Part shown: one piece after another, positions 1-64,000 of the stretch
How positions within the stretch are numbered: the stretch's first letter is position 1
Layout: each line of letters opens with the position of its first letter
Virus record (IMG/VR): IMGVR_UViG_3300046787_000353
Coordinates: 1-64,000 of that record
DNA from: a virus
Lineage: Duplodnaviria; Heunggongvirae; Uroviricota; Caudoviricetes
Strand: one strand, 5' to 3'
Length of the DNA stretch: 64,000 nucleotides
Program-made: the position numbers and the translations under genes
Notes under the pieces: model-generated
Told to the model about the DNA's origin: nothing
Database searches by the model: none
What the model saw: only the letters and a program-made list of their open reading frames with translations

Positions 1-12
1 CGCACATATCCA

Positions 13-181
13 AGGAATGTTAATAACTTTTCTATTTTACATAATAACTGTTATAGTTCATTCAGTCGCATTGTTGATAACTTTCTTAGTCGATTGGTAG
101 TCAACGAGTTAGCCAAAAAGTTATTAACATTCCCCTTTGCGATTCCCTTTTAGCTCGGATTCACCGGTGTTAATAACTTTT
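13..181. repeat. Cluster of GTTAATAACTTT repeats. A perfect 18-bp inverted repeat GGAATGTTAATAACTTTT lies at 13-30 and 118-135, with a direct copy at 163-181 and a degenerate copy at 49-67.
   Basis: Read directly; the reverse complement of 118-135 equals 13-30. The region 1-530 has no convincing ORF. Confidence 0.7.
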
Positions 182-529
182 TTTGGTAGTTTCAGCGAGA
201 AAACCTTTAGACGTGCGGCGCACAGACCGAACTCAGCACCCTTTAAATCACGATTACATCTGTAAACCGGGGTTACAATTGTAAATTTTTTTTCTGCTAG
301 GCGCATGTGAATGGGTGGGATACTCCATAGCTTTTCTCTATCCTATCCCTGGCAATATAGTTTATTGTTATATATTCGTATATACTTATATATTTTGATA
401 CCCAATGACTTCGTTACACTCTATAACCGATAGACTCGTATTGCCCCCTCATTTAGTCCCTATTGAACGATTTTGATACAACCCAGCGATTATACACTAA
501 CTTAATGAAAATTCCATCAGCAAGGGATT

Positions 530-952
530 CTATGGATGGTAGTTTGTAGTGTGATTGTTCCCCCATCTTCCCTCAAAATCCAGTGAATTCTCCTTTATAA
601 ACCCTCTTAATCGATTCTTATCGTTTAGGATATTCCTATCGATTACTATCAGTTCGCTATGGTTTCCACTTTGAATGTGAGCATGATAGGTTTCATCTAC
701 AAAGGGAATGTGTTCTATCTCCCCTATCGTATTAAATGATTCTCTATCGATTACCCATTGTATCGTATTGTTATGTGTTATTAATCCTATATCGTTTAGA
801 TGGTGTATCTGGACTTCTAATTCATAATGGTTATATGTGTATATCTTTGTAGTGTGTTTTATATCTACTATGGATTCACTTCCTATCTCCATTGTGTTTA
901 TATCCGATATGTTCTCTATGGTTATTCTCTTTCTCTTCTTATCCTTATCCAT
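530..952 (-). CDS. hypothetical protein (140 aa)
   Basis: Long minus-strand ORF in a uniformly minus-strand gene array. Confidence 0.5.
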   Translation of the reverse strand: MDKDKKRKRITIENISDINTMEIGSESIVDIKHTTKIYTYNHYELEVQIHHLNDIGLITHNNTIQWVIDRESFNTIGEIEHIPFVDETYHAHIQSGNHSELIVIDRNILNDKNRLRGFIKENSLDFEGRWGNNHTTNYHP

Positions 953-999
953 ACTCTATACTACTTACTGAATTACTACTTGAATTAGCTATTTTATTT

Positions 1000-1398
1000 T
1001 TATATCGGTTTTCCGAGTTGGTAATTGGCCTTCATACTACGATACCCCGCCAACATAAACTCTCTCATACTCTTTGGAGTTTCCAATATCTTTCTTTCTA
1101 ATACAAACTCAATCCCATCGATTATATTATTCACTCCCACTTCCGTTGCCCAATATGCCATTATTGATTTGGATTTGAACCATGGTTCTCTATTGATTAC
1201 TAACCACATCGATACCCCTCCGGATTCCCACACTTCTATTATGTAGGATTCAATCCATTTTGAGTTTTTCCATAAACCATTGGATAGCCTAATATACATT
1301 CCACTTCCATTCCACCCACCTTCTTCGATGAAGTTTATCTTTTCGATTCCTTTTATTGTCAACATAGGTTTTAAATTTGTTGTATTGGAAATTTCCAT
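1000..1398 (-). CDS. hypothetical protein (132 aa)
   Basis: Minus-strand ORF. Confidence 0.5.
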   Translation of the reverse strand: MEISNTTNLKPMLTIKGIEKINFIEEGGWNGSGMYIRLSNGLWKNSKWIESYIIEVWESGGVSMWLVINREPWFKSKSIMAYWATEVGVNNIIDGIEFVLERKILETPKSMREFMLAGYRSMKANYQLGKPI

Positions 1399-1769
1399 AA
1401 TTGATAGTCCTCACTCATTATCCTTTGGACTTCACTATCTTTATATATCCTTTCCAATATCCTACTCTTTACCTTGTCGATTTCTTTAAAATCTTCAATT
1501 GGGATTCTATCCCCACTATATCCTCTCCGGAGTCCATTGATACTCCAACCATCTTGGACTCCATCCATTGGTAGGTATTTTGCGGATTGACTACGGAATA
1601 CCTTCCATTCGAATTCCAACTCTTCACCATACAACTTCCAAAATCGTATTGAGAAATTGTATTCGAACTCCGTCCCTCCGATGTATTTGAAATTGATTCG
1701 ATAATCCCCATACGCAAAATCCCCATTGAATTTCTTTGGATTCTTTATTTCTATTATTCTAACTCCCAT
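1371..1769 (-). CDS. hypothetical protein (132 aa)
   Basis: Minus-strand ORF overlapping its neighbour by 28 nt. Confidence 0.5.
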   Translation of the reverse strand: MGVRIIEIKNPKKFNGDFAYGDYRINFKYIGGTEFEYNFSIRFWKLYGEELEFEWKVFRSQSAKYLPMDGVQDGWSINGLRRGYSGDRIPIEDFKEIDKVKSRILERIYKDSEVQRIMSEDYQLWKFPIQQI

Positions 1770-1842
1770 ACCTTTACTTTATTTATTACTCCATTCCAAG
1801 CTCAATCCCTTCCACACTCAATCGAACGTGATTGGACTACTA

Positions 1843-2079
1843 TCAAAAAAATTTCCTATTTCGACTCGGTCCCCCAGCCCCCTCCGATTCCGTTGCCTCT
1901 TCTATATACCCTAACATCATTTGATTTGTTAATCTGTTTTCTAATGTTACCCAGTCTCTTGTCTTTGTAAGGTATTTAAATTGTTCTAGTTGAAACTCTG
2001 CTGAATCCCATACATCGGTATTTTCCCACTTGTCACTCATTCTATACCTCTTACCTCTATATTCGAAAGTGTATTCCAT
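1843..2079 (-). CDS. hypothetical protein (78 aa)
   Basis: Minus-strand ORF. Confidence 0.4.
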   Translation of the reverse strand: MEYTFEYRGKRYRMSDKWENTDVWDSAEFQLEQFKYLTKTRDWVTLENRLTNQMMLGYIEEATESEGAGGPSRNRKFF

Positions 2080-2082
2080 ATC

Positions 2083-2385
2083 CTAATTAAATCTCCAAGC
2101 TTCGTTTCTCAATTCAGAAATGAAATCACCTACGTTTTCAAATGATTCCTTAGTTAAGAATTTATATTGTAAATCCCTATTGTTTTTCAGCGCATACCTA
2201 CCTTCACTATCCCTTCGTTCCAATCTGAATATAATGTTATTCCAAGGATTACCCTGTTCTACTATTCGAACTACATATACATCCCCACCTTCGAATGTAT
2301 TATCTATTGTCCAACGTCTTTTTGGTGTTACCAATGTGAGTCCTTTTTGTCCAATTAGTTTATCAAAATTCTCTATTTTCAACAT
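2083..2385 (-). CDS. hypothetical protein (100 aa)
   Basis: Minus-strand ORF. Confidence 0.5.
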   Translation of the reverse strand: MLKIENFDKLIGQKGLTLVTPKRRWTIDNTFEGGDVYVVRIVEQGNPWNNIIFRLERRDSEGRYALKNNRDLQYKFLTKESFENVGDFISELRNEAWRFN

Positions 2386-2400
2386 AATGATTTGTTTTTG

Positions 2401-2718
2401 TTATACCAATTTTGCTAATATTCTTTTCAGTTCATTCACAAATTCGGATACCGAGTTCAAATTTTTGGTGATTACCATCGTTTCGGTTTGATATCTAGCC
2501 CCATATATCCACATATAATATGAACCAGATATTAGATTCCTTCCTAATACGATTGGTAAAGAATCCAAATCGGTATATTTTTCATACCCTTCTTTTGGAT
2601 AATAGAATATATAATAATCATCGTGTATTTTCACACGTTCTATACTCTCACCATTGCATAACATTAGTTTGATATTCTCTACGTTCTTTATTGTAAGCAT
2701 ACGGATTTGTTTTATCAA
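2401..2718 (-). CDS. hypothetical protein (105 aa)
   Basis: Minus-strand ORF. A promoter-like ctgcaatatacaaaat motif sits just upstream at about 2730-2750. Confidence 0.5.
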   Translation of the reverse strand: MIKQIRMLTIKNVENIKLMLCNGESIERVKIHDDYYIFYYPKEGYEKYTDLDSLPIVLGRNLISGSYYMWIYGARYQTETMVITKNLNSVSEFVNELKRILAKLV

Positions 2719-2781
2719 TTAATATTCTGCAATATACAAAATATAATGGATAAAACAAAGCGTTAATATGTTAAAGTTATG

Positions 2782-3282
2782 TTAAAATGGAATTTCGTTG
2801 TATTCCCCTTCGATACCCTTTACTAATAATTCTTTGATGAATATAGGGTCTTTTAGATTAGATAATGGAATTGCTGTTTCATTTGGTAGTTCACTTCCGA
2901 ACCATTTGGACCAAACTACTTTGGTATCATTATCGTATCCGATTCTACGTTCGATTGTCAATTTACCATGCGAACCAAGGATATCTTTAATTCTCCAAGT
3001 GTAGTTATCCGATGGGTGTTCTAAGTTCCTACCTATGTAGGTTATTTCGTATTCAAACAATCCCTTTATGAATTTCCCATTTAGCTTTTCAGCATTCTTT
3101 AATGTGAATAACTCCAGCTCCTCGTCTTTTACCTTCGCAGGAGGAGTAACCTTATTCATTTCTTTTATCAGCTCATTCAATGATTCGTATATACCCCCTA
3201 ATTGTGAGGTGCTATTACTCCCACTCTTATAATTGTTACTTAGTAAATTGGCGAGTATATCTTCATAATCTTTCGTTTCCAT
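2782..3282 (-). CDS. hypothetical protein (166 aa)
   Basis: Minus-strand ORF. Confidence 0.5.
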   Translation of the reverse strand: METKDYEDILANLLSNNYKSGSNSTSQLGGIYESLNELIKEMNKVTPPAKVKDEELELFTLKNAEKLNGKFIKGLFEYEITYIGRNLEHPSDNYTWRIKDILGSHGKLTIERRIGYDNDTKVVWSKWFGSELPNETAIPLSNLKDPIFIKELLVKGIEGEYNEIPF

Positions 3283-3292
3283 TCGTTTTGTT

Positions 3293-3532
3293 TTAAAATT
3301 TATCTATTTGTGTTTTCTTTTTATTAAGATGTATTCTCGTTGTGTCTGAAAACATTAATGTATCACCTACTTTTACTTGATTGATGAATACATGCTCTTT
3401 GAGTTCATATATCATTACTTCACGCTTTAGGTCGAATATAACATTCATTTGTAAAAGTATGATTGCAATTAGGAATAACATCCCAACAACCCATACGTTC
3501 TTTACTATCCATTTTACTTTTGGTCTTCTCAT
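3293..3532 (-). CDS. small membrane protein (79 aa, one TM segment)
   Basis: Hydrophobic stretch VVGMLFLIAIILL. Confidence 0.4.
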   Translation of the reverse strand: MRRPKVKWIVKNVWVVGMLFLIAIILLQMNVIFDLKREVMIYELKEHVFINQVKVGDTLMFSDTTRIHLNKKKTQIDKF

Positions 3533-3673
3533 TTAACCGTGTTTAATTATTAATAAAAATATCAACCATCCCCAGCCATCTCTACCATTAGCTGCTAAAT
3601 ATACTATACCGGCTAAGCATACGATATCAAATACTCTATCCATTACATTACTAAATCGTGCTCCATCCATATC

Positions 3674-4102
3674 CTAACTCATTAAATCTTTATCAGTAAT
3701 GTCCTCAACCTTGTCGATTCTCAATACAGAACCTTGTCCATGCATCACCTGAATTACATACGAACCAATGTAGTATGCTCCTCCGGTAAAATCGTTTAAA
3801 TACTTTTCATCATCGCAAGGTTTACAATATTCATGTGCATATTCCAACGCCAACCATAGTAGAGATTCTCTGGGTTCGATTGACATATCATACTCCCTAT
3901 CTCTATACTCATCAGAATAGTATTTATCCATTAACTTTTCAATACAGCCATCCAAATCTCCTTCACATCTTTGTTTGAATTTCTCAATCCAACGTTTTTG
4001 ATGTGCATCTTCTCTTTCCATTTTCAACCCCCATTGACGAATAGATTCTTTACCCTCATCGGTTTCTAAAAAATCTTTCATTTTTTGTAACATATCACTC
4101 AT
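3674..4102 (-). CDS. hypothetical protein (142 aa)
   Basis: Minus-strand ORF. Confidence 0.5.
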   Translation of the reverse strand: MSDMLQKMKDFLETDEGKESIRQWGLKMEREDAHQKRWIEKFKQRCEGDLDGCIEKLMDKYYSDEYRDREYDMSIEPRESLLWLALEYAHEYCKPCDDEKYLNDFTGGAYYIGSYVIQVMHGQGSVLRIDKVEDITDKDLMS

Positions 4103-4105
4103 ATC

Positions 4106-4855
4106 TTAGTGTGTTTTTAACCAGATTTTTACTTTCTGAATTGTTTCTTTAATTTTCGTATTAGTTTTCAGTATCTTCACAACCTCACCAATTGGACCAT
4201 GCTCTACAACGGCATCCAATGTTGCTTTACCTATGTGAGTTAACTCATTTTGAATTCGGTTTGCCTTTCTATCCGTAACTCTCGGCTCAGATTGCGGTGG
4301 TGGTGGGATAAATCTACCCATATCTACTAATTCTTTTAACTTATCTAACTCTATTCTGGCAGTCTTTATTTCATCGGCAAATTGGTTAGTTATCTGCGAT
4401 GAATTATCTATTGCCATTAATCTATTGGTACGAAACGTATCGAATGATGGTAAGGCTGATGATGTAATGTGTCCCATAGTTGGGTGCACCCCAATTTTAC
4501 CATCTATAAATTTTTTATGTAACTCGTGATTAAGTATTTTATCAATACACATTTCAATAGTTCTCAATACTCTTGCCATACCCATCGATTCAGGCGTTAA
4601 TGCGTATGATTGCCTCACACCTGAACCAGTATGCTTCAATCGTATTGTATTGATATCGGACATTTCCATTTCCAACTCAATTTCATCTTGATATTCCAGC
4701 CCCATATACGTTATTTCTGCCGTATATAGTTCAGCGTAGATATCGGTTGATAGCGAATTATTTACCGATGGTGGATATAATCCTTCACCAGTTGTTTTTA
4801 TTACATATCCTTTGTAACCACATCCACTTAATTTATGCCATCCGTTAAGTTTCAT
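4106..4855 (-). CDS. hypothetical protein (249 aa)
   Basis: Minus-strand ORF. Confidence 0.55.
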   Translation of the reverse strand: MKLNGWHKLSGCGYKGYVIKTTGEGLYPPSVNNSLSTDIYAELYTAEITYMGLEYQDEIELEMEMSDINTIRLKHTGSGVRQSYALTPESMGMARVLRTIEMCIDKILNHELHKKFIDGKIGVHPTMGHITSSALPSFDTFRTNRLMAIDNSSQITNQFADEIKTARIELDKLKELVDMGRFIPPPPQSEPRVTDRKANRIQNELTHIGKATLDAVVEHGPIGEVVKILKTNTKIKETIQKVKIWLKTH

Positions 4856-5179
4856 CTAATAGTATATTTTTCTTATTGAATAAAAGTTTCCCTTTATCGG
4901 TGAAAACGATTTTAGTAAATATTCCTCAGCTTCTGCTATTGTTTTGAATTTCATTATCAGTTCCGGAATGACTTTACTACCACCATCGACCAATACTGGT
5001 TCGGATTGTATATCAAATATATCCATTTCCATTCCCATTGAAGTATATGATTGTTGAGTTCTAATTCCATGCTTTGTTCCTATCATGTGCGGATAATAGT
5101 CCCTATCATTTATCCATCGGACTCCCTCATATAGCCATTGATTCTCACTACATTCATATATTACAAAATATCCAGTCAT
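4856..5179 (-). CDS. hypothetical protein (107 aa)
   Basis: Minus-strand ORF abutting the upstream gene. Confidence 0.5.
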   Translation of the reverse strand: MTGYFVIYECSENQWLYEGVRWINDRDYYPHMIGTKHGIRTQQSYTSMGMEMDIFDIQSEPVLVDGGSKVIPELIMKFKTIAEAEEYLLKSFSPIKGNFYSIRKIYY

Positions 5180-5235
5180 TTTTATTATTTATTATTATTC
5201 AAATATACAAAAAATAATCGAATTATACAACTATT

Positions 5236-5448
5236 TTACCAACTATCTGTGTCAGTTAAGTCTAATTCTAACTTAGTTAAGTGATTATATACCTTAATAC
5301 CATCGCCCATTCCGAATGGAGTAACCGACCAAGTCATCAATCCATATTCACCATACAAATCTTTGATTTTGGCTATCCATTCATTATAACGTTTTTGCTG
5401 TGTATCCGTTAGTGATATCGTTATCACTTTGTTTTCTGTTTTCGGCAT
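5236..5448 (-). CDS. hypothetical protein (70 aa)
   Basis: ORF overlapping the 3' end of the cytidylyltransferase gene in another frame. Confidence 0.3.
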   Translation of the reverse strand: MPKTENKVITISLTDTQQKRYNEWIAKIKDLYGEYGLMTWSVTPFGMGDGIKVYNHLTKLELDLTDTDSW

Positions 5449-5851
5449 CTGCTACTCTTTTTCTTAATTCAGTTGTGCTATAATTGTGAGTTCGTTTATT
5501 GAAATAAAAATCCATATCTAAATTACTCCCAGTAAAGATTTTTGTTTCATATTCTTGTCCAAGTATTCTAATATCAATATCATTTGTCTGCAATATCGTT
5601 AGTAGCTCCTCTTCGGTTGTGTATGGTATGATTGCATCCACATACTTAACTGCATCCAATTGAATGAATCGTTCGTAATATGATTGGATTGGTTTATTCT
5701 TTTCAGGTCTGTCCACCGTTGGGTCAACTTGTAACCCACAAATTAAATAATCACATTGCGATTTAGCCTCTTCTAACATTAGAATGTGGCCTGTGTGTAG
5801 TAAATCAAATGTACTACAAGTAAATCCTATAATTTCAGTATTATTCATCAT
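5384..5851 (-). CDS. Cytidylyltransferase-family nucleotidyltransferase (TagD / RfaE domain II / NMNAT-like)
   Basis: N-terminal GFTCSTFDLLHTGH carries the (H/T)xGH motif of the nucleotidylyltransferase superfamily. The rest of the 155-aa protein resembles glycerol-3-phosphate cytidylyltransferase or ADP-heptose synthase domain II. Confidence 0.7.
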   Translation of the reverse strand: MMNNTEIIGFTCSTFDLLHTGHILMLEEAKSQCDYLICGLQVDPTVDRPEKNKPIQSYYERFIQLDAVKYVDAIIPYTTEEELLTILQTNDIDIRILGQEYETKIFTGSNLDMDFYFNKRTHNYSTTELRKRVADAENRKQSDNDITNGYTAKTL

Positions 5852-6203
5852 TATTATCTGTTAATCCGAAACTTTGAGAGATACGTTTGATTTCTTCCAA
5901 CTCTTCTGCTCGGTGTTTATCTTCTTCTATGATACGTTCCATCGTTCTAACCGATTTTGGTTTGAATGTTCCGAATAGTTTTTCTTTAAAACGCTTCAAC
6001 ATTCCCTTACGCTTACCTTCCTTTTCAACTGAATGTCCTTCGTTTTCTTCCATACGAGTCATTCTCTTTTGTAAACCATGTAATTTCTTAGCTGCTTTAG
6101 CCTTATCAATTTTCTTCTCGCTCATATATTTATCTAAATTTTGTATGTAAGTTGTCCCATCTTTCAATGGAAATATTTTGGTCAAATATTCTTCCCTATT
6201 CAT
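5841..6203 (-). CDS. hypothetical Lys/Glu-rich protein (120 aa)
   Basis: Minus-strand ORF. Confidence 0.45.
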   Translation of the reverse strand: MNREEYLTKIFPLKDGTTYIQNLDKYMSEKKIDKAKAAKKLHGLQKRMTRMEENEGHSVEKEGKRKGMLKRFKEKLFGTFKPKSVRTMERIIEEDKHRAEELEEIKRISQSFGLTDNNDE

Positions 6204-6447
6204 TCGGCATCATCCAAACGTGTATTGGTGTAAATTCTCCACCATAGGCTCGTAGAATATTAAACTCTACATATTCAGCCGCAGTTTCCCAATCCCAATC
6301 ATTTTGTTTCATCAACTCAACTTCCATACGATGGATATCATAAACCGCACATGCCTCTTCGGTAATACCGATTATGCAATTATCCAACCCATCCCATAGT
6401 ATAGCTTGTGGATTGATTTCTTTGATTTTCGTTCGTTGGTAACTCAT
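6196..6447 (-). CDS. hypothetical protein (83 aa)
   Basis: Minus-strand ORF. Confidence 0.45.
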   Translation of the reverse strand: MSYQRTKIKEINPQAILWDGLDNCIIGITEEACAVYDIHRMEVELMKQNDWDWETAAEYVEFNILRAYGGEFTPIHVWMMPNE

Positions 6448-6635
6448 CTACTTTTGCGTTTTACGTTTCAATAGTTCGGACTCAAGTTTAGCTATCTTTG
6501 TTTTATAACTTTCGATTGCTATACTTCTACTCCACTTACCCATATTATTAACGGGTTCTTTATCTTCGTAATACTTTAATTTTTCTTTTAACTCTTTGAG
6601 TTCTTTGTATAATGGCATGTGGCCCTCCTTTCTGT

Positions 6636-6845
6636 TTATGGTGTTTCTAATGATTGTATGTACTCAATGTGAGCTTGTGCGCTTTTGCATCTTTCCTCAT
6701 ACATTACTCTAACAATCTTACCCAATACAGCATCGCTCTTTTCATTCTGAATGATATTAGCTGGTATTGTTAAGAATCGTTGTGCATCGTTTGCCATTTC
6801 AATCATTTGCCTACGATACGTCTGTGCTTCTGTATGTGTTCCCAT
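6636..6845 (-). CDS. hypothetical protein (69 aa)
   Basis: Minus-strand ORF. Confidence 0.4.
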   Translation of the reverse strand: MGTHTEAQTYRRQMIEMANDAQRFLTIPANIIQNEKSDAVLGKIVRVMYEERCKSAQAHIEYIQSLETP

Positions 6846-7123
6846 TAGATAACCGATTTGATTCTACTATAATTAAAACTTCTCCATCCTTCTTTCTCCG
6901 TATCCCATACTGTGATGTTATCGGATTCGATTGGGTTACCATTTTCATCCAACTTAACAACCGTATCGGTTTTTGGGTGGAATTCCGTTGGTATCTTACT
7001 AATCATCTTAGTACATACCATAGTTCTATCATCGCCATCAGCCTTAGTGAATGTGACTGAAACTACTTCGTTCTGCAACTTCTCTACCAATTCCTGCTTT
7101 GTAATCTGTAATTCTGCTACCAT
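6845..7123 (-). CDS. hypothetical protein (92 aa)
   Basis: Minus-strand ORF. Confidence 0.45.
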   Translation of the reverse strand: MVAELQITKQELVEKLQNEVVSVTFTKADGDDRTMVCTKMISKIPTEFHPKTDTVVKLDENGNPIESDNITVWDTEKEGWRSFNYSRIKSVI

Positions 7124-7133
7124 ATTTGTTATT

Positions 7134-7433
7134 TTAATTTATATTAATATATTCCGAATTCTTATACATTTGTTTTGAAAGTACTTCCCCTTTCCAATTC
7201 TCAATAATCCATTCAGCAGATTTCACATCTTTAAGTGGATATTGGCTCGATTGCCATATTTTGAAAGGTAATGGGAAATAATTCGTTCGTGCCCAAACTC
7301 TTCGTTGTGGCTGATACAACTTAGTTCCATTATCAACCCACGTTCGAATACGATATTGTGGTCTGGCATTGGTTTCTAATACTATCACTCCCAATAGAAT
7401 TAGTATCATTACTCTCATTTTGTTCATATACAA
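7134..7433 (-). CDS. secreted small protein (99 aa, N-terminal signal peptide)
   Basis: N-terminus MYMNKMRVMILILLGVIVLETNA resembles a signal peptide. Confidence 0.45.
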   Translation of the reverse strand: MYMNKMRVMILILLGVIVLETNARPQYRIRTWVDNGTKLYQPQRRVWARTNYFPLPFKIWQSSQYPLKDVKSAEWIIENWKGEVLSKQMYKNSEYININ

Positions 7434-7460
7434 ATATAAGGAAACTTTTCCACATTTCCA

Positions 7461-7492
7461 AACAAAAAAGGGATAACTTTCGTCATCCCTTT
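7461..7492 (-). terminator. rho-independent terminator
   Basis: Hairpin agggat/atccct at 7470-7490, followed on the minus strand by a U-run (plus-strand A-run 7463-7469). Confidence 0.55.
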
Positions 7493-7601
7493 GTGTTAGG
7501 TTTTTCTTTTATAATTACCCTTTTTTTGCTGTTCTTTTACAGTCTGTTTAGCCATTTTCTTACGATTAGCTTTCTTTTGTTCTCTGATTGTCATTTCTTA
7601 T

Positions 7602-8225
7602 TTAGTTATAGTGAATAAAATTACAAATTGCGTAACGTTCACCATCCATAACCTTCGTTACTTCGTGTGGTATTTGATTTTTAGTATAGTCTAACACAAC
7701 CACATTCCCCAACTCCGGAATGACTTCTATCTTTTCGCCAGTATTGGTATCGGTTACAATTAAGCAACCACCATTGGCTTTATCATAGTTTTCGTTTAAG
7801 TAAATTAATATCCCAGCGATTCTACTTGCATCGCCACCATCGGTATGGTCTTTTATAAATGAACCCTTATTGAATAGTGTATATGAAAAGTTATTCTTAA
7901 TAAGATTGGTATCGATTGAATAGTATTTGCTGAATATCTTATTGAGTAATTCAATTACCTTTGTATGATTGAAATCAACGTGTAAGTTGAACCAAGACTG
8001 ATACACACTATCACCATACTCACTCAACCATTCATCTCGTTTAGCATTATATGTTTCATCGGTACGTTCATCCAATTCAAATATAAGTGGGAACTTATCA
8101 ACCGAATGTAGACAAGTATTGCCACCAGCGATACGTTTGTGAGCAGATTCAAACTCTTTTAGAAAGGATATATCTACTTCATCCAATTTGAATATATCAT
8201 AGCCAACCTTAGTAATATCAATCAT
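7602..8225 (-). CDS. 2OG-Fe(II) oxygenase superfamily protein (prolyl-4-hydroxylase / PhyH-like)
   Basis: HTDGGD (HxD) and IPHEV motifs with a downstream RYAI are typical of the double-stranded beta-helix 2OG oxygenases common in phages. Confidence 0.65.
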   Translation of the reverse strand: MIDITKVGYDIFKLDEVDISFLKEFESAHKRIAGGNTCLHSVDKFPLIFELDERTDETYNAKRDEWLSEYGDSVYQSWFNLHVDFNHTKVIELLNKIFSKYYSIDTNLIKNNFSYTLFNKGSFIKDHTDGGDASRIAGILIYLNENYDKANGGCLIVTDTNTGEKIEVIPELGNVVVLDYTKNQIPHEVTKVMDGERYAICNFIHYN

Positions 8226-8436
8226 TTTCTATTATTGTTGCTTCTTCAATTAAATTTACAAATAAGTATTCATTTGTTTGTCTTGAAATCAATATTTTTT
8301 CAGAACCAACCCATTGTTTTACAATATCAGCCGATTCACCCTCCAATTGAATTTTAAACTTATCAATTGGGAATGCTCTGATTACCTCATATAATTCATC
8401 ATCCTTTCTTAGTAGATTTGCTTTTCTCATTTCCAA
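8218..8436 (-). CDS. hypothetical protein (72 aa)
   Basis: Minus-strand ORF. Confidence 0.4.
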   Translation of the reverse strand: MEMRKANLLRKDDELYEVIRAFPIDKFKIQLEGESADIVKQWVGSEKILISRQTNEYLFVNLIEEATIIEND

Positions 8437-8768
8437 AAGATTTGAATTGTTAATATACTAACTGCTAATATCAAACATACTATTGTTTTAGATGTCATAG
8501 CTTCTCCGAAGATAAAGTAACTCATTGAAGCAAATACAATTATACCCTCACCAAATCCTATAAGACGGGATGGCCATATTTCACCATTAAAGTGCTCAAC
8601 AAATGCCTCTACTGATTTGATGTATAACCAAGCCATTGGGATTGACATTGCTAATAGGGCTAATGGATATCTCTGATACCATTGCCACTTTATATTACCT
8701 TGTAGTTGTAAAAATGTAAGGATTTGAGCTACGAGTCCATAGCCTAATCCTATAAATAACTTATTCAT
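8427..8768 (-). CDS. integral membrane protein (113 aa, 3-4 TM segments)
   Basis: Several hydrophobic segments. Confidence 0.5.
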   Translation of the reverse strand: MNKLFIGLGYGLVAQILTFLQLQGNIKWQWYQRYPLALLAMSIPMAWLYIKSVEAFVEHFNGEIWPSRLIGFGEGIIVFASMSYFIFGEAMTSKTIVCLILAVSILTIQIFWK

Positions 8769-8780
8769 ATTTTGTTTTTA

Positions 8781-8966
8781 TTAATCCAAATAATCGGATA
8801 CATCGATTCCATCGTTGCTAGCCTCATCATCATCGTAGATTTCATCTTCGATTTCTAACAAAGATTCCCAGATGTTATCGATTAGTGGGTTAGTAACTCC
8901 TTCATCTTCCATATCTTTCAAATCTTGTTTGATGGATTGTACGAGTTTTAAAATTGCTTGTTTCAT
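8781..8966 (-). CDS. small acidic protein (61 aa)
   Basis: Asp/Glu-rich minus-strand ORF. Confidence 0.35.
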   Translation of the reverse strand: MKQAILKLVQSIKQDLKDMEDEGVTNPLIDNIWESLLEIEDEIYDDDEASNDGIDVSDYLD

Positions 8967-8968
8967 AA

Positions 8969-10153
8969 TTAAAATTTATTGAAAATAGTTTCTAATGGTT
9001 TGTTATAAAAATTTTCAATAAATATAGTATTATTTTTTTTATTCCAAAAATACTCATAATGTAAATCGTGTAAATCCGTTTTACTCATTGTAAGTATATC
9101 TTTTAATCTACCTTTTATAGTAGCCATTCTTAATCTATCATCTTCTATTGTATCATAGTTGTGATTCCAATTCGGTAAGGCTACATCAAACCCAAACCTT
9201 TCAGTTAAATATTTGATTGTATTTGGCTTCGATACCATTATAAATGGTACATTCATTCGTAATGCTTTACAAGTCTTTTCACTAATGCTACACCAATCCA
9301 ATCGAGTATCCATAGTTGGCTTACAATCATTCCTATGATAGAAATGTGTTTCCGGTACTATCTCAAAGTATGTATTGATGTAATTCATAAAGTTGACATG
9401 CGATGGATAGTTGTGGTATTTCCACTTATCTGATATATCAAAGTCAATACTATTTGGAATACGTTCCAATACTTTAAAGTTTCTGAACTCAACCTCATTA
9501 TGTGGTGGTATGAACTCTCTATATAACTCCGGCTGAAATGATTCATCGGTAGAACTCCAAATGAAATCTTCATCCAGCCACCCATTCACATATAAGTAAT
9601 TCAGCAACTCTACTTTGTGGAATCTAATATGACCCGATAGAAACAATCCTTTAGATATCTTTTGAAACTTATTTGACCACCCATTCAAATCATTAAATTG
9701 ATTTATGAACTTTGGTATATACATTGATGTATGATATGCATGATGTTCAAAGAATAGGATATCATCTGATATAGGTTTCAAATTCTTATCTATGAAATAC
9801 AATTCCTTACTACATTCTTTTCTACAAAAATCATATAGCTCAATATTAATCTCTTGATTATCATAACACGATAGTTCAATGAATACATTTTTACATTCCA
9901 TTTGAAATACCTGCTTCAACTTATCCAAAAATACAGAATCTTCCATATCAATTGTACCGATTGAAAGTACTATTGATGTATTTACATCTACATTTTCAAA
10001 ATTAGTGTAATCAATTCTGAAATTCTTTTCAGAAAACGATGTGAGTAATTCCGTTAATTCATCGTATGGTTTTACATTCTGGTAATACCATTGGAATCCA
10101 CCCAATATTTTATCATCTCGTCTTAGTAACTTAACGAAGCAAACTTTTTTCAT
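8969..10153 (-). CDS. Putative glycosyltransferase, GT10 (alpha-1,3-fucosyltransferase)-like motif; paralog 1 of 4
   Basis: YFEIVPET ... SISEKTCKALRMNVPFIMV resembles the FxxFENS...YxTEK(L/I)xxAL...VPVV signature of GT10 enzymes. It shares this motif block with 10131..11219, 26730..27827 and 27969..28979. Confidence 0.45.
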   Translation of the reverse strand: MKKVCFVKLLRRDDKILGGFQWYYQNVKPYDELTELLTSFSEKNFRIDYTNFENVDVNTSIVLSIGTIDMEDSVFLDKLKQVFQMECKNVFIELSCYDNQEINIELYDFCRKECSKELYFIDKNLKPISDDILFFEHHAYHTSMYIPKFINQFNDLNGWSNKFQKISKGLFLSGHIRFHKVELLNYLYVNGWLDEDFIWSSTDESFQPELYREFIPPHNEVEFRNFKVLERIPNSIDFDISDKWKYHNYPSHVNFMNYINTYFEIVPETHFYHRNDCKPTMDTRLDWCSISEKTCKALRMNVPFIMVSKPNTIKYLTERFGFDVALPNWNHNYDTIEDDRLRMATIKGRLKDILTMSKTDLHDLHYEYFWNKKNNTIFIENFYNKPLETIFNKF

Positions 10154-11219
10154 ACTTATTTAACATTTCTGCTTTAAACAACCCAAACTGCTTTTTGTTG
10201 TAAAGATGTTTATCCTTTATTATATCTATATTGGATTGATATTTCTCTTTAATATTGTTAGAATATAATTGAGATATAATATGAGCCATTCTATCGGTAT
10301 CATCCACTATCATATCAAATTCATAATCAAATAACTCATCATACAATTTAAACCCCCACTCTTGTAATTTAGCAAATGAATTGGGTAAACAAAATGATAT
10401 GAATGGATATCCAAGAGATAATGGTTTGAATGTCTTTTCTGAAAAGTTTAAGAATTCCAAATCACCTTTGGCCGGATTAATAGAATGATAGTATATACTC
10501 TCACTAATAATTTCAGCATAATGGTTTGTATAGAAATCTAAGTTAGGTTTAACTCCTGCATTATTGAATATGTAATCAGTTCCATTACCTTTGTTATGAT
10601 ATATTGTATCATCTTGAATGTTGTAATCCAACATCTTTGGTAACTTACTATGTATATCCATCAATTGATACACATCTTTGAATTCATACGGAATCTCTTC
10701 TATTAGTAATTTACTATCAACTGCCCTCTGACTCCAATCTATATTTGATAACTCATTCAGTTTAAACATTTGTTCTAAGAATAGTAATCTATGATATCTA
10801 GCATGCCCTCCTAAATAAAAATAGTCATTGTGTTTACTATCATTCGATATAGTAAACTCCAATTCAGATACCCTAAACAATAGTGGGTCTATGTAGATAA
10901 AATTATCCTTCTCAACGGCATTTTTACTTATAACATACATCTCATTTGCACTCACCCATCTTAGAAAGTTATTCATATCCCAAAATCGTACTACAAAATC
11001 CGCAGCACTGAAATCTATAAATACTTTATCATATTCGGTGAAGTCTAAAGATAATACCAACTTATCCATTGCATAAGTTCCGGCATAAAATAGATGTAGA
11101 ACCTTCTTATCTGTATTGAATTTAGAATATAGATACTCTTTAGCAAAGTTTAACTCCACATAGGATTCATCCAAATCTACGATTTCATTATGTTTGTCGA
11201 ATATCTTAAATTCAATCAT
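10131..11219 (-). CDS. Putative glycosyltransferase, GT10-like motif; paralog 2 of 4
   Basis: YAEIISES ... NFSEKTFKPLSLGYPFISF; paralogous to 8969..10153. Confidence 0.45.
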   Translation of the reverse strand: MIEFKIFDKHNEIVDLDESYVELNFAKEYLYSKFNTDKKVLHLFYAGTYAMDKLVLSLDFTEYDKVFIDFSAADFVVRFWDMNNFLRWVSANEMYVISKNAVEKDNFIYIDPLLFRVSELEFTISNDSKHNDYFYLGGHARYHRLLFLEQMFKLNELSNIDWSQRAVDSKLLIEEIPYEFKDVYQLMDIHSKLPKMLDYNIQDDTIYHNKGNGTDYIFNNAGVKPNLDFYTNHYAEIISESIYYHSINPAKGDLEFLNFSEKTFKPLSLGYPFISFCLPNSFAKLQEWGFKLYDELFDYEFDMIVDDTDRMAHIISQLYSNNIKEKYQSNIDIIKDKHLYNKKQFGLFKAEMLNKYEKSLLR

Positions 11220-11512
11220 AGTAGTTGTTGTAAATCTCTAATCTTAGCACATTGTTCGTACTCTTCAATTGTTATAAAATAGTTCATTGCCTTATCCAAT
11301 GCAAGTCCAATGTGTTCCCTTTCTATTAAGAATACTACATTATCGGATATGTTTGATACCAGTATAGCTTGAATACTTTCTAAATCACTATTTAGTAATT
11401 TCTCACAATATCTAACTATCTCCGAATATATTACATATCGATGCTCTTTCAACCAAGCCTTAACTGATTGATTTCCTACATCGATATGTAATATTAGTGG
11501 GTTTTCATTCAT
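11216..11512 (-). CDS. hypothetical protein (98 aa)
   Basis: Minus-strand ORF. Confidence 0.45.
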   Translation of the reverse strand: MNENPLILHIDVGNQSVKAWLKEHRYVIYSEIVRYCEKLLNSDLESIQAILVSNISDNVVFLIEREHIGLALDKAMNYFITIEEYEQCAKIRDLQQLL

Positions 11513-12003
11513 ACAAATAAGTATTCCAAACCTTTAGTATTGGCACGTTTGAATACAATATCCATTTCAGATTTGGTTGTGGTTTGCTTACATTGTTTCT
11601 TATACCATTTGTATAAATCCTCCAATGTACCTTTACCACGTTGATGTTCTAATGATTTCTCCCAAAGGTCTTTACCAAACTCCTCCGCTAATTGTGCTTT
11701 AAGTGTCCAAAGAATTTTATTCTCATTCTTATGAGCTTCCTCTTCCAACTTCAATGCTCTCTTTCGGTATCTTTGTCTGGCTTCAACGGCAGCTTGAATA
11801 CGATTCTGCTCATCCGTACCCCCATAATTCTTATAAGCAGTTTCATAAGCCATTTGGGCAGTTTCTTTAAGACTTTCAACCTCACTAAACATATAAGAAT
11901 AATCAAAGTCACCATTTCGTATCTTTAGTAAAAGTGGGGCGTTAGCCTTTAAAGGTTTGGAAACTCTACCTTTGGTCCACCATCTGAATTTATTTTGCGC
12001 CAT
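11509..12003 (-). CDS. hypothetical basic coiled-coil protein (164 aa)
   Basis: Minus-strand ORF. Confidence 0.5.
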   Translation of the reverse strand: MAQNKFRWWTKGRVSKPLKANAPLLLKIRNGDFDYSYMFSEVESLKETAQMAYETAYKNYGGTDEQNRIQAAVEARQRYRKRALKLEEEAHKNENKILWTLKAQLAEEFGKDLWEKSLEHQRGKGTLEDLYKWYKKQCKQTTTKSEMDIVFKRANTKGLEYLFV

Positions 12004-12185
12004 TCTTTTTGTTTTTGTTCTAAAAAATCCATTGATTCTGAACTACCTACCAACGAATCATATTTACGATATCTATTGACAAATTGTTCTAAGCCAGATT
12101 GTTCAAACTCTTCTGTTATTTTTTCAATCGTTGGTAGGTAGCATTGATTAAATCCCATCGCCATCCTCCTCCGTATATGACTCAC
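11949..12185 (-). CDS. hypothetical protein (78 aa)
   Basis: Minus-strand ORF overlapping its neighbour. Confidence 0.35.
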   Translation of the reverse strand: MSHIRRRMAMGFNQCYLPTIEKITEEFEQSGLEQFVNRYRKYDSLVGSSESMDFLEQKQKEWRKINSDGGPKVEFPNL

Positions 12186-12366
12186 CTAATTCTTTAATAG
12201 CATCTCGCCAGCTATCATCCATATATCCACTAGCCAATGTAAGTTTGTGAAATACTTCCAATAATTCATAAATGTCCAAATCAGAATGGTCAACTTCAAT
12301 ACTTACCTTTTTATCATACATTTCGGCGGTAAATGTTGCCGGTTTTTTAAAATCTTCTATACTCAT
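12148..12366 (-). CDS. hypothetical acidic protein (72 aa)
   Basis: Minus-strand ORF. Confidence 0.4.
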   Translation of the reverse strand: MSIEDFKKPATFTAEMYDKKVSIEVDHSDLDIYELLEVFHKLTLASGYMDDSWRDAIKELGESYTEEDGDGI

Positions 12367-12377
12367 AATAATTTAGT

Positions 12378-12719
12378 TTAATCGAACCATTGTTTACGGT
12401 TAGTTTTTATATTCTTAATCCCTTCATCGGTGTATTTTGGGTCAACTCCAATCTTAGAAGCCGCTTCGGCTATCTTTTCAGCTCTATAATCATCACCTTG
12501 CTTGCCAATCTCTTTAGCTCTTTTCAACTCCTCATCACTTAACTCACTTCCTTTTGTTAGAGCAGCAAAGTTCTTAGTTTGGTACGTTCCCAATGGACGA
12601 GTAAATTGTTTTAGGTAAGCTGCTTTATCATCTAAATAAGCTAAGAAAGCATCAAAGTCCTTATCTCCCAATTCATTCAATTCCAATTCGGTTAGTTCAT
12701 TCTGTGGGTCAAATTTCAT
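12378..12719 (-). CDS. hypothetical protein (113 aa)
   Basis: Minus-strand ORF. Confidence 0.5.
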   Translation of the reverse strand: MKFDPQNELTELELNELGDKDFDAFLAYLDDKAAYLKQFTRPLGTYQTKNFAALTKGSELSDEELKRAKEIGKQGDDYRAEKIAEAASKIGVDPKYTDEGIKNIKTNRKQWFD

Positions 12720-13036
12720 TTGTTTAAATCGTTTGGTGGTAAGTTATATACTAATTCGCCATTCTCATTTACGGATGTTTGCACAAGTCCCTCTGAAACT
12801 AAATCAGCCAATGCGATACTAATTCTGTCCTTTGTAATCTCTGAACATAATTCTATGAACTCCTCATCTGTTAAGAATGCATCATTCTCTTGTTCCCATT
12901 TATACTGCATCTTAATTTGTAACTCTCTTCGTAGTTCTGATGGTGATATGAATGGCTGCTCACTAAAGAAACCATTTTCAGCCAATACATCCACTAATTC
13001 GGTTGCCATTTCCGTTATCTCATTCAATATATCCAT
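12716..13036 (-). CDS. hypothetical acidic protein (106 aa)
   Basis: Minus-strand ORF. Confidence 0.5.
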   Translation of the reverse strand: MDILNEITEMATELVDVLAENGFFSEQPFISPSELRRELQIKMQYKWEQENDAFLTDEEFIELCSEITKDRISIALADLVSEGLVQTSVNENGELVYNLPPNDLNK

Positions 13037-13358
13037 TTTTAATATTGTATATGTTATTTAATCTAATTAATATCTCGTTGAATTCATTACTACCATCTCC
13101 CAATACTTCACCTAATACCGATGTGATATCCCAATCCGAATATTTCAGTTTGATACTATCATTCATTTGTTCCAACTCAACATCGGTAGCGAATGGATAT
13201 GGCGGTTGCTCTGCCCAAAATTGTTCCTCAAGTTTGGCACGTTCTGTGAAATCTTCTTCACGCATTTGTAACCATTGTTGAAATTGCAACTCATCATCGA
13301 TGTAGTCATCTCCCATTTCCTCTTGATACTCCATAAAAAGTTCTTTGATTGCTCCCAT
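13020..13358 (-). CDS. hypothetical acidic protein (112 aa)
   Basis: Minus-strand ORF. Confidence 0.5.
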   Translation of the reverse strand: MGAIKELFMEYQEEMGDDYIDDELQFQQWLQMREEDFTERAKLEEQFWAEQPPYPFATDVELEQMNDSIKLKYSDWDITSVLGEVLGDGSNEFNEILIRLNNIYNIKNGYIE

Positions 13359-13359
13359 A

Positions 13360-13731
13360 TTATTTACTGGTTTTAATGTTTGATATAATATTTTCTAATA
13401 ATTCTACTTCATTCTGAAAGATAGTTTCTTCAAACTCATTTCTATCAGCTTCGATGAACATATTTACCATTTCAACTAATTTCTTTTGATATTCTGAATT
13501 AATTGTATTGGTTAAAGTAAATTTGTGATTAGTAATCGATACACTAAAATCTTCCACCTTTGCCCAATACGATAATCGTTTATTTACCATAAAGTATCTA
13601 CCAGTCAATGGTGCAATTTTTAAATCAGTATCAGGTTGTTCACACAACATTTTAATAACGTTGTACGTTAATTCCTCTCTCTCATTCATTTTGTAAGGAG
13701 GCCAAAGTTTTTCTTTAAAGTATTTTATCAT
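13360..13731 (-). CDS. hypothetical protein (123 aa)
   Basis: Minus-strand ORF. Confidence 0.5.
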   Translation of the reverse strand: MIKYFKEKLWPPYKMNEREELTYNVIKMLCEQPDTDLKIAPLTGRYFMVNKRLSYWAKVEDFSVSITNHKFTLTNTINSEYQKKLVEMVNMFIEADRNEFEETIFQNEVELLENIISNIKTSK

Positions 13732-13775
13732 CTGTTTTAAGTTTTAATTGTTATACAATATACGAAAAATAATTG

Positions 13776-14306
13776 TTATTTCAAAATAATTCGTTCGGTT
13801 TTTATAATATTATTATATCGAACTACAACAGTCATAGTATCACCTCGCATCTCCCATTTGGGTGCTATTACGGTATTGATACTACCATCTACTGAATTGT
13901 AGGATGATTTGTTTATAGTAGGAACTAATGCATTTACATTACTTATTAATGGTGGTAACTTAACTACCATAAACTGACCCGTATATTCATTTAGATACGT
14001 TTTTGTTATAGTGGCAATGGTATCACCTTGTCTTAGATTCCAATATAAGTTACTCTCCCATTCCACCTTAGCTCTCGGTGCCGTTGGAACTCTATCATTG
14101 ATTCTAATTGAACCACTAATGGTATGAATGTTTTGAGTTTCTTTTGAATACAATGTAAAATAATAATACCCATTCACATCTTTGGGTAAACGGGCATCTA
14201 TACTCAATTCAACTGATTCTTTTTGTGGGTATATATCTTCGGGTGTGCAACTGAACATTCCGAATGATAATATCAATAGTAGTATGTATTTCATATTATG
14301 CAACAT
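13776..14306 (-). CDS. putative lipoprotein (176 aa)
   Basis: Signal peptide with lipobox-like LSFGMFSC. Confidence 0.5.
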   Translation of the reverse strand: MLHNMKYILLLILSFGMFSCTPEDIYPQKESVELSIDARLPKDVNGYYYFTLYSKETQNIHTISGSIRINDRVPTAPRAKVEWESNLYWNLRQGDTIATITKTYLNEYTGQFMVVKLPPLISNVNALVPTINKSSYNSVDGSINTVIAPKWEMRGDTMTVVVRYNNIIKTERIILK

Positions 14307-14556
14307 AACAATGTGTATTAGTTAATGCTAATAATTTAATCACTCTAAGGTTATCCGAATCGGCTCTACTAACTGCTTCAACTAAATTGTTGTTACATAC
14401 AGCTTCTACAAACCCACCTCCAGTCATAATACCATCTCTATGCATCATAATGGAAATCATAATATCCACATTGTGTTTTGTTACATCAACTTGCCAAGCT
14501 TGGGCAAATCGAACGGCTTCTTTTTCGTAATTTTCTCTTAATAGTTGGTAGTCCAT
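14296..14556 (-). CDS. hypothetical protein (86 aa)
   Basis: Minus-strand ORF. Confidence 0.45.
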   Translation of the reverse strand: MDYQLLRENYEKEAVRFAQAWQVDVTKHNVDIMISIMMHRDGIMTGGGFVEAVCNNNLVEAVSRADSDNLRVIKLLALTNTHCYVA

Positions 14557-14558
14557 AG

Positions 14559-14744
14559 TTATAGTGTTAAATGTGATAGTTTACTTTGTAGGTTTTTCAT
14601 GTGTTTACATGGTGAGAATCTTCGGAAGCCTCTTGCTTCACATTTACAATCAACGATTTTCCAATCTTCAACTGTAACTTGGTAGTATTTTAACTTTCCA
14701 GTCTTTTTATCTCTACTACCCATTTCGGTGTATTTCCATTTCAT
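14559..14744 (-). CDS. small Cys-containing protein (61 aa)
   Basis: CKCEARGFRRFSPCKH suggests a possible zinc-binding site. Confidence 0.35.
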   Translation of the reverse strand: MKWKYTEMGSRDKKTGKLKYYQVTVEDWKIVDCKCEARGFRRFSPCKHMKNLQSKLSHLTL

Positions 14745-14745
14745 A

Positions 14746-15090
14746 TTAGATACCTTGCTCTCTTCTTAAATCATACTCTTCTTTCTCAATTTCATTATAT
14801 TCAACTACCTTTAAATAAGGTTTGAAATCGGTCATATAATAACCTCGCAATCCGGCAAAGAATAACATCTCATCGATGAACATTTTTCGAACGTAGGTCA
14901 TATCGGATGAACCAAACCCCTGGTCGGAATCCCAATCGGAATATTCATTAGCAACAATTTCTAATGAATTAAATACTGCATCGGAATAAGTAAATCCGTT
15001 ATTAGTTGGGAATTGTTTTCTGATAACATCGTATCCTTCTATTAATGAAGAACTCTCGTGAACGATTGATAAATTAAATGGTAAGCTCAT
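14746..15090 (-). CDS. hypothetical protein (114 aa)
   Basis: Minus-strand ORF. Confidence 0.5.
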   Translation of the reverse strand: MSLPFNLSIVHESSSLIEGYDVIRKQFPTNNGFTYSDAVFNSLEIVANEYSDWDSDQGFGSSDMTYVRKMFIDEMLFFAGLRGYYMTDFKPYLKVVEYNEIEKEEYDLRREQGI

Positions 15091-15146
15091 AGTTTTAAGT
15101 TTTAAAGTTTAACGTTATTGATACTCTCTCAACCTCAACAACAAAG

Positions 15147-15178
15147 TAAAGATACAAAATAGTGCTGATATTGCCAAA
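15147..15178 (-). promoter_or_regulatory. Bacteroidetes sigma-A-type promoter, class 1 (-33 TTTGGCAAT ... -7 TATCTTTA)
   Basis: Minus-strand TTTGGCAATATCAGCACTATTTTG-TATCTTTA lies upstream of the 14746..15090 start. It belongs to a repeated motif family. Confidence 0.55.
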
Positions 15179-15213
15179 TATTTGAGTAAATTTTAACAAA
15201 TATTTAACATATA

Positions 15214-15624
15214 TTAATTAATCTTATATAACTTAACCTTCCGTATCTTAGTCTGCTTATCCTTCTTACCTACCAATATATCAACCCTATTCCGATGTCG
15301 TTTATTCATCACATCCCTAATTGTATATTCGCCATCATACTTACCAGCTCCTTTAATACGAATCTTAGTTCCAAACCTATACTTACGTTTCAAATCCCTA
15401 CTAACTGCCACTATTCGGTGTCTTTTGGGGTTTCTTTCACTTATCTTGAACCCACTTGCAGTAATCAATGGTGTGGAGTCCGTTTCCTCTATCGATGGTG
15501 TATAAGTTGTAACAGTCACCACCTCCGATGGGATATCCACATTCATATCTAAATCCGAATCAGTCCGAGTCAACTCAATAGGTGATACTATTATAATAAA
15601 TGATAATATAAGGTTTAAATGCAT
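15214..15624 (-). CDS. 3D-domain protein (MltA / lytic-transglycosylase-like fold), secreted
   Basis: TASG...IVAVSRDL...FGTKIRI...GEYTIRDVMNKRHRNRVDILVG matches the three-Asp 3D domain pattern. It also has an N-terminal signal peptide. Confidence 0.65.
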   Translation of the reverse strand: MHLNLILSFIIIVSPIELTRTDSDLDMNVDIPSEVVTVTTYTPSIEETDSTPLITASGFKISERNPKRHRIVAVSRDLKRKYRFGTKIRIKGAGKYDGEYTIRDVMNKRHRNRVDILVGKKDKQTKIRKVKLYKIN

Positions 15625-15633
15625 AATCTGTGT

Positions 15634-15978
15634 TTAATAACCAACAAAAAAGTATTTCAATTCAGGCGCAAATCCATCCTTTACAATTTCAGGATAAATT
15701 TCATTCAACCAATAGTTTTCACATCTATCCAATGCATCCATAGATTCATTGTAGATATCATTAAATGAAAACCCATCACCAAACCCATGTGCACATATTG
15801 ATTTGGATATCTTACGAAGTGATTTCTCATCACCATCTTTGAATATCTGAAACAATGCGGTTTCGATGTTTTGTTTAACCTCCTTAGATATTATATCATT
15901 GTGGTCATACATCTCCTTACTCCAAGGCTTGGTAATTTCTATACCATACTTAACCTCTCTTACTTTATTTGCTCTCAT
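15634..15978 (-). CDS. hypothetical protein (114 aa)
   Basis: Minus-strand ORF. Confidence 0.5.
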   Translation of the reverse strand: MRANKVREVKYGIEITKPWSKEMYDHNDIISKEVKQNIETALFQIFKDGDEKSLRKISKSICAHGFGDGFSFNDIYNESMDALDRCENYWLNEIYPEIVKDGFAPELKYFFVGY

Positions 15979-15988
15979 AATGTTGTTT

Positions 15989-16462
15989 TTAATAGTTTGA
16001 TTTACGATTGTGTTTATATATGATACTCAATTCCTTTGTATCATAATACGCCGGTAAGTATCTCCACCCAGTTTCTCTATATTTCTTTAGAGAATCATCT
16101 TCTTTGGCAATGTATGCCAACTTACCATCATAATACACAAAGATAGCACCTGTGAATCTATTTTGTATAATGGTAGTGTATGATGATGACATTGCTGCTC
16201 CACCCATACCACCCCAACCACATGATGTGCTACCCCAACTTTGTTTTACTATATAAATGTTTATATCCTTCCAATACGAAAACGATTGGTCATCCATATA
16301 TTTACCACCTCTACTCTTTTGTATAAACAAATCCATATACTCTTTACAACTATCTTTATAGTTTGCCTCACCGGATTGTGATAACCAATTGATAACCTTT
16401 TCATAGTTAACCACCGATTGCATCACCTCACACATTTCACTCATTCCTAGCTCTGCTCTCAT
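15989..16462 (-). CDS. hypothetical protein (157 aa)
   Basis: Minus-strand ORF. Confidence 0.5.
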   Translation of the reverse strand: MRAELGMSEMCEVMQSVVNYEKVINWLSQSGEANYKDSCKEYMDLFIQKSRGGKYMDDQSFSYWKDINIYIVKQSWGSTSCGWGGMGGAAMSSSYTTIIQNRFTGAIFVYYDGKLAYIAKEDDSLKKYRETGWRYLPAYYDTKELSIIYKHNRKSNY

Positions 16463-16465
16463 ATC

Positions 16466-16831
16466 TTACTCATTTATTTCAATTAAATTAACATCATGCA
16501 AGTTTGTCGTAACCCATACATCTAATTCCTCAAATGTATCGAAGTATAAACGAACATCATCTCTCCATCCACTAGCGAATGTTATTTTTACCATTGGTCT
16601 ACGATATAATTCATCACCTCTTACTATGTATTCATCCATCTCATCCGAATCAATAAAGTAATAATCACTTTTACCCGGTATAGCCCAACCAGCCACAGTA
16701 TGTGATAAAACTATATTAGTGAATGGTAGTTTAACAATCTTTTCCGGATAAAATTTATACTTTTCTTTTAAAGTTTCTTTGAATAAAGTTACTGAAATTA
16801 TCTGGTCTTTGTTTATCTGTTTATTACTCAT
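16466..16831 (-). CDS. hypothetical protein (121 aa)
   Basis: Minus-strand ORF. Confidence 0.5.
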   Translation of the reverse strand: MSNKQINKDQIISVTLFKETLKEKYKFYPEKIVKLPFTNIVLSHTVAGWAIPGKSDYYFIDSDEMDEYIVRGDELYRRPMVKITFASGWRDDVRLYFDTFEELDVWVTTNLHDVNLIEINE

Positions 16832-16832
16832 C

Positions 16833-17297
16833 TTATCCTACTTTAGTGTAAATTGTTTCTCCGTTACTGAATCTGGCAGCAACTCCAAGTGGTTCTGAAT
16901 ATTGTGAGTAGATATTTTCGATAAATTCAACATATCCTTCACATATTGCAGTTACTAATGTATCATCAGCGTATTCATCATCTTGATATCCATTAACATA
17001 CAAGCTAACGTGCCAATCTAAATTACAACCTTCATAGTAACCACTACGAATAACAGGTGTAACATATATTTCAACCTCATCATCGCCGATGGTTACTGAA
17101 TTACTAAATGAACCTAATGATTTTGATGAATATGACCTCAATTCGTTTGGGTCAGTTTTGCCATAATCCGAAAAATCCGAATGATTGTTGAATTCCGATT
17201 CTAAGTTAGAAACTAAATCTTCATAATCGAATTCGTTTTCTAATTCAACTGCGAAAATGTGTGTAGCGTTTACGTTGTGAAAATTTGATGTAGCCAT
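16833..17297 (-). CDS. hypothetical acidic protein (154 aa)
   Basis: Minus-strand ORF. Confidence 0.5.
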   Translation of the reverse strand: MATSNFHNVNATHIFAVELENEFDYEDLVSNLESEFNNHSDFSDYGKTDPNELRSYSSKSLGSFSNSVTIGDDEVEIYVTPVIRSGYYEGCNLDWHVSLYVNGYQDDEYADDTLVTAICEGYVEFIENIYSQYSEPLGVAARFSNGETIYTKVG

Positions 17298-17333
17298 AAT
17301 TTTAAGTTTTAAGTTTTAAGTTTTATTTGTTTA

Positions 17334-17615
17334 TTAGTAGAACAATCCGTTCCACACTAACCAAGATGGTTGTTTTTTAATTCCAGCCTTTGGATTTTTA
17401 TTGCCAGATTTATATTGGGATGGCATCTCCATCGTATAACACACATTCCCGCATCTACTAACCGAAACCAACATACTACTATTTGTAGATGAATGATTAT
17501 CGGAAAATACTTTACCAACTGCTGATTTTAATTCGTTTATCTTACTCATATTTTTAGGTTTTAAGGTTAATCTCTCTCTCAATCTTATATTCAAATATAC
17601 AACATTTTGAGCCAA
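17334..17615 (-). CDS. hypothetical protein (93 aa)
   Basis: Minus-strand ORF. Confidence 0.45.
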   Translation of the reverse strand: MAQNVVYLNIRLRERLTLKPKNMSKINELKSAVGKVFSDNHSSTNSSMLVSVSRCGNVCYTMEMPSQYKSGNKNPKAGIKKQPSWLVWNGLFY

Positions 17616-17644
17616 ATGTCAAGGACTTTAACATTTATTTAACA

Positions 17645-17845
17645 TTAAAGTTCCTCAATAATTCCCAATATTTCAGCTACTATAAAGAAAGCTCCTGATG
17701 GAGTTAATAACCCGTTACATAATGCGATACCTGCAATAATTCGTAGTATTGATTTAACGATACTAATTCGAAAATGCCAATTTGTTTTTGATTCTTTTAC
17801 TTGCATATTATTTGATTTTTTATATTGTGATTTAATAGTTAACAA
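17645..17845 (-). CDS. small membrane protein (66 aa)
   Basis: Hydrophobic C-terminus. Confidence 0.35.
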   Translation of the reverse strand: MLTIKSQYKKSNNMQVKESKTNWHFRISIVKSILRIIAGIALCNGLLTPSGAFFIVAEILGIIEEL

Positions 17846-18191
17846 CTGAACGTTTACAACTGCCGGTTCTCATAGTGAACCAATTCCAATTCTCATCGGA
17901 AACGAACCTATTCCAATTAGGACCTGTAACCATACAACGTTTAGATGAATCATAGTAACAAACGTATATCTCTTTTAAACATCTACGAACCGATGAATAA
18001 TACGAAGATGGGTTACAATTTTTAGGATTATCACCTAACATCTTCACCATTAACTCCGTCCAAGTGGGAGCTGGATTATTACTCATTTCATATACTAACA
18101 AATCATATACCCTAATAAGGTATTGTTTGTTTAAGGAATCATACCCAATTTTAGATTCAAACAAATCATAATCGAAGTTTACTTTACTCAT
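17832..18191 (-). CDS. hypothetical Cys-rich protein (119 aa)
   Basis: Minus-strand ORF. Confidence 0.45.
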   Translation of the reverse strand: MSKVNFDYDLFESKIGYDSLNKQYLIRVYDLLVYEMSNNPAPTWTELMVKMLGDNPKNCNPSSYYSSVRRCLKEIYVCYYDSSKRCMVTGPNWNRFVSDENWNWFTMRTGSCKRSVVNY

Positions 18192-18349
18192 ATCTCTTAT
18201 CTTTTTTATTATACTACAATATACAACTTTTTGCCGATGCTGCCAAATATTTTAGTAGTTATTTTCAAAAAAAGCATAAGTCATTGATTACCAATAAGTT
18301 ATAAACCTATGATAATCAATGAGTTATGATATTATAAAAAATCTATATA

Positions 18350-18751
18350 TTAATCAACTAATTCGATACGAATTGTCCCATCGGGGTTAAACCATCCCTT
18401 AATTCGATAAGGATTTTTATCTGCATTGGAGGCCGATTCTAAATACCCAGTAAGGTGGGGTTTATCTCCATATTCGGCATTTTCTTTTAGGGTTCTGAAT
18501 TCAATAGTTTGAGTAATTAATGCTTTATCTGCATTCGGCATAACATTACCAAACACACCATAATCATTACTCATCGATTCACGTTGCATATTCATACTAC
18601 TGAACCCACTAATTCGTAAGTGACCTGCGGCAAGTAATCTACCCAATTTTCTATCCCAAGCTTCTTGGCTGATTCCTTCTTTCTTTGGTTTTGAGAATTT
18701 ACGTTTATCTCTTAGTTCTTGTACCTGTGTTTTACTATACCTTCTTGCCAT
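18350..18751 (-). CDS. hypothetical protein (133 aa)
   Basis: Minus-strand ORF. Confidence 0.5.
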   Translation of the reverse strand: MARRYSKTQVQELRDKRKFSKPKKEGISQEAWDRKLGRLLAAGHLRISGFSSMNMQRESMSNDYGVFGNVMPNADKALITQTIEFRTLKENAEYGDKPHLTGYLESASNADKNPYRIKGWFNPDGTIRIELVD

Positions 18752-18755
18752 CTTA

Positions 18756-19325
18756 CTACTTATTTAAAAATCCTATTACTTTATCTTTAATTCCACATTG
18801 CTTTATCCCCTCATTACTTCTAGCCGTTAATACAAAGTTATCAAGTCCATAACCTTGATTGTATTCCGGACTCATATTAAGGTCATCTATTGCAACCCAT
18901 TGCTCTACGTTGGGATTCAATTCCAAATATTGTTGTATTTCCAATATTCTTTTTTTACTATACCACCCTTTCCAACTGAATAGTCCATCTGTGGTTTTAT
19001 CAAAATCACCTAAGTTTGGTGTGAATGCAATTGGTCTTTTACTAATACCTTGCTCAATGTAGTAATCACCCAACTCTTCTAATGTAGCGTGTAGTTTCCA
19101 ATCTGAACTAACAACTATTTCAGCTCCAGTTTCATCGAGTATCTCATTCAATATCTTAATAGCCTTTACATCGAAATTATCCAATCTTACATTAACAGGT
19201 GCTTCTTTTAGAATTGATGATGATTCGGGATTTTCTGAACGATATTTACTCCACTTCTTACCTCTACTTCCCCAATTGTTGGAGAGGCAAATTACACCAT
19301 CGTTATCTAAAAATATTGCCTTCAT
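18756..19325 (-). CDS. HAD-superfamily hydrolase-like protein
   Basis: N-terminal IFLDNDGV carries the DxDG(T/V) HAD motif I. Confidence 0.5.
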   Translation of the reverse strand: MKAIFLDNDGVICLSNNWGSRGKKWSKYRSENPESSSILKEAPVNVRLDNFDVKAIKILNEILDETGAEIVVSSDWKLHATLEELGDYYIEQGISKRPIAFTPNLGDFDKTTDGLFSWKGWYSKKRILEIQQYLELNPNVEQWVAIDDLNMSPEYNQGYGLDNFVLTARSNEGIKQCGIKDKVIGFLNK

Positions 19326-19327
19326 TG

Positions 19328-19588
19328 TTATAAGTTTTGTATTCTTTCTAAAATCTCCGTAACTTCATTTTCATTCAGATGACCTATTACATCATCTGTA
19401 ATATCAGTATTATATGCTATCTCACCATCTTCCGAAAGAACTGCTAATTCATATAATCCATTAGAACCACCATAGCTGTAAGGTCCTTTGATTACACTCA
19501 CACCATATCCGTTATCAAAATATGTTCTAGCAGCTATTCCCATCCCATCTGGCAATTGTCTGAACGTTAAATCATTAAATGTTTTCAT
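19328..19588 (-). CDS. hypothetical protein (86 aa)
   Basis: Minus-strand ORF. Confidence 0.45.
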   Translation of the reverse strand: MKTFNDLTFRQLPDGMGIAARTYFDNGYGVSVIKGPYSYGGSNGLYELAVLSEDGEIAYNTDITDDVIGHLNENEVTEILERIQNL

Positions 19589-19653
19589 TTGTTTTAGATT
19601 TTATATTATTGAAGATAGTAGGGGAATCGAACCCCTACTCGTTCCAAACTATC

Positions 19654-20577
19654 TTATTTCATTCCTTTATATAATTGTGGTGCAGTTCCGTAAACAGGTA
19701 ACTTACCATCCCATTTGTTAATCCATTCTAATTGTAATAACATAGGTGTAATTGTTCTTTGTTTCAAACTATTTGCTTCTGCTTCTGCTTTAGCTGCTGT
19801 TAACATCGCCTGAGCGTTACCATTTGCGGTTGCTACTTTAATCTTCGCCTGTGCTTCAGCCGTTTTAACTTCGTTCTCAGCTCTTAATGCTGCCTGAACT
19901 GCGTTGTTCTTAGCTTCAATTGATTTCTTAAATGTTTCAGGGTAAATCAAATTAGATGTGAACTGATTGATTACAAATCCCTCCTTTAATAATTGACCAT
20001 CTAATAATCTACGAACTTCAATTTCAAATACTGCTCTATTACTAATCAATTCATCAGCCGTATATTTGTTAGTTGCCAATCTGAATGCATCATACACTGC
20101 GGTTTTTAAGAATCCCTCTTCGATATCTTCCAAAGGTCTACGATACTTACTAAAGATTGCAGGAACTTTATCTCTCTGAACCGAATAATTCATAATAGGT
20201 GATACTGAAAATTCAGAACCATCTTTACTATTTACTACGAATGAATTCTCATTTTTGTATTCTTTATGCTGAATGAATGTAGGGAACTCATAAACTGTGG
20301 TTGTAAATGGATTATAGAATACCATTCCGGTAACTGCTACAACATCATCTACGCCTTTGTTATCACCATACTGATTAACTTTTACACCCACATGCCCTGC
20401 ATCAATTCGTTCGCAAGAGTTAAATACGAATGTTGATACTAATAAAAATGCTACTACGCTTAAAATAATTCTCATAATTGTTTTTGTTTGTTTTGTTTTT
20501 TCTAATTTATTTTGTTCAATTTGCTCATCCGATAATCGGTTTCCCCATCTATCGTAACTATCACTATACATTCCCAT
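19654..20577 (-). CDS. SPFH / band-7 (prohibitin/HflKC-like) domain membrane protein
   Basis: An N-terminal TM anchor is followed by an SPFH-like core (HVGVKVNQYGDNKGV...) and an Ala/Glu-rich coiled-coil tail AEAQAKIKVATANGNAQAMLTAAKAEAEA. Confidence 0.7.
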   Translation of the reverse strand: MGMYSDSYDRWGNRLSDEQIEQNKLEKTKQTKTIMRIILSVVAFLLVSTFVFNSCERIDAGHVGVKVNQYGDNKGVDDVVAVTGMVFYNPFTTTVYEFPTFIQHKEYKNENSFVVNSKDGSEFSVSPIMNYSVQRDKVPAIFSKYRRPLEDIEEGFLKTAVYDAFRLATNKYTADELISNRAVFEIEVRRLLDGQLLKEGFVINQFTSNLIYPETFKKSIEAKNNAVQAALRAENEVKTAEAQAKIKVATANGNAQAMLTAAKAEAEANSLKQRTITPMLLQLEWINKWDGKLPVYGTAPQLYKGMK

Positions 20578-20580
20578 AGG

Positions 20581-20913
20581 TTATTGGTTTTTGGATTTAG
20601 GATTATGCGGAGGTAACGGAAATCCATCTTTTTTTATTTTCTTAGTGTATTTACGTTTTGTCTTTGGTTTTGGAATATAATCCAATTCCGTTTCACCAAA
20701 TTCTTTTTGAGCTTCCTCTTTTGAAATTGGTTTAAATAATGCATCAACGTAAACATACGCTGCTAATCCTTCAATAAATCCCAATATACCTCCGAATATA
20801 TTTATAATCGTATTCGATGCTGTGAGTGCTGGTGCAACTACAAATGTAAATACTAATAGGATTGAACCCAATACCAAAAATGGTGTGATTATTCTTTTAA
20901 TTCGTTTTATCAT
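20581..20913 (-). CDS. membrane protein (110 aa, 2-3 TM segments)
   Basis: Hydrophobic segments. Confidence 0.5.
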   Translation of the reverse strand: MIKRIKRIITPFLVLGSILLVFTFVVAPALTASNTIINIFGGILGFIEGLAAYVYVDALFKPISKEEAQKEFGETELDYIPKPKTKRKYTKKIKKDGFPLPPHNPKSKNQ

Positions 20914-21146
20914 AATATGATTTTTTTAGTTATATTTAAAATTGTTTGTTCATCTTCTTTGGATAATCTCCATTTGTTGTTGAATAGTTTGTGAACTTGC
21001 TCATTCCAATCATCATCTACACTTTTATCACTATCATCCTTTTTAGCTATAAAACCATCTTCATATAGTTCATCTACCAATTGTTGCTTTTCTCTATCAG
21101 ACATGCTCCATAAGATGTCCTCAATTTCAATATCAATACTTGCCAT
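20910..21146 (-). CDS. hypothetical acidic protein (78 aa)
   Basis: Minus-strand ORF. Confidence 0.4.
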   Translation of the reverse strand: MASIDIEIEDILWSMSDREKQQLVDELYEDGFIAKKDDSDKSVDDDWNEQVHKLFNNKWRLSKEDEQTILNITKKIIL

Positions 21147-21156
21147 AATTTATAAT

Positions 21157-21351
21157 TTATTTTTGATTGTTAAATCCAGTTATCTGCATTCTGGGTTCGA
21201 AGTTAACGAATTGTTTTACTTCATCTTCTCTATTGTGGATTATAGCTGCTGTCATGTGCAACAATTCCAAATCCCACTCATCGGCTACCCATCTTTTAAA
21301 TAATTTGGTTAGAATCTTTGATTCGATTTTTTGTAATAATTTTTGTATCAT
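21157..21351 (-). CDS. hypothetical protein (64 aa)
   Basis: Minus-strand ORF. Confidence 0.35.
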   Translation of the reverse strand: MIQKLLQKIESKILTKLFKRWVADEWDLELLHMTAAIIHNREDEVKQFVNFEPRMQITGFNNQK

Positions 21352-21368
21352 AGTTAATAAGTTTTAGA

Positions 21369-21827
21369 TTACCAACTTGCGTAATACTCAAATTCATCAG
21401 CCCCATCATCTTCTAAGATTTCAGTCAAATACTTAATTGTATTGGCAACATCTTTGAAATACCACTCATCGTATTCTGTTCCCCCGAAGAAGAACCCACT
21501 TGCTGATGGTAATAAGGTAGGTGCTAATGAATTATCTTCAATAACTTTGTTACACACATCTAACAATTCTTCCAACTTTTCTCTACTAACAAACGAATTC
21601 TGGCAGTTATCAATCCCATCCTGCACATTTTGAACAAACCAATTGTGAATTTGATTTGCTTTTCTCCAATAGGCAACTTCCTCAACGATGTATCTAATAC
21701 GTTCTGGTTTGATTGTTTTATCAATCTCACCACCGGTTTTTACCTCTACTTCTGTTCGGTATTCAGGCTTTACCCATTCACCTTGTCTAACATAATTCTT
21801 CTTGTACAAATAACTGTCTAATCCCAT
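21369..21827 (-). CDS. hypothetical protein (152 aa)
   Basis: Minus-strand ORF with a promoter motif upstream. Confidence 0.5.
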   Translation of the reverse strand: MGLDSYLYKKNYVRQGEWVKPEYRTEVEVKTGGEIDKTIKPERIRYIVEEVAYWRKANQIHNWFVQNVQDGIDNCQNSFVSREKLEELLDVCNKVIEDNSLAPTLLPSASGFFFGGTEYDEWYFKDVANTIKYLTEILEDDGADEFEYYASW

Positions 21828-21868
21828 AATTTTAAATTTTAAAGTTTAAGTTTCTTAATTTTTATACT

Positions 21869-21900
21869 GCAATATACGAAATTCTATCGATATTGCCAAA
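21869..21900 (-). promoter_or_regulatory. promoter, class 1 (TTTGGCAATATC ... TATATTGC)
   Basis: Minus-strand TTTGGCAATATCGATAGAATTTCG-TATATTGC sits about 40 nt upstream of the ATG at 21827. Confidence 0.5.
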
Positions 21901-21910
21901 TATTTGAGTG

Positions 21911-21948
21911 GTTTTTTTTAAAAAAGAAAGGAGGAAATTTCTTCCTCC
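21911..21948 (-). terminator. rho-independent terminator after 21974..23203
   Basis: ggaggaa/ttcctcc hairpin plus a U-run on the minus strand. Confidence 0.6.
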
Positions 21949-21973
21949 CTCTCAATCAACTATTAAACTATTA

Positions 21974-23203
21974 CTACCACACAATAGTATCTTCGGTCAC
22001 ATCATCTTTTGCTTCGTTAAAAAGTTTAGATTCTGCTTCATCATTTTTAATATACTTTTGAACCAACTGCTTCATAAATACTCTCTCTGAATCCAATCCT
22101 CCATCATTAGAGAAGTAAGGTAAGATAGCGATATCAGCTGCTTCTAACAATGTAAATCCATCGTAAATCAAACCGGCTGCTTCTACGTTAGTACGAGTAG
22201 ATACCGTAGTTGATACCTTGCTGGCATCAGTCTTAATCAACTCACGAGTAGTTGAAGCGATTTCAGCCAAAGCGTTTAATGAATACTCATCAGCTTCTGG
22301 ATAGATAAGTTTCAACAAATCAAACTCTGATTGTTTATCTAACAAATCCATCTCAATAGTTACAAATCTGTCCATCATAGCACGGTCCATAATACGAGTT
22401 GATGTATATTCATTACCGATGTTAGCCGTAGCGATGAAAGTAACTCCACTTGCTACACTTACAATTGGAGAACCCTCAGCCTCATCCAAACGTAAGTAAC
22501 GTTGCCCCTGGTCTAACACAGTCATTAAGATATTCCATGCTTCTGGGTGAGCTCTACTCAACTCATCTAATAAGATGATAGCGTTAGGAGTTTTGATTGC
22601 TTTAACGAATGCTGATTCACTAAAGAAAGTTCCTTTATCTTTATCGAAGTGAGTGTTACCGATTAAGGTTGCTCTCGGGTCTTGCGTTGCTCCTAAGTTG
22701 AAGTAGAAATCAGGTCGGTTAAGTGATTTAACCAATGATTGAGCCGCCAATGTTTTACCACAACCAGTTGGTCCACACATCATAATGTTTTTACCACGAA
22801 CTGCTGAACGAAGTAAATACTTCCACTTCAATGGTTCGATGAACAATCCTTTAGGTTTCAACTCCTGTCCGTTTTGGTGGATGAAATCTTTAAGAGCCTC
22901 ATGTGTATCAAATGATTCGGTAACAGAATCAGCGGTGTTTTCGGAAGTTGGTTGAGCCAATGTTTTGAACTCATCCATCTCCACTAATTTGTAGGTTAAT
23001 GCCCCACTTTTACCAACGTAACCTCTAATTGCTTTACCTTCAGCTTCTGCTGTTTTCATACGAGCTTTAGTAACTCCGGCTACTTTGGCGTAAGTTTTAT
23101 CATCCGTAGTTAACATAGCGAATGAACGGCCAATCTTAATAACTTTGTAAATTTCATTTGTGAAACCTACGTTTAAATCTTTTTTTGTTTTGGTAGTACT
23201 CAT
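21974..23203 (-). CDS. MoxR-family AAA+ ATPase (CbbQ/NirQ/NorQ/GvpN-like; CobS-like in phages)
   Basis: Walker A MMCGPTGCGKT, a Walker B LLDELSRA motif, and ATANIGNEY...RIMDRAMMDRF. Confidence 0.85.
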   Translation of the reverse strand: MSTTKTKKDLNVGFTNEIYKVIKIGRSFAMLTTDDKTYAKVAGVTKARMKTAEAEGKAIRGYVGKSGALTYKLVEMDEFKTLAQPTSENTADSVTESFDTHEALKDFIHQNGQELKPKGLFIEPLKWKYLLRSAVRGKNIMMCGPTGCGKTLAAQSLVKSLNRPDFYFNLGATQDPRATLIGNTHFDKDKGTFFSESAFVKAIKTPNAIILLDELSRAHPEAWNILMTVLDQGQRYLRLDEAEGSPIVSVASGVTFIATANIGNEYTSTRIMDRAMMDRFVTIEMDLLDKQSEFDLLKLIYPEADEYSLNALAEIASTTRELIKTDASKVSTTVSTRTNVEAAGLIYDGFTLLEAADIAILPYFSNDGGLDSERVFMKQLVQKYIKNDEAESKLFNEAKDDVTEDTIVW

Positions 23204-23540
23204 AATAGTATCTGTTTTAAAGTTTAATATGTCTCTTAATTTTATTCTGCAATATACGAATTAATTTCCAATTGCACAAGCTTTTTGTGAATTATTTTTA
23301 TAAAATTTATTCATTTCCTTTTCAGCCTGATTCAATAGTTTTTGTGATTCTTTCTTATTCCCTTTGAATAATAACTCCATCGCTTTGATGGTCAATTGTC
23401 TGTGTTTTGGTAGTTTGTTCATCTCTTATCTTTTATTACTTCGTAAAGATAGTAAATATTGTCCGTATTGCCAAATATTTTAGCAAATTTTAACAAAATT
23501 TTAACAAAAAAGTCGTAAGTAATTGATATAGAAAGAGTTA

Positions 23541-23565
23541 TGAAAAGGGAGGGTTTTCCCTCCCA
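23541..23565 (-). terminator. rho-independent terminator after 23586..25871
   Basis: gggaggg/ccctccc hairpin. Confidence 0.55.
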
Positions 23566-23585
23566 ATCCATAGGGCTTTCCGAGC

Positions 23586-25871
23586 CTAAGATTTTCTTAA
23601 AAACATCTCATTCATTGTTTTGGCAACTTCGAACATATTCTCCACGTTAACACTTTTTGCATCACGTCCGTAACATTGTTCGAATAATCTCCAAGCAGAT
23701 GTGTTTTTTACATCAGTATATTCACTAATAAAATATGATAATACATTAATACCAGCCGATTGCATCTTCTTAATTTGCTTATTAGTATGTTTAGCGGCGG
23801 CAGGACCTGTATATTGAATACCATCTCCACCATTACTAATTGAATAACAAGGTTCACCATCGGAGAAGTTCAAGAAGTATGAATCAGAATCATTAGTAGC
23901 CGGTATCAATTGCTTCTGAATTGCTTCGAAACACAAACCTTCCGGTGTTGTATTATTTGCTCTTAGGATACCCATATAACGAGCGAACGTTCTAAAGTTA
24001 CCTTTACGAGAATCATATACAACAGCGATGTAAGGTAAAGAACGAGAACCACTATCGGTAGAACGAATGGATACCTGAACGTTGATGTTACGAGCCATTT
24101 CACAAGCCTTAACAATAGCCACAGTCGATGTGATTGCTTTCTTAATCTTAGAACCACTCATTGAACCAGAGTAGTCAATTGAGATATGAAGATTGGCTTT
24201 CTTATATTGGTCAACTTCTTTAGTGAAGAAAACGTTCTCGTTATCATATCCAAGCGAAGCAACCATTCTACCATCAATCTTACCTTTAGTAAGGCGAGAG
24301 TAAACTGTTTCTCTACTTTCGTTACGAACTTGCAACTTCTTACCTAATATAGTTCCTAATGTGATACCTCTACGAACCTCATCTTCTGCCCACTTTTGTG
24401 GTTCACCACTTTTCCAATCTACCGAACTGAATGGAAAATCTTTATCTGAAATCATTTTATCGGTAAGGTTCTTAACTACAATACAATCAACACCTTTGTT
24501 GTGTCCGTATCCATCTGGGTTGTAATCATTACCAACACGAACTAATTCAGTATCCGAAGCGGAGATGTTTTCTAACTTCTCAATTTCAGTTTTAGAAACT
24601 TGCTTTTTCTTAATCTTACCATCTAAAAACTCTTTTTGCTTTTTGATTTTGTTATCAAGTTGTTTCTTTTGGTTACCTGTCATTGATTGTTTACCTTTAA
24701 CATCACCCTTAGCCTCACCAGCGGGAGCTTCTGATGAATCTGATTCAGAAGGCGTTCCTTCCACATCACCGGCATCCATATTGATACCACTTCCATTACC
24801 ATCGCCATCGGATTCTCCATTAGATTCTCCACTACCTTCACCATCTTCACTTTCGGTGGTTTCACCATCCGATTCACCATCGCCTTTATCTTTTTGCTTT
24901 TGGCCGCCAGATGCGTCTGGCAATTCAATATGATTTAAGATTTCGGTAACAACATCAATTGAAAGATTAAATGCATCTTCCGTTGATTTCAAACGTTCGA
25001 TGTTACTTAAATTGATTAATCGATAAATTGCTCTCAAACCTTTTAATTTAGAAAGGTCAGTTTCTTCATTGTGAAGGTTGATGATTCTAAACATATAAGA
25101 ATCGATAGTTTCATCGGTATATTCATCCGAAGCGATTCCCTTAGTAATCATCTTATCATTAAAGTAATGGTCATACATCGATGAATAGTAATCTCTATAA
25201 CCAGGTGCCGAATTGTAGATGTATTGGTCAATACGTCTGTCCTCAATCCAGTTGGTTAATTGTCCAACTAATGTTTCAATCTCTTTATTGATGGTGATTT
25301 TTGAACCAATCTTACCTGATTTCAAAAACATCTCAGCGAATCCAGCTTTGTATTTTAAACCATCAATTTTTTGTAAAATAGCGTTATCAATATAGTCATC
25401 ACTATATGGGATTGGATATCCATTCTCAATTGCTTCTTTGTTTTGAATAGCCGCATTACTTCTAAGATATCGAATGGTATCGGTAATACTACTCATTTCA
25501 GATAACAAACTAAAATCGGATAACACAATGTGTGAACCCTCATGCAATGCTAAACCAACGGAAACATCAAAGTTATCATCCACATCAGCGGAAAGGATAA
25601 CTCTCTTACCATCAGTCATTGAATCTGATTTGGTAGCGAATGTAACCGGAATACTTTTTTGTGTAACAATTTGAACGAAATTGGAGATAGCTCTCCTCGT
25701 TGCTGATAACTTATACAAGTCATTTGTTTTCTTAAATGCCGATAACTTATCTTCATCTAAATCACTATACTTGTCTAAGTAATCGTATGATGTATTATAC
25801 TCATCATACCAATATGAACTAGCGGATTTCTTTTGAACACCACCACTTTTTAATCTGTTGTACCAACTCAT
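23586..25871 (-). CDS. von Willebrand factor A (vWA) domain protein with acidic low-complexity tract (CobT-like partner of the MoxR ATPase)
   Basis: MIDAS motif DYSGSMSG (DxSxS). Central region DKGDGESDGETTESEDGEGSGESNGESDGDGNGSG. Adjacent to the AAA+ MoxR gene. Confidence 0.8.
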   Translation of the reverse strand: MSWYNRLKSGGVQKKSASSYWYDEYNTSYDYLDKYSDLDEDKLSAFKKTNDLYKLSATRRAISNFVQIVTQKSIPVTFATKSDSMTDGKRVILSADVDDNFDVSVGLALHEGSHIVLSDFSLLSEMSSITDTIRYLRSNAAIQNKEAIENGYPIPYSDDYIDNAILQKIDGLKYKAGFAEMFLKSGKIGSKITINKEIETLVGQLTNWIEDRRIDQYIYNSAPGYRDYYSSMYDHYFNDKMITKGIASDEYTDETIDSYMFRIINLHNEETDLSKLKGLRAIYRLINLSNIERLKSTEDAFNLSIDVVTEILNHIELPDASGGQKQKDKGDGESDGETTESEDGEGSGESNGESDGDGNGSGINMDAGDVEGTPSESDSSEAPAGEAKGDVKGKQSMTGNQKKQLDNKIKKQKEFLDGKIKKKQVSKTEIEKLENISASDTELVRVGNDYNPDGYGHNKGVDCIVVKNLTDKMISDKDFPFSSVDWKSGEPQKWAEDEVRRGITLGTILGKKLQVRNESRETVYSRLTKGKIDGRMVASLGYDNENVFFTKEVDQYKKANLHISIDYSGSMSGSKIKKAITSTVAIVKACEMARNINVQVSIRSTDSGSRSLPYIAVVYDSRKGNFRTFARYMGILRANNTTPEGLCFEAIQKQLIPATNDSDSYFLNFSDGEPCYSISNGGDGIQYTGPAAAKHTNKQIKKMQSAGINVLSYFISEYTDVKNTSAWRLFEQCYGRDAKSVNVENMFEVAKTMNEMFLRKS

Positions 25872-25979
25872 AGCTCGGAAATTTATTTGTTGTTATTAAT
25901 TATTTATTCTGCAATATACGAAATATAATCGGAAAAGTCAAGTCTTTTTTCAATTATTTTGTTAAAAGTTATTAACAAT

Positions 25980-26207
25980 TTAGTATTGGGTAAACCCAGT
26001 TAGGATAGGATATCCTTTAACTATCGTAACAATTGCTTGTATTTTAGGGTTTTGAACCTCATCTAATTCCTTATACAAATACCCATCAAAGAGTCCATAT
26101 AACATATTAGTCAAATTAAAATCTTCTTGTTCTGAAATTATATTTAGAATTTCTTCTCTCACTTCGCCATTCATATTGGCATGTCTATCGAATCTTGTGT
26201 AACTCAT
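25980..26207 (-). CDS. hypothetical protein (75 aa)
   Basis: Minus-strand ORF. Confidence 0.4.
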   Translation of the reverse strand: MSYTRFDRHANMNGEVREEILNIISEQEDFNLTNMLYGLFDGYLYKELDEVQNPKIQAIVTIVKGYPILTGFTQY

Positions 26208-26335
26208 TCTTAATGTGTTTAGGTTTTCTACTATATTTTTTTTTGTTCTTATAGATATTTGGACGAGTAGCCATTCTGATTTCAGCCATACTCAATACCA
26301 CTTTCTCTAATTTAATCTTTTCCATATTATGTAGA

Positions 26336-26575
26336 TTAAACGGCTTCTAACCATTGGTTATAAATGTAATCGTAATCGTGTCCAGTTATCTCTGAAAATT
26401 TTTCAAAAACTCTTTCTCTGATGATACTATCACCAACACCAATATATTCGTAAACACAATTACCACGAATCGCTGCCCACAAACCAGCGAAAGTAGCTTC
26501 TGAATTAATCTCAACACCCAACTCATCGGTTGGGTAATTCTCTAAGTAAAATTCTCTAATAGTCATATCTCTCAT
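26336..26575 (-). CDS. hypothetical protein (79 aa)
   Basis: Minus-strand ORF. Confidence 0.4.
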   Translation of the reverse strand: MRDMTIREFYLENYPTDELGVEINSEATFAGLWAAIRGNCVYEYIGVGDSIIRERVFEKFSEITGHDYDYIYNQWLEAV

Positions 26576-26589
26576 TTTTTATTACATAG

Positions 26590-26621
26590 TAAATATACGA
26601 AATAGTGCCCATATTGCCAAA
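26590..26621 (-). promoter_or_regulatory. promoter, class 1 (TTTGGCAATATGGGCACTATTTCG-TATATTTA)
   Basis: -33 TTTG and -7 TAnnTTTa with a 20-nt spacer, upstream of the 26336..26575 start. Confidence 0.55.
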
Positions 26622-26693
26622 TATTTTAGCAAGTTTTAGCAAATTTTAACATATATTTAACATATATTTTTTAATGTAATATGTAGATATTAG

Positions 26694-26722
26694 GCATAAA
26701 AAAAGGGATAAAATCTATCCCT
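26694..26722 (-). terminator. rho-independent terminator after 26730..27827
   Basis: agggata/tatccct hairpin plus a U-run. Confidence 0.55.
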
Positions 26723-26729
26723 TTGAGTA

Positions 26730-27827
26730 TCAATTAGTTAGCAAATTCACCATCCAGCCGTATCCACCTACCCCATATTCCTTATTTGCCTCACCGGTTA
26801 TCTTTATAACTAAATTTCGATTATGGTTAAGTTTACGTTGGGTTTCAATACTATTGTAATAATCCACATTCATATTGTCAAAAAACTCATCATCCGAATT
26901 AAAGAATGTTTCAAATCCCAATTCTTTTAATTTGGTTATCAACTTACAATGCTTTGGCATGGTATGTATAACGTTCATATAAAACATTGGAAATATTGTT
27001 TTTGTGAATATAGATGCGAAATTGTATCTTGGATTATCCATATTATCCGTAAATGCGTAGCATGCTTCTATTACGATGTTAAACATACTATCATTGTGCA
27101 TTTCTATAAGCCGTTCTCTTTGAGCCATTTGTAAAGAACCCACATCGAACTTTTCAGTTTCCGGTATAATTGATAACTCTCTAAGATAATCAAAATCGAT
27201 ATCACCGGCCAACTTAATCTCTTCCTCCGAATACCAATCCCTCATACCCATCAATCCCTCTTTGGATTTATCATTAAACCCATTCACATTGTGGTAGCTT
27301 ATAATGTTATTACTATTATATAGTAGATTACGTTTATGCAATTCCCATACGATATAATCCTTTCCTAAGTTTCGGTTGAATGCGCAGAATTTTAATAACG
27401 TATTTCGTTCACCCACATTTACCTCCATTGCTTTATGGTTGGTATGTTTCAGTAAATCTATACATTTTATAAAATTAACTCCAATAGGTCTATAATGTAT
27501 TAAATCTGAATTATATTTTTTAGATAAAATATCCTCATATCCAAATGTAAAGGTATCAAATAGGATTAGCTTATTAGTTGCTATGCAATGTTCAATGAAT
27601 TCATACATATAATCAATACGAATATGTTCTAACGTAGAAAATATAACTATATTATATCCATTCGTTTTTGATATTAGGTCTTGATTGAAATGTTTAATCC
27701 CTCCAACCCCATCACCATTATGTAGATATAGTGGTATGCCGGTTTTTCTACCAAATACACATATATCATCTCGGGTGATACCCAATCGTTCACTATAAAA
27801 TGTTTCATTAAAATTTGAAATCTTCAT
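26730..27827 (-). CDS. Putative glycosyltransferase, GT10-like motif; paralog 3 of 4
   Basis: Shares the C-terminal motif block with the other three paralogs (IFTKTIFPMFYMNV...LGFETF). Confidence 0.4.
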   Translation of the reverse strand: MKISNFNETFYSERLGITRDDICVFGRKTGIPLYLHNGDGVGGIKHFNQDLISKTNGYNIVIFSTLEHIRIDYMYEFIEHCIATNKLILFDTFTFGYEDILSKKYNSDLIHYRPIGVNFIKCIDLLKHTNHKAMEVNVGERNTLLKFCAFNRNLGKDYIVWELHKRNLLYNSNNIISYHNVNGFNDKSKEGLMGMRDWYSEEEIKLAGDIDFDYLRELSIIPETEKFDVGSLQMAQRERLIEMHNDSMFNIVIEACYAFTDNMDNPRYNFASIFTKTIFPMFYMNVIHTMPKHCKLITKLKELGFETFFNSDDEFFDNMNVDYYNSIETQRKLNHNRNLVIKITGEANKEYGVGGYGWMVNLLTN

Positions 27828-27968
27828 CAGCTTGAAGTCCTTTTGGGATTTGTGTTTGGGGTTTATTTCCTACCACTGTTATTTTAGTAGTTGGCTGTTG
27901 GTTACCACTTTGTAGTAATTCCTTTATCTCCTCCAATAGCTTGATTATAGTTTCAGCGTGCTGGTCTG

Positions 27969-28979
27969 TCATATTATATTATGCTTTTTAAATACATTTA
28001 CCGATAACATCTTATCAATTACAGCTAAGTTGTTTGTTTGAATTATCTCATTGGAATCATAACATTCAATCAATGAATCAATAATAGCTTTGTTGGTATA
28101 TTCCTTTATGAATTTAGAATTTGCGAACCAAAACCCAGCATCATGCAAATCTTTCATGTGCTCCGGTGAAGTTATCATCATCATATTGATATCCAATAAT
28201 TCCATCCAAGCCCCCTTTAATATCTTCTCCGATGTGAAGTAAGGTAGATTGGGTTGAAAGTTAAAATGTGTTTCCGATGTGATGAAGTAATTACATTCTC
28301 TGAAATCAAATGGTGTAGAGAAATGTGGATTCTTTAACCCAATCGATAACTTATACAAAGCCTCTCTTGGATATGAAAAAGATATACTATCTGATTTACT
28401 ATCAAAGTAATCTATATAATCATATCTCCAATTCCTAATATTTTCTCTATCTTGTTTCCAAGAACTCAATCCATAATATCCAATTTTGTATTTTTTAGGA
28501 TATGTCACCCTATCCGAATATGTTCTGTCTATATGACAAGAACCTATTAGAAAATTGAAGTAATGGAATGATAGTACCATATCATACACATAATTTGGAT
28601 GATTTGCCAATTCAGGCATATACGTTGAAGTATATACTTTGATTCCCAAATCCAATACAATCTTCCAATTGTTATTTACATCGAACATCCCCTCGCCATA
28701 GTGCCACAATATGAAGTATTTCTTAGAATGGTCTAACTTAGACCAAACTCCCAATACCTCCTCATTTGCTGAATGGAATTGTAATACGTTGGCTAAATCA
28801 AGCTCAATGATATCGTACCCATTCGTTTTTAGCTTACTCTCCGATGAATCAAATACAAATGTATGTTCATTGGTTTTAAATGTATAACGAGTGCCTTTGA
28901 ATGTGGATTCGATTATCTCATCCTTATAAGATTCTTCGGCTAAAAAGTATCCAATTTGGGTTGTAAATTTTATTATCAT
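27969..28979 (-). CDS. Putative glycosyltransferase, GT10-like motif; paralog 4 of 4
   Basis: FITSETHF...YFTSEKILKGAW matches the CFENS...YVTEKILDAY motif pair of bacterial alpha-1,3-fucosyltransferases. Confidence 0.45.
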   Translation of the reverse strand: MIIKFTTQIGYFLAEESYKDEIIESTFKGTRYTFKTNEHTFVFDSSESKLKTNGYDIIELDLANVLQFHSANEEVLGVWSKLDHSKKYFILWHYGEGMFDVNNNWKIVLDLGIKVYTSTYMPELANHPNYVYDMVLSFHYFNFLIGSCHIDRTYSDRVTYPKKYKIGYYGLSSWKQDRENIRNWRYDYIDYFDSKSDSISFSYPREALYKLSIGLKNPHFSTPFDFRECNYFITSETHFNFQPNLPYFTSEKILKGAWMELLDINMMMITSPEHMKDLHDAGFWFANSKFIKEYTNKAIIDSLIECYDSNEIIQTNNLAVIDKMLSVNVFKKHNII

Positions 28980-29236
28980 TCAGTTTCGATAATTAAATAT
29001 TTTTCAAACCTTTTGGCTTCTTTTGGGTTTACTTCCCTAAAATATTCCAATGTAATCTCATATCTGCCTAATTCGTTTTTTGAATTAAACAATTCGATAT
29101 CCAATGAATCTATCTTTGCTTTATATTCTTTATCACTAACTCTCAATTTTTCCAATTCTTTATTCTGTCCGTAGATAGTATAAAGTAATGCCAGAACTGT
29201 CCCAGCCGTTAATAACGGATTGAAGTATTTTTTCAT
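28976..29236 (-). CDS. membrane-anchored coiled-coil protein (86 aa)
   Basis: Hydrophobic N-terminal segment. Confidence 0.45.
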   Translation of the reverse strand: MKKYFNPLLTAGTVLALLYTIYGQNKELEKLRVSDKEYKAKIDSLDIELFNSKNELGRYEITLEYFREVNPKEAKRFEKYLIIETE

Positions 29237-29248
29237 AGTATTATTGTT

Positions 29249-29869
29249 TTAATCCCACCAACCTCGCATATCTGCACCATTGTACCATTTATCCCATGCT
29301 GTTGATACTTCTTCGGGTTTAAGTGTTTTTTTCAATTTGTTCCAATCTAAATTGGATTGTCCTTTAAATATATTCCACAACTCTCTCCACTCTTTCTCTT
29401 CAAGATTACGAGCCGCTTGGAATACTTTTCTATTATGTGCTTTTTCTGCTTTGGTTTCATTCTCAATCAACCTACTTACACCAGCCTCAACTTCTTCAAA
29501 TTCCCAATCACGTAATACCAATGGGCCTAATTCAAGTTCTACTCTATCAATGTAGTCATCATTCATAATGTGGTCAAGTAATTCAACTGCTCTTTGCATT
29601 TTGGCAATCTTCTTATTTCTACTTTCAGGAACCTCATTTCCATTATGCATACCTTTCTCCATAATTTTAATAGAAGTTTGTAATGCCTCCAATGTATAAC
29701 GATAATCATACCATCTATGATTCCATAACATCTTACGAAATCTATAAATATTTTTAAGGAATGCCGGAATTTTGTATCGGATTACTTCATAAGTTTTATA
29801 CCACCAACTTTGGTGTCTGATTAGAGTTTTTAAGCTATCTCCGAAGCTATCTGCGAATTGTACTTTCAT
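29249..29869 (-). CDS. hypothetical protein (206 aa)
   Basis: Minus-strand ORF. Confidence 0.5.
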   Translation of the reverse strand: MKVQFADSFGDSLKTLIRHQSWWYKTYEVIRYKIPAFLKNIYRFRKMLWNHRWYDYRYTLEALQTSIKIMEKGMHNGNEVPESRNKKIAKMQRAVELLDHIMNDDYIDRVELELGPLVLRDWEFEEVEAGVSRLIENETKAEKAHNRKVFQAARNLEEKEWRELWNIFKGQSNLDWNKLKKTLKPEEVSTAWDKWYNGADMRGWWD

Positions 29870-29888
29870 AATTTTTATTTTTATCGGC

Positions 29889-30293
29889 TTAAACCGTATG
29901 TTCTATTTGCACTCTTACACAATTTTGTGGTAATCTGTGTATGTGTCTGTAATTATTTATATATCCCATCATATTTGCTGAACCAATTGCGTTAGCTGAA
30001 TGTACCACTACATCTACTACACGTTGCCCATCTAACCATTGATTCACCAACCACTTCACACAATCCATTCCAGTCTTTTCTAAAATGTTATCGTAGTTTA
30101 ATTCGTAGTTGTGATATACATTCTTATGCCATTCAGCCATAGCGGTATCCCCCAAATCGTGGTCTAATGAAATCAATTCGATATTATCCAACCCAATGTA
30201 TTGAATTGTAGATACGAATTGGTCATAGTTCCTAACTATTGTCCAACCATCTCCTACTGGAGTTCTTACATCATCTAAATATATTCTTGTCAT
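29889..30293 (-). CDS. hypothetical protein (134 aa)
   Basis: Minus-strand ORF. Confidence 0.5.
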   Translation of the reverse strand: MTRIYLDDVRTPVGDGWTIVRNYDQFVSTIQYIGLDNIELISLDHDLGDTAMAEWHKNVYHNYELNYDNILEKTGMDCVKWLVNQWLDGQRVVDVVVHSANAIGSANMMGYINNYRHIHRLPQNCVRVQIEHTV

Positions 30294-30299
30294 AACTCT

Positions 30300-31100
30300 T
30301 TATATAAAATCAACTATATCATTTTTTTCAAAATCATAGTCGAATGTTAATGGATAATTATTTACTTCATAACTCAAATCGCAATTACACCCATTAAACG
30401 CATATCCCCATCCAGTGTTTCTATATCCGTATGCTTCGTGGATGTGACCTGAAAAATGTAATTTAGGATTAACTTCATTCAATCTAAGATATAATTGCTC
30501 ACATCCCACATTCAATCCACCATATTGAGTTCTATCACAATAACTATGTATCGGTCCATGTGTAATAACAATATCAGTATCTAATGGGATTCCATTCCAT
30601 ACTTCGTTTATATCATACCCTCTATCTTTGTTGAATGCCCATCCATATCCAAATGATGGTGTGATTGGCGAACCCCATATTTTTAACCCATCAATTGTTA
30701 TATCTGAATTTTCTAAATAATAAACATTATCATTTAAGCCATTCGTTAATAACTCAATCAACCAATCCGGCTTACCTTCCGCTGGAATATGTTCATTACC
30801 TTCGGTATCCCATACAGAACGTTTACCATCGAAGTAATCAATTTTATTCTGCATTAACTTTTCAGAATCAAAAGACATATCGTGGTTACCTGCAATAAAG
30901 ATTTTGTGAGTGTAGTTATCGATTCCATTAAACCATTTAATAAATGATTCAACTTCTCTTTTTCTACCTAAAGAAGATATATCGCCACTATGGATAAGAA
31001 TATCACCACCTGCCAACTTACCACTAAGTTGATTGTGTTTGTTGTGGGTGTCCGATATGTGGGTGATTCTCTTCATCATAATTGTAACTTTCATGTCCAA
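30300..31100 (-). CDS. Calcineurin-like metallophosphoesterase
   Basis: Motifs ISDTH, GDISSLG, GNHD, ITHGP and SGHIHEAYG. Confidence 0.75.
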   Translation of the reverse strand: MDMKVTIMMKRITHISDTHNKHNQLSGKLAGGDILIHSGDISSLGRKREVESFIKWFNGIDNYTHKIFIAGNHDMSFDSEKLMQNKIDYFDGKRSVWDTEGNEHIPAEGKPDWLIELLTNGLNDNVYYLENSDITIDGLKIWGSPITPSFGYGWAFNKDRGYDINEVWNGIPLDTDIVITHGPIHSYCDRTQYGGLNVGCEQLYLRLNEVNPKLHFSGHIHEAYGYRNTGWGYAFNGCNCDLSYEVNNYPLTFDYDFEKNDIVDFI

Positions 31101-31278
31101 CGATTTGGTATGCTTCCATTAAGGAATCCAATGCGATGGATAATTGTTTTTGAACATCCGGCAATTTATCGGATAGTGGGTGATTTAATATATGGTCATC
31201 CAATGTACAAGCTAAAACGTGGATTCTATCCATCAATTCCAAATAATGTCCACTATTTATTTTATACTCTTCTTCCAT
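31024..31278 (-). CDS. hypothetical protein (84 aa)
   Basis: Minus-strand ORF overlapping its neighbour. Confidence 0.35.
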   Translation of the reverse strand: MEEEYKINSGHYLELMDRIHVLACTLDDHILNHPLSDKLPDVQKQLSIALDSLMEAYQIVGHESYNYDEENHPHIGHPQQTQST

Positions 31279-31295
31279 TATATTTTAAATAAAAG

Positions 31296-31470
31296 GCTGT
31301 TGAGGGAGGATTCGAACACTCCACGATGCGATTCAGTAAGTAACACTTTCGGCGGCCGCCTGGTGGTCTACCCCATATTACTTACCTATTTCGTACTCAC
31401 CACCCCCGAGACAGGAGGGCTTGTCTGCCCGGTCATAACAGAGATGACCTTTTCCAACACTCAACAATTT
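31296..31470 (-). ncRNA. tRNA-like element of about 175 nt. The 5' and 3' ends can pair as an acceptor stem (GTTGAG/CTCAAC, then G-CC), and a TTCGAAT T-loop-like motif is present. It does not fold as a canonical tRNA.
   Basis: Intergenic region immediately 3' of tRNA-Ser(TGA) on the minus strand. Minus-strand 3' end reads ...GGAGTGTTCGAATCCTCCCTCAACAGCC. Confidence 0.25.
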
Positions 31471-31471
31471 G

Positions 31472-31557
31472 CGGAAGGAGTAGGATTCGAACCCACGGTA
31501 CCTTTCAGTACACCTGATTTCAAGTCAGGCGCGATAGACCAACTCTGCCATCCTTCC
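31472..31557 (-). tRNA. tRNA-Ser (anticodon TGA), type II with long variable arm
   Basis: Acceptor GGAAGGA/TCCTTCC, anticodon loop CTTGAAA, T-arm GTGGG-TTCGAAT-CCCAC. Confidence 0.8.
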
Positions 31558-31576
31558 AATGTAGTAAATATATATA

Positions 31577-31966
31577 CTACTTTTTAGTTTTAGTATTAGT
31601 TAATGAATTGATAATGGCAACTAATCTTTCGATTTCTTTATCTTTATTATCAATTATATCAATAAACGTAGGTTCAATTGAATTAAGTACTTCTATTTTT
31701 GCCTCTATCTTAGCTAACTCAATACCTCTTTCTTCTTTAGTTGAATGAAATTCATGCTCATATTCAGCCAATTGTATATGACATTGCTTTTCCATTTCAA
31801 CAACTTCTTTTAATCGTTTAACCTTATGAGTTTCAATCTCATTATCTACCTGATTATGTTTTTCTCTACGATATAATTCAATTTCTCTATCGATTATACG
31901 TTTTTCAATTTCTAAATCTCTCGAATCCTGAGCGTTAGTATCATTTGATTTGTTTCTTCCAAACAT
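31577..31966 (-). CDS. coiled-coil protein (129 aa)
   Basis: Glu/Lys-rich heptad-like sequence. Confidence 0.45.
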   Translation of the reverse strand: MFGRNKSNDTNAQDSRDLEIEKRIIDREIELYRREKHNQVDNEIETHKVKRLKEVVEMEKQCHIQLAEYEHEFHSTKEERGIELAKIEAKIEVLNSIEPTFIDIIDNKDKEIERLVAIINSLTNTKTKK

Positions 31967-32190
31967 AGTGTTAATTTTAAAAATGAGTTTATGGGGAATG
32001 ATTCCAAATATAAAGGTTATCCAGTTTCAGCGAGGTTTGAATTTATTGATATCACGCGACAAGAGACCCTAATATTTTTGAAGTTTGTTAATTATTCATT
32101 ATCTTATTCGTTCATCCGCTATTTGGTGTCATAGTTGAATTGTAAGAATAAACTAAATAAATGGTTTCAAACCCCACTCACTCAATATTT

Positions 32191-32649
32191 TTAGATTTGA
32201 GTTGTTGCGTTATGAACATCCAATTCATCTTGCAACTGCTCAATTTTTACATTTAGAATATCCACTCTTTTTTGGATATCTACAATTGATAATTCTACCT
32301 CTTTTACTGAAACAACACTTCCATATCGGGAGTCTTGCTTTCCTTCATCCGTTGGAACTTTCTTTAATTCCTTTACCAAACCTTTCAATTCAGCCAATGC
32401 GAAGATTTTATCATACACCGGTTGGTTTGCTCTATGCAATTCGGCTTTCAATTGAACCAACTCATTTGTCAATTCGGTAACCTTATCCAATGTTTCTGCC
32501 ATTGAATATCTACGAGGATTTCCTTCTTCTATTGAATTATACTTTTTCAAAATCTCATATTGAGCTTTTAAATCTGCAACCAATTTGTTTTTTGCCTTTA
32601 AGGCCTGTTTAACGTTCATATATTTAAGTTTTATCGTTTTGTTATACAA
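32191..32649 (-). CDS. coiled-coil protein (152 aa)
   Basis: Minus-strand ORF. Confidence 0.5.
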   Translation of the reverse strand: MYNKTIKLKYMNVKQALKAKNKLVADLKAQYEILKKYNSIEEGNPRRYSMAETLDKVTELTNELVQLKAELHRANQPVYDKIFALAELKGLVKELKKVPTDEGKQDSRYGSVVSVKEVELSIVDIQKRVDILNVKIEQLQDELDVHNATTQI

Positions 32650-32685
32650 ATATACAATTAATATTTCAATTTTCCAAATTTATTT

Positions 32686-33261
32686 TCATAATATATCACA
32701 TTTTTTTAAAGCGTATGATAGAGCCAATCCTTCACCATTATCCAATCCCTTATATTTTGTTTGCTCCGAACACATTTTTCGAAATATTGGCTGTATTTCT
32801 CGTAAAAGGCGTAACATAGATTTTGTATTAATATCCTTACCAAAAAATAATTCAGTTTCTCGTATGGCAGGTAATCGTTTGTAGTCTATTCCTACACTAT
32901 TACAATAATCTATAAATGGATTAAAATAATTGGTATATTTAAAATAATCTTCAAAGTAATCACCATAAGGCCAATGTGATTTAAAATAAAATTGAGTATC
33001 TGTGTTAAAGTTAAAATCAACTTCATCTATTTTATTTATATCAATATAGAATACATCATCTTTAAATTTCTCAACCATTTGTAAACTGAAATACAACTTG
33101 TCGAAATATGAAAATCTATTGTTTGGATATTTTTCACAATAAAATACATCATCGATAATAACATCAGTTAATAGGCAAACTTTGTAGTTTGATAATTTGC
33201 GTAATACCTCATTAATCTTATCGGAATACCCATATCCTACGGCAACCAATGCTATTATCAT
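32686..33261 (-). CDS. hypothetical protein (191 aa), possibly a nucleotide-sugar transferase-like fold
   Basis: The N-terminus MIIALVAVGYGYSD is reminiscent of GT-A families. Weak. Confidence 0.3.
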   Translation of the reverse strand: MIIALVAVGYGYSDKINEVLRKLSNYKVCLLTDVIIDDVFYCEKYPNNRFSYFDKLYFSLQMVEKFKDDVFYIDINKIDEVDFNFNTDTQFYFKSHWPYGDYFEDYFKYTNYFNPFIDYCNSVGIDYKRLPAIRETELFFGKDINTKSMLRLLREIQPIFRKMCSEQTKYKGLDNGEGLALSYALKKCDIL

Positions 33262-33269
33262 AATCCTTT

Positions 33270-33920
33270 TTAATATCTTTGGTAAGTTTCTTCTTTTGTT
33301 ATTTCCTCACCACTCCATTCTACCAATGGACACATCTTCTTATATCCAGCAACTATCATCCATCCTATCATTTTGGTAACAGACCACTTCAATGGATTAA
33401 TCCAATTGAAAAATCTAACAATCCAATCTGCCAGATAGTGTCCGAATTTCTCAATAGCCCAAACTAGTCCCAATACGAATCCAACCATACTAACAACTAA
33501 TATCATTGCTACTGCTAATTCGATAAGTTTAGATGTAGTTATCACCGTATATAATCCAAAAATAAGACCGATGGCTCCTCCTATGAATAATAGATACAAA
33601 AATCCTTTACCAACTATCTTACCGATTTTATCCATACGGTCTTGTTTAATTTTATCCAACTTTCTTCTCTCATTCCATTCAGCCAACCATTCCTCATGCG
33701 ATTGAGGTGGTTTAACCACTTCTTTTGGCTTTGGAATAAAACTACCAATCCACTTACTTGCTTTTTCTAATCCTCGCCCTGCTGATAAGAATGGTGTAAC
33801 TAAACACAATCCAACGATTGTCCAAAAGTATGGACAAAGTGATGCCGGTGCTTTTGTGTATGGCAATTCTTTTTTAAATAATCTGTAATGCCAACTTTCT
33901 CTGTTTAATGTAACTTTCAT
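33270..33920 (-). CDS. integral membrane protein (216 aa, about 4 TM segments)
   Basis: Several hydrophobic segments. Confidence 0.5.
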   Translation of the reverse strand: MKVTLNRESWHYRLFKKELPYTKAPASLCPYFWTIVGLCLVTPFLSAGRGLEKASKWIGSFIPKPKEVVKPPQSHEEWLAEWNERRKLDKIKQDRMDKIGKIVGKGFLYLLFIGGAIGLIFGLYTVITTSKLIELAVAMILVVSMVGFVLGLVWAIEKFGHYLADWIVRFFNWINPLKWSVTKMIGWMIVAGYKKMCPLVEWSGEEITKEETYQRY

Positions 33921-33937
33921 TGTTTTATATTTTATAA

Positions 33938-34132
33938 TTAATCTTCATCTTCAATTTCATCGGCAAATAGTTCATACTGAACTTCATCCGGTATATGTGA
34001 ATACCCATATACATCTAAATTGTAATCATTTGCCCAATCTTCTTTAGCCATTGCCTTTGCTTCTTCTTCTGAATTAGCTTCATAAATGTTATCAACATAG
34101 ATTATGATTTTGCCTGTAACACTATATTCCAT
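33938..34132 (-). CDS. small acidic protein (64 aa)
   Basis: Minus-strand ORF. Confidence 0.35.
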   Translation of the reverse strand: MEYSVTGKIIIYVDNIYEANSEEEAKAMAKEDWANDYNLDVYGYSHIPDEVQYELFADEIEDED

Positions 34133-34589
34133 ATTCTAATATTTTAGTTCTTAATGCGAATAATGCTTTATTGAAATCTTCAAATAATGGGATGTTATAT
34201 CGAGTACATACTACTCCAACATTTCCTTTTCTCCAAAACTCATCCGGACAACATACAATCATCTTTCTGTCATTGGCATGCAATCCTAATTCTAATAAGG
34301 ATATTGGTGATTTAGTTTCAGGTGAGAAGTTCATAAATATGATACCACAATTTTCCATTGCGTTCATCTCCCAATTCACTTGCTCATTGAATTGAACACT
34401 ATCATGCGACCAACTACTATCCCAATCATCTCTACGAGGATTAAAGAATGTTACATCTACATCTTTAAATTCATTTTCTACTCTCTTCTGCCATTCTTCA
34501 GCTGCTCCCATTTCAATAGAGCCTGCTAAAAAGATACCAACATTGAACTTTTGAGTATCGGTACTTCCTGGTTTAATTATTTGTGCCAT
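34122..34589 (-). CDS. Nucleoside 2-deoxyribosyltransferase-like protein (Rcl/DNPH1-type fold)
   Basis: GIFLAGSIEMG near the N-terminus and SLLELGLHANDRKMIV (catalytic Glu context) fit the family pattern. Confidence 0.55.
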   Translation of the reverse strand: MAQIIKPGSTDTQKFNVGIFLAGSIEMGAAEEWQKRVENEFKDVDVTFFNPRRDDWDSSWSHDSVQFNEQVNWEMNAMENCGIIFMNFSPETKSPISLLELGLHANDRKMIVCCPDEFWRKGNVGVVCTRYNIPLFEDFNKALFALRTKILEYGI

Positions 34590-34590
34590 A

Positions 34591-36129
34591 CTATTTTAAT
34601 CTTTCTTTAATTTCAGTTAAGGTCGTTTGATTGTAGAATGTACCATCTTTATAGATTGTTTGTAAAAACCCTCTACCTTCACCCTCCCAAGTTACTTTAT
34701 CAAATAACACATATTCACCATCGGTATTTTTATCAACCCACAACAAGCCTGTTGCTGATTTCTTAGTTCCATCATCAGTAATAGGGTCTTTGAAGATTTC
34801 TCTACCAACACCATCTACTTCAACATAAGTTGCTTTCATTGCGAATCCAAAAGTATCACGAGTGTTATACTGATATGTGAATGAACCAATGCCCAATACA
34901 ACGTTTGTAGATGCGAACCCTTTTGCTTCTAACCGAGCGCAGATTTCATTCGCCCGTCCAATTGTGATTGAATCACCATAAATGGCTCCAATGTGAGAGT
35001 CTAAAACTTTGTAACCTTGCTCATTGATTGTTCCACCAAATACATCCCAAAGTAATTCAATAACACCTTTATATTGATTAGGAGTAACTACCTTTCCTTC
35101 ATTGTATTCTAACTCCCCATAAAAATCTACTAAATAATTTCCATTTTCATCTTGTAGTTCCTTATAATCGGTTCTATTCCAAGAATGACCTCTATCACCA
35201 CATAAAATATCAATTGGGTCACCACTATCAGGTCTGATTACCAATTTACCATCTCTTGCTAAGATTTCTTCTTTAAGAGTAACGATATGCTCGGTACATA
35301 CCTTCCATAAATCCCACGTATCACTTACAACTGATAAAATACCTTTTGGATAAGTTTCTAATAATCTACGGAATGTCCCAACCTCATCATCTTTACTTCC
35401 TGCACACATTACACTATGTTCGGTTGCGTTTACTGAACCTCCAACGAATCCTTCTTCACCATAGAACTTTCTTGCTCCGTAAATAGCAGGTAAACTATCA
35501 GTTCCACTAAATGATGTTAAGTGTCCTAATCCACTAGCGATTGTAGCTTCAACTGAATCCATACCTCTCATTGAGAAGTCATGTCCTTGCCAATCAACAA
35601 ACCAACCCTTTTCAGCATCGGTCTTTTCTTGCCACTTAGTTAATACCTTACGATAGGTATGTGCAATGGTAGCAGATGTCATTGGTTTCCATAGTAAATT
35701 GGAAATGATTGTTTCTAAGTAGTTTGTTACCCAATAGAACTCTGGCAATGTATTGTAGATTGTTAATACAGGTACTTTCATTGGAACTAATGTACCTTCT
35801 TCAATTGCTTTTACATTGATAGGTAAATAACCTAAATCATGCAATTGTTCAAAATGAGTAACATCATAATCAGTTCCTAAATATAATGATAATTCACGTT
35901 TCATTTCTCCACAAACTTCATCTTTTGGTTTAGAGAAAAACTCCTTCTCAAATGCTTCGTGGATTTGTTTCATAATCATTTGTTGTCCAAATGATACTAC
36001 GTTATCACACCCAGTTGGTGCGTATTTGTTACTTCTCGGTGTGAAGTTAGAATATACTAATGTAGTTCCTTGCGGGTATTGTTGGTGGTGACCTGTTTTG
36101 TAACCATCTGTCAGTAATAGTGGATTCAT
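34591..36129 (-). CDS. nadV: Nicotinamide phosphoribosyltransferase (NAMPT/NadV)
   Basis: MNPLLLTDGYKTGHHQQYP, HDFSMRG and VIRPDSGDP motifs are shared with NAMPT. Confidence 0.9.
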   Translation of the reverse strand: MNPLLLTDGYKTGHHQQYPQGTTLVYSNFTPRSNKYAPTGCDNVVSFGQQMIMKQIHEAFEKEFFSKPKDEVCGEMKRELSLYLGTDYDVTHFEQLHDLGYLPINVKAIEEGTLVPMKVPVLTIYNTLPEFYWVTNYLETIISNLLWKPMTSATIAHTYRKVLTKWQEKTDAEKGWFVDWQGHDFSMRGMDSVEATIASGLGHLTSFSGTDSLPAIYGARKFYGEEGFVGGSVNATEHSVMCAGSKDDEVGTFRRLLETYPKGILSVVSDTWDLWKVCTEHIVTLKEEILARDGKLVIRPDSGDPIDILCGDRGHSWNRTDYKELQDENGNYLVDFYGELEYNEGKVVTPNQYKGVIELLWDVFGGTINEQGYKVLDSHIGAIYGDSITIGRANEICARLEAKGFASTNVVLGIGSFTYQYNTRDTFGFAMKATYVEVDGVGREIFKDPITDDGTKKSATGLLWVDKNTDGEYVLFDKVTWEGEGRGFLQTIYKDGTFYNQTTLTEIKERLK

Positions 36130-36165
36130 AATTTATCTTTTTAATTATATTCAAATATACGAAAT

Positions 36166-36603
36166 TTATACGGGATTTCCTAATCTATCGGTGGGTTTTT
36201 TATACATTGTTACAACCATTCGTAAATCATCATAAACCTGCTTCAACCCAGCTCTATCATCCAATAGTGCTGAAAAGAATGGTTTACGGGATTCCCAACC
36301 CAAATCGATACCATCCGTATTGATACCATCGCAAGGGATACCATTATCCTTCAAATACTTTTCAACAAATTCCAAATCCTTTTGGGCTGTCCAACAAATC
36401 AACTTACAATTCATCTCCTTCAAATCTCGCAGTAATTCAACTACATAATCATAGGTTGCCCCAGTTTGATGGTAATCATATACCGTACCATCGAAATCAT
36501 ATCCAATGGTAAGTGAACCATATTTTCTATACTCATCCATCAATCTTCGTAAAGATTTGCCGGTTTCTAAATATTCATCAGTACGTGTCATATTAAAATA
36601 CAT
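36166..36603 (-). CDS. small HAD-superfamily hydrolase-like protein
   Basis: DFDGTVYD (HAD motif I). Confidence 0.45.
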   Translation of the reverse strand: MYFNMTRTDEYLETGKSLRRLMDEYRKYGSLTIGYDFDGTVYDYHQTGATYDYVVELLRDLKEMNCKLICWTAQKDLEFVEKYLKDNGIPCDGINTDGIDLGWESRKPFFSALLDDRAGLKQVYDDLRMVVTMYKKPTDRLGNPV

Positions 36604-37456
36604 TTAATTGTTTTGTATTGGTTTTAACTCCATATTCATCATCTGCTACATCTCTGTAACTATTGGTACAATAGATACCATCGAAGTATCTGTTTAACTC
36701 CTCAAATCCGGCACTAAAGATACCATGTGTAACGATTAAATAAACTGAAGCGGTTGCTCTACTATCTTTGATTGCCTTAGCAAGTTCAATGAATGTTCTA
36801 CCACCATCACAAATATCATCTATGATTACATATTTCAATTTATTATGCTGGTCCAAAGTTGGGATTTCCGTTCTAAGAATTTTACCCGTTTTCATATCTC
36901 TAACTTTTGTAGCGGTTATGATTTTCTCAATACCAAACTCCTTAGCTACATCGAATATTTTCTTATATGCTCCTGCATCAGGTGATACCAATACCACATC
37001 TTCTTCCTCACCATCTTTAATCAAATAAGAAAGTGCATCATCAACTAATTCAAAGTTATTTTTTTTAGTGTAGTTGTTCAAACATGCTTCCAATACATCC
37101 GAATGAGGGTCTAAGACAGTAACATCTTTAAAGTTCTGTGAATTTATAATCGGGCAGATAACTTGCTTTAAATAGTTAACTCCGCCTCTTAGGAATTGTC
37201 TATCAGAACGAGAACCTAAGAAATAAGGAACTGCTAATGATATATTGGTAATACCCAAGTTTAACAATGCCTGATTAGCACATATAATCAATTCTAAATC
37301 TTTAAAATTGTTCAATCTACTTATAATTGTAATGGGTGATTTGTAATCCACAATGGTATTAATATCAATATCAATAGTCTGTTGACCATCTGGAAATTGA
37401 GAAATACGAAATTTTGGATTACTCTTATCGGGGTTAACTAAGTTTAAATAGCTCAT
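36593..37456 (-). CDS. prs: Ribose-phosphate pyrophosphokinase (PRPP synthetase)
   Basis: LAVPYFLGSRSDRQ aligns with PYFGYARQDRK, VLVSPDAGAYKK with VVVSPDVGGVKR, and YVIIDDICDGGRTF with the PRPP-binding VIVDDMVDTGGT motif. Confidence 0.85.
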   Translation of the reverse strand: MSYLNLVNPDKSNPKFRISQFPDGQQTIDIDINTIVDYKSPITIISRLNNFKDLELIICANQALLNLGITNISLAVPYFLGSRSDRQFLRGGVNYLKQVICPIINSQNFKDVTVLDPHSDVLEACLNNYTKKNNFELVDDALSYLIKDGEEEDVVLVSPDAGAYKKIFDVAKEFGIEKIITATKVRDMKTGKILRTEIPTLDQHNKLKYVIIDDICDGGRTFIELAKAIKDSRATASVYLIVTHGIFSAGFEELNRYFDGIYCTNSYRDVADDEYGVKTNTKQLNVF

Positions 37457-37527
37457 TATCTTATAACTTTTAATTTATTAATATACTCAAATATACGAAA
37501 TATAAGTGAGATAGCCAAATATTTTAA

Positions 37528-37558
37528 CAAAAAAAGAGCAACTATTTTAGTTGCTCTT
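37528..37558 (-). terminator. rho-independent terminator after the RNA ligase gene
   Basis: agagcaact/agttgctct hairpin plus a U-run. Confidence 0.6.
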
Positions 37559-37563
37559 TCAAT

Positions 37564-38706
37564 TTAGTGAGAATCGCCTACATTGTGTTTCTCTCCGTAG
37601 ATTAAATAATCAGGGTTGATTACTTTAGCTACTTTTTGTCTTTCACCTGTATAGTATTTGATTACAATTCCTTCCTCTGGCACTTTAGAACCTTTGATGA
37701 AGTTGTTGAATACAAAACTATCTTGTACATCTTGCGACCATTTGCCAAAATACAATATTGGAACGTATGGTAAATCTAAAAATTCAAATGTGCTATTAGC
37801 ATTCATTGGTGTCATATATTTACCATCAACCGTAATATCGAATCCAGCAAAATCAATAGTATCTAATCCATACTCATAGTTCTTTTGAACCCCTTTACCA
37901 TAGATTTCACCATAGATTACAAACCCACTACCAATTTCTTCTGGACTATATGTAGCCCTTACGATTTGCCATAACTTACGTTTGATATCTAAATCATTCG
38001 CAATGTTATACCAAACGTTTGTATCATAGAAACCTTGTGAGTCTGAACCTTTCTCCACATTGTGAGAACCAACCACATATTCGTAGTCAATCCAACCGTC
38101 GGCCAATCCAAAGAATTTCTTAACTTTATCAAAGAATGATAATTTGGTTTTTTTACAAATACCATATCTTGCATTAGTTCCGTGAATCTTACGAGTGATT
38201 TCCACAAAGTCGTCTTCGGTAAACATTCCAGCTACGTTTTTCAAATTCGGAAATTTGTAGTAGATATGGAAGTTTGGATTATCTTTGTATTTAATCTTTC
38301 TACCACTTGCCAATTGAATTTGTTTAACAGGTGGTTCAAATTTACTAACACCAAAGATATCCATACAATCGCTACCTTCTTTCAAATCCCAATCTCCCAT
38401 AGTAGTTCTACCATGTAAGTATTTATGTGGAATGATTAAACATTCTGAATATACACCTCTTAACTTTACAGTCCTAACTCTATTACCTTTACGAAGATAG
38501 CTTGTTACACCCATCTCTTCCGATAAGCCTTCCGGAATTACAGCATCGGTGGTTGCGATGATTACATTATCACCTACGATTTGTTCACCTTTTTTGCTAA
38601 TACAATTCCACCCACCTGCTACGATTAACTCAATGTTATCTGCTCCTGGGATTTCTCTTACTTCGTTTACTTTTGCAACGAAACAAACTGAATTTTGATT
38701 TTCCAT
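37564..38706 (-). CDS. ATP-dependent RNA ligase, Rnl2 (T4 RnlB)-like, with N-terminal tRNA-binding-like OB region
   Basis: Nucleotidyltransferase motif I RKIHGTN equals T4 Rnl2 EKIHGTN. Residues 10-50 (AKVNEVREIPGADNIELIVAGG...EQIVGDNV) resemble the Myf/EMAP tRNA-binding domain pattern. Confidence 0.75.
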   Translation of the reverse strand: MENQNSVCFVAKVNEVREIPGADNIELIVAGGWNCISKKGEQIVGDNVIIATTDAVIPEGLSEEMGVTSYLRKGNRVRTVKLRGVYSECLIIPHKYLHGRTTMGDWDLKEGSDCMDIFGVSKFEPPVKQIQLASGRKIKYKDNPNFHIYYKFPNLKNVAGMFTEDDFVEITRKIHGTNARYGICKKTKLSFFDKVKKFFGLADGWIDYEYVVGSHNVEKGSDSQGFYDTNVWYNIANDLDIKRKLWQIVRATYSPEEIGSGFVIYGEIYGKGVQKNYEYGLDTIDFAGFDITVDGKYMTPMNANSTFEFLDLPYVPILYFGKWSQDVQDSFVFNNFIKGSKVPEEGIVIKYYTGERQKVAKVINPDYLIYGEKHNVGDSH

Positions 38707-38717
38707 TTCTTATATCT

Positions 38718-38948
38718 TTATTTTAAGAACCATTCAAATGATTGCTTGATTATTGATAAATTAACTTCTTGACAGATTACCCATTTTATCCAAGCCAATG
38801 GCCAAAATAAGAAATCTATAAATGCCCAAAAACCACTTTGGTTAATGGTATATCCGATTATAGCTGTTGGTAATGCGAATATAATGTTTGGTAATGATAC
38901 CGGTCTGATTGAAATTGTTCTTTTTGCCATCTTATTTAATTTTTTCAA
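38718..38948 (-). CDS. small membrane protein (76 aa)
   Basis: Two hydrophobic segments. Confidence 0.4.
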   Translation of the reverse strand: MKKLNKMAKRTISIRPVSLPNIIFALPTAIIGYTINQSGFWAFIDFLFWPLAWIKWVICQEVNLSIIKQSFEWFLK

Positions 38949-39657
38949 ATGTAGGTTTTAACCACAATATGTTGTTTTTGAATATATAATCTCTTAATTT
39001 TGGATTCTGATTAAGTATCTCTAATGTTTTCAATGTATCATGTTTGAAACACTTTAATAACTCTTCTCTGATTCTCTCAATTGATACCACTCCCATCTTA
39101 CCTTCGTAGTCAAAGTTGTATATGAAGTAATCTAAGTATGATAATCTAAATCCCTTCGTGATAGAGAACCTAATTGCTCTTATAATACGAAGTGGGTCAT
39201 CTTCAAATGTTACTTTGGGTGCCAATGGTGTTATCAATATCATACGTTCTAAATCCATTTGACCATTAAACAAATCAATTAGATTACCATCTTCATCTTC
39301 CGCCATAGCGTTGACTGTAAAATCTCTACGAATCAAATCATCTTCCAATGTTCCCAATTCTAAGATTGGTCTACGAGTCCCTTCCACATACCCAACTTCC
39401 TTTCTTGCCATTACAAAATCGGCAACCATTCCAGCGTATTTATGTTCTTTGGGAAATTTAGCACGGATAGTAAAACAATCAGGTGTAGAAAGGAATATTT
39501 CAAATTCATTATGTTCCAACCATTTGGTCATAATATCAAATCCTTCCTCCACTGTCCTATCTAAGTTGTCCAAAACAAATGTGAAGTCAATATCATTTGT
39601 ATCAACCCCTAACAATCTATCTCTAACACAACCTCCTACTTTAAATATCTTTGGCAT
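38932..39657 (-). CDS. cca: tRNA nucleotidyltransferase (CCA-adding enzyme), minimal head+neck form
   Basis: GGCVRDRLLG...DIDF and LEDDLIRRDFTVNAMA..DGNLIDLFNG...DL match class-II CCA enzyme motifs. Confidence 0.85.
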   Translation of the reverse strand: MPKIFKVGGCVRDRLLGVDTNDIDFTFVLDNLDRTVEEGFDIMTKWLEHNEFEIFLSTPDCFTIRAKFPKEHKYAGMVADFVMARKEVGYVEGTRRPILELGTLEDDLIRRDFTVNAMAEDEDGNLIDLFNGQMDLERMILITPLAPKVTFEDDPLRIIRAIRFSITKGFRLSYLDYFIYNFDYEGKMGVVSIERIREELLKCFKHDTLKTLEILNQNPKLRDYIFKNNILWLKPTFEKIK

Positions 39658-39681
39658 AATCTCTCATTTTTTATTACATAG

Positions 39682-39713
39682 TAAAGATACAAAATTAGAT
39701 TGATATTGCCAAA
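39682..39713 (-). promoter_or_regulatory. promoter, class 1
   Basis: Minus-strand TTTGGCAATATCAATCTAATTTTG-TATCTTTA upstream of the ATG at 39657. Confidence 0.55.
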
Positions 39714-39732
39714 TATTTTAACATTTATTTAA

Positions 39733-40116
39733 CTATAACATCAATTGAAATCTATCTCTCATTTGTTTTAATTTATCATCCGGCACTCCATGCTCATTTA
39801 CTCCCCCATGTCTATTTTCTACTACTAATGAATATACTCTGTATCCATGTTCTTTAGCTAATTCAAAGTAATAATCCATTTCCCAAGTCTGAGTAAATGT
39901 ATTTGATACTACTATCTTTTCAGTGTTATTTGTCATCCAAACTCTTACTGCATTTTGACACCAAGCGTGAGCTTCTTTTAATTTAGAAGCATCAAATTTA
40001 TATTCACCTTTGTCTATAAAATACTTATCGGCCTCCATGTGTGAACCTCCTAATGACTTTGCCAATGTTGATTTACCACTTCCCGGCAATCCTCTTAATA
40101 AGAATAATTCTTTCAT
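39733..40116 (-). CDS. P-loop kinase, polynucleotide 5'-kinase (T4 Pnk kinase-domain)-like
   Basis: Walker A GLPGSGKST (T4 Pnk has GCPGSGKST). About 127 aa. Sits next to the RNA ligase and CCA genes. Confidence 0.55.
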   Translation of the reverse strand: MKELFLLRGLPGSGKSTLAKSLGGSHMEADKYFIDKGEYKFDASKLKEAHAWCQNAVRVWMTNNTEKIVVSNTFTQTWEMDYYFELAKEHGYRVYSLVVENRHGGVNEHGVPDDKLKQMRDRFQLML

Positions 40117-40119
40117 AAC

Positions 40120-40308
40120 TTATAATTTTGTTTTAAATAAATCAATAGCTTTTTGCTTATCTTCTTCGGATGCGTTTTCCAATATAGATAGGATTATAAA
40201 ATCCATATCAGTATCATCAAATTTTTCAATAGTAGTAGTATATGTTTCAACATCTACTCCCAATTCTTCTGCTAACATTTGGTCAAACAAATCAAATATA
40301 CCTGCCAT
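40120..40308 (-). CDS. small acidic protein (62 aa)
   Basis: Minus-strand ORF. Confidence 0.35.
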   Translation of the reverse strand: MAGIFDLFDQMLAEELGVDVETYTTTIEKFDDTDMDFIILSILENASEEDKQKAIDLFKTKL

Positions 40309-40311
40309 AAT

Positions 40312-40974
40312 TTACTTTTTATAGTTTTCTACAATTGTATGATGGTCTTTATCTAAGAATCCATCGATAGGTTGTTTATCCAATATCTTCAATACTTCAC
40401 TCATACTGATTGGAAATAATCCGTTACCATCAACTCCAACATCCATCACTTTACCTCTACCAACTCTTCTGCTAGGCGGTAAGTGAACGTGTCCATGTAA
40501 GTGAGGAACTCCTTTACCCAACCCATCCCAACTTGCAATTGGAAAGTGCATTAGAACAAAATGTGCTCCAACATGCTTACCACTTCCATCAGGCCATTTG
40601 ATACTCAAATCTAAGTATTGGTTAACCGAACTGAATAAATCAGCTACACCATCTTTGTTTTTGGCAATGTGATGGTCGTGGTTACCTAATATCAAATGTA
40701 TGTTTTGGCAAACAATTCTGTTTCTGAAATCAGCGATTGAATCAAATCCACCAAAACTCCAATCACCTAAGTGAATTAGGATATCATCATATCCAACAAG
40801 TGAGTTGATATTGTTAACCAATACGGAGTTCATTTCACCCAATGTATCGAAATCTCTGAAATGGTTATCACCACTTCTATCCCATTGAGTTGTTCCTTTA
40901 CAAATGTTAGCATGGTTGTAGTGGGTATCACTTGTGAACCATACTTTTTGTCCTTTGTTTAATAATATTTTCAT
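40312..40974 (-). CDS. Calcineurin-like metallophosphoesterase (candidate RNA-end healing phosphatase)
   Basis: Motifs GDWSFGG, GNHDHH and HLHGHVH. Confidence 0.75.
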   Translation of the reverse strand: MKILLNKGQKVWFTSDTHYNHANICKGTTQWDRSGDNHFRDFDTLGEMNSVLVNNINSLVGYDDILIHLGDWSFGGFDSIADFRNRIVCQNIHLILGNHDHHIAKNKDGVADLFSSVNQYLDLSIKWPDGSGKHVGAHFVLMHFPIASWDGLGKGVPHLHGHVHLPPSRRVGRGKVMDVGVDGNGLFPISMSEVLKILDKQPIDGFLDKDHHTIVENYKK

Positions 40975-40989
40975 AATCTATATTTTTTT

Positions 40990-41181
40990 TTATCTGTCAG
41001 CTAATCTTTTGAAAACTGCTGCGATTTCTGGTTTTTCTAATTTCTTTTTTAAAGATTCCCATTTATCAGCCAAAAATTGGTTGTATTCAGCTTCACTTTT
41101 AAACCCCATTTTTTTCCAATCCATTTTCATAACTCTCATTGTTTTATTCTGCAATATACAACATTTTGAATCAAATGTCAA
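40990..41181 (-). CDS. hypothetical protein (63 aa)
   Basis: Minus-strand ORF. Confidence 0.35.
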   Translation of the reverse strand: MTFDSKCCILQNKTMRVMKMDWKKMGFKSEAEYNQFLADKWESLKKKLEKPEIAAVFKRLADR

Positions 41182-41202
41182 GTAAAATATGTTAAAGTTT
41201 TG

Positions 41203-41418
41203 TTAATTTCTTCTACACCTAGCACATTCGCACTTCTCCATTCGGTATCTGTTACATCCTTTGGCATATATCCACCCTTCTTCTAATAGTTTATTATGTC
41301 TTTCCATACATAACTTCTCAATACGTTCAGCGGTCTTAATATCACCTTTCAAACGTGCTTTTCTAGATGCTGAATTTGTTCCAACTTCCCGTATTCTAAG
41401 AGTTCCACTATAATACAT
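41203..41418 (-). CDS. small Cys-rich (zinc-ribbon-like) protein (71 aa)
   Basis: CxxxHN...CNRY...CECARC. Confidence 0.4.
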   Translation of the reverse strand: MYYSGTLRIREVGTNSASRKARLKGDIKTAERIEKLCMERHNKLLEEGWIYAKGCNRYRMEKCECARCRRN

Positions 41419-42016
41419 CTTCTAATGAATTAGGGTAATATAATAGAGTTGGATTCTTTTTCTGAATATCAATGTTCGGATACTTTTCACTAAATGTTTT
41501 AACATCAAATCGTTCAGTAATTAGATGATATCCATTTTTAGTTGGTATAGCTGCTATTAACTTATCACCTTCGGGTCTTAATGAATGTATGAATGCTGTA
41601 ATTTCAACTAATAAATTAGTATCTTTATCATCAATATCAACTATCCATCTTTTCTCTTGAGTTTTAATTTGCCCAACTACGGAATCGAATAATCCTTTCT
41701 GATTAGTATTACCATCTTGTATTCGTTGTGCAAGAGCAACCATCATATTCAGAGATACATCAAAGTGGTTTTGTTTCTGAACGTGGATATATGCCCTTGC
41801 TTTGAACATTTCACATAGTTGGATTATCTCATCCCATCTACGTTCTAAATGGTCTATACTTTCAATACAATAAGTTTTGATTGTTCGAACCGATTGATGA
41901 TTATCTCTCTCATCTTCGGGTTGGTCTTTTTTACGTTTAAAAACGTATAACATATAAAAATCTCCCTTTTTTTCGAAGTTTAAAAGGGGTCTTACTAACT
42001 CTAAATTGTTTATCAT
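41408..42016 (-). CDS. hypothetical protein (202 aa)
   Basis: Minus-strand ORF with a class-1 promoter upstream (42030-42065). Confidence 0.5.
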   Translation of the reverse strand: MINNLELVRPLLNFEKKGDFYMLYVFKRKKDQPEDERDNHQSVRTIKTYCIESIDHLERRWDEIIQLCEMFKARAYIHVQKQNHFDVSLNMMVALAQRIQDGNTNQKGLFDSVVGQIKTQEKRWIVDIDDKDTNLLVEITAFIHSLRPEGDKLIAAIPTKNGYHLITERFDVKTFSEKYPNIDIQKKNPTLLYYPNSLEDVL

Positions 42017-42113
42017 AACTCTCTTATTTTTTATTACATAGTAAATATACGAAATTCAAATGAGATTGCCAAATAAAACACAAGTTATTTTTGAAAAAAT
42101 GATAGTAATATTG

Positions 42114-42184
42114 TTACCCGAGCAGGATTCGAACCTACCCTAACTGCACCAAAAACAGTTGTGCTACCGCTACACCATCAGGCA
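42114..42184 (-). tRNA. tRNA-Gln (TTG)
   Basis: Acceptor TGCCTGA/TCGGGTA, D-stem GTGT/GCAC, anticodon loop TTTTGGT, T-arm GTAGG-TTCGAAT-CCTGC. Confidence 0.7.
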
Positions 42185-42318
42185 AAATTCTCAAGCATTC
42201 TACTTCCCGCAGCACGAAATTGTATCTTACTTAGCCCATCGTTGGCGGTATGGGTACTTGAGTTATTGTAAATGAACAAAACCTATTGTTCTTTTGGCTT
42301 TTTACATAAGCCCATTTG

Positions 42319-42390
42319 AGCAGGTATTCGGACTCGAACCGAAATCTCCGACTTGGAAGGCCGGAACACTAACCATTGTGCTATACCTGC
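42319..42390 (-). tRNA. tRNA-Gly (TCC)
   Basis: Acceptor GCAGGTA/TACCTGC, anticodon loop CTTCCAA, T-loop TTCGAGT. Confidence 0.8.
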
Positions 42391-42451
42391 ATGCATCCCG
42401 TTACTCGTGCACGAGCGGTGGCACTACGGGACCGATGTTATTCCACTATCG

Positions 42452-42523
42452 AGCGAGAGATGGGGTTCGAACCCACGACCCTCACCTTGGCAAGGTGATG
42501 CTCTACCGCTGAGCTACTCTCGC
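42452..42523 (-). tRNA. tRNA-Gly (GCC)
   Basis: Acceptor GCGAGAG/CTCTCGC, anticodon loop TTGCCAA. Confidence 0.8.
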
Positions 42524-42659
42524 AAATTGTGTAGGATGCGCCCACCTACACCACACTTTTAGTAGTATGTTGCCACGCTACCACGTTTCGAGTTGTTTAA
42601 CGACCTACTCTGAATGTCAGCCGCCAGGGTGTGCTTCACGTTAAACCCGGAGACGCTTA

Positions 42660-42736
42660 TGGTGGACCAGATAGGGCTCGAACCTATGACCTACTGATTA
42701 TGAGTCAGGCGCTCTAACCAACTGAGCTACAAGTCC
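42660..42736 (-). tRNA. tRNA-Met (CAT), CCA encoded
   Basis: Anticodon loop CTCATAA. 3' end is ...CTGGTCC-A-CCA. Confidence 0.75.
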
Positions 42737-42875
42737 AATTAAGAGAAGCTTGGGTCTTTCGGGGTTACTGATTGAGTGCAATAAGTGAGCTCTTCCTACT
42801 ATTAACCCTTTTTCGGAAATCAATACACTCTACTTCTCAATTACAGCTATACTACTTCTCTTTTGTGGAGCTACT

Positions 42876-42948
42876 CGGATTCGAACCGAGGATTCCTGCG
42901 TGCAAGGCAAGTGTGTTAGCCAACTATACCATAGCCCCAAATTTGGAT
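42876..42948 (-). tRNA. tRNA-Ala (TGC)
   Basis: Acceptor GGGGCTA/TAGCTCC, anticodon loop CTTGCAC. Confidence 0.75.
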
Positions 42949-42996
42949 AGATATGGTTCTATCCGGACCAGAACATTCTCCCTAGGGAGATGCCAG

Positions 42997-43081
42997 TATC
43001 GGAGGTGGGACTCGAACCCACACGACCCCTTCGGGTCAATGGATTTTAAGTCCATCGGGTCTACCATTCCCCCACTCCGAT
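42997..43081 (-). tRNA. tRNA-Leu (TAA), type II
   Basis: Acceptor ATCGGAG/CTCCGAT, anticodon loop CTTAAAA, long variable arm. Confidence 0.75.
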
Positions 43082-43212
43082 AGTTCACTTTACATTCCAA
43101 AGTGTAAGTAGGTTTAGTTGTGGACTTTCCTTCCAGTAGAACTCTCATTTTATTGATTATCGGGTCTGTTATTCTACAATTTTAACGTATTGACCATACA
43201 CGTTGAGTATCG

Positions 43213-43290
43213 CTGTCAGGGCCGGACTCGAACCGGATAAGCAACCACTTTATTGGATTTGGGACCATCCCGCATTACGCCCACCTAACA
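43213..43290 (-). tRNA. tRNA-like gene, anticodon undetermined (good acceptor and T-arm; D and anticodon arms irregular); possible pseudo-tRNA
   Basis: Acceptor TGTTAGG/CCTGACA, T-arm CCGG-TTCGAGT-CCGG. Confidence 0.35.
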
Positions 43291-43292
43291 AT

Positions 43293-43535
43293 TTAATATC
43301 CTATTTCATCTTTAATTTTCCATTGGGTATCAATTGGAATTCGTTCAATTCTTTCAACTGGAACAAACCCATCAAACCCACTTTCTTTAACATCTTCAAA
43401 ATGTTCAATGGTATCCAAATAGAAACCGAATGAATATCTGATGTATTGGAATTTATCACCATCCCAATATGCCACATGGTTGTTTCTACTAAACCCATTA
43501 TACCAGCCTTCTTTCATTTCATTTTTTGGTATCAT
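43293..43535 (-). CDS. hypothetical protein (80 aa) embedded in the tRNA island
   Basis: ORF between the tRNA-like gene and tRNA-Arg with no tRNA overlap. Confidence 0.4.
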   Translation of the reverse strand: MIPKNEMKEGWYNGFSRNNHVAYWDGDKFQYIRYSFGFYLDTIEHFEDVKESGFDGFVPVERIERIPIDTQWKIKDEIGY

Positions 43536-43551
43536 ACTCTTTTATTTTTTG

Positions 43552-43625
43552 TGAACCCATCAGGAATCGAACCTGAAACCTACACATTAGAAGTGTGTTG
43601 CTCTATCCAATTGAGCTATGGGTCC
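43552..43625 (-). tRNA. tRNA-Arg (TCT)
   Basis: Anticodon arm ACACA-CTTCTAA-TGTGT, T-loop TTCGATT. Confidence 0.8.
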
Positions 43626-43630
43626 AGTTG

Positions 43631-43703
43631 CGGGACCGACGGGAGTTGAACCCGCTCCATACTCCGTGACAGGGAGATATCTTAACCGTTTGACCTCGGC
43701 CCC
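43631..43703 (-). tRNA. tRNA-Asp (GTC)
   Basis: Acceptor GGGGCCG/CGGTCCC, anticodon loop CTGTCAC, T-loop TTCAACT. Confidence 0.75.
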
Positions 43704-44081
43704 AAATTTGATAGGTGACCATCCTATCGTGAAATGATATACCATTTCTTTTCTTTATAGAATCCGAAGATACTGCAGGAACATTTTTTAGCACCCTCTT
43801 TCTTATCCCGCTTATAGATTTTACGCCATAAGAATTGCGGTAAGAGTAGGGTCAAGCTGAGAACTCATTTGTGTTGTCTTGTCAGTATCAAAACTCCTGC
43901 ACCAAGCTTGCCAAATCGTATTCCTTTCTCAAGGGAACAACACATCTACCATTACTGATAGTATCTTTATGTAAATTATTGCCAGTTCCTCAAATATCTA
44001 AAGATACTGTTCTATTGTTTCTGCGTTATCAATTTCAAACGTTTGGAATAATTTACAAAGGTATTCAATGTTTAACCTATT

Positions 44082-44154
44082 GAGCCTTCTGTCGGATTCG
44101 AACCAACGACCTGCTGATTACAAATCAGCGGCTCTACCAGCTGAGCTAAGAAGG
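44082..44154 (-). tRNA. tRNA-Thr (TGT)
   Basis: Acceptor GCCTTCT/AGAAGGC, anticodon loop TTTGTAA. Confidence 0.8.
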
Positions 44155-44210
44155 CATTTAATAATCAAAGTGTATTCTTCCCTTTCTACTACCGAACCAC
44201 CCTCACCAGG

Positions 44211-44235
44211 TAGTTCAGGTGGGAGTCGAACCCAC
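44211..44235 (-). other. tRNA 3' fragment (T-arm GTGGG-TTCGACT-CCCAC plus 3' acceptor strand), a remnant lacking a 5' body
   Basis: T-arm-like motif only 18 nt from the 3' end of tRNA-Glu, with no room for D and anticodon arms. Confidence 0.4.
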
Positions 44236-44253
44236 ATTCTCTTTAATTATTTG

Positions 44254-44325
44254 TAGCCCGTAGGGGAGTCGAACCCCTCTTTCCAGAATGAAAACCTGAC
44301 GACCTAACCGATAGTCGAACGGGCC
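44254..44325 (-). tRNA. tRNA-Glu (TTC)
   Basis: Acceptor GGCCCGT/ACGGGCT, anticodon loop TTTTCAT, T-arm AGGGG-TTCGACT-CCCCT. Confidence 0.75.
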
Positions 44326-44382
44326 TACTTAATTACTATCACTATTTCAAAGAACTATCGGAGTATTACCGATTTTGTTTTA

Positions 44383-44420
44383 CAAATATACGAAATATAT
44401 TTTACATTTCCTAATATTTT
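44383..44420 (-). promoter_or_regulatory. promoter, class 2 (TTAGGAAATGTAAAATATATTTCG-TATATTTG); a 49-nt exact repeat of 48393..48441
   Basis: Exact -7 TAnnTTTG, with TTAG in place of the -33 TTTG. Lies upstream of 44422..44886. Confidence 0.5.
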
Positions 44421-44421
44421 T

Positions 44422-44886
44422 TTACATTTTTACTAAATGGTCAGCGCAATATGTTGCCATTGTTCCAAATGTTTTATATCTCACTTTATATCCCATTCCT
44501 TCAACCATACCAACCGCTTGTCTGAACACTTCGTTTGATTTATACTTAGGGTCTGGGTTCAAATCCACATCAATCCAAGTTGCTTTCTGAATACCTGCTT
44601 TTTGTAAATCTTCAGCGGTTTCAACTGCGAACCAAACTTCATTTAACAATCTTACAGAACGAGTCCACTCTCTTTGAGCTGCCCATTTCCTATAAAGAAC
44701 GTGTGCTCCTCTTCCTGGTGTGTATAGTGCTACTACAATCGCATATATAGTTTTATCTTTACTATTTTGCGAATCACACCCTACCAATATTTCAATGTTC
44801 GGGTTTGATACAATATAATCTTTGATATATGTATCCAATTCGACCTGAGTCCCATCTTGTAATTTCCTATAAACCATAATCATCAA
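44422..44886 (-). CDS. hypothetical protein (154 aa) within the tRNA island
   Basis: Clean ORF flanked by tRNAs with its own promoter motif. Confidence 0.55.
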   Translation of the reverse strand: MMIMVYRKLQDGTQVELDTYIKDYIVSNPNIEILVGCDSQNSKDKTIYAIVVALYTPGRGAHVLYRKWAAQREWTRSVRLLNEVWFAVETAEDLQKAGIQKATWIDVDLNPDPKYKSNEVFRQAVGMVEGMGYKVRYKTFGTMATYCADHLVKM

Positions 44887-44892
44887 ATTTTG

Positions 44893-44965
44893 TACTCATA
44901 GAAGGATTCGAACCTTCAAAAACTGGGTTCTAAAGCCAGTGCGGTTACCAGTTACGCCATACGAG
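44893..44965 (-). tRNA. tRNA with anticodon TAG (nominally Leu-CUA) but type I (short 5-nt variable arm); atypical
   Basis: Acceptor GCTCGTA/TATGAGT, D-loop AACTGGTAA, anticodon loop TTTAGAA, T-arm GAAGG-TTCGAAT-CCTTC. Confidence 0.55.
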
Positions 44966-44981
44966 CAATTAATACTATCTG

Positions 44982-45062
44982 CGGAGGGCAGAGTAATCGA
45001 AACTCGACCTTTTACAATCATCGGTTTAGCAAACCGACTACAACACCCGTTGCTTACCCTCC
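44982..45062 (-). tRNA. tRNA-Ser (GCT), type II
   Basis: Acceptor GGAGGGT/GCCCTCC, anticodon arm TCGGT-TTGCTAA-ACCGA, 14-nt variable arm. Confidence 0.75.
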
Positions 45063-45069
45063 TTTTTTG

Positions 45070-45144
45070 GGTGAAAAATGGGCTTCGAACCCACAACCTT
45101 CCGAATCACAATCGGATGCTCTAACCAGTTGAGCTATAATCACC
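45070..45144 (-). tRNA. tRNA-His (GTG) with G-1:C73
   Basis: Anticodon arm TCCGA-TTGTGAT-TCGGA, D-arm GCTC-AACTGGTTA-GAGC, an extra 5' G pairing with discriminator C. Two U-U mismatches in the acceptor stem. Confidence 0.65.
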
Positions 45145-45212
45145 ATATTTTGTATAATATATTATCCATTTATCCCTAAATACCAGGTTTTTGTATAGTA
45201 TATTATACATCG

Positions 45213-45282
45213 TTGCATGTATGAGGTTCGAACTCATTTGGCCATCCTTATGAGAGATAACTCTTTTCCACTAAGCCATGCA
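45213..45282 (-). tRNA. tRNA-like gene, anticodon CAT (Met/Ile2-like) with weak D and anticodon stems; possibly degenerate
   Basis: Acceptor TGCATGG/ACATGCA, T-arm ATGAG-TTCGAAC-CTCAT, anticodon loop CTCATAA. Confidence 0.4.
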
Positions 45283-45349
45283 ATTTGTGGAATCGAACCA
45301 CTTTCCCAACTCTACGTCGGGCGATATATCCAATATCCTTCACCGGTTG

Positions 45350-45420
45350 AGTTAAGTGTTGGATTCGAACCAACGTATAAGGGTTTGCAGTCCTTCGCCT
45401 AACCACTCGGCCAACCTAAC
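45350..45420 (-). tRNA. tRNA-Cys (GCA)
   Basis: Acceptor GTTAGGT/ACTTAAC, anticodon loop CTGCAAA, T-arm GTTGG-TTCGAAT-CCAAC. Confidence 0.7.
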
Positions 45421-45488
45421 ATTTAGTCTATTGTTATCTGAATATTGGTAGTATTACTACTATTATTGGATAATAATTAAACTTATTG

Positions 45489-45560
45489 TATCTCCGGAGA
45501 GAATCGAACTCCCATTTACCGGTTCGTAGCCGATTGTTCTATCCGTTAAACTACGGAGAT
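45489..45560 (-). tRNA. tRNA-Arg (ACG)
   Basis: Perfect acceptor ATCTCCG/CGGAGAT, anticodon loop CTACGAA. Confidence 0.8.
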
Positions 45561-45563
45561 ATC

Positions 45564-45830
45564 CTATCTATACTTTCGTATCATTTCAAACACCTTGCCA
45601 ATATCAGTTAATTTCATAATTTGGTCATTTCTGATTGGTAAGAATGCGATGGTGAATCCGTGGTTACCTTGAAAGAAATCTTCTCTCTTTATCCTATTCC
45701 CATTTACTTTTTCAAGGTATATCCAAGGATAGTTTCCAGCTAATTCCACTTCAATACCAATTTTTCTCAATCTCGGAACTAACCGATTTATTACATTATC
45801 TTCCATTGTGTCTTTCTGTTGTGTTTCCAC
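45564..45830 (-). CDS. hypothetical protein (88 aa)
   Basis: Minus-strand ORF abutting the 5' end of tRNA-Arg(ACG). Confidence 0.45.
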   Translation of the reverse strand: METQQKDTMEDNVINRLVPRLRKIGIEVELAGNYPWIYLEKVNGNRIKREDFFQGNHGFTIAFLPIRNDQIMKLTDIGKVFEMIRKYR

Positions 45831-45985
45831 GTTTTGTAACTTCTATACTTTGCCGAAGAATGTCCTTTTTTAAAGTTCAATCCTTCATCCCAATACGGAG
45901 GATACTCCATATCTAGCCAAATTAATCTGTAATGTTTGGAACAAGTTGCTTTGTTCAATCTCTGTCTGTTAGTTTTTACACTCAT
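45791..45985 (-). CDS. hypothetical basic protein (64 aa); possibly the N-terminal part of a frameshifted or split gene with 45564..45830
   Basis: ORF overlapping the downstream ORF by 40 nt in another frame. Confidence 0.3.
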   Translation of the reverse strand: MSVKTNRQRLNKATCSKHYRLIWLDMEYPPYWDEGLNFKKGHSSAKYRSYKTWKHNRKTQWKIM

Positions 45986-46052
45986 TTTTGCTCAATTTTA
46001 GGTTAATAAACCTAATGAGCATCGAATTTCTTTTTCATAATTTTACATTTAG

Positions 46053-46121
46053 CACGGATTGAAGTAATCGAAACCTCTCCTATGGATTTGGAGTCCATTT
46101 GGCTACCTTAGCCTAACCCGT
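46053..46121 (-). tRNA. tRNA-Trp (CCA)
   Basis: Acceptor ACGGGTT/AATCCGT, anticodon arm ATGGA-CTCCAAA-TCCAT, T-loop TTCGATT. Short D-loop. Confidence 0.6.
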
Positions 46122-46181
46122 ATTTATGTTTCATAGTTTATATGTGAGTTTAAACCTTACTACGTTACTATGAAACATCAG

Positions 46182-46255
46182 TTGGAATAGTGGGACTCGA
46201 ACCTACAACCCCCGCCGTATCAGGGCGGTGCGCTAACCAATTGCGCCATATTCCA
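46182..46255 (-). tRNA. tRNA-Ile (GAT)
   Basis: Acceptor TGGAATA/TATTCCA, anticodon arm CCGCC-CTGATAC-GGCGG. Confidence 0.8.
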
Positions 46256-46261
46256 ATATTG

Positions 46262-46337
46262 TCGGGTGAGCAGGATTCGAACCTGCGTGCTCTCGCGTCC
46301 AAGGCGAGCGAGATAAACCTGACTCCTCTACCACCCG
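46262..46337 (-). tRNA. tRNA-Pro (TGG)
   Basis: Anticodon arm CTCGC-CTTGGAC-GCGAG, T-arm GCAGG-TTCGAAT-CCTGC. Confidence 0.75.
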
Positions 46338-46391
46338 TTGGTGGATGGATTATTTTTTTAAAGTAGAATTCGCCAACCTCAAAACTACTAT

Positions 46392-46465
46392 GTGACCCCT
46401 TTGGGACTCGAACCCAAGACTCCCTCATTAAAAGTGAGGTGCTCTAACCAGCTGAGCTAAGAGGT
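46392..46465 (-). tRNA. tRNA-Lys (TTT)
   Basis: Acceptor GACCTCT/AGGGGTC, anticodon loop CTTTTAA. Confidence 0.8.
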
Positions 46466-46471
46466 CATTAT

Positions 46472-46544
46472 GTGGAGGTGAGTGGAATCGAACCACTTCC
46501 TTTCGCTCTTCAGGCGAACGCTTCTACCAAGTTAGCTTCACCTC
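46472..46544 (-). tRNA. tRNA-Phe (GAA)
   Basis: Acceptor GGAGGTG/CACCTCC, anticodon loop CTGAAGA. Confidence 0.8.
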
Positions 46545-46552
46545 CAATTTTA

Positions 46553-46629
46553 GGAGCAGAGATAGGATTCGAACCTATAACCTAATCCGGCCACATTACC
46601 GGTTGCACGTCCAATTGTGCTTCAACGCT
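46553..46629 (-). tRNA. atypical tRNA-like gene. It has a good D-arm and T-arm, but the acceptor pairs poorly and the anticodon stem CCGG/CCGG carries an 8-nt loop TAATGTGG. Identity undetermined.
   Basis: D-arm GCAC-AATTGGAC-GTGC, T-arm ATAGG-TTCGAAT-CCTAT. Confidence 0.35.
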
Positions 46630-46635
46630 CATGTT

Positions 46636-46720
46636 GTGGGAGCAGAAGGATTCGAACCTACTACCTATGCCGGTTACCAGATTTACAGTCTGGCGCCTAA
46701 CCAATTCGTGCGTTACTCCC
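46636..46720 (-). tRNA. tRNA-Tyr (GTA), type II
   Basis: Acceptor GGGAGTA/TGCTCCC, anticodon arm CCAGA-CTGTAAA-TCTGG, long variable arm. Confidence 0.8.
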
Positions 46721-46788
46721 AATTTCCAATTTTGTTATCACCATTTCCCCTCTAAACGAGCGGCGTGTTCCGGATTGGTAACCGTTAG

Positions 46789-46861
46789 TAGGAGATATAG
46801 GATTCGAACCTATGGCCCCCGCCATGTAAGGGCGGTGCTCTTACCGCTGAGCTAATCTCCT
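46789..46861 (-). tRNA. tRNA-Val (TAC)
   Basis: Acceptor AGGAGAT/ATCTCCT, anticodon arm CCGCC-CTTACAT-GGCGG. Confidence 0.8.
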
Positions 46862-46896
46862 AATTTAATTGCCAGTATTTCAATGAACTACATTCT

Positions 46897-46968
46897 GCGG
46901 GGAAAGAGAATTTCGAAATCTCGACCTACGGATTAACAGTCCGCCGCTCTGCCTCTGAGCTATATCCC
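46897..46968 (-). tRNA. tRNA-Asn (GTT)
   Basis: Acceptor GGGGATA/TTTCCCC (one mismatch), anticodon loop CTGTTAA, T-loop TTCGAAA. Confidence 0.65.
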
Positions 46969-46969
46969 C

Positions 46970-47010
46970 AAAACAAAAAACCCCTAACCGATTTGTATTC
47001 AGTTAGGGGT
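46970..47010 (-). terminator. rho-independent terminator upstream (on the minus strand) of the main tRNA array
   Basis: cccctaac/gttagggg 8-bp stem followed by UUUUUUUGUUUU on the minus strand. Confidence 0.65.
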
Positions 47011-47232
47011 TCTTAAATATTCTATTATTTAATACATTTACATCATATCTCCTGCTATAATGTCCCCTAACGTAGTATCTTGCTTGTCCAAATTACTAAA
47101 CACACAAATCCCTGCCCATGTTCTTTCTAACATCGGTAGATAATTGGCTGTATGTATTGTTAAGGTTTTCATTGCTAATATATATGTAAAAATTTATTAA
47201 TCGTTTGTTTTTGTTAAAATAATTTAATTTTT

Positions 47233-47304
47233 GAGCGAAACCAAGGAATCGAACCCCAACTTGCAACCTGGACGGCTGCCGTGCTACCACTACACTAATC
47301 TCGC
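47233..47304 (-). tRNA. tRNA, nominal anticodon TCC (Gly-like), with G instead of U at position 33 and GU-rich T-stem; atypical
   Basis: Acceptor GCGAGAT/GTTTCGC, D-arm GTGT-AGTGGTA-GCAC, anticodon arm GCAGC-CGTCCAG-GTTGC, T-loop TTCGATT. Confidence 0.5.
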
Positions 47305-48397
47305 GTTTTGAGCGGTGCGAAGGTTTTGCTCCCCCTCTACCTATCTGGAATGATAGATGTGCTACTATTACACCAATACCGCTTATATAAGGATGAGAAT
47401 ACTCCTTTTTACGAACCAACTTTAGAAAGATTATTGTTTCCTTTCATTTCCACTCCCTTTTGAGAAGTATCAATCCAATGTGGGTAATTATAGATTTACC
47501 AATCTTTGAGTTTCAAACTACTCTCTTCCTACTCCTTTTCTTCAACCCTGCCGAGCTGATTCACACTTGCGATGTTAGAAACCTTTCAAAAGAATCACAG
47601 ACCTCTTGCGGAGGTATCGTGGCAGGGAACAACTCCCTACTATGTACACACCTTTCATCTGAAACTGGCAAACACTTATGCTTTATGTTTATCTTATAGA
47701 TTTTTCATCAAATTGAAATTATAAAGTTTTGTGGTCGTAGATGGGTTCAGGTAGCGGTTTGCCTCTAGCTCCGTTATCTTTTGAACAACAGAATACTAAA
47801 CTACCCGATGTGTTATCTCTAACACCATATTTCAAGTCAACTTCACTACCCACTCTTTGGTGAGATGTAGGTAAGGATAATAACAACACCACTTGTTCTT
47901 TATCATACCTTTCGGTTTTAAGTCAACTCTTATACTGAATCACGCAATGATAAGGAGAGATTAAGTCCTTACTTCTTGCAATAATTCTATGGATTATTCT
48001 TTTTGGTGTTCCCACCTCAACTGAACTATCTACTTAGCCCAGTCATCTCCCCACTTTCTTTACAGTGTCACCCTCAATACTAAAGGGGAAATGATATTCC
48101 ACTTGCCTACTCAAGTTCATAACCTTACAGGGTTACAAACCGCAGGATAGTTAACCAACTACCCCACTTTATCCTACTTTCGTAGTTTATTTCACGACCA
48201 TAGGCGGCCGTTGTTACACTATGTAGAACGAATCTACTATGTGTAATCTTTTCAATAATTTAAAGAACGTTTTGTTTCACAAATATACGAAAACTTTTTC
48301 AAACTTCCAAATATTTTTTAAACTTTTTTTATAAATCTAACTACCCGAGTATCTTTCATCACCTATAAGGGTTTACATCATCTTTACTTTTGTTTTA

Positions 48398-48436
48398 CAA
48401 ATATACGAAATATATTTTACATTTCCTAATATTTTT
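48398..48436 (-). promoter_or_regulatory. promoter, class 2; the middle of three tandem promoter-like repeats (about 48280, 48398, 48513) that face the ORF-free 47305..48260 region
   Basis: caaatatacgaaa ... tttacatttcctaatattttt units. Minus-strand -7 TATATTTG. Confidence 0.5.
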
Positions 48437-48571
48437 TAAACTTTTTTTTGTTGAACATTTTCGGCTATGTTTACTTACACCATCTATACTTCCTACTTCT
48501 GAATCAACTTTGTAAATATACGAAAACATTTTTACATTTCCTAATATTTTTACAAATATTTTTAATCTTTG

Positions 48572-48644
48572 TTGCGGGAGAGGGATTCGAACCCCCGACC
48601 TTATGGTTATGAGCCACACGAGCTACCACTGCTCTATCCCGCTA
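48572..48644 (-). tRNA. tRNA-Met (CAT), second copy, with unpaired A1:A72
   Basis: Anticodon arm TGTGG-CTCATAA-CCATA, T-arm GGGGG-TTCGAAT-CCCTC, D-arm GAGC-AGTGGTA-GCTC. Confidence 0.7.
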
Positions 48645-48690
48645 TATATCTTAAAGAACGTTATTCTATATATTCATATTTATATATATA

Positions 48691-48725
48691 CAAATATACG
48701 GAAAAAATATTAAATTTACAAATAT
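48691..48725 (-). promoter_or_regulatory. promoter upstream of tRNA-Met(CAT) 48572..48644
   Basis: Minus-strand TTTGTAAATTTAATATTTTTTCCG-TATATTTG with a 20-nt spacer. Confidence 0.5.
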
Positions 48726-48888
48726 TTTTTAAAATAATTTTAAGGTATCCGGCTTTATAGTTTCGTTTCACTCTTATTGAAACTAATATTTAGAGAGTCA
48801 CGTAGTCGGTTTTATTACTACTGGCTTCAACCTTTCAATTATTATAATACAAATATACAAAATAAATTCGATATATCCTAGTCTTTTT

Positions 48889-49872
48889 TTATTTTTTTAT
48901 TGCTTTTTTTACAATATTTGTTGCAGCTTGTTTAACCGCATGGTTATCATCGTATTTAAGTGCCGATTTAACCTTAATCATCTTACCAGTATCAGGGTTT
49001 TTAACCATTTGGTCTAATACATCTTTAGGTAACATTGATTTTAATTTCATATCGTTTGATTTTGCAGGTGCTTTTGGTTCGAATTTTAATGGCTCATCTT
49101 TCACAGGATTATGCTTTAATGAAAATGGATTCCATAAACCTCTACTATCTACTTCCTTCGAAGTTGATGGTGCAACTTTAGCATCTTTCTGATGTGGATA
49201 CTTTGTTGGGTTATATGGTTCTAAATCCGATGTGTTTACATTACCATCCGCATCAGTCTTAGTTTCACCTCTTTCATCCGCCAATCTTACAATACCAACT
49301 GTATTAGTTTTTTTATTGTAAACAACATCATCTACATCATATAATGGCTCTTCTGCCTTTGGTTCGAATGTAAATACTTGCCCACCTTTTAATTTACTAT
49401 ACCCTTGTGCAATTTTACCAGGTGAGAACTTTCCAATGTTAAATGATTCTCCTGATTTTGAATCAATGAATGTAGCTTCTCCTTTTGCTTTAGTTTCTTC
49501 ATCGGCGAACAATACACTATCTTGTTGATATTTGTTCCCCAATTTCAATACATCATCCCTTGTTATGTTTGGGATGAATAGAGATTTCTCTTGAGTTGGA
49601 ACTTTCATATCATCCGGACAATCCTTATATTCAGTATCAGGTTTTCTACATTCCTGCCACATGCCATCTACGTGAACAAACCCATATCCCATACTTCTCA
49701 AGTCGGCCTCAAGTTGTTTGTTTCTTTGTTTGTTTTCAGCAGGTGTTAATTCACCTCTACTAGCAGTTACTACACCCCAATTTTTCATTTTAGGGTTGGA
49801 AACAACGTGTTGGTAAATTCTACCTAATGATGCTTCGTTTAAATCGTATCTATTTTTAACTGTAAAGTTCAT
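48889..49872 (-). CDS. hypothetical Lys-rich protein (327 aa)
   Basis: Long minus-strand ORF. Confidence 0.55.
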   Translation of the reverse strand: MNFTVKNRYDLNEASLGRIYQHVVSNPKMKNWGVVTASRGELTPAENKQRNKQLEADLRSMGYGFVHVDGMWQECRKPDTEYKDCPDDMKVPTQEKSLFIPNITRDDVLKLGNKYQQDSVLFADEETKAKGEATFIDSKSGESFNIGKFSPGKIAQGYSKLKGGQVFTFEPKAEEPLYDVDDVVYNKKTNTVGIVRLADERGETKTDADGNVNTSDLEPYNPTKYPHQKDAKVAPSTSKEVDSRGLWNPFSLKHNPVKDEPLKFEPKAPAKSNDMKLKSMLPKDVLDQMVKNPDTGKMIKVKSALKYDDNHAVKQAATNIVKKAIKK

Positions 49873-50624
49873 TATTTCTTAATTATATTTGCGTTTTTTA
49901 ATATTCTTGCATTAGTTACCCATTGTTTACCAATATTGTTTTTCAATGGTTCTCTAATAAATCCATCTACGGATTTTTGGATTTGCGATGTGATGTTATT
50001 ACCTGTATTGGAGTTATCAACGATACGGAAGTTACCACCAAATAAACTTTGGAATGCTCCTAAGTTATGTTGACACTCTTTCCATATTTCACTAACCAAT
50101 GTTTCTGGCAATACTCTATCTCTTTTTGAATTACGAAATTGAGCCACTTCCAATGAAGTATTAACAAACACCATAAAGGTATCGTATCCCAATTCCTCTG
50201 CTCTTTGCTTCTGCTTTCTGATTTTATTAACATCATCACCAGTCCCATCGATAATCATACCCAATCTACCGGCTTCGTAAAACTCTCTAGTCTTTTGTGT
50301 TACGGCTTTAGCTTTTTCTCTAACACCATTCTTATCTTTGGTAATAAAATCCCAAAGCTCAGGTTGAGTTTTTTCTATTTGAGCTAAATCTTTAGGGTTA
50401 ATTCCACTCTTCTTTAATTGAGCTTCGAATGCCGTATCCGAATTTATAGATTTTAAACCACTTGCTGAAAATGATGATATTCCCTGAATACCAAACAAAT
50501 CACCAGCTACTTTGGATTTACCACTACCAGGTCCTCCTGCTAAGAATATACATTTAAGAATACCCGGGTCATCGACACCCTCATTCAGCATACTATTACT
50601 AAGTAAGTCTTTTAACTTTATCAT
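49872..50624 (-). CDS. P-loop NTPase / nucleotide kinase-like protein (zeta-toxin/AAA_33-like fold)
   Basis: Walker A FLAGGPGSGKS. The N-terminus MIKLKDLL is shared with the next two genes. Confidence 0.5.
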   Translation of the reverse strand: MIKLKDLLSNSMLNEGVDDPGILKCIFLAGGPGSGKSKVAGDLFGIQGISSFSASGLKSINSDTAFEAQLKKSGINPKDLAQIEKTQPELWDFITKDKNGVREKAKAVTQKTREFYEAGRLGMIIDGTGDDVNKIRKQKQRAEELGYDTFMVFVNTSLEVAQFRNSKRDRVLPETLVSEIWKECQHNLGAFQSLFGGNFRIVDNSNTGNNITSQIQKSVDGFIREPLKNNIGKQWVTNARILKNANIIKK

Positions 50625-50935
50625 TATGATATTTTCTTTACGATTTCATCCATATCAACCTCATAAGCGTATCCTGCTCCTGGGTATCTTGTATCTGGAT
50701 TAAATTTAACCTGAGTCAATCTTTCCAATCTGACAATCATTAGTTGATTGAATATCTTATCCTTATCCCCACTTCCAATACCAGCTTTAATTGATTCAAT
50801 GGTATCTAATCCCTTACTATCAGGTATTAATATTACACTAGCACCTTTTGATGTTACTGTAAAGTTTATACTATCTCCTCTTTCGAATTTGATATTAGTT
50901 TTACTTTCTGCTAATAAATCTTTTAATTTTATCAT
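50624..50935 (-). CDS. hypothetical protein (103 aa) with the shared MIKLKDLL N-terminus
   Basis: Minus-strand ORF; start codon overlaps the downstream stop. Confidence 0.5.
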   Translation of the reverse strand: MIKLKDLLAESKTNIKFERGDSINFTVTSKGASVILIPDSKGLDTIESIKAGIGSGDKDKIFNQLMIVRLERLTQVKFNPDTRYPGAGYAYEVDMDEIVKKIS

Positions 50936-50936
50936 T

Positions 50937-51185
50937 TTATATTTTTTCTGAATAGACGATTTGTCCGTGATTATCTTCGATACTCATAGTAGCTCCACTA
51001 TGCTTTCTCTTAGCTGCTTCGTATGCCGCAGGGATTGCATCTTTTATCTTTACCAAATCTTGGTCTATTACTTTGTTATTTTTAATAATAACAACCGACC
51101 AAGGACCAGACAAACTGCCCTTACGAACACCAGCCATAATCTTTGACCAACTACCCTCCTTTAAAAGAGATGTCAATTTTATCAT
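50937..51185 (-). CDS. hypothetical protein (82 aa) with an MIKLTSLL N-terminus
   Basis: Minus-strand ORF. Confidence 0.45.
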   Translation of the reverse strand: MIKLTSLLKEGSWSKIMAGVRKGSLSGPWSVVIIKNNKVIDQDLVKIKDAIPAAYEAAKRKHSGATMSIEDNHGQIVYSEKI

Positions 51186-51223
51186 CGTTTTTGTTTTATT
51201 ATAAATATAAAATATTTTAAAAA

Positions 51224-51629
51224 TGGTGGAGGTGGAGGGATTCGCACCCTCGTCCAGAATACGGCCTAATAAACCTCATTCACAAGCTTATTTAGTTTTT
51301 CTTAACTAACAAAATAAATAGTTTCTAATTCCCCGTTGCTACTATTAAACTTAGATGGTTCTATTGTTAAGGATAATTACCAAAAACACTTCCTATTTCT
51401 TTTCGGATAGAAATCACACCTGGTTTCACATTCTTTTTTACCTCACGATGTGTGCGAGGAAGGATTAGGCTGCTACAGCGTAATCAGCACCTACGAAAGA
51501 CATAGCATCTTCGAAGGTCATTGTAGATAATTCTACTGCGTTTATTGTTCGATAGGTATTTAAGGATTTCCATCTAACCCTGCTTGCAATTATACTAAAT
51601 CATCGCTCCTGTCAAATCTAGTCACCCCC
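51224..51629 (-). ncRNA. ssrA: tmRNA (ssrA-like transfer-messenger RNA), about 406 nt, CCA encoded
   Basis: Minus-strand 5' end GGGGGTGACTAGATTTGACAGGAGCG aligns with E. coli GGGGCUGAUUCUGGAUUCGACGGG. An internal frame reads ...GCT GAT TAC GCT GTA GCA GCC TAA, i.e. ...ADYAVAA-stop (compare the ...ENYALAA tag). The 3' end GGACGAGGG-TGCGAAT-CCCTC-CACCTCC-A-CCA aligns with E. coli GGACGCGGG-UUCAACU-CCCGC-CAGCUCC-A-CCA. The 5' GGGGGTG pairs with the 3' CACCTCC. The region has no ORF. Confidence 0.8.
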
Positions 51630-51649
51630 ATATAGTGTATATATATGTA

Positions 51650-51934
51650 TTATTTTTCTATAATGATTACTTGTCCTTCCATCACACCCAAATTTGATTT
51701 TTCACTAAATGAATAGGTTGATGCCTTTGTAGTATCTTTTTTGGTAAGAATCCATAATGATGAACCTTCTTTCCAAGTTACATTCACTAAACGAACACCT
51801 TCTTCTAATTCAATAGTTTCAGTTCCACCCCATACTCTTGCTCTATTGTTTTCAGTACAAGATGCTAATAACGCAATTCCCAATAATCCTAATAATACTT
51901 TTTTCATAATGTTCTTTTTTATTTTATAATCCAA
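51650..51934 (-). CDS. lipoprotein (94 aa)
   Basis: Signal peptide with lipobox LLASC. Confidence 0.5.
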   Translation of the reverse strand: MDYKIKKNIMKKVLLGLLGIALLASCTENNRARVWGGTETIELEEGVRLVNVTWKEGSSLWILTKKDTTKASTYSFSEKSNLGVMEGQVIIIEK

Positions 51935-52304
51935 CAGAAGCCCACTCTAAATTAGCGAAACCACCATCTCTTGTAACCGGCACTCCGAATGCTCTATCTC
52001 TTTGTGGGTCAGTTGAAGAGTTGTTATTGATTAAGATTCTCTCTTCTCTACCAATACCCATTACCAATTGGTGGTATCTGAATCCTGCAGTTGCCATTTG
52101 TTCTTGTGTGATTATTCGTAAGTTCTCTGGTCTTGCAGTTGTTAGAACGATGTAATGACCGGCTTCATACCATTCATTCATCTTCTCTTTAACACCTGGT
52201 AAAACATTAACTTTATTACCATCTAAATCTTCGAAACGAACTTGCTCTATTAAAGTACCATCAATATCACTAAAAATCGTTTTGTATCCTTGTTCTTTTT
52301 TCAT
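51924..52304 (-). CDS. small HAD-superfamily phosphatase-like protein
   Basis: FSDIDGTL (motif I) and VLTTARP (motif II). Confidence 0.55.
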   Translation of the reverse strand: MKKEQGYKTIFSDIDGTLIEQVRFEDLDGNKVNVLPGVKEKMNEWYEAGHYIVLTTARPENLRIITQEQMATAGFRYHQLVMGIGREERILINNNSSTDPQRDRAFGVPVTRDGGFANLEWASVGL

Positions 52305-52389
52305 CTTTGTTGTTTTAGTTATTCTTATCTCTTATTACTTAGTAAATATACGAAAAAAGTTTGGAATTGCCAAACTTTTACACTCTTTT

Positions 52390-52605
52390 TTATCGATATA
52401 ATGTTACAATTCTACCGAAATATCTATCAAATGTTTGAACTAAATTCTCATAGTCTCCACTCATCATTTCGGATTGAATAGCTTTATTATCCAATCCCAA
52501 TTGTCGAGCCAACGTACCAGCAGTTCCTAATAGAAAGTAAGCGTTACCTTGAGGACCTGTTAAATCAATTTCTATTCCGAATTTTTCTTCTTTTTCTAAT
52601 ATCAT
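52390..52605 (-). CDS. hypothetical protein (71 aa)
   Basis: Minus-strand ORF. Confidence 0.4.
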   Translation of the reverse strand: MILEKEEKFGIEIDLTGPQGNAYFLLGTAGTLARQLGLDNKAIQSEMMSGDYENLVQTFDRYFGRIVTLYR

Positions 52606-52623
52606 AATTGTAGGATTTGAGGA

Positions 52624-53202
52624 TTAAATGAATTGTAATGCTTTTTGAATATCGGTGTCTTTGCATTTGTAAGATTTACATTTTGCAATCGCTTGTTCCA
52701 ATGTTATCTTACCCCACACATATTTACCTTCTTGCATATCGATTAACATTCTCTTTACATCTGGCCAAGAAGCGAAAGGAGCTTTAGGTTGAAAATGAAC
52801 ATATTTGGAATTGAAATCCAATGTAGTCCCCTTATCAGTTTTACCACTCTCACCATATTCGTAGATATCTTCCATACCATTGTAACGACCTCCTTGCATC
52901 ATATTAGCGAAAGAGTTTAAATCTGTATAGATTGGAGAATCGTATGATATCTCATCGCCATTAGGAAAACAAGCATACAAGTCAGAAGAAGAACCACCGG
53001 AGAAAGTTTGTGATTTACCCCACACTAACAAATCAGGATATTTAGCCTTTACATATTGTTTGAACAACAAAGGAACTTCTTTTCTTCCAATACTGATTGA
53101 TGGAGTTGCCAAAGGTTCACCCCAATAAGAAGTAGTTCTTAAACATTCGTTTGGTAATTCAAAATTAACACCCAACCAAGTAAATTTCATTTTAGATTTC
53201 AT
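52624..53202 (-). CDS. hypothetical protein (192 aa)
   Basis: Minus-strand ORF. Confidence 0.5.
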   Translation of the reverse strand: MKSKMKFTWLGVNFELPNECLRTTSYWGEPLATPSISIGRKEVPLLFKQYVKAKYPDLLVWGKSQTFSGGSSSDLYACFPNGDEISYDSPIYTDLNSFANMMQGGRYNGMEDIYEYGESGKTDKGTTLDFNSKYVHFQPKAPFASWPDVKRMLIDMQEGKYVWGKITLEQAIAKCKSYKCKDTDIQKALQFI

Positions 53203-53278
53203 AATTTTAAGTTTTAAGTTTTAACGTTTTATTCTGCAATATACAACATTTTGAGTTAAATGTCAAGGTTTTTTTCAA

Positions 53279-53737
53279 TTATTTTTTGAAATTTTTTAAG
53301 TTTTTTATAATAGCATCCACCCTAAGTTTTGTTTCTAAATTTCCGTATCCAGTATAACTCTTTACAAAACAAAAGGTAGTAATATTACCACCTCTCACAA
53401 TACAATATATCTCATTACCATTGGATTCACCATTATCATCTGTTAATGATACTACTAATTGTTTCCCATAAGATTCTGATTTAGATACCTCACTATCAAA
53501 TTTGGTAATGGATAGTGGAAATTGAGTAACTTTAATAGCATAATCCTTATTAGTTGGAAAATTGGTTTTTTCTATATCAGCTACTATTCCTTTAATCTGA
53601 TTTTTAATCAAATCATTTAGTTTAATAACACCAACTTTTGTATAATTTCCGGTGGTGGTTTCGTATGATACCGATAACTCCGATTGAGTTAGAATTCGTT
53701 GGTCTAGTCTTTCTGTAAAGTGTTTCATCTCTCTCAT
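53279..53737 (-). CDS. hypothetical protein (152 aa)
   Basis: Minus-strand ORF with a class-1 promoter immediately upstream. Confidence 0.5.
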   Translation of the reverse strand: MREMKHFTERLDQRILTQSELSVSYETTTGNYTKVGVIKLNDLIKNQIKGIVADIEKTNFPTNKDYAIKVTQFPLSITKFDSEVSKSESYGKQLVVSLTDDNGESNGNEIYCIVRGGNITTFCFVKSYTGYGNLETKLRVDAIIKNLKNFKK

Positions 53738-53750
53738 TTTTATTACATAG

Positions 53751-53782
53751 TAAAGATACGGAATAGTGCCGATATTGCCAAA
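53751..53782 (-). promoter_or_regulatory. promoter, class 1 (TTTGGCAATATCGGCACTATTCCG-TATCTTTA), about 14 nt upstream of the ATG
   Basis: Matches the -33 TTTG / -7 TAnnTTTG architecture. No Shine-Dalgarno sequence, as expected in Bacteroidetes. Confidence 0.55.
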
Positions 53783-53804
53783 TATTTTAACATATATTTA
53801 ACAA

Positions 53805-54245
53805 TTATTTTAGGTAAGATGGACCATATACAGCCCATTGAGTAGTTCCATCGATGATGTTACCTCTACTATGTTTTGCCGGAGATTTCCATGTGGCTGG
53901 TTTCAATAAATCACCTTTTTTGATAGGTGAACCTTTTAAATCACCATCTACTCTACTGATGAACCCCCAACAAGACGTTCCATCCCATAGACGAATGTAT
54001 TTATTACCTATTTCAACACCTAAATCCGTTCTACCTACCATAGAACTCATATTTTTATAGTGTTCTTTACGTGCAGCGTTTACTTTCTCAATAAAGTTAG
54101 CTACGATTGGGTTAGATTTTAAGTAATCTAATGCCTTTTGGTCTGTGTTTCTCATATTCTTATCATTTATTACATAGTAAAGATACGAAATTCCATTCAG
54201 ACTGCCAAACTTTTTATGGATTATTTTAGCAAAAAAATAACCCAT
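53805..54245 (-). CDS. hypothetical protein (146 aa)
   Basis: Minus-strand ORF. Confidence 0.5.
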   Translation of the reverse strand: MGYFFAKIIHKKFGSLNGISYLYYVINDKNMRNTDQKALDYLKSNPIVANFIEKVNAARKEHYKNMSSMVGRTDLGVEIGNKYIRLWDGTSCWGFISRVDGDLKGSPIKKGDLLKPATWKSPAKHSRGNIIDGTTQWAVYGPSYLK

Positions 54246-54489
54246 TGAAAATCAATGAGTTATATATTAGTTTGTTCTCTTATTTACTACCCCTTATTCC
54301 TGGTCAAATGGTAGAAAAATGTACTTTTTGGTATCCCCACATTCGTTAGGTTCTGCCAAAGTTTCATTGTTGATTTCCAACCAATCTGCTACTTCACTTG
54401 CTGTCATAGATTCACAACCTTCTACCGCAGTAGATGTACAAGCTAAACATATTTTAAATAATTCTTCCATATTCGTTTTGTTTTATTTA

Positions 54490-55314
54490 CTATAAATATA
54501 AAGTTTTTATCTTATCGTATAAAATATCCCCAAATATTCTATTTCCATCAATACAAAGATGTCCTTCTGGAAACAATAAAGGAAATCCCCTATCTCCCAT
54601 CCAATCACTACCTGTTAATCTCATACGTTTAGACCATTCCATAGGAGTTTCGCCACCAAATAGGTCAATCCAATACGGATTAGTTTCAATTTCGATTTGA
54701 ACCTCTCTCACCCATTCTATCAGATGTATCTTAATATGTGGGTACTGAATCCTTAGTGAATCAAACCATTTGGTTAACTCCATCACAAATATACGATACC
54801 TCTCCCCCAGTAATTCAAAGTTCTGATGTAAGGTGGTATCAACCCACTTTAAATCCATTTTCCCTACCGCTAATCCACTTTCAATCAGTTGGGCTAGTTC
54901 CAATCCACTCATCGGTGTAGACCCCTCTAAATCAAAGGAAAACGAGCGAAACGGATGGGTTAGTTGGAAAACGATGGATTCCACGTCGTTAAGTCCCCGA
55001 TTTTGGATGTATTCCACCAATGTCGAAAGGGATTTTCCGTTGGAGTTTCCCGGTTGAGATAAGTTCACCTCTTCCAATCCCAATCGTTTTGAAAGGAGTT
55101 TGGACCACCTATTGGTTTTTATGAAATCCATTTGTTCCTTTGAGAGTCTATCCCATTGTTGACCCCTTCCAATCCAATCCATTCCGTATGATTGAGGTGA
55201 AGCCAATTCCAATCCCTGTCCCCAACTCCAACTACAACCGGTGAATACCATTTTATTCATAGGATATGGATTTCCTATCCATTGAGATGTTTTTACAAAA
55301 ACGAATATCGGCAT
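54490..55314 (-). CDS. hypothetical protein (274 aa)
   Basis: Minus-strand ORF. Confidence 0.5.
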   Translation of the reverse strand: MPIFVFVKTSQWIGNPYPMNKMVFTGCSWSWGQGLELASPQSYGMDWIGRGQQWDRLSKEQMDFIKTNRWSKLLSKRLGLEEVNLSQPGNSNGKSLSTLVEYIQNRGLNDVESIVFQLTHPFRSFSFDLEGSTPMSGLELAQLIESGLAVGKMDLKWVDTTLHQNFELLGERYRIFVMELTKWFDSLRIQYPHIKIHLIEWVREVQIEIETNPYWIDLFGGETPMEWSKRMRLTGSDWMGDRGFPLLFPEGHLCIDGNRIFGDILYDKIKTLYL

Positions 55315-55523
55315 TACTCAATGTCCATATCTCACCATTATCCATCGCACATACCCAAAGAAGATTATGTTCTTGTGAGTAATCGATACACATAAAGGCA
55401 TATCCCTCCATCTTATCGGATACCCTAACTATCGGAATCATCGGATTTAATTGAATGTGAGAATGCATAACTATCAAAAAATTTTGGGTTTACGACTCGG
55501 TCTCCCCAGCCCCTCTCCGTTTT

Positions 55524-56117
55524 TTAGTGTTTATGTTTAACTTCGTGCTCTTCCCAAGGTTTAGTTGGTTTGGTATTAGGAAAACTGAAACATCTCCATT
55601 TCTTAGATTTATCAAAATAGATATGCTTTACCATAACAGTTGGAACAGTTGCTCCTGATGATAATTTGATTGATTTTGGTCCGAATATCAATTCCACTTT
55701 AATTGTAAGTGGTTCTACATCATCCCATTTTCTTTCTTGCTCTTCTAACAATCTCCACTCGCCTCTATTCATATATTGGTCTTGCAATGCGCAATTCAAA
55801 TATGAGAAAGTTTGTTTAAGATTTTCCATATTATCAGAAAATGTTGCAGCCGGTGCCAAATGTCCTTTATCATAAACATTCGTTTTATAATCAGCCCCAT
55901 CGGATGTAATGATTCCCTTTTCAGTATAGAAATCCATTGCCCCTCTATTTACCTTCGTAGGTCGATTAATTGAATGATACGTTAATTCGATTGGTTGTTG
56001 TAGTTGTTGTGAATATATCACTTGAAACACTTGATTAGTAATTTGTACATTCTCTTGCGCAGATAACGATAATGTTACACATAACGTAACAATCATACTT
56101 AATAAAACTCTCTTCAT
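55524..56117 (-). CDS. Secreted DNA/RNA non-specific endonuclease (Serratia NucA family)
   Basis: N-terminal signal peptide MKRVLLSMIVTLCVTLSLSAQ. Active-site-like DKGHLAP (DRGH motif) and NCALQDQYMNRGEW (metal-binding Asn context). Confidence 0.65.
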   Translation of the reverse strand: MKRVLLSMIVTLCVTLSLSAQENVQITNQVFQVIYSQQLQQPIELTYHSINRPTKVNRGAMDFYTEKGIITSDGADYKTNVYDKGHLAPAATFSDNMENLKQTFSYLNCALQDQYMNRGEWRLLEEQERKWDDVEPLTIKVELIFGPKSIKLSSGATVPTVMVKHIYFDKSKKWRCFSFPNTKPTKPWEEHEVKHKH

Positions 56118-56356
56118 TTTTGCTTATTTAATAGTTTGGTATAATACAAATATAGCCCAAAAAAGAATCCCGCAATACAATACAAAACGAAGTTCGCCTT
56201 CCATAAACTTCCTGTCAGTAGTAGTAGGGAATATTGTACGGCATCGAATCCAAAAGGATTGAAGAATAATGCTAACATTAGGACTAAATCTTTGTAGAAA
56301 TGAAGCCTTTTGTGTTTCTCTCTTAATGTGTTTTTTATTTTTCCTATCACAATCAC
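56114..56356 (-). CDS. small membrane protein (80 aa)
   Basis: Two or three hydrophobic segments. An alternative frame, 56124..56360, overlaps it. Confidence 0.4.
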   Translation of the reverse strand: MIVIGKIKNTLREKHKRLHFYKDLVLMLALFFNPFGFDAVQYSLLLLTGSLWKANFVLYCIAGFFFGLYLYYTKLLNKQK

Positions 56357-56631
56357 TCATTCTTTTTTGGTTTGGTTAATAATAGGTAACCTTTCGTATA
56401 AGTATATAATTGTATAATTTAAGGAACTTTCATAATAGTATTAGGAATATCCTATTTTTCTTTCTTTTTCACAATTTTAGCGCATATTTATATTAAAAAA
56501 ATATAATATATGTTAAATTTAGTTATCGCACTTTTACTTATGTGTAGTTCATTGGGAATCACACTTTCAAAAACAAATAAAGAGGAAGTTATCCGTAAAC
56601 CAAGACAACACACCGAACCATTGAAATTGGA

Positions 56632-58038
56632 TTAGAGCATCATACGTGTTCCAATCAAAAAGTTACTTGTAAGTGGTGTTCCCGGTGTAGTATTCACATT
56701 CAATTTATAATTAAATGAGAATCCAAATCTCTTAGTTATTTTGTAATCAAATGAAGAACCTACCAAAAATCCAAAGTGTCTACCTACCATAGTATTTCCA
56801 GTAAATGTATTATATCCCATCGGTGAATACATTGCAAATAATTGTGGAGATAATGATAATTTTTTGGAGTACTGAAATGGTTTAGTCCAAAATACTACTG
56901 CTGATGTTGATATCGATACATCCCATTTTTGCTTACTTCCTGGCAACATTAACATAACTGTGCCAACGTTGTATCCATATACTCCTAATTTCGGATGTGG
57001 TTTAATCCAAGTATATCCAACCAATCCCATCCAATTACCTTTCAAATATGCAGTTGTTAGGGAATAAGAATTTATTGCTTTTAATTTCCCACCTTCGAAA
57101 TCCATTTTAGTTACACCACCACTTAATGCGAATTGGTCTAATGAACTCCATATCATCGATGTTAATGAATAGGTAACATCTCCAGCCATAGAACTTCTAC
57201 TAATACCTACATTTGCTATTGCGTTATAAGTACCATCTACGTTTTCAGCCGTTGTTAAATCTGATGATATTAATAATGGGTTAAGATTTTGTGCCTTTTC
57301 TTTCTTCTCCTCCTTTTTTTCCTCTTTCTTCTCTTCCGATTTACTCTCCTCTTTTTTCTCTTCCTTTGATTCCGATTTAGCTTCTTCCTTTTTCTCTTCA
57401 GTCTTACTTTCGGATTTACTTTCCGATTTTGATTCCGTTTTAGCTTCAGTCTTTGTTTCAGTTTTACTTTCGGATGATGATGAACTACTACTGCTAGATG
57501 ATGAACTGCTCGATGGAGATGATGTATTACTACTACTAGCGGGTGGTGGTGTTGATGTAGGTGGCGGAGCTGCCGCTGCCGATGCCGTAGAACTTGCAGC
57601 AGCTGATGCGGAACTACTAGCAGCAGTTGATGCCGATGATGATGCCGCCGAACTTGCGGCTGCCGAAGCAGCGGTACTTGCCGCAGCGGATGCTGCTTGG
57701 GTTGCAGCCGAACTTGCTGCCTGTGAAACGGCTTGACTCACAGTCTGTTGAACAGTCTGTACTACAACGGGACTAGTTTGGCATGCTAATGTACTATAAA
57801 CTAAATAAGTAGTTTGTAACCATAGTTGTAGTTGCCCACTCTGAACTTCCAATGGAGTAAATACTTTAACTTGGTCATAGAATGAAACTACTGCGTTTCC
57901 ATTTACATACTTAGTGGTAGCTACCTTAACTTCTCCAGTACATTTATCTATAAATGTTTGGGTATAAGTTTGTCCTTTCGCTTGTTGAGCGAATAAAACG
58001 ATAGCAATTAATATAACACTTAGTATCCATTTTTTCAT
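56632..58038 (-). CDS. Secreted protein with long Ala/Ser/Thr/Pro and Lys/Glu/Ser low-complexity linker and a C-terminal beta-barrel-like domain (OMP-like)
   Basis: Signal peptide. Repeats of the types AASSAATQAASAAAS and SESKTE/KKEE. The C-terminal 200 aa have alternating hydrophobic beta-strand character and end in TRMML. Confidence 0.55.
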   Translation of the reverse strand: MKKWILSVILIAIVLFAQQAKGQTYTQTFIDKCTGEVKVATTKYVNGNAVVSFYDQVKVFTPLEVQSGQLQLWLQTTYLVYSTLACQTSPVVVQTVQQTVSQAVSQAASSAATQAASAAASTAASAAASSAASSSASTAASSSASAAASSTASAAAAPPPTSTPPPASSSNTSSPSSSSSSSSSSSSSSESKTETKTEAKTESKSESKSESKTEEKKEEAKSESKEEKKEESKSEEKKEEKKEEKKEKAQNLNPLLISSDLTTAENVDGTYNAIANVGISRSSMAGDVTYSLTSMIWSSLDQFALSGGVTKMDFEGGKLKAINSYSLTTAYLKGNWMGLVGYTWIKPHPKLGVYGYNVGTVMLMLPGSKQKWDVSISTSAVVFWTKPFQYSKKLSLSPQLFAMYSPMGYNTFTGNTMVGRHFGFLVGSSFDYKITKRFGFSFNYKLNVNTTPGTPLTSNFLIGTRMML

Positions 58039-58041
58039 TTA

Positions 58042-58761
58042 TTATTTTTCAAATATACCACGCTTTACCATTTTACTCAATATGTTAGCACAAGCTATAT
58101 CCAATGCTTTTTTAGTTGAGGTGGAAATTGTTGATTGGTTAAATTTAATTGGGTCTACCGTTGCATCCGATAAAAAAGTCAATTCTCGTTTAGTAGTTGC
58201 TTCACCCAATCCCGATGCTGCTATAACCGTACCTGTTTCGGCGTCCGTAAATCTAACTTGTAAACCTAAACGGGTTACCATCATATCTTTGATACCATCT
58301 TTTAAACTAATGGATTCATCTTCTGAAACTGAATAGTCATATACTTCAATTTCTACAAAGTAATGCGCTAAACGAATCTTTCCTCTACCATCTAATTTAT
58401 CTTCGGAAATACCTTTTTGAGAAGCCTGAAATTGTTTAACCATTCTGTTTTTAATTTCAGTCTTGTCCTCTGTAAAGATAAACCTGTTAAGATTATCCAA
58501 ATATTCCAACGTGATATTAGCCACACCCAAACCCACTTTCTTTTCTTTGAGTTCTGGATATTGCTCATAAACTTCATCACCAATACCACATTTAAGGATT
58601 TGAATTGGAATTTGTTTACCATCATAATCTAAAAATTGTGAAATGTCAGTTTTCTTTTCGAAACTTGCTTTATATTGTTCAGTTTGAACTTTTCCGATAG
58701 TTTGCCCAAACATAGTTACACTACATAATAGGAAACTCAATAATACTAATAGATTTTTCAT
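58042..58761 (-). CDS. secreted protein (239 aa, signal peptide)
   Basis: N-terminus MKNLLVLLSFLLCSVTMFGQ. Confidence 0.55.
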   Translation of the reverse strand: MKNLLVLLSFLLCSVTMFGQTIGKVQTEQYKASFEKKTDISQFLDYDGKQIPIQILKCGIGDEVYEQYPELKEKKVGLGVANITLEYLDNLNRFIFTEDKTEIKNRMVKQFQASQKGISEDKLDGRGKIRLAHYFVEIEVYDYSVSEDESISLKDGIKDMMVTRLGLQVRFTDAETGTVIAASGLGEATTKRELTFLSDATVDPIKFNQSTISTSTKKALDIACANILSKMVKRGIFEK

Positions 58762-58792
58762 ACATAAATTGTTTTGTGTTTATGTATAAATA

Positions 58793-58828
58793 TAAAAAAA
58801 AGGGAGAAACTAATGTTCTCCCTTTTTA
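58793..58828 (-). terminator. rho-independent terminator (bidirectional hairpin)
   Basis: agggagaa/ttctccct stem flanked by A-runs and T-runs. Confidence 0.6.
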
Positions 58829-58832
58829 ATTA

Positions 58833-59129
58833 CTATCCTATTTCCTCATCTTTAGGTGTTTCCTTCTTATGAGTAAACTTATCTAATGTATCAGCTCCCA
58901 TTCCGATTGCCGTTATTACCATTACTGCGTTTACCAAATCTGCCGAAGGTTTGAAATCTTCATGTGAGAATGAGTTTAATGTCATTGTTACACATAAGAA
59001 TAATGCTCCTGCGAATGCGATTACCGGTTTTACTGATATCGAACCTCTTTCATCTTTGAAAATTTCGATTATCCATTCTTTAAATGTCATAGTTTTGTCT
59101 TTTAATTGTTTATAAACTATGTAACTCAT
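58833..59129 (-). CDS. small membrane protein (98 aa, 2 TM segments), holin-like topology
   Basis: Two hydrophobic helices and a charged C-terminus. Confidence 0.4.
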   Translation of the reverse strand: MSYIVYKQLKDKTMTFKEWIIEIFKDERGSISVKPVIAFAGALFLCVTMTLNSFSHEDFKPSADLVNAVMVITAIGMGADTLDKFTHKKETPKDEEIG

Positions 59130-59141
59130 TCAGTAACCATA

Positions 59142-59762
59142 TTATCCTGCCATTTCGGCTTCTTCATCTTTAATCTTCCCACACTTCAAACATTCTTCTT
59201 CACCATCACCATCTAAGTCACCCCAAACGTGCTCACATTGTCTGTGTTTAAAGTATTCATCGATTTTACCATCACCATCGAAATCTAACCCATCCATTAC
59301 ACCATCTCCATCTTCATCAATTTCAACACCTACTTTAGCTTGGACAGGAGCTTGGACAGATTGTCCAACTTCAACTTGGTCGGTAGCTTGGTCACTAACT
59401 TGGTCGGTTGTTGGTAATACCAATGGTGCTATACTCATTGGAACTATTGGAGTATTTGGTAAATCTGCTGTATTACTTAACGATGTCCCATCTTCCTCAT
59501 CCATTTTCTGAACTAACATTTTATCCTTATCGGTATCACTAAACCAATAGTCAATGATTTTACCATAAGAACCAATAAATGCTCCTAATAATAATAAAAG
59601 AAGTTCTTTCCATTCTCCCGCAATTGGTGATTGCCCTAATATAGCGGCAAACATACCACCAATTATTAACATAAATCCTCCTAATACTAACGCAGTGATA
59701 TACCACCTACGTCTCATCATACTACTCAATAGGTCTTTAAAACCACTTGGTTGTTCTGCCAT
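59142..59762 (-). CDS. membrane protein with C-terminal DxDxDG calcium-binding-like repeats
   Basis: N-terminal TM segments. DGDGVMDGLDFDGDGKIDE and DLDGDGEEECLKCG. Confidence 0.5.
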   Translation of the reverse strand: MAEQPSGFKDLLSSMMRRRWYITALVLGGFMLIIGGMFAAILGQSPIAGEWKELLLLLLGAFIGSYGKIIDYWFSDTDKDKMLVQKMDEEDGTSLSNTADLPNTPIVPMSIAPLVLPTTDQVSDQATDQVEVGQSVQAPVQAKVGVEIDEDGDGVMDGLDFDGDGKIDEYFKHRQCEHVWGDLDGDGEEECLKCGKIKDEEAEMAG

Positions 59763-59788
59763 TTTGTTATTCTCTTTATTTGTTTAAA

Positions 59789-60118
59789 TTACCATTCAGC
59801 TGGTTTCTCTTTGAACTCATCTCCTTCTTTTTTCTTAGGAGCGGGGGCCGGTGCTGCTTTAGCAGGTGCCGCAGATGCTGCTCCACCATTTCCACCTCTT
59901 TCGATAATCACAGTCTTACCCGCTGATTGTTGCTGAGATTGTTGATTTGAGTTTGTAATATTGATTACAGGTGCCGCTTGTACGGGAGCAGGTGCTTCTT
60001 CACCACCACCCAATAAGGTAGTAGCCCATACTCCAGCTGCCGTTACTATTGTTCCTAATGTACCAATGATGGTTTTCTTTAATCCACTCATTGTTCCTTC
60101 TTGTTCTTCTTCTGCCAT
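59789..60118 (-). CDS. Ala/Pro-rich membrane-anchored protein (109 aa)
   Basis: TM segment followed by an APAPVQAAPV low-complexity stretch. Confidence 0.45.
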   Translation of the reverse strand: MAEEEQEGTMSGLKKTIIGTLGTIVTAAGVWATTLLGGGEEAPAPVQAAPVINITNSNQQSQQQSAGKTVIIERGGNGGAASAAPAKAAPAPAPKKKEGDEFKEKPAEW

Positions 60119-60141
60119 TGTGTTAACGTTTTGTTTGTTTA

Positions 60142-60504
60142 TTATAATTTATTGAAATCCGTAATTCCTAACATAACCCCACTAGCATTATAGATACCAA
60201 TTCTATATGCTGATGATGGTAATGCTTTGGTGTAAACTTTTAAGATATTATCTCCAACTTTTACACCCAATTGTTCTTTAGATACCACTTTATTTGCGAT
60301 ATCAAATATTTTAATCGTAATAGTTCCCGCCTCATCTGCTTTCACATTCATTGCAACTTCCGATGTTACAAATGCTGTTTCCAATTTGATTCCCATTGGT
60401 TTGGTTATTGTCAAATTAGGTGATATTGGTTCTGGCAAAATATCATCTTTACTGCATCCACCAAATCCAATTACTATTAATGCTACTATAAGTATTTTTT
60501 TCAT
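60142..60504 (-). CDS. lipoprotein (120 aa)
   Basis: Lipobox GFGGC. Confidence 0.5.
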   Translation of the reverse strand: MKKILIVALIVIGFGGCSKDDILPEPISPNLTITKPMGIKLETAFVTSEVAMNVKADEAGTITIKIFDIANKVVSKEQLGVKVGDNILKVYTKALPSSAYRIGIYNASGVMLGITDFNKL

Positions 60505-60505
60505 T

Positions 60506-60847
60506 TTATTTTATTATTATTGTTGTTTTTCCTATTTCTTTTTTAGTAACATCTTCTAATAACAAATATAAATATTGAGATTGTATCGAATTCGTATAAA
60601 TCTTTTTTACATTTTCTCCATATTGACCAATAAACCTTTCTCTACTAATTACTTGCCCACTCTCTTTATCAATTAAAGTCAATGTATATGTTCCTGCGGA
60701 TGGTAAATCGAAGTGTATAGATTGTCCGTTTACTACTTTACTTTCACCTACATTAAATATTTTTTCAACAGGCATAGTAGGTGTTGGTAAGTCGGGTTTG
60801 GTACACCCTACTAACAAAATCAATGATATTAATAGTATCTTCTTCAT
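60506..60847 (-). CDS. lipoprotein (113 aa)
   Basis: Lipobox LLVGC. Confidence 0.5.
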   Translation of the reverse strand: MKKILLISLILLVGCTKPDLPTPTMPVEKIFNVGESKVVNGQSIHFDLPSAGTYTLTLIDKESGQVISRERFIGQYGENVKKIYTNSIQSQYLYLLLEDVTKKEIGKTTIIIK

Positions 60848-63153
60848 TAGTTTACCTTTACTTTTAATTGTGTTCCACTCTTACTTACTGCATCAGTATT
60901 TGAAATTGAAGTCAATCCCAATGTACTACTTAATCCCTGCAATGGTAAGAATGTTATTTTATATTCAGTTGTTTTATCCAATATAGTTGAACCATCGGTT
61001 ATCAATGAACCCAATGTTATAGATGAACCTCTATCAGTTCCAAAATTAGTAGGCATTCCCTTTGTAGTGAATTCTACCTTTTCAAATTTTAGAGCAGTAT
61101 TATCATAGTTTAAATTGAATTGCGTACCAACTAACTCTTGTTGTAATGGGTCTACTGATATTGTTACTATCAATTTACCACCAACATTTTCACCCATTAG
61201 GTATGCGTTGATTTGATTGGAAACCGATTGAGTTGATAAACTCATTGTTCTATATGAATTGGTTACAACACTACTTATGGGTTGCTTTGCCGAATGAGAT
61301 AAGTTCACATCACCCAACCAAGTTACATTAACATTATATGTATTATTTAATACCCCACTATTCAAATTAAATGGATACAAACTTCTTGTTGAGTTGAATT
61401 GAGTATTCCAATTAGATTTAGTTATAGCATCGTATTCACTTTTACCATATATTTTCATCAAATAGGTTAATGCTGAATATTGTGTAAGTGGTTCTATTCC
61501 TGTCAAATGTTGTAATAGTTTGTAAGTATCTGCTTCATTGAATACCCCATTACCATCCACGTCTGCATTCATATATTGAATACCCGAAGTAAATTCATTT
61601 CCACTCTCATTTCCAAACAAACCACCATTTGATAGTTCTTTGAAAGCTAAATAAACATCCGTTACACTTACAATACTATTATACAATGTGTTCAATTCGG
61701 TTTGATTATTAGCGATTACATCAATTCCATGTTGTTTAAAACTTTGAATCGGTGAGAATTCGAATTCGGCGGTCAGTGCATAATATGAACCACCATTTCT
61801 AATATTAGATGTATATGATGAGCCTGCGAAATTAAATTGTGTAGTTGTATAAACATAAACCTCTGTCCAACCACTTGGGTCATAACTACTATAAGTTACC
61901 GGTCCATTATATAAATCAAATAATTGTAGATTACTAATTGTAGATGGGTCTGAAAGAATACCATTTACTTCTCTACTATCAATTCCAATCCTATATCTCT
62001 GATTATACGAATCATATTCATATATTACACACCACTCCACTTGTCCAGCAGTGGATGATACTTTAACACCACCATTTGATATTTTAGCAGTATCCAAATC
62101 ATTTGTAATATCTACCTTACCTAATCCACTTAATGCTCTCGATGTATTGGTTGTTACACCCCATACATTATTTAGATAAGTGTTTGCTTTTGCTGAAAAT
62201 TTAGTTTCATCCACATTACCACCAAAATCAAAATTGAATCGTGCAGTTAGAACTTCTCCATTTGAATGAGTTGTTGAATTGGTATAAAAATCAGTAAAAG
62301 TTTGGTCATCCGGATTACTCCAAGTTCCATACTCAATTACATAGGGATTGTTCCATTGGTTATATAAATCATTCCATTTATTACCATTCCATTTTGTTAC
62401 CGCATAATCCTCTCCATGATTATAACCATTTGGCTCACCCTGTGCCCAGTTGTTATATACTCCAGGAATATTTCCAGCAGTTGGTCCATTGGAAGTTTTC
62501 ATTACCGTTCCCTTTTCAGGTCCGGCATCAATTACCCAAGTTCCATCAATTACTTCATCCGTTGCAGCAAACCATATATTAGTTGCAGGTACATTTGCTT
62601 GAATAAACGCATCTTCATCTGCCGATGTTATTGTTACTAAATATCCTTGCTGTCCTTTGAATGTTGTAGCTAATGCGTTTGCTCTTGCAGTTTTATAGTA
62701 TGTACCCGTTGTTACAGGTTTATAAAAGTGTCCGTTTACACCATTGTAATAATAACCGGTTGGATTGATTGTTGCCGCAACTGATAATTTTACATTACCT
62801 TTTGTTGTACCGGTATTTACTTTTAACGATGCTAATGCCGTATTGATACTTACCATCGAACCCGTCACTACTAAACGAGTCTTATTACCAATTAAAGTAA
62901 ATCCACTTGCCGCAGTTAAACCGGTGTAGGTATTTAAGTAGAATGTTGTTCCCGATGGATATTCTACTAAACTAATTGATGCCAATATCACATCAGTTGT
63001 ATTGAATCCACTTAATACAAATCCACTTGCATCTTGTCCAGTTGTAGATGGTATAAACGATTTAGAGTCCGGAGCAGATACACTCTGTCCGAACCCTAAA
63101 AATGATGTTAATAATAATAAAAATGATATAACTACTTTTTTCATATTATTCAA
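60847..63153 (-). CDS. Secreted C-type lectin domain (CTLD) protein with dockerin/EF-hand-like Ca-binding loop; candidate receptor-binding / fibre protein
   Basis: Signal peptide. CTLD signature WFAATDEVIDGTWV ... NWAQGEPNGYNHGEDYAVTKWNGNKWNDLYN (WIGL-like, EPN and WND motifs). Dockerin-like DVDGNGVFNEADTYKLLQHL. Its C-terminal 100 aa are paralogous to 63146..63892. Confidence 0.75.
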   Translation of the reverse strand: MNNMKKVVISFLLLLTSFLGFGQSVSAPDSKSFIPSTTGQDASGFVLSGFNTTDVILASISLVEYPSGTTFYLNTYTGLTAASGFTLIGNKTRLVVTGSMVSINTALASLKVNTGTTKGNVKLSVAATINPTGYYYNGVNGHFYKPVTTGTYYKTARANALATTFKGQQGYLVTITSADEDAFIQANVPATNIWFAATDEVIDGTWVIDAGPEKGTVMKTSNGPTAGNIPGVYNNWAQGEPNGYNHGEDYAVTKWNGNKWNDLYNQWNNPYVIEYGTWSNPDDQTFTDFYTNSTTHSNGEVLTARFNFDFGGNVDETKFSAKANTYLNNVWGVTTNTSRALSGLGKVDITNDLDTAKISNGGVKVSSTAGQVEWCVIYEYDSYNQRYRIGIDSREVNGILSDPSTISNLQLFDLYNGPVTYSSYDPSGWTEVYVYTTTQFNFAGSSYTSNIRNGGSYYALTAEFEFSPIQSFKQHGIDVIANNQTELNTLYNSIVSVTDVYLAFKELSNGGLFGNESGNEFTSGIQYMNADVDGNGVFNEADTYKLLQHLTGIEPLTQYSALTYLMKIYGKSEYDAITKSNWNTQFNSTRSLYPFNLNSGVLNNTYNVNVTWLGDVNLSHSAKQPISSVVTNSYRTMSLSTQSVSNQINAYLMGENVGGKLIVTISVDPLQQELVGTQFNLNYDNTALKFEKVEFTTKGMPTNFGTDRGSSITLGSLITDGSTILDKTTEYKITFLPLQGLSSTLGLTSISNTDAVSKSGTQLKVKVN

Positions 63154-63892
63154 CTATTAAGTTTATCTTATTTCCACTTGCATCTACTGCATCTGATAAA
63201 ACAAAGTAGAACAATCCAGCCGTATTCGTTAATGGTGTCTTTGGTGTAAATATTAATTTATAAGGTGTGCCCACTTTTATTCTAGCCGTTTTTAATTGGT
63301 CAATAGAACCAAACGTTAATCTACCATTATCATGTGTAGAGAAGTTTGTAATTGTACTTCCAGCATCAAATACTACATTATCCAATGTTAATTTAGATTC
63401 ATCATAGTTCATTATCACTTGCAAACCTGCTAATTCTGCTTTTGTTAAAGTAGTAGTTAATACAACCTTACCACCTTCCAATGTAGAAGTTACACTTAAT
63501 TTAGCGGTTTCTAACGTTTTAGCTGCGTATGCCATTGGAGATGATACCGACATCGTTCTATTCATAGTTGAAATAGTAGGATTAATTGAATTTGTATATT
63601 GACCGGTTGCTACTTTAGTTGCAATTACCGATGGGTCTGATGAATGCGACCAATTCAAATCACCACCCCATGCGAATACCGCATCAACTACTTGCTGTGG
63701 TTGGGTGATAGTTACTTTATTCGTCACAACACCATCTAACCAACTTTGGTTTAATAATCCACTATACCATCTTACGGATGTTGATGTTGGTGTAGGAATC
63801 ATAGCATTTGAATCCACATTGATACCCATCACGTGTGCAAATAAATTATATGAATCACTCTCACTAAATGTAGTTTTTCCTTTTGTAATCAA
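63146..63892 (-). CDS. protein sharing the C-terminal domain of the CTLD protein (248 aa); N-terminally truncated paralog
   Basis: Aligned blocks are NVTWLGDVNLSHS/VFAWGGDLNWSHS, FNLNYDNTALKFEKVEF/VIMNYDESKLTLDNVVF and YKITFLP/YKLIFTP. Confidence 0.55.
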   Translation of the reverse strand: MITKGKTTFSESDSYNLFAHVMGINVDSNAMIPTPTSTSVRWYSGLLNQSWLDGVVTNKVTITQPQQVVDAVFAWGGDLNWSHSSDPSVIATKVATGQYTNSINPTISTMNRTMSVSSPMAYAAKTLETAKLSVTSTLEGGKVVLTTTLTKAELAGLQVIMNYDESKLTLDNVVFDAGSTITNFSTHDNGRLTFGSIDQLKTARIKVGTPYKLIFTPKTPLTNTAGLFYFVLSDAVDASGNKINLIVE

Positions 63893-64000
63893 TCCTACTT
63901 TCTTTTCTAATAATGGGTATGTAAAGAAGTTTGTAGTTCCACCTATATCAGTTTGAGAATGTCCTAAGAATGCTTTATATGCATCCGATACAGTTACGAT

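Follow-up and report, generated by a model that had tools for sequence, protein, structure and literature searches.

The window, the whole 64,000-nucleotide stretch of phage DNA analysed here, contains 28 near-identical bipartite promoter-like sequences that precede genes, tRNAs and the GOLLD RNA. We consider it probable that these repeats are strong promoters used by the host RNA polymerase holoenzyme containing the primary sigma factor, most likely the Bacteroidota sigma-ABfr, and that the window represents a unidirectional, non-structural "early-type" region. That the repeats behave as promoters is supported by their location on the coding strand in intergenic DNA, their fixed short distance to the start, their bipartite structure and their conservation at orthologous positions in relatives; the motif, its statistics, placement, conservation and sub-structure are direct observations. 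From these we infer both transcription by the host polymerase and the host's identity; differing timing or strength of the sub-types described below would likewise be a prediction.

Three approaches with no window-derived information in common, i.e. a spacing scan, an unsupervised motif search with a Gibbs sampler and a matrix built only from relatives, yielded the same 28 sites. Scanning for TTG-Nx-TAT[AC]TT gave 24 minus-strand matches and one plus-strand match at x=20, compared with 1-7 matches at other spacings and a first-order Markov expectation of 1.6. Applied to the non-coding gaps, the Gibbs sampler recovered the bipartite motif AAtAtTTGGcaATaTc...ATTTcGTATATTt. A matrix iterated on the window found 28 minus-strand sites at >=22 bits, none at 8-22 bits and, on the plus strand, none at >=10 bits. 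The relatives-only matrix, trained on 102 sites from distant relatives, returned exactly those 28 sites (minimum 15.3 bits) and no further gene-strand site at >=6 bits, with <0.3 expected at >=10 bits. Every one of the 28 occupies a non-coding gap and is oriented along the gene (minus) strand, in agreement with the first-pass annotation of this DNA, which had claimed more than 25 intergenic sites before minus-strand starts; the 28 include all 13 positions listed there (15147, 21869, 23440, 26590, 39682, 42030, 52330, 53751, 54170, 44383, 48280, 48398 and 48513). The first ATG follows the end of the -10-like hexamer by 14-59 nt, a wider range than the 14-40 nt given previously, or the site precedes RNA genes.

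The consensus of the 28 sites reads A-rich / aTTTGG(C/A)A (-36..-30) / TTT(C/T)G / TAT(A/C)TT(T/G)N (-12..-5), and the distance from TTG to TA is always 20 nt. Each promoter would comprise an A-rich upstream stretch (-44..-39), in some sites with ATGTTAAA boxes at 11-nt phasing, the -33 element aTTTGG(C/A)A, T-rich sequence (-17..-15), (C/T)G at -14/-13 and the -7 element TAT(A/C)TT(T/G)N. All 28 sites share T-12, A-11, T-10, T-8 and T-7, G is absent from -10 and -9 throughout, and T-6 and G-5 occur in 20/28 and 11/28 sites, respectively. TTTG occupies -36..-33 in 15/28 sites, and 21/28 have TTG. Transcription would start a few bases 3' of the -7 element, which predicts leaders of roughly 7-50 nt, and these would carry A-rich or TAAAA-type ribosome-loading sequences in place of Shine-Dalgarno sites. 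In six cases a terminator hairpin immediately precedes the promoter.

Table 1. Promoter-like sites of the window; every promoter-like site is matched by both the window-iterated and the relatives-only matrix. Class 2 refers to the first-pass annotation.
Position	Strand	Type and elements	Context
54237-54263		Terminator hairpin	24 nt upstream of promoter 54178..54213
54178..54213	-	alpha (AAAGTTTGGCAG...GTATCTTTA + ACTATGTAATAAA leader)	32.5 bits window matrix, 30.1 bits relatives-only
53751..53786	-	alpha	Leader ACTATGTAATAAAAATGAGAGAG continues into 152-aa ORF
53236..53271	-	beta, canonical-looking CTTGACA-N17-TATATT(GC)	Leader with CTTAAAA heptads
52343..52378	-	alpha (TATATTTACTAAGTAATAA)	Then ORFs of 126 and 94 aa, then tmRNA gene
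48850..48885	-	gamma (CTAGGAT...TATATTTG)	Heads RNA-gene region
48691..48726	-	gamma (TTTGTAA...TATATTTG)	Hexamer end 51 nt before tRNA-Met 48571-48643
48513..48548	-	gamma, class 2 (ATATTAGGAAATGTAAAA...TATATTTA)	First of three tandem copies ~115 nt apart
48398..48433	-	gamma, class 2	Within 50-nt exact repeat 48388-48437
48280..48315	-	gamma, class 2 variant (TTTGGAAGTTTGAAAA...TATATTTG)	~470 nt upstream of conserved GOLLD 3' domain
44383..44418	-	gamma, class 2	In repeat 44373-44422; hexamer end 61 nt before tRNA-Glu
42042..42077	-	alpha	First past tRNA array; before 202-aa ORF
41151..41186	-	beta, CTTGACA-N17-TATATT(GC)	
39682..39717	-	alpha	Before gene for CCA-adding-enzyme-like protein, 241 aa
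37488..37523	-	gamma (TTTGGCTAT...TATATTTG)	9 nt past terminator hairpin 37532-37560; before PRPP-synthetase-like gene
36152..36187	-	gamma (TTAGGAAATCCC...TATATTTG)	Before nicotinamide phosphoribosyltransferase gene
32647..32682	-	gamma (TTTGGAAAATTG...TATATTTG)	L001 orthologous site resembles class 2
26590..26625	-	alpha; two ATGTTAAA boxes upstream	Terminator hairpin 26702-26724 77 nt upstream
25911..25946	-	beta (CTTGACT-N17-TATATTGC)	Before gene for CobT-like protein, 761 aa
23444..23479	-	alpha variant (TTTGGCAAT...CTATCTTTACGAAGTAATAAAA)	Before small 53-aa ORF
23249..23284	-	beta (CTTGTGC...TATATTGC)	Before gene for CobS-like AAA protein, 409 aa
21869..21904	-	beta -7 + TTTGGCAAT -33 element	23 nt past terminator hairpin 21927-21951
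18216..18251	-	beta -7 (TATATTGT) + TTTGGCAGC -33 element	
17592..17627	-	gamma -7 (TATATTTG) + CTTGACA -35	Two upstream ATGTTAAA boxes 11 nt apart
15147..15182	-	alpha	Diverged leader ending in CTTAAAA heptads
13755..13790	-	beta -7 (TATATTGT); weak -33 element TTTTGAA	
7431..7466	-	gamma (TTTGGAAATGTGGAAAA...TTATATTTG)	Immediately past terminator hairpin 7467-7492
5200..5235	-	gamma (GTTGTAT...TATATTTG)	
2729..2764	-	beta (TATATTGCAGAATA); weak -33 element	Inverted ATGTTAAA boxes upstream

Based on the -7 element and leader, the 28 sites fall into three types: alpha (TATMTTTACTATGTAATAAAAA, 8 sites, with a conserved spacer ATATCGGCACTATT), beta (TATATTGCAGAATAAA, 8 sites, often with CTTGACA as -35) and gamma (TATATTTG, 12 sites). 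The beta -7 element (TATATTGC/T) lacks T-6 and G-5 and does not match TAnnTTTG, and several beta sites have the arrangement CTTGACA-N17-TATATT, resembling a canonical sigma-70 promoter. Six gamma sites lie in the tRNA/GOLLD region, where the tRNA array and the GOLLD RNA would be under their control, and, taking the GOLLD architecture from PMC12286853, the copy at 48280..48315 is the likely promoter of GOLLD; gamma sites also precede protein genes (e.g. 32682, 36187 and 37523, as well as the L001 orthologue of 32682). The genes 3' of the 28 promoters have no homology to one another, and the sub-families would represent promoter-plus-leader cassettes of about 60-80 nt spread before unrelated genes. 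The first-pass annotation had proposed two classes sharing a -7 TAnnTTTG. Both exist, but the full TAnnTTTG (likewise TAHHTTTG) is found in only 11/28 sites, the others having TAnnTTTA (nine) or TATATTG(C/T) (eight); moreover, class 1 mixes alpha and beta -7/leader types, the separate CTTGAC(A/T) -35 type had been missed, and class 2, comprising four of the six gamma sites in the tRNA/GOLLD region, is part of the broader TATATTTG type. The class 1 pattern TTTGGCAAT-N(12-22)-TANNTTTR has seven exact matches, all on the minus strand (0.01 expected), while the plus-strand string given for it holds for 8/11 TTTGGCA-type sites and not for the remainder. For class 2, the core TTAGGAAATGTAAAA was recovered in exactly three copies (44400, 48415 and 48530) with TTTGGAAGTTTGAAAA as a fourth variant, and the reported 49-nt identity is real but spans 50 nt (44373-44422 = 48388-48437), the original ranges being one base out of register.

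The same architecture is found in relatives, in which TTG-N19-GTAT[AC]TT is strand-biased across roughly 30 related IMG/VR loci. When the relatives' sites were anchored on the -10 region only, the unanchored A-T-T-T-G-G emerged at -37..-32, with T 0.90 at -35, T 0.95 at -34 and G 0.83 at -33. Of the stretches upstream of the CobS-like gene in 21 relatives, 11 show a promoter of the 28-site family, the other stretches being poorly anchored on the start codon, and before the CobT-like gene several relatives have family promoters at the position that corresponds to that of the window. Between the window and L001, promoter elements are kept while spacers drift. Of note, the window is part of an uncultivated large phage whose relatives have contigs of 209-251 kb, and the phage collection lacks a cultured relative whose host is known.

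An alternative, which we regard as unlikely, is that two polymerase specificities are involved, with TTTGG / TAT(A/C)TTT(G/A) read by unmodified host sigma-A and beta CTTGAC(A/T) / TATATTG(C/T)AG by a phage sigma factor or a phage-modified polymerase; beta would then be a genuine second temporal class, e.g. middle. Across 194 sites from the window and relatives, a TTGAC -35 pairs with the TTG extension and TTGG with TTT (chi-square p 5e-6), a pairing retained after collapsing at >=75% identity to 126 clusters (Fisher p 0.011, odds ratio 5.8); C precedes TTGAC in 17/20 sites and T precedes TTGG in 110/130, and the beta -7 type is retained before the CobT-like gene in most relatives. T-6 and G-5 are nearly invariant in Flavobacterium johnsoniae promoters (PMC6847099), and beta TATATTG(C/T) misses 2/6 positions nearly invariant in host promoters. 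ORF 31577-31966 matches ADP-ribosyltransferase weakly and below threshold (19.4 bits, cut-off 23.4), which may hint at polymerase modification by analogy with T4 Alt/Mod. However, the ~94 ORFs of this 64-kb portion of a genome of probably >200 kb contain no sigma, RNA polymerase, activator or MotA-like Pfam domain, although the remainder of the genome may encode a sigma factor or polymerase; -33 and -7 types mix freely (TTTGGCA with beta at 21904 and 18251, CTTGACA with gamma at 17627); and the -33 type switches at the orthologous CobT-like promoter (CTTGACT in the window vs TTAGGCT in L001). In addition, all types share the invariant core and spacing, a single matrix captures them all, and they are interleaved along the window without clustering.

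The TTGnnn-N17-TATnTT geometry is also that of a canonical -35/-10 promoter, and a low-GC host outside Bacteroidota could use ordinary sigma-70-type promoters (TTGACA-N17-TATAAT family) with the TTTG flavour as phage-specific decoration; a generic scanner places 53266 and 17622 (TTGACA-17-TATATT, 11/12) first in their regions, and the low frequency of G-5 agrees with this proposal, to which we nevertheless give little credence. TATAAT occurs in 0/28 sites, and the invariant T-8 stands where sigma-70 prefers A; an additional T precedes TTG in 15/28 window sites (T 0.72 in relatives); generic sigma-70 matches show no excess (74 vs 85, 101 vs 110 and 88 vs 104 expected); and both the start contexts described below and the GTDB assemblies with a homologue of the CobS-like gene, 10/14 of which are Bacteroidota, argue against it. 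It is highly improbable that the repeats are primarily dispersed recombination or regulatory cassettes (operators, mobile intergenic repeats) that resemble promoters: conservation does extend over 50-80 nt, well past sigma contacts (the 50-nt exact repeat, the alpha spacer ATATCGGCACTATT and the leader ACTATGTAATAAAAAATGAGAGA), and repeats do border segments that vary among relatives (the 26625-25946 segment is replaced in L001, and in L002 the 53.3-54.2 kb genes adjoin the 15.2-kb gene), but strand, position and spacing are exactly promoter-like, information content is uneven over the repeat, with maxima in the -33 and -7 elements, distant relatives retain only these elements with the remainder diverged, and >100 genes would otherwise have no recognisable promoter.

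Recognition by a Bacteroidota primary sigma factor is supported by comparison with the published promoter, -33 TTTG / -7 TAnnTTTG (PMC6847099), to which the site geometry conforms; the -7 element of the earlier assignment is complete in only 11/28 sites, and the beta sites miss T-6 and G-5. AT-rich motifs have been reported at -18 and -28 of Bacteroidota promoters (PMC6847099), and the T-rich -17..-15 stretch and A/T-rich sequence near -28 of the window sites match them. The repeated family was not seen in two cultured Flavobacteriia phages. The proposed Bacteroidetes host itself gains from a translation signature that is independent of the promoters and also points to Bacteroidota. GGAG occurs in 2/105 upstream regions (background 5%), i.e. 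there is no Shine-Dalgarno sequence, and A has a frequency of 0.62-0.72 at -13..-10 and 0.62 at -3 of the start codons; these contexts match those of F. johnsoniae, which are without Shine-Dalgarno sequences and A-rich at -13..-10 and -3 (PMC6847099). TAAAA-type leader heptads number 12 on the gene strand vs 3 expected; for Flavobacterium, TAAAA has been proposed as the consensus for ribosome binding (PMC2483708). Repeated promoters of host type in a phage are useful but ordinary phage biology.

The repeated promoter motifs reported upstream of minus-strand genes by the first-pass annotation are real. The pattern of its class 1 repeats, TTTGGCAAT-N(12-22)-TANNTTTR, has seven matches in the window, all on the minus strand, against 0.01 expected, and the core of its class 2 repeats occurs exactly three times. 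Scanning the window for TTG-Nx-TAT[AC]TT with varying spacers, we observed a sole peak at x=20, with 24 matches on the minus strand and one on the plus strand, while the other spacings gave 1-7 matches (Markov expectation 1.6). Motif discovery with an unseeded Gibbs sampler on the non-coding gaps alone returned AAtAtTTGGcaATaTc...ATTTcGTATATTt. A matrix iterated on the window identified 28 minus-strand sites of at least 22 bits and none from 8 to 22 bits, while the plus strand had no site of 10 bits or more. As the strongest control, a matrix trained on 102 sites from distant relatives, with the window and its two closest relatives left out, retrieved the identical 28 sites (at least 15.3 bits) and no other site of 6 bits or more on the gene strand. 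Every position listed by the first-pass annotation belongs to these 28 sites, here named after the higher coordinate of the 36-nt site; the 49-nt identity that it described between two class 2 sites is a 50-nt exact repeat (44373-44422 and 48388-48437), the original ranges being one base out of register.

All 28 sites are bipartite, with 20 nt between the -33 element and the TA of the -7 element (28/28). Numbering the T of the -7 TA as -12, T-12, A-11, T-10, T-8 and T-7 are present throughout and -9 is A or C; -6 is T in 20 sites and G in 8, and -5 is G (11 sites), A (9), C (6) or T (2). Upstream of these positions, G-13 (26/28) follows a C or T at -14, and T occupies -17, -16 and -15 in 25, 23 and 25 sites, respectively. 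TTTG at -36 to -33 is found in 15 sites, TTG in 21 and G-32 in 21. In the logo of the relatives, which was anchored on the -10 part alone, A-T-T-T-G-G emerges unanchored at -37 to -32 (T 0.72 at -36, 0.90 at -35 and 0.95 at -34; G 0.83 at -33 and 0.75 at -32), together with an A-rich stretch from -44 to -39, A-29 (0.68), T-26 (0.73), T-6 (0.62) and G-5 (0.39).

The minus strand carries all long ORFs of the window (GC ~33%), and all 28 sites lie in non-coding gaps on this coding strand. For 22 of them, the end of the -10-like hexamer is 14-59 nt upstream of the first ATG in an ORF that encodes 40 aa or more; the remaining six are upstream of RNA genes. Because the proteins encoded downstream of the sites have no detectable similarity to each other, the repeats are not by-products of gene duplication. 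No sites of this family are present at 7.5-13.7 kb or at 54.3-64 kb, a region with lectin/cohesin-domain and tail-fibre-like genes. We also noted four perfect copies of TATATTTG that lack a -33 element and lie 35-65 nt upstream of ORF starts (see table), three of them in the 54-64 kb region from which the 28-site family is absent; these may be weak or -7-only, perhaps late, promoters. In total, the gene strand has 19 copies of TATATTTG and the opposite strand three.

Promoters of sigma-ABfr, the primary sigma factor of Bacteroidota, have ~19-21 nt from TTTG to TA, and the holoenzyme starts transcription 4-5 nt past the -7 element. In F. johnsoniae, the -7 element is TAHHTTTG with nearly invariant T-12, A-11, T-8, T-7, T-6 and G-5, G is missing at -10/-9, and AT-rich motifs are centered near -18 and -28, as drawn from 241 promoters in whose logo the -33 element is weak (PMC6847099). 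The -33 TTTG of sigma-ABfr promoters is required for full activity, yet not essential (PMC2483708). The phage sites share with these promoters a two-part layout in which TTTG ends at -33 and TA begins at -12, the invariant T-12, A-11, T-8 and T-7, the lack of G at -10/-9 (0/28), T/A-rich stretches near -18 and -28, and short leaders without a Shine-Dalgarno sequence. They differ in that their -33 element, aTTTGGCA, far exceeds that of the host logo in strength and length, in an additional conserved (C/T)G at -14/-13, in the lower conservation of G-5 (just 11/28) and T-6 (20/28), and in that one sub-family, beta, has TTGC or TTGT in place of TTTG.

Because the site geometry equals the canonical TTGnnn-N17-TATnTT and the Bacteroidota TTTG-N20-TAnnTTTG alike, we also compared the sites with canonical sigma-70 promoters (TTGACA-N17-TATAAT). 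The 17-nt hexamer spacing is common to both, and perfect TTGACA is present in three to four phage sites and TTGACT in one; however, TATAAT is found in 0/28, -8 is T in 28/28 where sigma-70 prefers A, and the preferred -35 is TTGGCA or TTGGAA after a T. Because TATAAT is lacking, T-8 is constant, a T usually precedes TTG, -6 is mostly T, G is missing at -10/-9 and the surroundings of -18 and -28 are T/A-rich, we favor the Bacteroidota type over sigma-70. A generic sigma-70 scanner was rejected as a detector of the 28-site family because its matches were not enriched in any third of the window.

Translation signals gave an independent comparison. F. johnsoniae mRNAs have no Shine-Dalgarno sequence and are enriched in A at -14 to -11, -6 and -3 relative to the start codon (PMC6847099). 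Of 105 upstream regions in the window, 2 contain GGAG, 1 contains GAGG and 5 contain AGGA; G does not exceed 0.10 across -15 to -5, and A reaches 0.62-0.72 at -13 to -10, 0.56 at -6 and 0.62 at -3. Because this start-codon context matches the F. johnsoniae pattern, the translation signals agree independently with the Bacteroidota type. Tandem CTTAAAA heptads, which are frequent in the leaders in up to four copies directly before start codons (12 against 3 expected, all on the gene strand; see table), fit the TAAAA consensus proposed as ribosome-binding sequence in Flavobacterium (PMC2483708). Across 84 loci, promoter density and lack of Shine-Dalgarno sequences correlated weakly (Spearman -0.20, p 0.075), and we set this aside as evidence. 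The comparison with cultured Flavobacteriia phages did not yield a counterpart: neither Cellulophaga phage phi38:1 (50 kb) nor Tenacibaculum phage pT24 (40 kb, replication/structural region) had a spacing peak or a repeated family, which says little because neither is related to the window phage. On sequence grounds, we conclude that the 28 sites are promoters likely recognized by a sigma factor of the sigma-ABfr type. In the original proposal of promoters matching the Bacteroidetes consensus, the promoter assignment thus holds and the Bacteroidota type is likely, but the full -7 element, whether taken as TAnnTTTG or TAHHTTTG, is present in just 11/28 sites.

The sites fall into three sub-types based on -7 element and leader. 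Alpha (8 sites) combines AATATTTGGCAAT with a spacer that is conserved in part, followed by GTAT(C/A)TTTA and the leader ACTATGTAATAAAAA(ATGAGAGA). Beta (8 sites) reads GTATATTG(C/T)AGAATAAA and is preceded by -35/-33 elements of the CTTGAC(A/T) or CTTGTGC type in four sites, by TTTGGCA in two and by weak elements in two. Gamma (12 sites) reads GTATATTTG; six of these sites, among them the four of class 2, are in the RNA-gene region. Therefore, the earlier division into two classes captured groups that exist, but class 1 mixes alpha and beta and class 2 is part of a wider type: gamma is also found before protein genes (37523, 36187 and 32682), and the orthologue of site 32682 in L001, the locus of a relative, reads TTGGAAATGTAAAATA...TATATTTGTAAAACAAAAC, the same type as class 2.

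The canonical sigma-70 consensus is thought not to be used by the Bacteroidota primary sigma factor, and the C-TTGAC(A/T) architecture is close to that consensus. We considered whether the sub-types may reflect temporal classes, as suggested by the first-pass annotation, and whether this jumbo-phage family may use two coupled architectures, T-TTGG...TAT(A/C)TTT(G/A) and C-TTGAC(A/T)...TATATTG(C/T)AG, the second representing another polymerase specificity. Family-wide, TTGAC pairs with the TTG extension and TTGG with TTT (p 5e-6 raw, 0.011 with similar sites collapsed), and the beta -7 type is retained upstream of the CobT-like gene in most relatives. However, mixed types at 21904, 18251 and 17627 indicate free recombination of the elements, promoter types are interleaved along the window, orthologous sites differ in -33 type (CTTGACT in the window and TTAGGCT in L001), and a single matrix captures every sub-type. 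We consider a second specificity unlikely, and equally doubtful that a phage sigma factor or a polymerase modification would provide it and thereby time phage genes; if true, a Bacteroidota phage would switch from early to middle genes much as T4 does. The ~94 window ORFs yielded no sigma, polymerase or activator domain, with most of the genome lying outside the window. We read the sub-types, which possibly differ in strength, as versions of a single promoter that is used by the host polymerase and has spread in cassettes of promoter plus leader. A likeness of aaaGCTTGAC to the T4 MotA box was dropped because no MotA-like domain was found in these ORFs. T4 Alt/Mod modify host RNA polymerase. 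Separately, a 129-aa ORF (31577-31966, minus strand) has a weak, sub-threshold match to an ADP-ribosyltransferase exoenzyme domain (PF03496, cut-off 23.4 bits, score 19.4, E 7e-4). If a real ADP-ribosyltransferase, its product could modify host RNA polymerase in the manner of Alt/Mod.

Features of the window and of related loci
Feature	Position (strand)	Description
NAD-salvage and nucleotide genes	34591-36129, 36593-37456, 5384-5851, 34122-34589 (-)	Nicotinamide phosphoribosyltransferase, PRPP-synthetase-like, cytidylyltransferase-like (NMNAT-like) and nucleoside 2-deoxyribosyltransferase-like proteins
RNA-repair and tRNA-maintenance genes, beside the tRNA array	18756-19325, 29889-30293, 37564-38706, 38932-39657, 39733-40116 (-)	HAD domain of 'Swiss Army Knife' RNA repair proteins; cyclic-phosphate-processing receiver domain; RNA ligase; CCA-adding enzyme head domain; P-loop kinase
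GOLLD RNA	47390-47808 (-)	RF02032, 292 bits against gathering score 150, full model
tmRNA	51224-51629 (-)	RF00023, 80 bits; not called by ARAGORN; CCA end encoded
tRNA genes (ARAGORN)	42113-48643 (-); also 31471-31557	25 genes, 24 in one array
Further tRNA-like match (Rfam)	43631-43703	
Mid-array hairpin	46976-47014	16 bp plus T-run
TATATTTG without -33 element, first base	60570, 58057, 56154, 32012 (-)	
Tandem CTTAAAA heptads	13734-13747, 15092-15112, 17299-17326, 21829-21842, 23214-23227, 53204-53224 (-)	
ATGTTAAA boxes	17627-17645, 26645-26663, 15203-15210, 39717-39724, 53786-53793; inverted 2768-2786, 41189-41196	
CobS-like leader hairpin in relatives	L002 ~9903-9960; L005 ~9900-9960; L014, L003 and L004 upstream of cobS-like gene	

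GOLLD RNA forms 14-mer RNA nanocages, and the phage that carries it here has signals indicative of a Bacteroidota host. In the window, tRNA-Met is followed by three tandem class 2 promoters (48548, 48433 and 48315), and the GOLLD match lies downstream of all three. For promoter 48315, the predicted transcript start is near 48276, at a distance of 887 nt from the end of the GOLLD match, and the GOLLD RNA probably extends to ~48276. This predicted ~887-nt transcript after tRNA-Met fits the reported layout, in which a variable 5' half of ~420 nt and a conserved 3' half add up to >800 nt and of which one known example lies downstream of a Met-tRNA (PMC12286853). The tRNA array has only two promoter positions, at 48.3-48.9 kb and at 44418, the latter preceding tRNA-Glu and the tRNAs after it; no recognizable promoter follows the mid-array hairpin. 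Judged from the alignment, the tag encoded by the tmRNA would be long, AVELSTMTFEDAMSFVGADYAVAA, and its resume codon would lie at 51539. Directly upstream of the tmRNA, there is no promoter of the 28-site family, the nearest being at 52343-52378.

Among the deposited phages searched, the window has no close relative. Megablast with 20 kb of the window gave no match in the phage collection, blastn of the alpha cassette against phages gave only chance-level matches (E at least 0.3), the exact alpha-cassette pattern had no matches in the IMG/VR set searched, of which the window itself is thus not a part, and an exact-protein look-up found the CobS-like product not on record; protein searches with the NAMPT, CobS-like, CobT-like and RNA-ligase genes identified no close cultured relative (identities at most 55%). 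IMG/VR does contain many relatives of the CobS-like protein, some on contigs of 209-251 kb. Based on these large relatives, on the lack of a close one among deposited phages and on a gene content that includes NAD-salvage, RNA-repair and CobS/CobT-like functions, we conclude that the window is an early-type region with accessory functions in the genome of a large, uncultivated phage. Homologues of the CobS-like gene in GTDB are in Bacteroidota in 10 of 14 assemblies, which is soft evidence, and this phage family probably infects Bacteroidota. Of note, the CobS-like gene leaders of several relatives contain a possible hairpin with arms that vary yet remain complementary (GAGGGAGATAGTTCCCC, GAGAGAGTGATGTAACTCTC and GAGGGAACGGTTCTC). 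This hairpin may represent conserved structure in the 5'-UTR; the CobS-like leader of the window itself lacks it.

To our knowledge, phage transcription signals in Bacteroidota are poorly described, and the clean set of 28 promoters together with >100 sites in relatives provides such signals for large phages of an uncultivated family. With sequence as the sole source, the consensus supports assigning the host phylum; it also allows operon maps of these phages and puts a likely promoter where the 5' end of a phage GOLLD RNA is expected and before the tRNA array. The compact, strong promoter-plus-leader cassettes are also candidates for expression tools in Flavobacterium or Bacteroides. Large lytic phages are expected to carry repeated early promoters of host type, and current understanding is not overturned.

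Conservation in the cassettes reaches past the polymerase contacts. TGAGAG is found 14-19 nt past the hexamer in 7/28 sites, and ATGTTAAA boxes, ~10/17 of which adjoin promoters, lie just upstream of -33 in either orientation, often as pairs exactly 11 nt apart (see table); they may be an UP-like element or the binding site of some factor. Similar TGTTAAAAT repeats are present in a large intergenic region of pT24 (L096, ~18925-18960) as a chance-level match (E 0.3). Because the cassette-less orthologue in L002, the locus of another relative, begins at the second ATG and other copies have ATA for ATG, we rejected ATGAGAGA as a ribosome-binding site or conserved N-terminus and assign it to the leader of the cassette. 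In L002, the alpha cassette is simply absent from the orthologue of the gene for a 152-aa protein, and the genes of 53.3-54.2 kb adjoin the orthologue of the 15.2-kb gene. L001 has another segment in place of the one between promoters 26625 and 25946, and a 2.2-kb indel (26740-28978) relative to L001 has the 26625 cassette next to just one of its ends. With cases too few for statistics, a role of the cassettes in recombination is only suggested, by two junctions.

In T4-type phages, the PeSL (promoter-early stem-loop) cassette joins a terminator stem-loop to a conserved early promoter immediately downstream of it, and such cassettes mark boundaries of insertions, deletions and replacements between close relatives (PMC2839356, PMC4122927). 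The window cassettes differ from these in having another consensus and in belonging to an unrelated phage lineage, and 22/28 copies have no adjacent stem-loop. Yet, as with T4-type early promoters and PeSL, many near-identical, strong promoters of host-sigma type lie in a plastic region amid small ORFs, tRNAs and accessory genes, some directly after a predicted terminator hairpin (6/28 within 80 nt: 54213, 37523, 26625, 23479, 21904 and 7466), and some cassettes, in a few cases, are at the edges of segments that differ between relatives.

Follow-up and report, generated by a model that had tools for sequence, protein, structure and literature searches.

Four open reading frames (ORFs) in the window (the whole 64-kb stretch of phage DNA analysed), here called A, B, C and D, likely code for divergent proteins of one large, unclassified family of GT-B-fold transferases that is almost confined to viruses, with a protein or envelope glycan, rather than DNA, as the likely target. 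The first-pass annotation had singled out these four ORFs (336-394 aa) as putative glycosyltransferases, and all four ORFs are present at the coordinates given, on the minus strand:

8969..10153, minus strand, protein A: 394 aa, predicted GT-B fold, glycosyltransferase-like
10131..11219, minus strand, protein B: 362 aa, paralog of A along its full length
26730..27827, minus strand, protein C: 365 aa, divergent member with a homologous C-terminal domain
27969..28979, minus strand, protein D: 336 aa, predicted GT-B fold, linked via an E-T ... SEK ... GF block

The stop of B overlaps the start of A by 23 nt, and the B-then-A tandem is kept in 5 IMG/VR contigs. The C gene was found in one relative (L015) and is missing from the syntenic site of another, the 245 kb relative L014, IMGVR_UViG_3300043410_001471.

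A profile of A and B retrieved 4,334 cluster representatives at E≤1e-3, and the motif F[ST]EK[TI][FY][KR]P...HPF[IV] is nearly universal in this superfamily. Scanning contigs for the motif, with a tighter sequence subset sharing a conserved stretch, yielded 272 relatives in IMG/VR viral contigs vs. 1 in 185,579 prokaryotic genomes. Matches in BFVD come from uncultured phages and giant viruses, and one of these relatives is fused to a UDP-Glc dehydrogenase domain. The N-terminal domain is variable (73 of 172 domain hits begin after profile position 120), and two modules occur in tandem in 24 of 148 representatives. Direct scans of A to D against Pfam, PHROGs and NCBIfam gave no meaningful match; the same is true of a PHROGs scan of 60 distant members, and PDB sequence-profile searches with either the A/B alignment or the 60 distant members recovered nothing relevant. 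GenBank phages were without a match by blastn/tblastn (A+B DNA; A, C and D; a typical superfamily member, P0129), with tblastn of A, C and D covering 50,697 phage records. The proposal that these proteins form an undescribed (sub)family is thus upheld, since there are thousands of members, yet they lie outside Pfam, NCBIfam, PHROGs and the PDB sequences.

Predicted models were examined for two of the four proteins, A and D. Both consist of a pair of Rossmann-like alpha/beta domains separated by a cleft, i.e. a GT-B fold, and their structural matches are all glycosyltransferases; no non-GT family matches the four proteins or their relatives. The earlier glycosyltransferase assignment therefore withstood the comparison of both fold and family. 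The retaining GT4 type (GlgM 6TVP, PimA, WaaG and others) is among the nearest known GT-B systems and differs in sequence: the family has neither a Glycos_transf_1 Pfam match nor the EX7E motif, and five E. coli GT4 sequences were at background in profile comparisons (hhalign P 0.23-0.67). Giant-virus glycan glycosyltransferases have been described (chlorovirus B736L, 3OY2; the rhamnosyltransferase family of PBCV-1 A064R domain 2, residues 213-438, and A071R, PMC9614988), and no PBCV-1 protein was present among the best 50 BFVD matches.

In other viruses, family members neighbour UDP-Glc/GDP-Man dehydrogenases, epimerase/dehydratases, sulfotransferases, a hexapeptide acyltransferase, a carbamoyltransferase and radical-SAM enzymes. 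In a census of 77 viral loci, which was seeded with a narrow motif, leans towards one subfamily and counts some contigs redundantly, sugar-nucleotide enzymes were found at 46 loci and two or more family copies at 52. In the phage lineage studied here, the 64-kb window, taken from a 98-kb contig, and the lineage loci (of a genome that may reach ~245 kb) contain no recognisable sugar-nucleotide synthesis gene except a loosely linked cytidylyltransferase.

These neighbourhoods bear on whether the substrate is DNA, which the first-pass annotation had offered, in the form of DNA hypermodification, as one possibility beside glycosylation of virion or host surface structures. In the work of Pyle et al., DNA glycosyltransferases of the GT-B type are often clustered with ThyA-like genes. 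No ThyA-like, TET/5mYOX or DNA methyltransferase gene occurs in the window or in eight lineage loci; at the 77 other viral loci with the family, none has a thymidylate-synthase-like gene adjoining it, and there is no TET-like or DNA methyltransferase gene. The T4 DNA beta- and alpha-glucosyltransferases (1C3J, 1Y6F; GT63/GT72), which glycosylate hydroxymethylated bases to evade restriction, have no sequence similarity to A, C or D, nor did tblastn find similarity to any other GenBank phage. Unlike the T4 enzymes, the family loci examined are without hydroxymethyl-pyrimidine pathway genes and are polysaccharide-like in their surroundings, and the tandem two-module forms suggest polymer synthesis. 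Glycosylation of phage DNA bases in the manner of T4 is therefore unlikely, and as a leading option DNA hypermodification finds no support. The four proteins probably build a glycan instead, and the sugar-nucleotide enzymes at 46 of the 77 loci lend indirect support to their predicted transfer of a sugar from a nucleotide-activated donor.

A further reading concerns the chemistry of the transferred group. Transferases of non-glycosyl groups, too, use the GT-B fold. The four proteins could transfer groups other than simple sugars, e.g. as TagF-like polyol-phosphate enzymes (drawing on CDP-glycerol or CDP-ribitol from a neighbouring cytidylyltransferase) or as Kdo/sialyl-type or pyruvyl transferases; enzymes of these kinds are known to have a GT-B fold. 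A TagD/RfaE-II-like nucleotidyltransferase gene does lie 3 kb from A:

5384..5851, minus strand, cytidylyltransferase-like protein: 155 aa, PF01467 E=3e-15

Among NCBIfam models it matches glycerol-3-phosphate cytidylyltransferase (1.5e-19) and RfaE domain II (1.7e-17) best, vs. only ~3e-3 for NMN adenylyltransferase models, and a homolog is present at 3 of the 77 census loci. The gene shows no synteny in relatives. The protein is a candidate donor-activating enzyme, loosely associated. Taken together, we regard transfer of such non-simple-sugar groups as quite unlikely, and retain transfer of sugars to a protein or envelope glycan as the preferred reading.

The C-terminal motifs had also been likened to those of GT10 alpha-1,3-fucosyltransferases, and a weak but specific parallel does exist. 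In profile comparisons, the four GT10 sequences ranked 1-4 among 17 GT controls, always with their TEK aligned to the family [ST]EK, and were the only GT sequences of the 17 to align in a consistent register; their P values were just 0.004-0.05, and GT10 structures are not the nearest structural neighbours. The best match (hhalign P=0.0044, probability 7.8%) covers 26 columns on the TEK helix and scores 25.2, barely over the shuffled maximum of 22.9. Like the family, GT10 enzymes (H. pylori FucT, 2NZW/5ZOI; human FUT9, 8D0O; plant FUT11/FUT13) have a GT-B fold, and the motifs of the C-terminal domains are co-linear: N-x-R follows the first strand, E-x closes a later one, and a helix beginning with [ST]-E-K leads to a P-[VF]-[VI] strand. 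The family differs by donor-domain insertions of about 45 and 10-14 residues and by an unrelated N-domain sequence.

Membership in GT10 itself was not borne out. PF00852 matched neither A to D (E≤1) nor the 60 distant members or 32 relatives of B, C and D (E≤10). The GT10 signature, F-E-N-[ST] followed ~8 residues on by Y-[VI]-T-E-K, does not occur in A to D; here E-[TS] (E-A in C) is followed by [ST]EK (FTK in C) after 9 (D), 16 (C and B) or 19 (A) residues, which agrees with the earlier remark that the motif spacing departs from canonical GT10. Also, genes for making GDP-fucose are absent from the surroundings in this lineage, and the family's neighbours elsewhere in the census are mostly UDP-Glc/GDP-Man dehydrogenase-like (36 ORFs), with few that are Fcl-like (8 ORFs). 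Despite the shared register, we thus consider it very unlikely that A to D are true, highly diverged GT10 alpha-1,3/4-fucosyltransferases using GDP-fucose. The 'FucT' of Bacteroidetes O-glycosylation (PMC8698959) is a GT2/GT-A enzyme and unrelated.

A and B are homologous along their full length (BLASTP 25.5% identity across 372 aa, E=5e-19). By BLASTP, C and D show no similarity to A, B or each other, and direct comparison of the C and D profiles gave nothing (E=0.51), so the description of all four as paralogs holds in full for A and B and extends to C and D only via the wider superfamily, C through the broad profile and D through a 62-column block together with its fold. Using hhalign, the C family matches the broad superfamily profile with 96.1% probability (E=3.4e-9, 201 columns, score 73.0; reversed alignment 23.0, column-shuffled ≤20.8) and the D family with 67% (E=5.2e-5, 62 columns, score 42.6; reversed 17.5, shuffled ≤20.9). 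A chance motif joining unrelated proteins would account for these BLASTP and C-vs-D results and for the failure of the A/B HMM to connect C or D to A/B, but is effectively refuted by profile links far above the reversed and shuffled controls, by the single fold common to the A and D models, by the C-family HMM, which ranks A as the second-best match in the window, and by the columns that stay invariant when 32 B-, C- and D-family sequences are aligned together (only the Glu of E[TS], the Lys of [ST]EK, and GF). The shared C-terminal block is therefore real. Its motifs map as follows:

9185..9634, minus strand, A motifs: GHIRFHK (aa 174-180), YFEIVPET (262-269), SISEKTCK (289-296), PFIM (303-306), FGFD (320-323)
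10347..10808, minus strand, B motifs: GHARYHR, YAEIISES, NFSEKTFK, PFIS, WGFK
26910..27380, minus strand, C motifs, degenerate: FNRNLGK, MFNIVIEA, SIFTKTIF, VIHT, LGFE
28128..28475, minus strand, D motifs: YGLSSWK, YFITSET, FTSEKILK, AGFW

The literal pattern first written for the block fits A and B only, A with I-S-E-K in place of [FS][ST]EK, and C and D depart from it. C reads FNIVIEA, with no first Glu and with Ala at the [ST] position, followed by F-T-K instead of SEK; D keeps the second Glu alone (YFITSET); both are without P[FV]I. Residues R177, E264, E268, S291, E292, K293, P303 and F304 (A numbering) are invariant in the A+B alignment. The corresponding sets are N151, R152, E254, K276, P280, G304 and F305 within the C family, and T234, E236, H238, T249, E251, K252, G282 and F283 within the D family.

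From these motifs and the two-domain architecture predicted for each protein (both domains Rossmann-like), a mechanism can be proposed. The conserved C-terminal domain would most likely hold the nucleotide-activated sugar, by way of an Arg/His loop after the first strand, the strand ending in E-[TS], the [ST]-E-K helix, the P-F-[IV] strand and G-F. If these residues act like their GT10 counterparts, the diphosphate may be contacted by the Arg and Lys, and hydroxyls of the ribose or the sugar by the Glu residues. Acceptor binding and the catalytic base are expected of the variable N-terminal domain, with D98 and E136 as candidates for the base in A. Since the N-domains differ among the four proteins and the genes form two strings with translational coupling, the enzymes probably differ in the sugar they add or in the acceptor they use while assembling a phage-directed glycan, the target of which would be a protein or envelope glycan and not DNA. 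C, which is without the otherwise invariant Glu of [ST]EK, may take a different donor or be catalytically impaired.

More tentatively, the superfamily as a whole could be a virus-specific glycosyltransferase family of at least ~4,300 clusters, with which phages and giant viruses make glycans of their own, in many cases derived from uronic acids and modified by radical-SAM enzymes or sulfation, on virions or the infected cell surface. Such a system would be a phage counterpart of giant-virus fibril/capsid glycosylation, with donor chemistry derived distantly from the GT10 scaffold. Going by their description, the 'moraphages' (PMC12619734), aquatic jumbo phages of Flavobacteriia with genomes of 200-307 kb and four core putative glycosyltransferase orthogroups, resemble the lineage studied here, in which one relative reaches 245 kb and the lipoprotein signals are of Bacteroidota style. 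If the enzymes are active, a large glycosyltransferase family essentially confined to viruses is invisible to standard annotation, and a multi-enzyme glycan capacity that is now scored as hypothetical exists in many uncultured phages, jumbo phages of aquatic Bacteroidota among them. Such glycans could serve as a shield for virions, modify receptors or remodel the host surface, and active enzymes would be new catalysts for glycoengineering. The family also offers concrete, testable conserved residues (R177, E268, E292 and K293 in A).

Several small genes and one oxygenase gene adjoin the two transferase pairs:

7602..8225, minus strand, 2OG-Fe(II) oxygenase (PF13640): present in this phage alone, as an insertion at the end of the A/B module
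8218..8966, minus strand, three small genes (61 aa, 113 aa and 72 aa): downstream of A, beside B-A in 5 of 5 relatives
11216..12003, minus strand, two small genes (164 aa and 98 aa): upstream of B, with ATGA overlaps, syntenic in 5 of 5 relatives
27808..27972, minus strand, 54-aa ORF: bridges D and C, with an ATGA overlap with the D stop and a 20-nt overlap with the C start
28976..29236, minus strand, 86-aa ORF: immediately precedes D, with an ATGA overlap, and has a hydrophobic segment at its N-terminus; kept in L014

The oxygenase was considered as a functional partner (hydroxylation followed by glycosylation) and rejected: none of the five syntenic relatives (L001-L005) carries it, so it is not a conserved partner. 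A PF13640 protein also adjoins a member of the transferase family at another locus, L007. Serglycin Pfam matches in the window are an artefact of the GS linkers used to join proteins. The three small genes downstream of A have no Pfam or NCBIfam match and are 47-69% identical in syntenic relatives. The 113-aa protein encoded by one of them (8427-8768) has four hydrophobic segments by hydropathy; a flippase role was discarded, as ArnE, ArnF and GtrA scored no better than their reversed sequences. The 54-aa ORF that follows D is kept in both L014 and L015.

Four ORFs of the window encode putative glycosyltransferases, and all four are present exactly where the first-pass annotation had placed them:

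8969-10153, minus strand: A, 394 aa
10131-11219, minus strand: B, 362 aa
26730-27827, minus strand: C, 365 aa
27969-28979, minus strand: D, 336 aa

The best-supported reading makes A-D diverged members of a GT-B enzyme family that is unclassified and dominated by viruses. Pairwise alignment, as proposed in the first-pass annotation, gave one pair with significant BLASTP similarity, A-B (25.5% identity over 372 aa, E = 5e-19), and an HMM built from A, B and the homologs of A found neither C nor D in the window proteome. The proposed C-terminal motif block (E[TS] ... [ST]EK ... P[FV]I ... GF) is matched literally by A and B, while C (FNIVIEA ... SIFTK ... VIH ... GF) and D (YFITSET ... FTSEK ... 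GF) deviate from it. For A, C and D, homolog searches yielded 34, 16 and 23 relatives, respectively, every one metagenomic, unannotated and without a Pfam domain. Direct family-to-family hhalign gave marginal results, with E values of 0.006 (A/B vs. C), 0.0034 (A/B vs. D) and 0.51 (C vs. D); both A/B alignments still landed on the motif block. Against a broad profile of the superfamily, the C family aligned with 96.1% probability (E = 3.4e-9, 201 columns, score 73.0) and the D family with 67% (E = 5.2e-5, 62 columns, score 42.6). Both links are confirmed because the scores are far above those of reversed alignments (C, 23.0; D, 17.5) and column-shuffled controls (C, ≤20.8; D, ≤20.9). The next-best match of the C-family HMM in the window is A. 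When 32 sequences of the B, C and D families are aligned together, invariance is confined to GF, the Glu of E[TS] and the Lys of [ST]EK. Thus, the shared block is real, but the four ORFs, originally described as paralogs, are so at the superfamily level only.

The broad profile was built from 148 of the 4,334 proteins recovered (E ≤ 1e-3) when the A/B profile was searched against 1.84 billion cluster representatives. Tandem two-module proteins make up 24 of these 148, and 73 of 172 domain hits are limited to the C-terminal half of the profile; the partial hits and tandem forms are consistent with a donor domain that is conserved and an acceptor domain that varies. A motif scan of prokaryotes (one genome for each of 185,579 species) confirmed a single relative, on a Bdellovibrionales MAG contig, and a like-for-like scan of the viral contigs in IMG/VR gave 272 confirmed relatives, whose contigs range from 4 to 363 kb. 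In BFVD, the top structural matches come from uncultured Caudovirales phages and from giant viruses (Mimivirus LCMiAC02, E = 2e-14; Indivirus; Fadolivirus; Bodo saltans virus). These proteins are uncharacterised, and one of them carries a fused UDP-glucose/GDP-mannose dehydrogenase domain. Pfam, NCBIfam and PHROGs gave no match to A, B, C or D; known families were likewise unmatched by 32 B/C/D relatives and, even at E ≤ 10, by 60 distant superfamily members. Profile searches of PDB sequences found nothing, and tblastn detected no relatives in GenBank phages. The earlier suggestion of an undescribed (sub)family therefore holds for the libraries searched. GT-B glycosyltransferases are a familiar kind of phage enzyme; the novelty lies in the family, which is essentially viral, numbers thousands of proteins and has no entry in the curated libraries searched. 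Domain 2 of PBCV-1 A064R (PMC9614988) is a possible characterised relative. Four core putative glycosyltransferase orthogroups are described for aquatic jumbo phages (PMC12619734).

The motif block had been likened to that of GT10 (alpha-1,3-fucosyltransferases). Genuine GT10 sequences were taken from the PDB (HpFucT, AtFUT11, mango FUT13 and human FUT9), with HpFucT numbering reproducing the published donor-binding residues E95, R195, N240, E249 and K250. Comparison of the superfamily profile with the four-sequence GT10 profile (hhalign P = 0.0044, probability 7.8%, 26 columns) aligned the superfamily ‘fiSEKTfKpI..hPFI’ on the GT10 ‘YVTEK......vPv’; the score of 25.2 exceeds the maximum of 40 column-shuffled controls (22.9) by a slight margin. 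In a relaxed alignment the whole donor domain is co-linear, the superfamily N..R corresponding to N..R195 of GT10, E-T to E239-N240 and SEK to T248-E249-K250. In comparisons with 17 single sequences, ranks 1-4 (P 0.006-0.053) go to the four GT10 proteins, all in one common register, while the thirteen controls (five GT4, four GT9, two GT8, one GT30 and a pyruvyltransferase) have P ≥ 0.056 at scattered positions; the random-ranking probability is 1/2380, with the GT10 sequences mutually non-independent. These profile comparisons suggest a weak but specific GT10 affinity of the superfamily donor site. GT10 membership is unsupported, but a GT10-like donor site is plausible.

The window has a GC content of 34% and carries nearly all genes on one strand. 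The B and A genes, which overlap by 23 nt, lie in a string (164 aa, 98 aa, B, A, 61 aa, a 113-aa four-TM protein, 72 aa) whose members either overlap at ATGA or are separated by short gaps; the string is kept in 5/5 related IMG/VR contigs. Neighbouring genes include:

8427-8768: 113-aa protein, four hydrophobic segments, directly downstream of A in 5/5 relatives (57-69% identity)
7602-8225: PF13640 2OG-Fe(II) oxygenase, translationally coupled to the end of the A/B module
5384-5851: TagD/RfaE-II-like cytidylyltransferase

The 113-aa protein has no family match, and a flippase identity was rejected on comparison with ArnE, ArnF and GtrA, to which it shows no similarity. The oxygenase is specific to this phage, being missing from all five syntenic relatives; another PF13640 oxygenase adjoins a distant family member on an unrelated viral contig (L007, 3689-4273), with no phmmer-detectable similarity between the two. 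The cytidylyltransferase could activate a donor, but it lacks synteny in relatives. The second string (86 aa, D, 54 aa, C) is flanked by a cREC/metallophosphoesterase pair and a CobT-like/MoxR pair. A 76 kb contig (L015) has the arrangement D-56aa-C, and a 245 kb relative (L014) retains A, B and D, with C missing at the D-C site. In both, a gene of the Methyltransf_24/CmcI type (sugar O-methyltransferase-like) lies ~3-4 kb upstream of D (L014, 5329-6006; L015, 1746-2423); the window has no counterpart.

No recognisable sugar-nucleotide genes were found in the loci of this lineage. Viral contigs carrying distant superfamily members encode:

L006, 2407-17177: UDP-Glc/GDP-Man dehydrogenase, five or six radical-SAM genes (one B12-binding), carbamoyltransferase
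L010, 352-12598: UDP-Glc/GDP-Man dehydrogenase, five or six radical-SAM genes (one B12-binding)
L007: two epimerase/dehydratases, the 2OG-Fe(II) oxygenase
L009: epimerase, hexapeptide acyltransferase, five sulfotransferases

In L006 and L010 a tandem two-module member sits amid the dehydrogenase and radical-SAM genes. In a census that compared 77 viral loci (887 kb; narrow seeding motif, some contigs redundant) with reference enzymes, 46 loci had sugar-nucleotide enzymes, 45 had radical-SAM or carbamoyltransferase genes and 52 had at least two family copies, with 36 dehydrogenase-like and 65 radical-SAM-like ORFs in total. The recurrent dehydrogenase and radical-SAM cluster suggests an unusual, heavily tailored viral glycan. 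Glycosylation of phage DNA by A-D, raised at first pass as hypermodification, is disfavoured because these contexts are polysaccharide-type and hydroxymethylation genes were not found: the window, which covers part of the genome, holds no thymidylate-synthase-like, TET-like or DNA methyltransferase gene, and ThyA homologs occur in 0/77 census loci. For A-D as family glycosyltransferases, the conserved C-domain would use an Arg loop, E-[TS] and [ST]-E-K to bind a nucleotide-activated donor; the differing N-domains would select different acceptors, and A-D would thereby take part in building a glycan. What the data show is the GT-B fold (for A and D), the homology, the distribution and the gene contexts, whereas the parts assigned to single residues, the activity and the product are inferred.

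Besides the A-D modules, the window encodes RNA-repair/tRNA functions, NAD salvage and a SAM lyase:

18756-19325: HAD_SAK_2 (RNA-repair/tRNA-maintenance set, as are the next five)
29889-31100: cREC_REC and metallophosphoesterase
37564-38706: RNA ligase
38932-39657: polyA-polymerase/CCA-adding head domain
39733-40116: AAA_33 kinase
40312-40974: second metallophosphoesterase
34122-34589: nucleoside 2-deoxyribosyltransferase-like protein (NAD-salvage cluster, 34122-37456, as are the next two)
34591-36129: NAMPT
36593-37456: ribose-phosphate diphosphokinase-like protein
48889-49872: 327-aa protein, S-adenosylmethionine lyase domain and DUF3293, likely anti-restriction
55524-56117: DNA/RNA non-specific endonuclease (PF01223), N-terminal signal peptide
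60847-63144: 765-aa protein, C-type lectin and cohesin domains, possibly a carbohydrate-binding virion or adhesion protein

There are 25 tRNA genes (42113-48643 and 31471-31557), all on the minus strand and covering most amino acids, 24 of them in one ~6.5 kb array interspersed with small ORFs. Region 19654-25871 encodes three proteins that are kept in relatives (44-86% identity): one of the SPFH/Band-7 type, a MoxR-type AAA ATPase, and a CobT/vWA-like protein of 761 aa whose linker is acidic and of low complexity. Among GenBank phages, the ATPase comes closest to proteins of Microcystis phage Mel-JY01 (55%) and of a 484 kb uncultured phage. Lipoprotein-type signal peptides, recognised by eye in translations, occur on small proteins at 60142-60847, 51650-51907 and 13776-14306, the Cys being followed by S/T and acidic residues (e.g. 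...GFGGCSKDD, ...LLASCTENN, ...FSCTPED). They resemble the Bacteroidota surface-lipoprotein export type, which hints at a Bacteroidota host.

Follow-up and report, generated by a model that had tools for sequence, protein, structure and literature searches.

A probable four-gene variant of the NARP1 operon in a phage genome, with HAD phosphatase and PF15891 genes beside the Adps/Namat core

Gene content and arrangement of the block

The window, which is the whole 64,000-nucleotide stretch of DNA analyzed here, derives from a large AT-rich phage. The features considered in this work are listed from upstream to downstream.

37490..37560, minus strand: intergenic region upstream of the Adps-type gene, with a terminator-like hairpin and promoter-like sites
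36593..37456, minus strand: Adps-type gene (287 amino acids, Prs-like fold), predicted first enzyme of NARP1
36166..36603, minus strand: gene of a capless (C0) HAD-superfamily phosphatase (145 amino acids), a proposed accessory phosphatase
34591..36129, minus strand: Namat-type gene (512 amino acids, NAMPT-like fold), predicted second enzyme of NARP1
34122..34589, minus strand: PF15891 (Nuc_deoxyri_tr2) gene (155 amino acids, nucleoside deoxyribosyltransferase-like fold), a proposed accessory glycosidase/transferase
33938..34132, minus strand: orf64, encoding a very acidic protein of 64 amino acids and overlapping the PF15891 stop by 11 nt

An earlier note, made from the nucleotide sequence, had read four genes in this block, and all four open reading frames are present on the minus strand at the coordinates that it gave, closely packed, together with the peptides that it quoted. 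The HAD gene starts 11 nt inside the end of the Adps-type gene, so that its start overlaps the Adps stop. It is followed by a gap of 36 nt before the Namat-type gene, and the PF15891 gene begins 1 nt past the Namat stop. HAD is translationally coupled to Adps, and PF15891 abuts Namat. The Adps-type and Namat-type genes are on the same strand and one gene apart; Osterman et al. reported Namat within 10 genes for 97% of Adps-clade genes. The small orf64 is possibly cotranscribed with the block. It had no Pfam or PHROG match and no homologue across the related loci, and its membership of the NARP1 block is doubtful.

Upstream of the block, a terminator-like hairpin (37560..37532), consisting of a 13-bp stem and a subsequent T-run, follows the RNA ligase gene. 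Downstream of the hairpin, the region 37527..37490 contains two 9/12 matches among promoter-like sites, which overall did not exceed the shuffled expectation. This arrangement is only suggestive of a transcription unit of the block's own, apart from the RNA ligase gene.

Assignment of the two core enzymes

The 287-amino-acid protein contains PYFLGSRSDRQ and VIIDDICDGGRTF and had been described earlier as a PRPP synthetase (Prs). In profile searches it matched Pribosyltran PF00156 (E=4e-7), as the earlier note had anticipated, and phrog_619 (E=8e-69); no match was found to PF13793, which that note had also proposed as a check. On the generic Prs model TIGR01251, which has a cut-off of 113 bits, it reached only 87.5, compared to 98.3 for ICP1 Adps, 83.9 for the NotTheCreek protein, 118.8 for that of Bas60 and 422.7 for E. 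coli Prs, and its scores on all equivalog Prs models were far under the respective cut-offs. Alignments by blastp gave 127-148 bits against Adps reference proteins (127 bits and 37% for ICP1 Adps) and 45 bits and 24% against E. coli Prs, the single true Prs that served as an outgroup. The PP loop reads DDICDGGRTF, similar to DDICDGAASF in ICP1 Adps, where Prs has DDMIDTGGTL; the loop is thus DGGRT and not the ribose-5-phosphate DTGGT of Prs. An aromatic residue is retained at the position equivalent to F92, K185, R87, H121, D161, D212 and D213 are conserved (residue roles according to PMC13586617), and the C-terminal alpha11-12 helices of Prs are absent. Since the protein falls below the Prs threshold and within the score range of ICP1 Adps, with the true Prs at 423 bits, we assign it by sequence to the Adps type (ADP-ribose pyrophosphate synthetase), as which it behaves in these comparisons, rather than to canonical Prs.

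The 512-amino-acid protein contains MNPLLLTDGYKTGHH and the catalytic RPDSGDP. It matched NAPRTase PF04095 (E=4.5e-37), in agreement with the earlier note, as well as NAMPT_N and phrog_448 (E=1e-196). That note had named it NadV, a nicotinamide phosphoribosyltransferase. This name does not fit the alignment scores, which reached 536 bits against the crystal structure of SpβL1 Namat (PDB 9W5X/9W5W) and 216-229 bits against human, rodent and bacterial NAMPTs, nor the presence of a Namat-specific adenine clamp. The clamp motif, GSFTYQYNTRD, is identical to the same stretch of SpβL1 Namat and was recognized by the selectivity pattern GS-X-Phi-X-Phi-X-Phi-TRD with an aromatic residue at positions 3 and 7. 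Residue R40 in the SCL of SpβL1 Namat is replaced by Lys, in a loop described as variable in the SpβL1 Namat paper. The model NF006629 scored above its cut-off (552 bits), but it also accepts the validated ICP1 Namat and therefore cannot discriminate. By sequence, the protein is accordingly classed as Namat type, a predicted nicotinamide ADP-ribose transferase.

The open reading frame at 5384..5851, proposed earlier as an NMN adenylyltransferase (NMNAT), is present and encodes a CTP_transf_like protein of 155 amino acids (E=3e-15). It matched ethanolamine-phosphate (E=1e-19) and glycerol-3-phosphate (E=1e-16) cytidylyltransferases best, and it carries the TagD-type motif TFDLLHTGH. Of 80 related loci, only one has this gene together with the block. 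No NMNAT structure was matched at E<=0.01, and NMNAT models gave 16-18 bits against cut-offs of 112-201. We reject it as an NMNAT and regard it as a TagD/ECT-like cytidylyltransferase. Probing the whole window with NadM-Nudix and NadE fusion proteins retrieved only the HAD gene and no NadM- or Nudix-like open reading frame, a search that covered the 64 kb of the window; the genome may be much larger, given that related contigs reach about 290 kb.

Accessory genes, proposed pathway and alternative explanations

The small HAD phosphatase recognized in the earlier note was confirmed: all four catalytic HAD motifs on the Rossmannoid fold (DxDxT, S/T, K and DD) are present in the 145-amino-acid protein and invariant. 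The protein has no close characterized counterpart. Around homologues of at least 50% identity, Adps is located upstream in 21 of 26 loci and abuts HAD in 18 of these. The arrangement persists at Adps identities of only 34-41% and despite differences in gene order, and the cultured Bacillus phage NotTheCreek has the order Adps-Namat-HAD. Members of the HAD family are fused with PF15891, with NadE (two proteins) and with NMNAT-Nudix. HAD is coupled to a NARP2 operon in one locus (L025) and lies beside Macro, with NADAR close by, in two others.

In closely related operons, a Macro/Adpp gene takes the slot after Adps in place of HAD. Macro was present in one of 21 loci with HAD versus 25 of 39 without it (Fisher p=6e-6, with phylogenetic relatedness ignored and the groups composed of loci gathered through different query proteins). 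Seven published Adpp sequences were made into an HMM, which had no match in the 64-kb window and matched in 43 related loci. HAD is thus nearly exclusive with the Macro phosphatase Adpp and usually occupies the same position; the two co-occur in three loci (L026, L028 and L029).

The 155-amino-acid protein at 34122..34589 had been described as deoxyribosyltransferase-like. It matched PF15891 (112.6 bits, cut-off 30, E=1.4e-32 in a profile search); PF05014, which the earlier note had named, gave 22.3 bits, under the cut-off of 28.8. Profile searches did not reach characterized NDTs, and the protein has no close characterized counterpart; E100 (in LLELG) is placed as the NDT nucleophile by motif position only. 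A Namat-like gene is present, usually close by, in 69 of 80 related loci, and one homologue (P0243) is a PF15891-HAD fusion. Six cultured-phage or megaphage genomes encode homologues of about 40% identity that do not adjoin NARP1. The block proteins had no Pfam match to an RyR domain; RyDEP represents a family described as previously uncharacterized, and the search was conducted at the level of Pfam models.

Taken together, we consider it quite probable that the block is a four-gene NARP1 variant with an Adps/Namat core and HAD and PF15891 as accessory enzymes. We infer the core pathway from homology to validated enzymes, and the participation of HAD and PF15891 from genomic association. Because a Prs-like enzyme of Adps type is combined with a NadV-like enzyme of Namat type, the predicted route is ADPR to ADPR-PP to NAD+. 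A host defense NADase of the SIR2, TIR or SEFIR type would split NAD+ into ADP-ribose and nicotinamide. With ATP as the donor of a beta,gamma-pyrophosphate group, Adps would then pyrophosphorylate ADP-ribose at its free ribose, and Namat would replace the pyrophosphate of ADPR-PP by nicotinamide, yielding NAD+ directly; neither PRPP nor NMN nor an NMN adenylyltransferase would have a part in this route. As a hypothesis, HAD would most likely take a phosphate off a phosphorylated derivative of ADP-ribose and make it usable by Adps, with ADPR-1''-phosphate from RES-type defenses as the leading candidate and HAD as a non-homologous stand-in for the Macro Adpp of NARP1-AP. PF15891, likewise as a hypothesis, would most likely act on a molecule derived from NAD+ by cleaving or exchanging its ribosyl-linked group, to give ADP-ribose or nicotinamide. 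The earlier proposal that the block regenerates NAD+ against NAD+-depleting defenses is plausible in this respect, as homologous two-gene operons were shown to do so (10.1101/2024.02.11.579819), but its chemistry from nicotinamide via NMN to NAD+ is refuted on that note's own terms, and the route through ADPR-PP fits without any NMNAT.

Alternatively, a true Prs could provide PRPP to a true NAMPT, with the NMN formed converted into NAD+ by the product of 5384..5851, as in NARP2-like or classical salvage. Family-level Pfam and NCBIfam names, including the NF006629 score, are compatible with this, Namat enzymes still make some NMN from PRPP in vitro, and the cytidylyltransferase gene lies beside the block in one relative (L002). 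We regard this explanation as highly improbable and largely refuted by the sequence already, given the sub-threshold Prs score and Adps features of the first enzyme, the clamp and Namat affinity of the second, the uninformative NF006629 match, the ECT/TagD-like character of the cytidylyltransferase and the fusion probes, which recovered only HAD. Moreover, NARP2 phages have no Prs homologue (Osterman et al.). It is also improbable, if less so, that the block is a plain two-gene NARP1 with two passengers, HAD being the 3'-phosphatase of the neighboring RNA-repair module (RNA ligase, CCA-adding enzyme and kinase-only Pnk) and PF15891 an N-glycosidase of the nucleotide pool, in the manner of DNPH1 or MilB. 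Some annotators of Bacillus phages labeled a HAD homologue "polynucleotide kinase", the Pnk-like kinase of the window lacks a phosphatase domain, the RNA-repair genes are immediate neighbors, two close HAD homologues adjoin thymidylate synthase without NAD genes nearby, and the PF15891 homologues of cultured phages are in nucleotide-metabolism or tRNA regions. However, the conserved neighbor of HAD is Adps, whereas RNA ligase/kinase genes are near HAD only in the four closest loci, and three loci (L060, L082 and L105) have RNA ligase and kinase near NARP1 without HAD. In NotTheCreek, no RNA-repair gene is annotated less than 5 kb away from the Adps-Namat-HAD genes, every informative HAD fusion partner is an NAD enzyme, and the terminator-like hairpin of the window lies between the RNA ligase gene and Adps. 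The PF15891 subclade, for its part, is associated with Namat in most loci and fused to HAD in one protein.

A more serious alternative, possible though not favored, retains both accessory genes in NAD+ reconstitution, with a HAD that is not an Adpp analogue. The substrate of HAD may be a more general one, such as 2'-phospho-ADPR, NADP+ or pyrophosphate: the enzyme could remove 2'-phosphates and thereby lead the NADP pool to NAD+, or hydrolyze the PPi released by Namat, Nampt, NMNAT and NadE and thereby pull these reactions forward. A more general substrate is suggested by the co-occurrence of HAD with Macro/Adpp in three loci, which speaks against simple redundancy, and by its presence with NARP2 and NadE, which need no removal of ADPR-1''P; NARP1, NARP2 and the NadE and NMNAT-Nudix fusion partners all make NAD+ and release pyrophosphate. 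In addition, aRES is already overcome by NARP2 without a phosphatase. On the other hand, HAD is usually in the Macro/Adpp slot and nearly exclusive with Macro, and the fusion with PF15891 is left unexplained. Inorganic pyrophosphatase is already abundant in cells, and capless HADs usually act on bulky substrates, both of which argue against this alternative.

The core of the block corresponds to published NARP1, and the two conserved accessory genes are new; we found no report in the literature linking HAD or PF15891 to NARP1. It is possible, though less likely than not, that they constitute two new classes of NARP1 accessory enzymes that convert a non-canonical NAD+ breakdown product or an NAD+-derived immune signal into a NARP1 substrate, with HAD as a non-homologous replacement of Adpp and PF15891 acting, as a ribosyl hydrolase or base-exchange enzyme, on an ADPR species with an N-linkage (a cyclic ADPR isomer or His-ADPR, for example). 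In that case, their presence would indicate host defenses with NAD+ chemistry that needs undoing, possibly including one not yet described. Each of the previously reported NARP1 accessory genes, Macro Adpp (against aRES) and RyDEP (against cADPR signals of Thoeris), brought to light a different way in which hosts manipulate NAD+. By the same logic, the substrates of HAD and PF15891 could disclose an independent second answer to a defense already known, or an unknown NAD+-derived product or signal. Members of both families accompany NARP1 in dozens of uncultured phages, HAD also in cultured Bacillus phages, and routine labels mislead here (PRPP synthetase, nicotinamide phosphoribosyltransferase and, for HAD, "phosphoheptose isomerase"). 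The genes are small, and experimental systems exist: E. coli or B. subtilis with aRES, SIR2-HerA and Thoeris, as well as Wphvirus phages.

Comparison with known systems

NARP1, consisting of Adps and Namat, is known from phages Bas63, SpβL1, Fado and ICP1 (10.1101/2024.02.11.579819; PMC12774641; PMC13586617). The block described here likewise combines Adps-type and Namat-type genes in one operon with the same predicted chemistry, and it has the same clamp as SpβL1 Namat, along with the PP loop and catalytic Lys of Adps. It differs in having four genes instead of two, with HAD between the core genes and PF15891 after Namat, in an Adps only 37% identical to ICP1/Bas60 Adps and in the Lys replacing SCL Arg40.

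The NARP1-AP operon of Vibrio phage Gary has the order Adps, Macro-domain (Poa1p-like) phosphatase Adpp, Namat (10.64898/2026.01.28.702374). Like our block, it has a core of three genes in which a phosphatase gene stands between those of Adps and Namat, and relatives of the window with an Adps of about 69% identity (e.g. L046) have a Macro/Adpp homologue in the HAD slot. The phosphatase of the window, by contrast, has a HAD fold (DxDxT, Mg2+-dependent, aspartyl-phosphate chemistry) unrelated to Macro in sequence and mechanism, and both occasionally co-occur. Among structures, BT0820-family minimal HAD phosphatases (PDB 2obb) are 24% identical to HAD, and the uncharacterized PF15891 structure 4mcj (BDI_0649) is 37% identical to the PF15891 protein, both being structural-genomics entries without an assigned substrate.

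NARP2 of Vibrio phage KVP40 (Nampt and NMNAT-Nudix) also restores NAD+ during infection by use of a NAMPT-family enzyme. Unlike the window, with its Prs-like Adps and no NMNAT found in 64 kb, NARP2 lacks a Prs homologue and depends on an NMNAT, and its Nampt enzymes lack the adenine clamp present in the Namat of the window. Finally, mycobacteriophage DyoEdafos carries RyDEP within its NARP1 operon, a glycosidase that turns an NAD+-derived immune signal, 2'/3'cADPR, into ADPR for Adps (PMC13232231). It sets a precedent for an accessory enzyme in a NARP1 operon, to which the role proposed for PF15891 would be analogous. The two differ in fold: RyR-Repeat12 for RyDEP, and for PF15891 an NDT/TIR-like flavodoxin fold in which a Glu is conserved.

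Core enzymes of the block

The block at 34122..37456 had been read in the earlier note as a salvage route leading from a PRPP synthetase (Prs) through NadV to a possible NMNAT encoded at 5384..5851. Its four minus-strand ORFs are present, together with the peptides quoted from them, as follows.

36593..37456, minus strand: Prs-like protein (Adps type), 287 aa
36166..36603, minus strand: HAD protein, 145 aa; its start overlaps the preceding Adps stop by 11 nt
34591..36129, minus strand: NAMPT-like protein (Namat type), 512 aa; 36 nt beyond the HAD gene
34122..34589, minus strand: PF15891 protein, 155 aa; begins 1 nt past the NAMPT-like stop

In profile searches, the NAMPT-like protein matched NAPRTase and NAMPT_N (E=4.5e-37) as well as phrog_448 (E=1e-196), and the Prs-like protein matched Pribosyltran (E=4e-7) and phrog_619 (E=8e-69). 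The suggested NAPRTase and Pribosyltran assignments were thus confirmed; PF05014, suggested for the 155-aa protein, stayed below threshold, and PF15891 (Nuc_deoxyri_tr2) matches instead (E=1.4e-32). A megablast search of the block DNA against 50,697 phage records gave no match, indicating that the window phage has no close cultured relative. A very acidic 64-aa ORF (33938..34132, minus strand) runs into the end of the PF15891 gene, with an 11-nt overlap at the stop codon. We observed no family match in Pfam or PHROG for it and no homologue in the related loci; it may encode a small inhibitor or a mimic of DNA, unless it is not a gene.

A phage Prs-like gene beside a NAMPT-like gene is the hallmark of NAD+ reconstitution pathway 1 (NARP1), and those annotations are misleading (Osterman et al., 10.1101/2024.02.11.579819). 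According to the same work, Adps pyrophosphorylates ADP-ribose (ADPR) with ATP, Namat converts the resulting ADPR-PP and nicotinamide directly to NAD+, and NARP1 is functional in hosts without pncC and nadR. We checked both core proteins against the published discriminating features. The top PDB matches of the window Namat are the SpβL1 Namat structures 9W5X and 9W5W, at 536 bits compared to 216-229 bits for human, rodent and bacterial NAMPTs. Its clamp motif, GSFTYQYNTRD, is the same as in SpβL1, whereas Arg40 in the variable loop of SpβL1 Namat is replaced by Lys; the second-best structural relative, PDB 9KE8/9KEO, has a non-aromatic clamp.

On the generic Prs model TIGR01251 (curated cut-off 113), the window Adps scored 87.5 bits, next to 98.3 for ICP1 Adps, 83.9 for NotTheCreek, 118.8 for Bas60 and 422.7 for Escherichia coli Prs. 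By blastp it is 37% identical both to ICP1 Adps (127 bits; reference sequence taken from the ICP1 genome record), for which a structure and activity have been published (PMC13586617), and to Bas60 Adps (148 bits), and 24% identical to E. coli Prs (45 bits). In alignments, the PP loop reads DDICDGGRTF in the window, DDICDGAASF in ICP1 and DDMIDTGGTL in Prs. The window Adps lacks the C-terminal helices of Prs, and it retains the aromatic equivalent of ICP1 Phe92 and the catalytic Lys185 (roles from PMC13586617). The PDB search with this protein reached true Prs chains only (best E=9e-12). By these features of Namat and Adps, the pair agrees with NARP1 in every respect that can be judged from sequence, and on this basis the window core is another member of the already published NARP1. 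As a caution for annotation, validated Namat enzymes exceed the cut-off of the NCBIfam "equivalog" NF006629 (nicotinate phosphoribosyltransferase).

The Prs/NadV/NMNAT chemistry proposed earlier was not borne out, since the core fits NARP1, which does not need an NMNAT, and the product of 5384..5851 (minus strand, 28 kb from the block) fails as one. It carries a TagD-type TFDLLHTGH motif and matches ethanolamine-phosphate (E=1e-19) and glycerol-3-phosphate (E=1e-16) cytidylyltransferases; it matched no NMNAT structure at E<=0.01 and scored 16-18 bits on NMNAT and NadR models with cut-offs of 112-201. When a NadM-Nudix-HAD fusion and a HAD-NadE fusion were used as probes against all window ORFs, the HAD gene was the sole match. 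We rejected the cytidylyltransferase as a member of the system, as it belongs to the TagD/ECT family and adjoins the block in 1 of 80 surveyed loci. In the related IMG/VR locus L002, a cytidylyltransferase of 88% identity (9391..9837) lies directly between the PF15891 and RNA ligase genes. The biological conclusion drawn earlier, that the phage may regenerate NAD+ against NAD+-depleting defence, stands.

Genomic company of the HAD protein

The 145-aa protein had no Pfam match in a profile search, and its sequence profile reached no characterised enzyme in the PDB. The HAD motifs DFDGT, WTA, RK and LLDDR are invariant among its homologues, and we regard it as a genuine HAD phosphatase. Its PHROG, phrog_1238, is labelled "phosphoheptose isomerase", a label shared by RefSeq phage records and an annotation pitfall. 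Homologues occur in 81 records of cultured or assembled phages, Bacillus phages accounting for 54; NotTheCreek (Herelleviridae) has the order Adps-Namat-HAD, with the HAD gene under that same label.

We surveyed 33 IMG/VR loci encoding relatives, 26 of which hold a homologue at least 50% identical. Adps lies upstream of HAD in 21 of these 26, the stop-free reading frames of the two overlapping or abutting in 18 of the 21, and a Namat-like gene is also present in 22 of the 26. The linkage is kept even where Adps is only 34-41% identical, and under a different gene order (PF15891-Namat-Adps-HAD in L004). In a locus without NARP1 (L025, 9998..12677), a close HAD homologue is translationally coupled to a NARP2-type operon, an NMNAT-NUDIX fusion followed by a true NAMPT, which suggests that the same accessory phosphatase serves both reconstitution pathways. 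In L028 (9986..12578) a Macro/Adpp-like gene comes right after the HAD homologue and a NADAR domain protein is encoded two genes beyond, with no Adps or Namat within 10 kb; the locus looks like an ADP-ribose-processing cluster, and its near-duplicate L029 likewise has the adjacent Macro gene. In L016 and L030, which also lack NARP1, HAD adjoins thymidylate synthase.

Searched exhaustively, 1.84 billion representatives yielded 630 HAD relatives, of which the longer ones were examined for fusions. One (P0243) joins HAD to PF15891, uniting both window accessory genes in one polypeptide; two (P0332, P0371) join it to NAD synthase and one (P0286) to a NadM-type NMNAT plus Nudix. Taken together, the loci and fusions point to an NAD+ or ADP-ribose theme in 24 of 26 HAD contexts and in 4 of 5 fusions with an identifiable partner. 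Some NARP1 operons also carry another, divergent HAD type that shares 27-30% identity with the window's, as listed below, with Macro/Adpp present as well in two of them (L052 and L098):

L044, 8030..8383: divergent HAD type
L052, 5727..6110: divergent HAD type
L098, 3891..4298: divergent HAD type
L103 and L107: divergent HAD type

Upstream of the block is an RNA-repair-like module (37564..40116):

37564..38706, minus strand: RNA ligase
38932..39657, minus strand: CCA-adding tRNA nucleotidyltransferase
39733..40116, minus strand: kinase-only Pnk-like AAA_33 protein

We considered whether HAD is the missing 3'-phosphatase of this adjoining module. Against this, the conserved neighbour of HAD is Adps, its fusion partners are NAD enzymes, RNA-repair genes are found near NARP1 also in the absence of HAD, and between the RNA ligase gene and Adps lies a terminator-like hairpin (37560..37532). 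The flanking RNA ligase and Pnk-like kinase of the window co-occur in the four closest loci only. Among 80 related loci, a CCA-adding enzyme (22), an RNA ligase (13) or a kinase (9) is encoded near NARP1; these genes may form a counter-defence island or merely share synteny. The window also encodes 25 tRNAs on the minus strand: 24 are clustered (42113..48643) just upstream of the RNA-repair and NARP1 genes, and a tRNA-Ser stands apart downstream (31471..31557). Other auxiliary-looking genes encode an S-adenosylmethionine lyase-family protein with DUF3293 (48889..49872), a MoxR AAA+ ATPase beside a weakly VWA/CobT-like protein (21974..25871), an SPFH/Band 7 protein (19654..20577), and a protein of 768 aa that has C-type lectin matches and weaker, cohesin-like ones (60847..63153).

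The PF15891 protein

Invariant residues of the PF15891 protein include the Glu of LLELG, which would lie at the nucleophile position of NDT-fold enzymes, and several arginines; its sequence profile reached no characterised enzyme in the PDB. We surveyed 80 IMG/VR loci whose homologues share 50-69% identity with it: a Namat-like gene is present in 69, usually nearby, and Adps in 54, several of the remaining loci being truncated contigs. The protein is found with either phosphatase type, HAD or Macro, or with neither. In the closest relatives, L002 (6982..8856), L003 and L007, an ORF of about 624 aa lies between Namat and PF15891; the window genes abut.

The link to NARP1 is confined to the window's subclade: NARP1 was not near the PF15891 homologues of about 40% identity in Lak phages and in five further cultured phages, those of Ralstonia, Stenotrophomonas, Alishewanella, Erythrobacter and Xanthomonas. 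Lak megaphages match both accessory proteins, and the one PF15891 copy checked was not near NARP1. A role as a general nucleotide-pool glycosidase, tenable for the wider family, fits poorly with the Namat linkage in the subclade (69 of 80 loci) and with the PF15891-HAD fusion. The most economical hypothesis for PF15891, though speculative and drawn by analogy with the glycosidase RyDEP (see below), would be a hydrolase of ribosyl bonds or a base-exchange enzyme, acting on an NAD+-derived molecule to release nicotinamide or ADPR.

Known and proposed accessory enzymes of NARP1 systems

We infer the functions of all block proteins from sequence, fold and gene neighbourhood. In the literature searched, mostly without the text of subscription journals, we found no HAD phosphatase or deoxyribosyltransferase-like protein tied to NARP1, and the NARP1 neighbours tabulated in the supplement of the aRES paper are all Macro proteins (Osterman et al. 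2026, 10.64898/2026.01.28.702374). A precedent for a glycosidase is RyDEP, which is encoded within a mycobacteriophage NARP1 operon and converts 2'/3'cADPR to ADPR (PMC13232231).

In NARP1-AP, the Macro-domain phosphatase Adpp is encoded between Adps and Namat and turns what the RES-domain defence aRES produces, ADPR-1''-phosphate, into ADPR (Osterman et al. 2026, 10.64898/2026.01.28.702374). We scanned all loci with an HMM built from seven published Adpp sequences. Of 60 unique complete NARP1 loci, 23 show the architecture Adps-Macro-Namat/PF15891 and 16 show Adps-HAD-Namat, with PF15891 present or absent; these are the two most frequent arrangements. One of the 21 loci with the window-type HAD carries Macro, as against 25 of the 39 that lack this HAD (Fisher p=6e-6, for loci that are mutually related and drawn from two different queries). 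In L046, whose Adps is 69% identical to that of the window, a Macro gene between Adps and Namat occupies the position of the window HAD. Against such displacement, HAD and Macro occur together in L026, L028 and L029. Phage AfhF, to which HAD is similar, was dropped as a chemical analogy because it takes the 5-phosphate, not the 1-phosphate, off arabinose 1,5-bisphosphate.

With NARP2 and NadE among its partners, HAD could instead have a more general kind of substrate, for example 2'-phospho-ADPR, NADP+ or pyrophosphate; we give this reading somewhat less weight than an Adpp-like role and put neither above even odds. Mainly on the displacement pattern between HAD and Macro, we tentatively propose that the HAD phosphatase may be a non-homologous functional analogue of Adpp.
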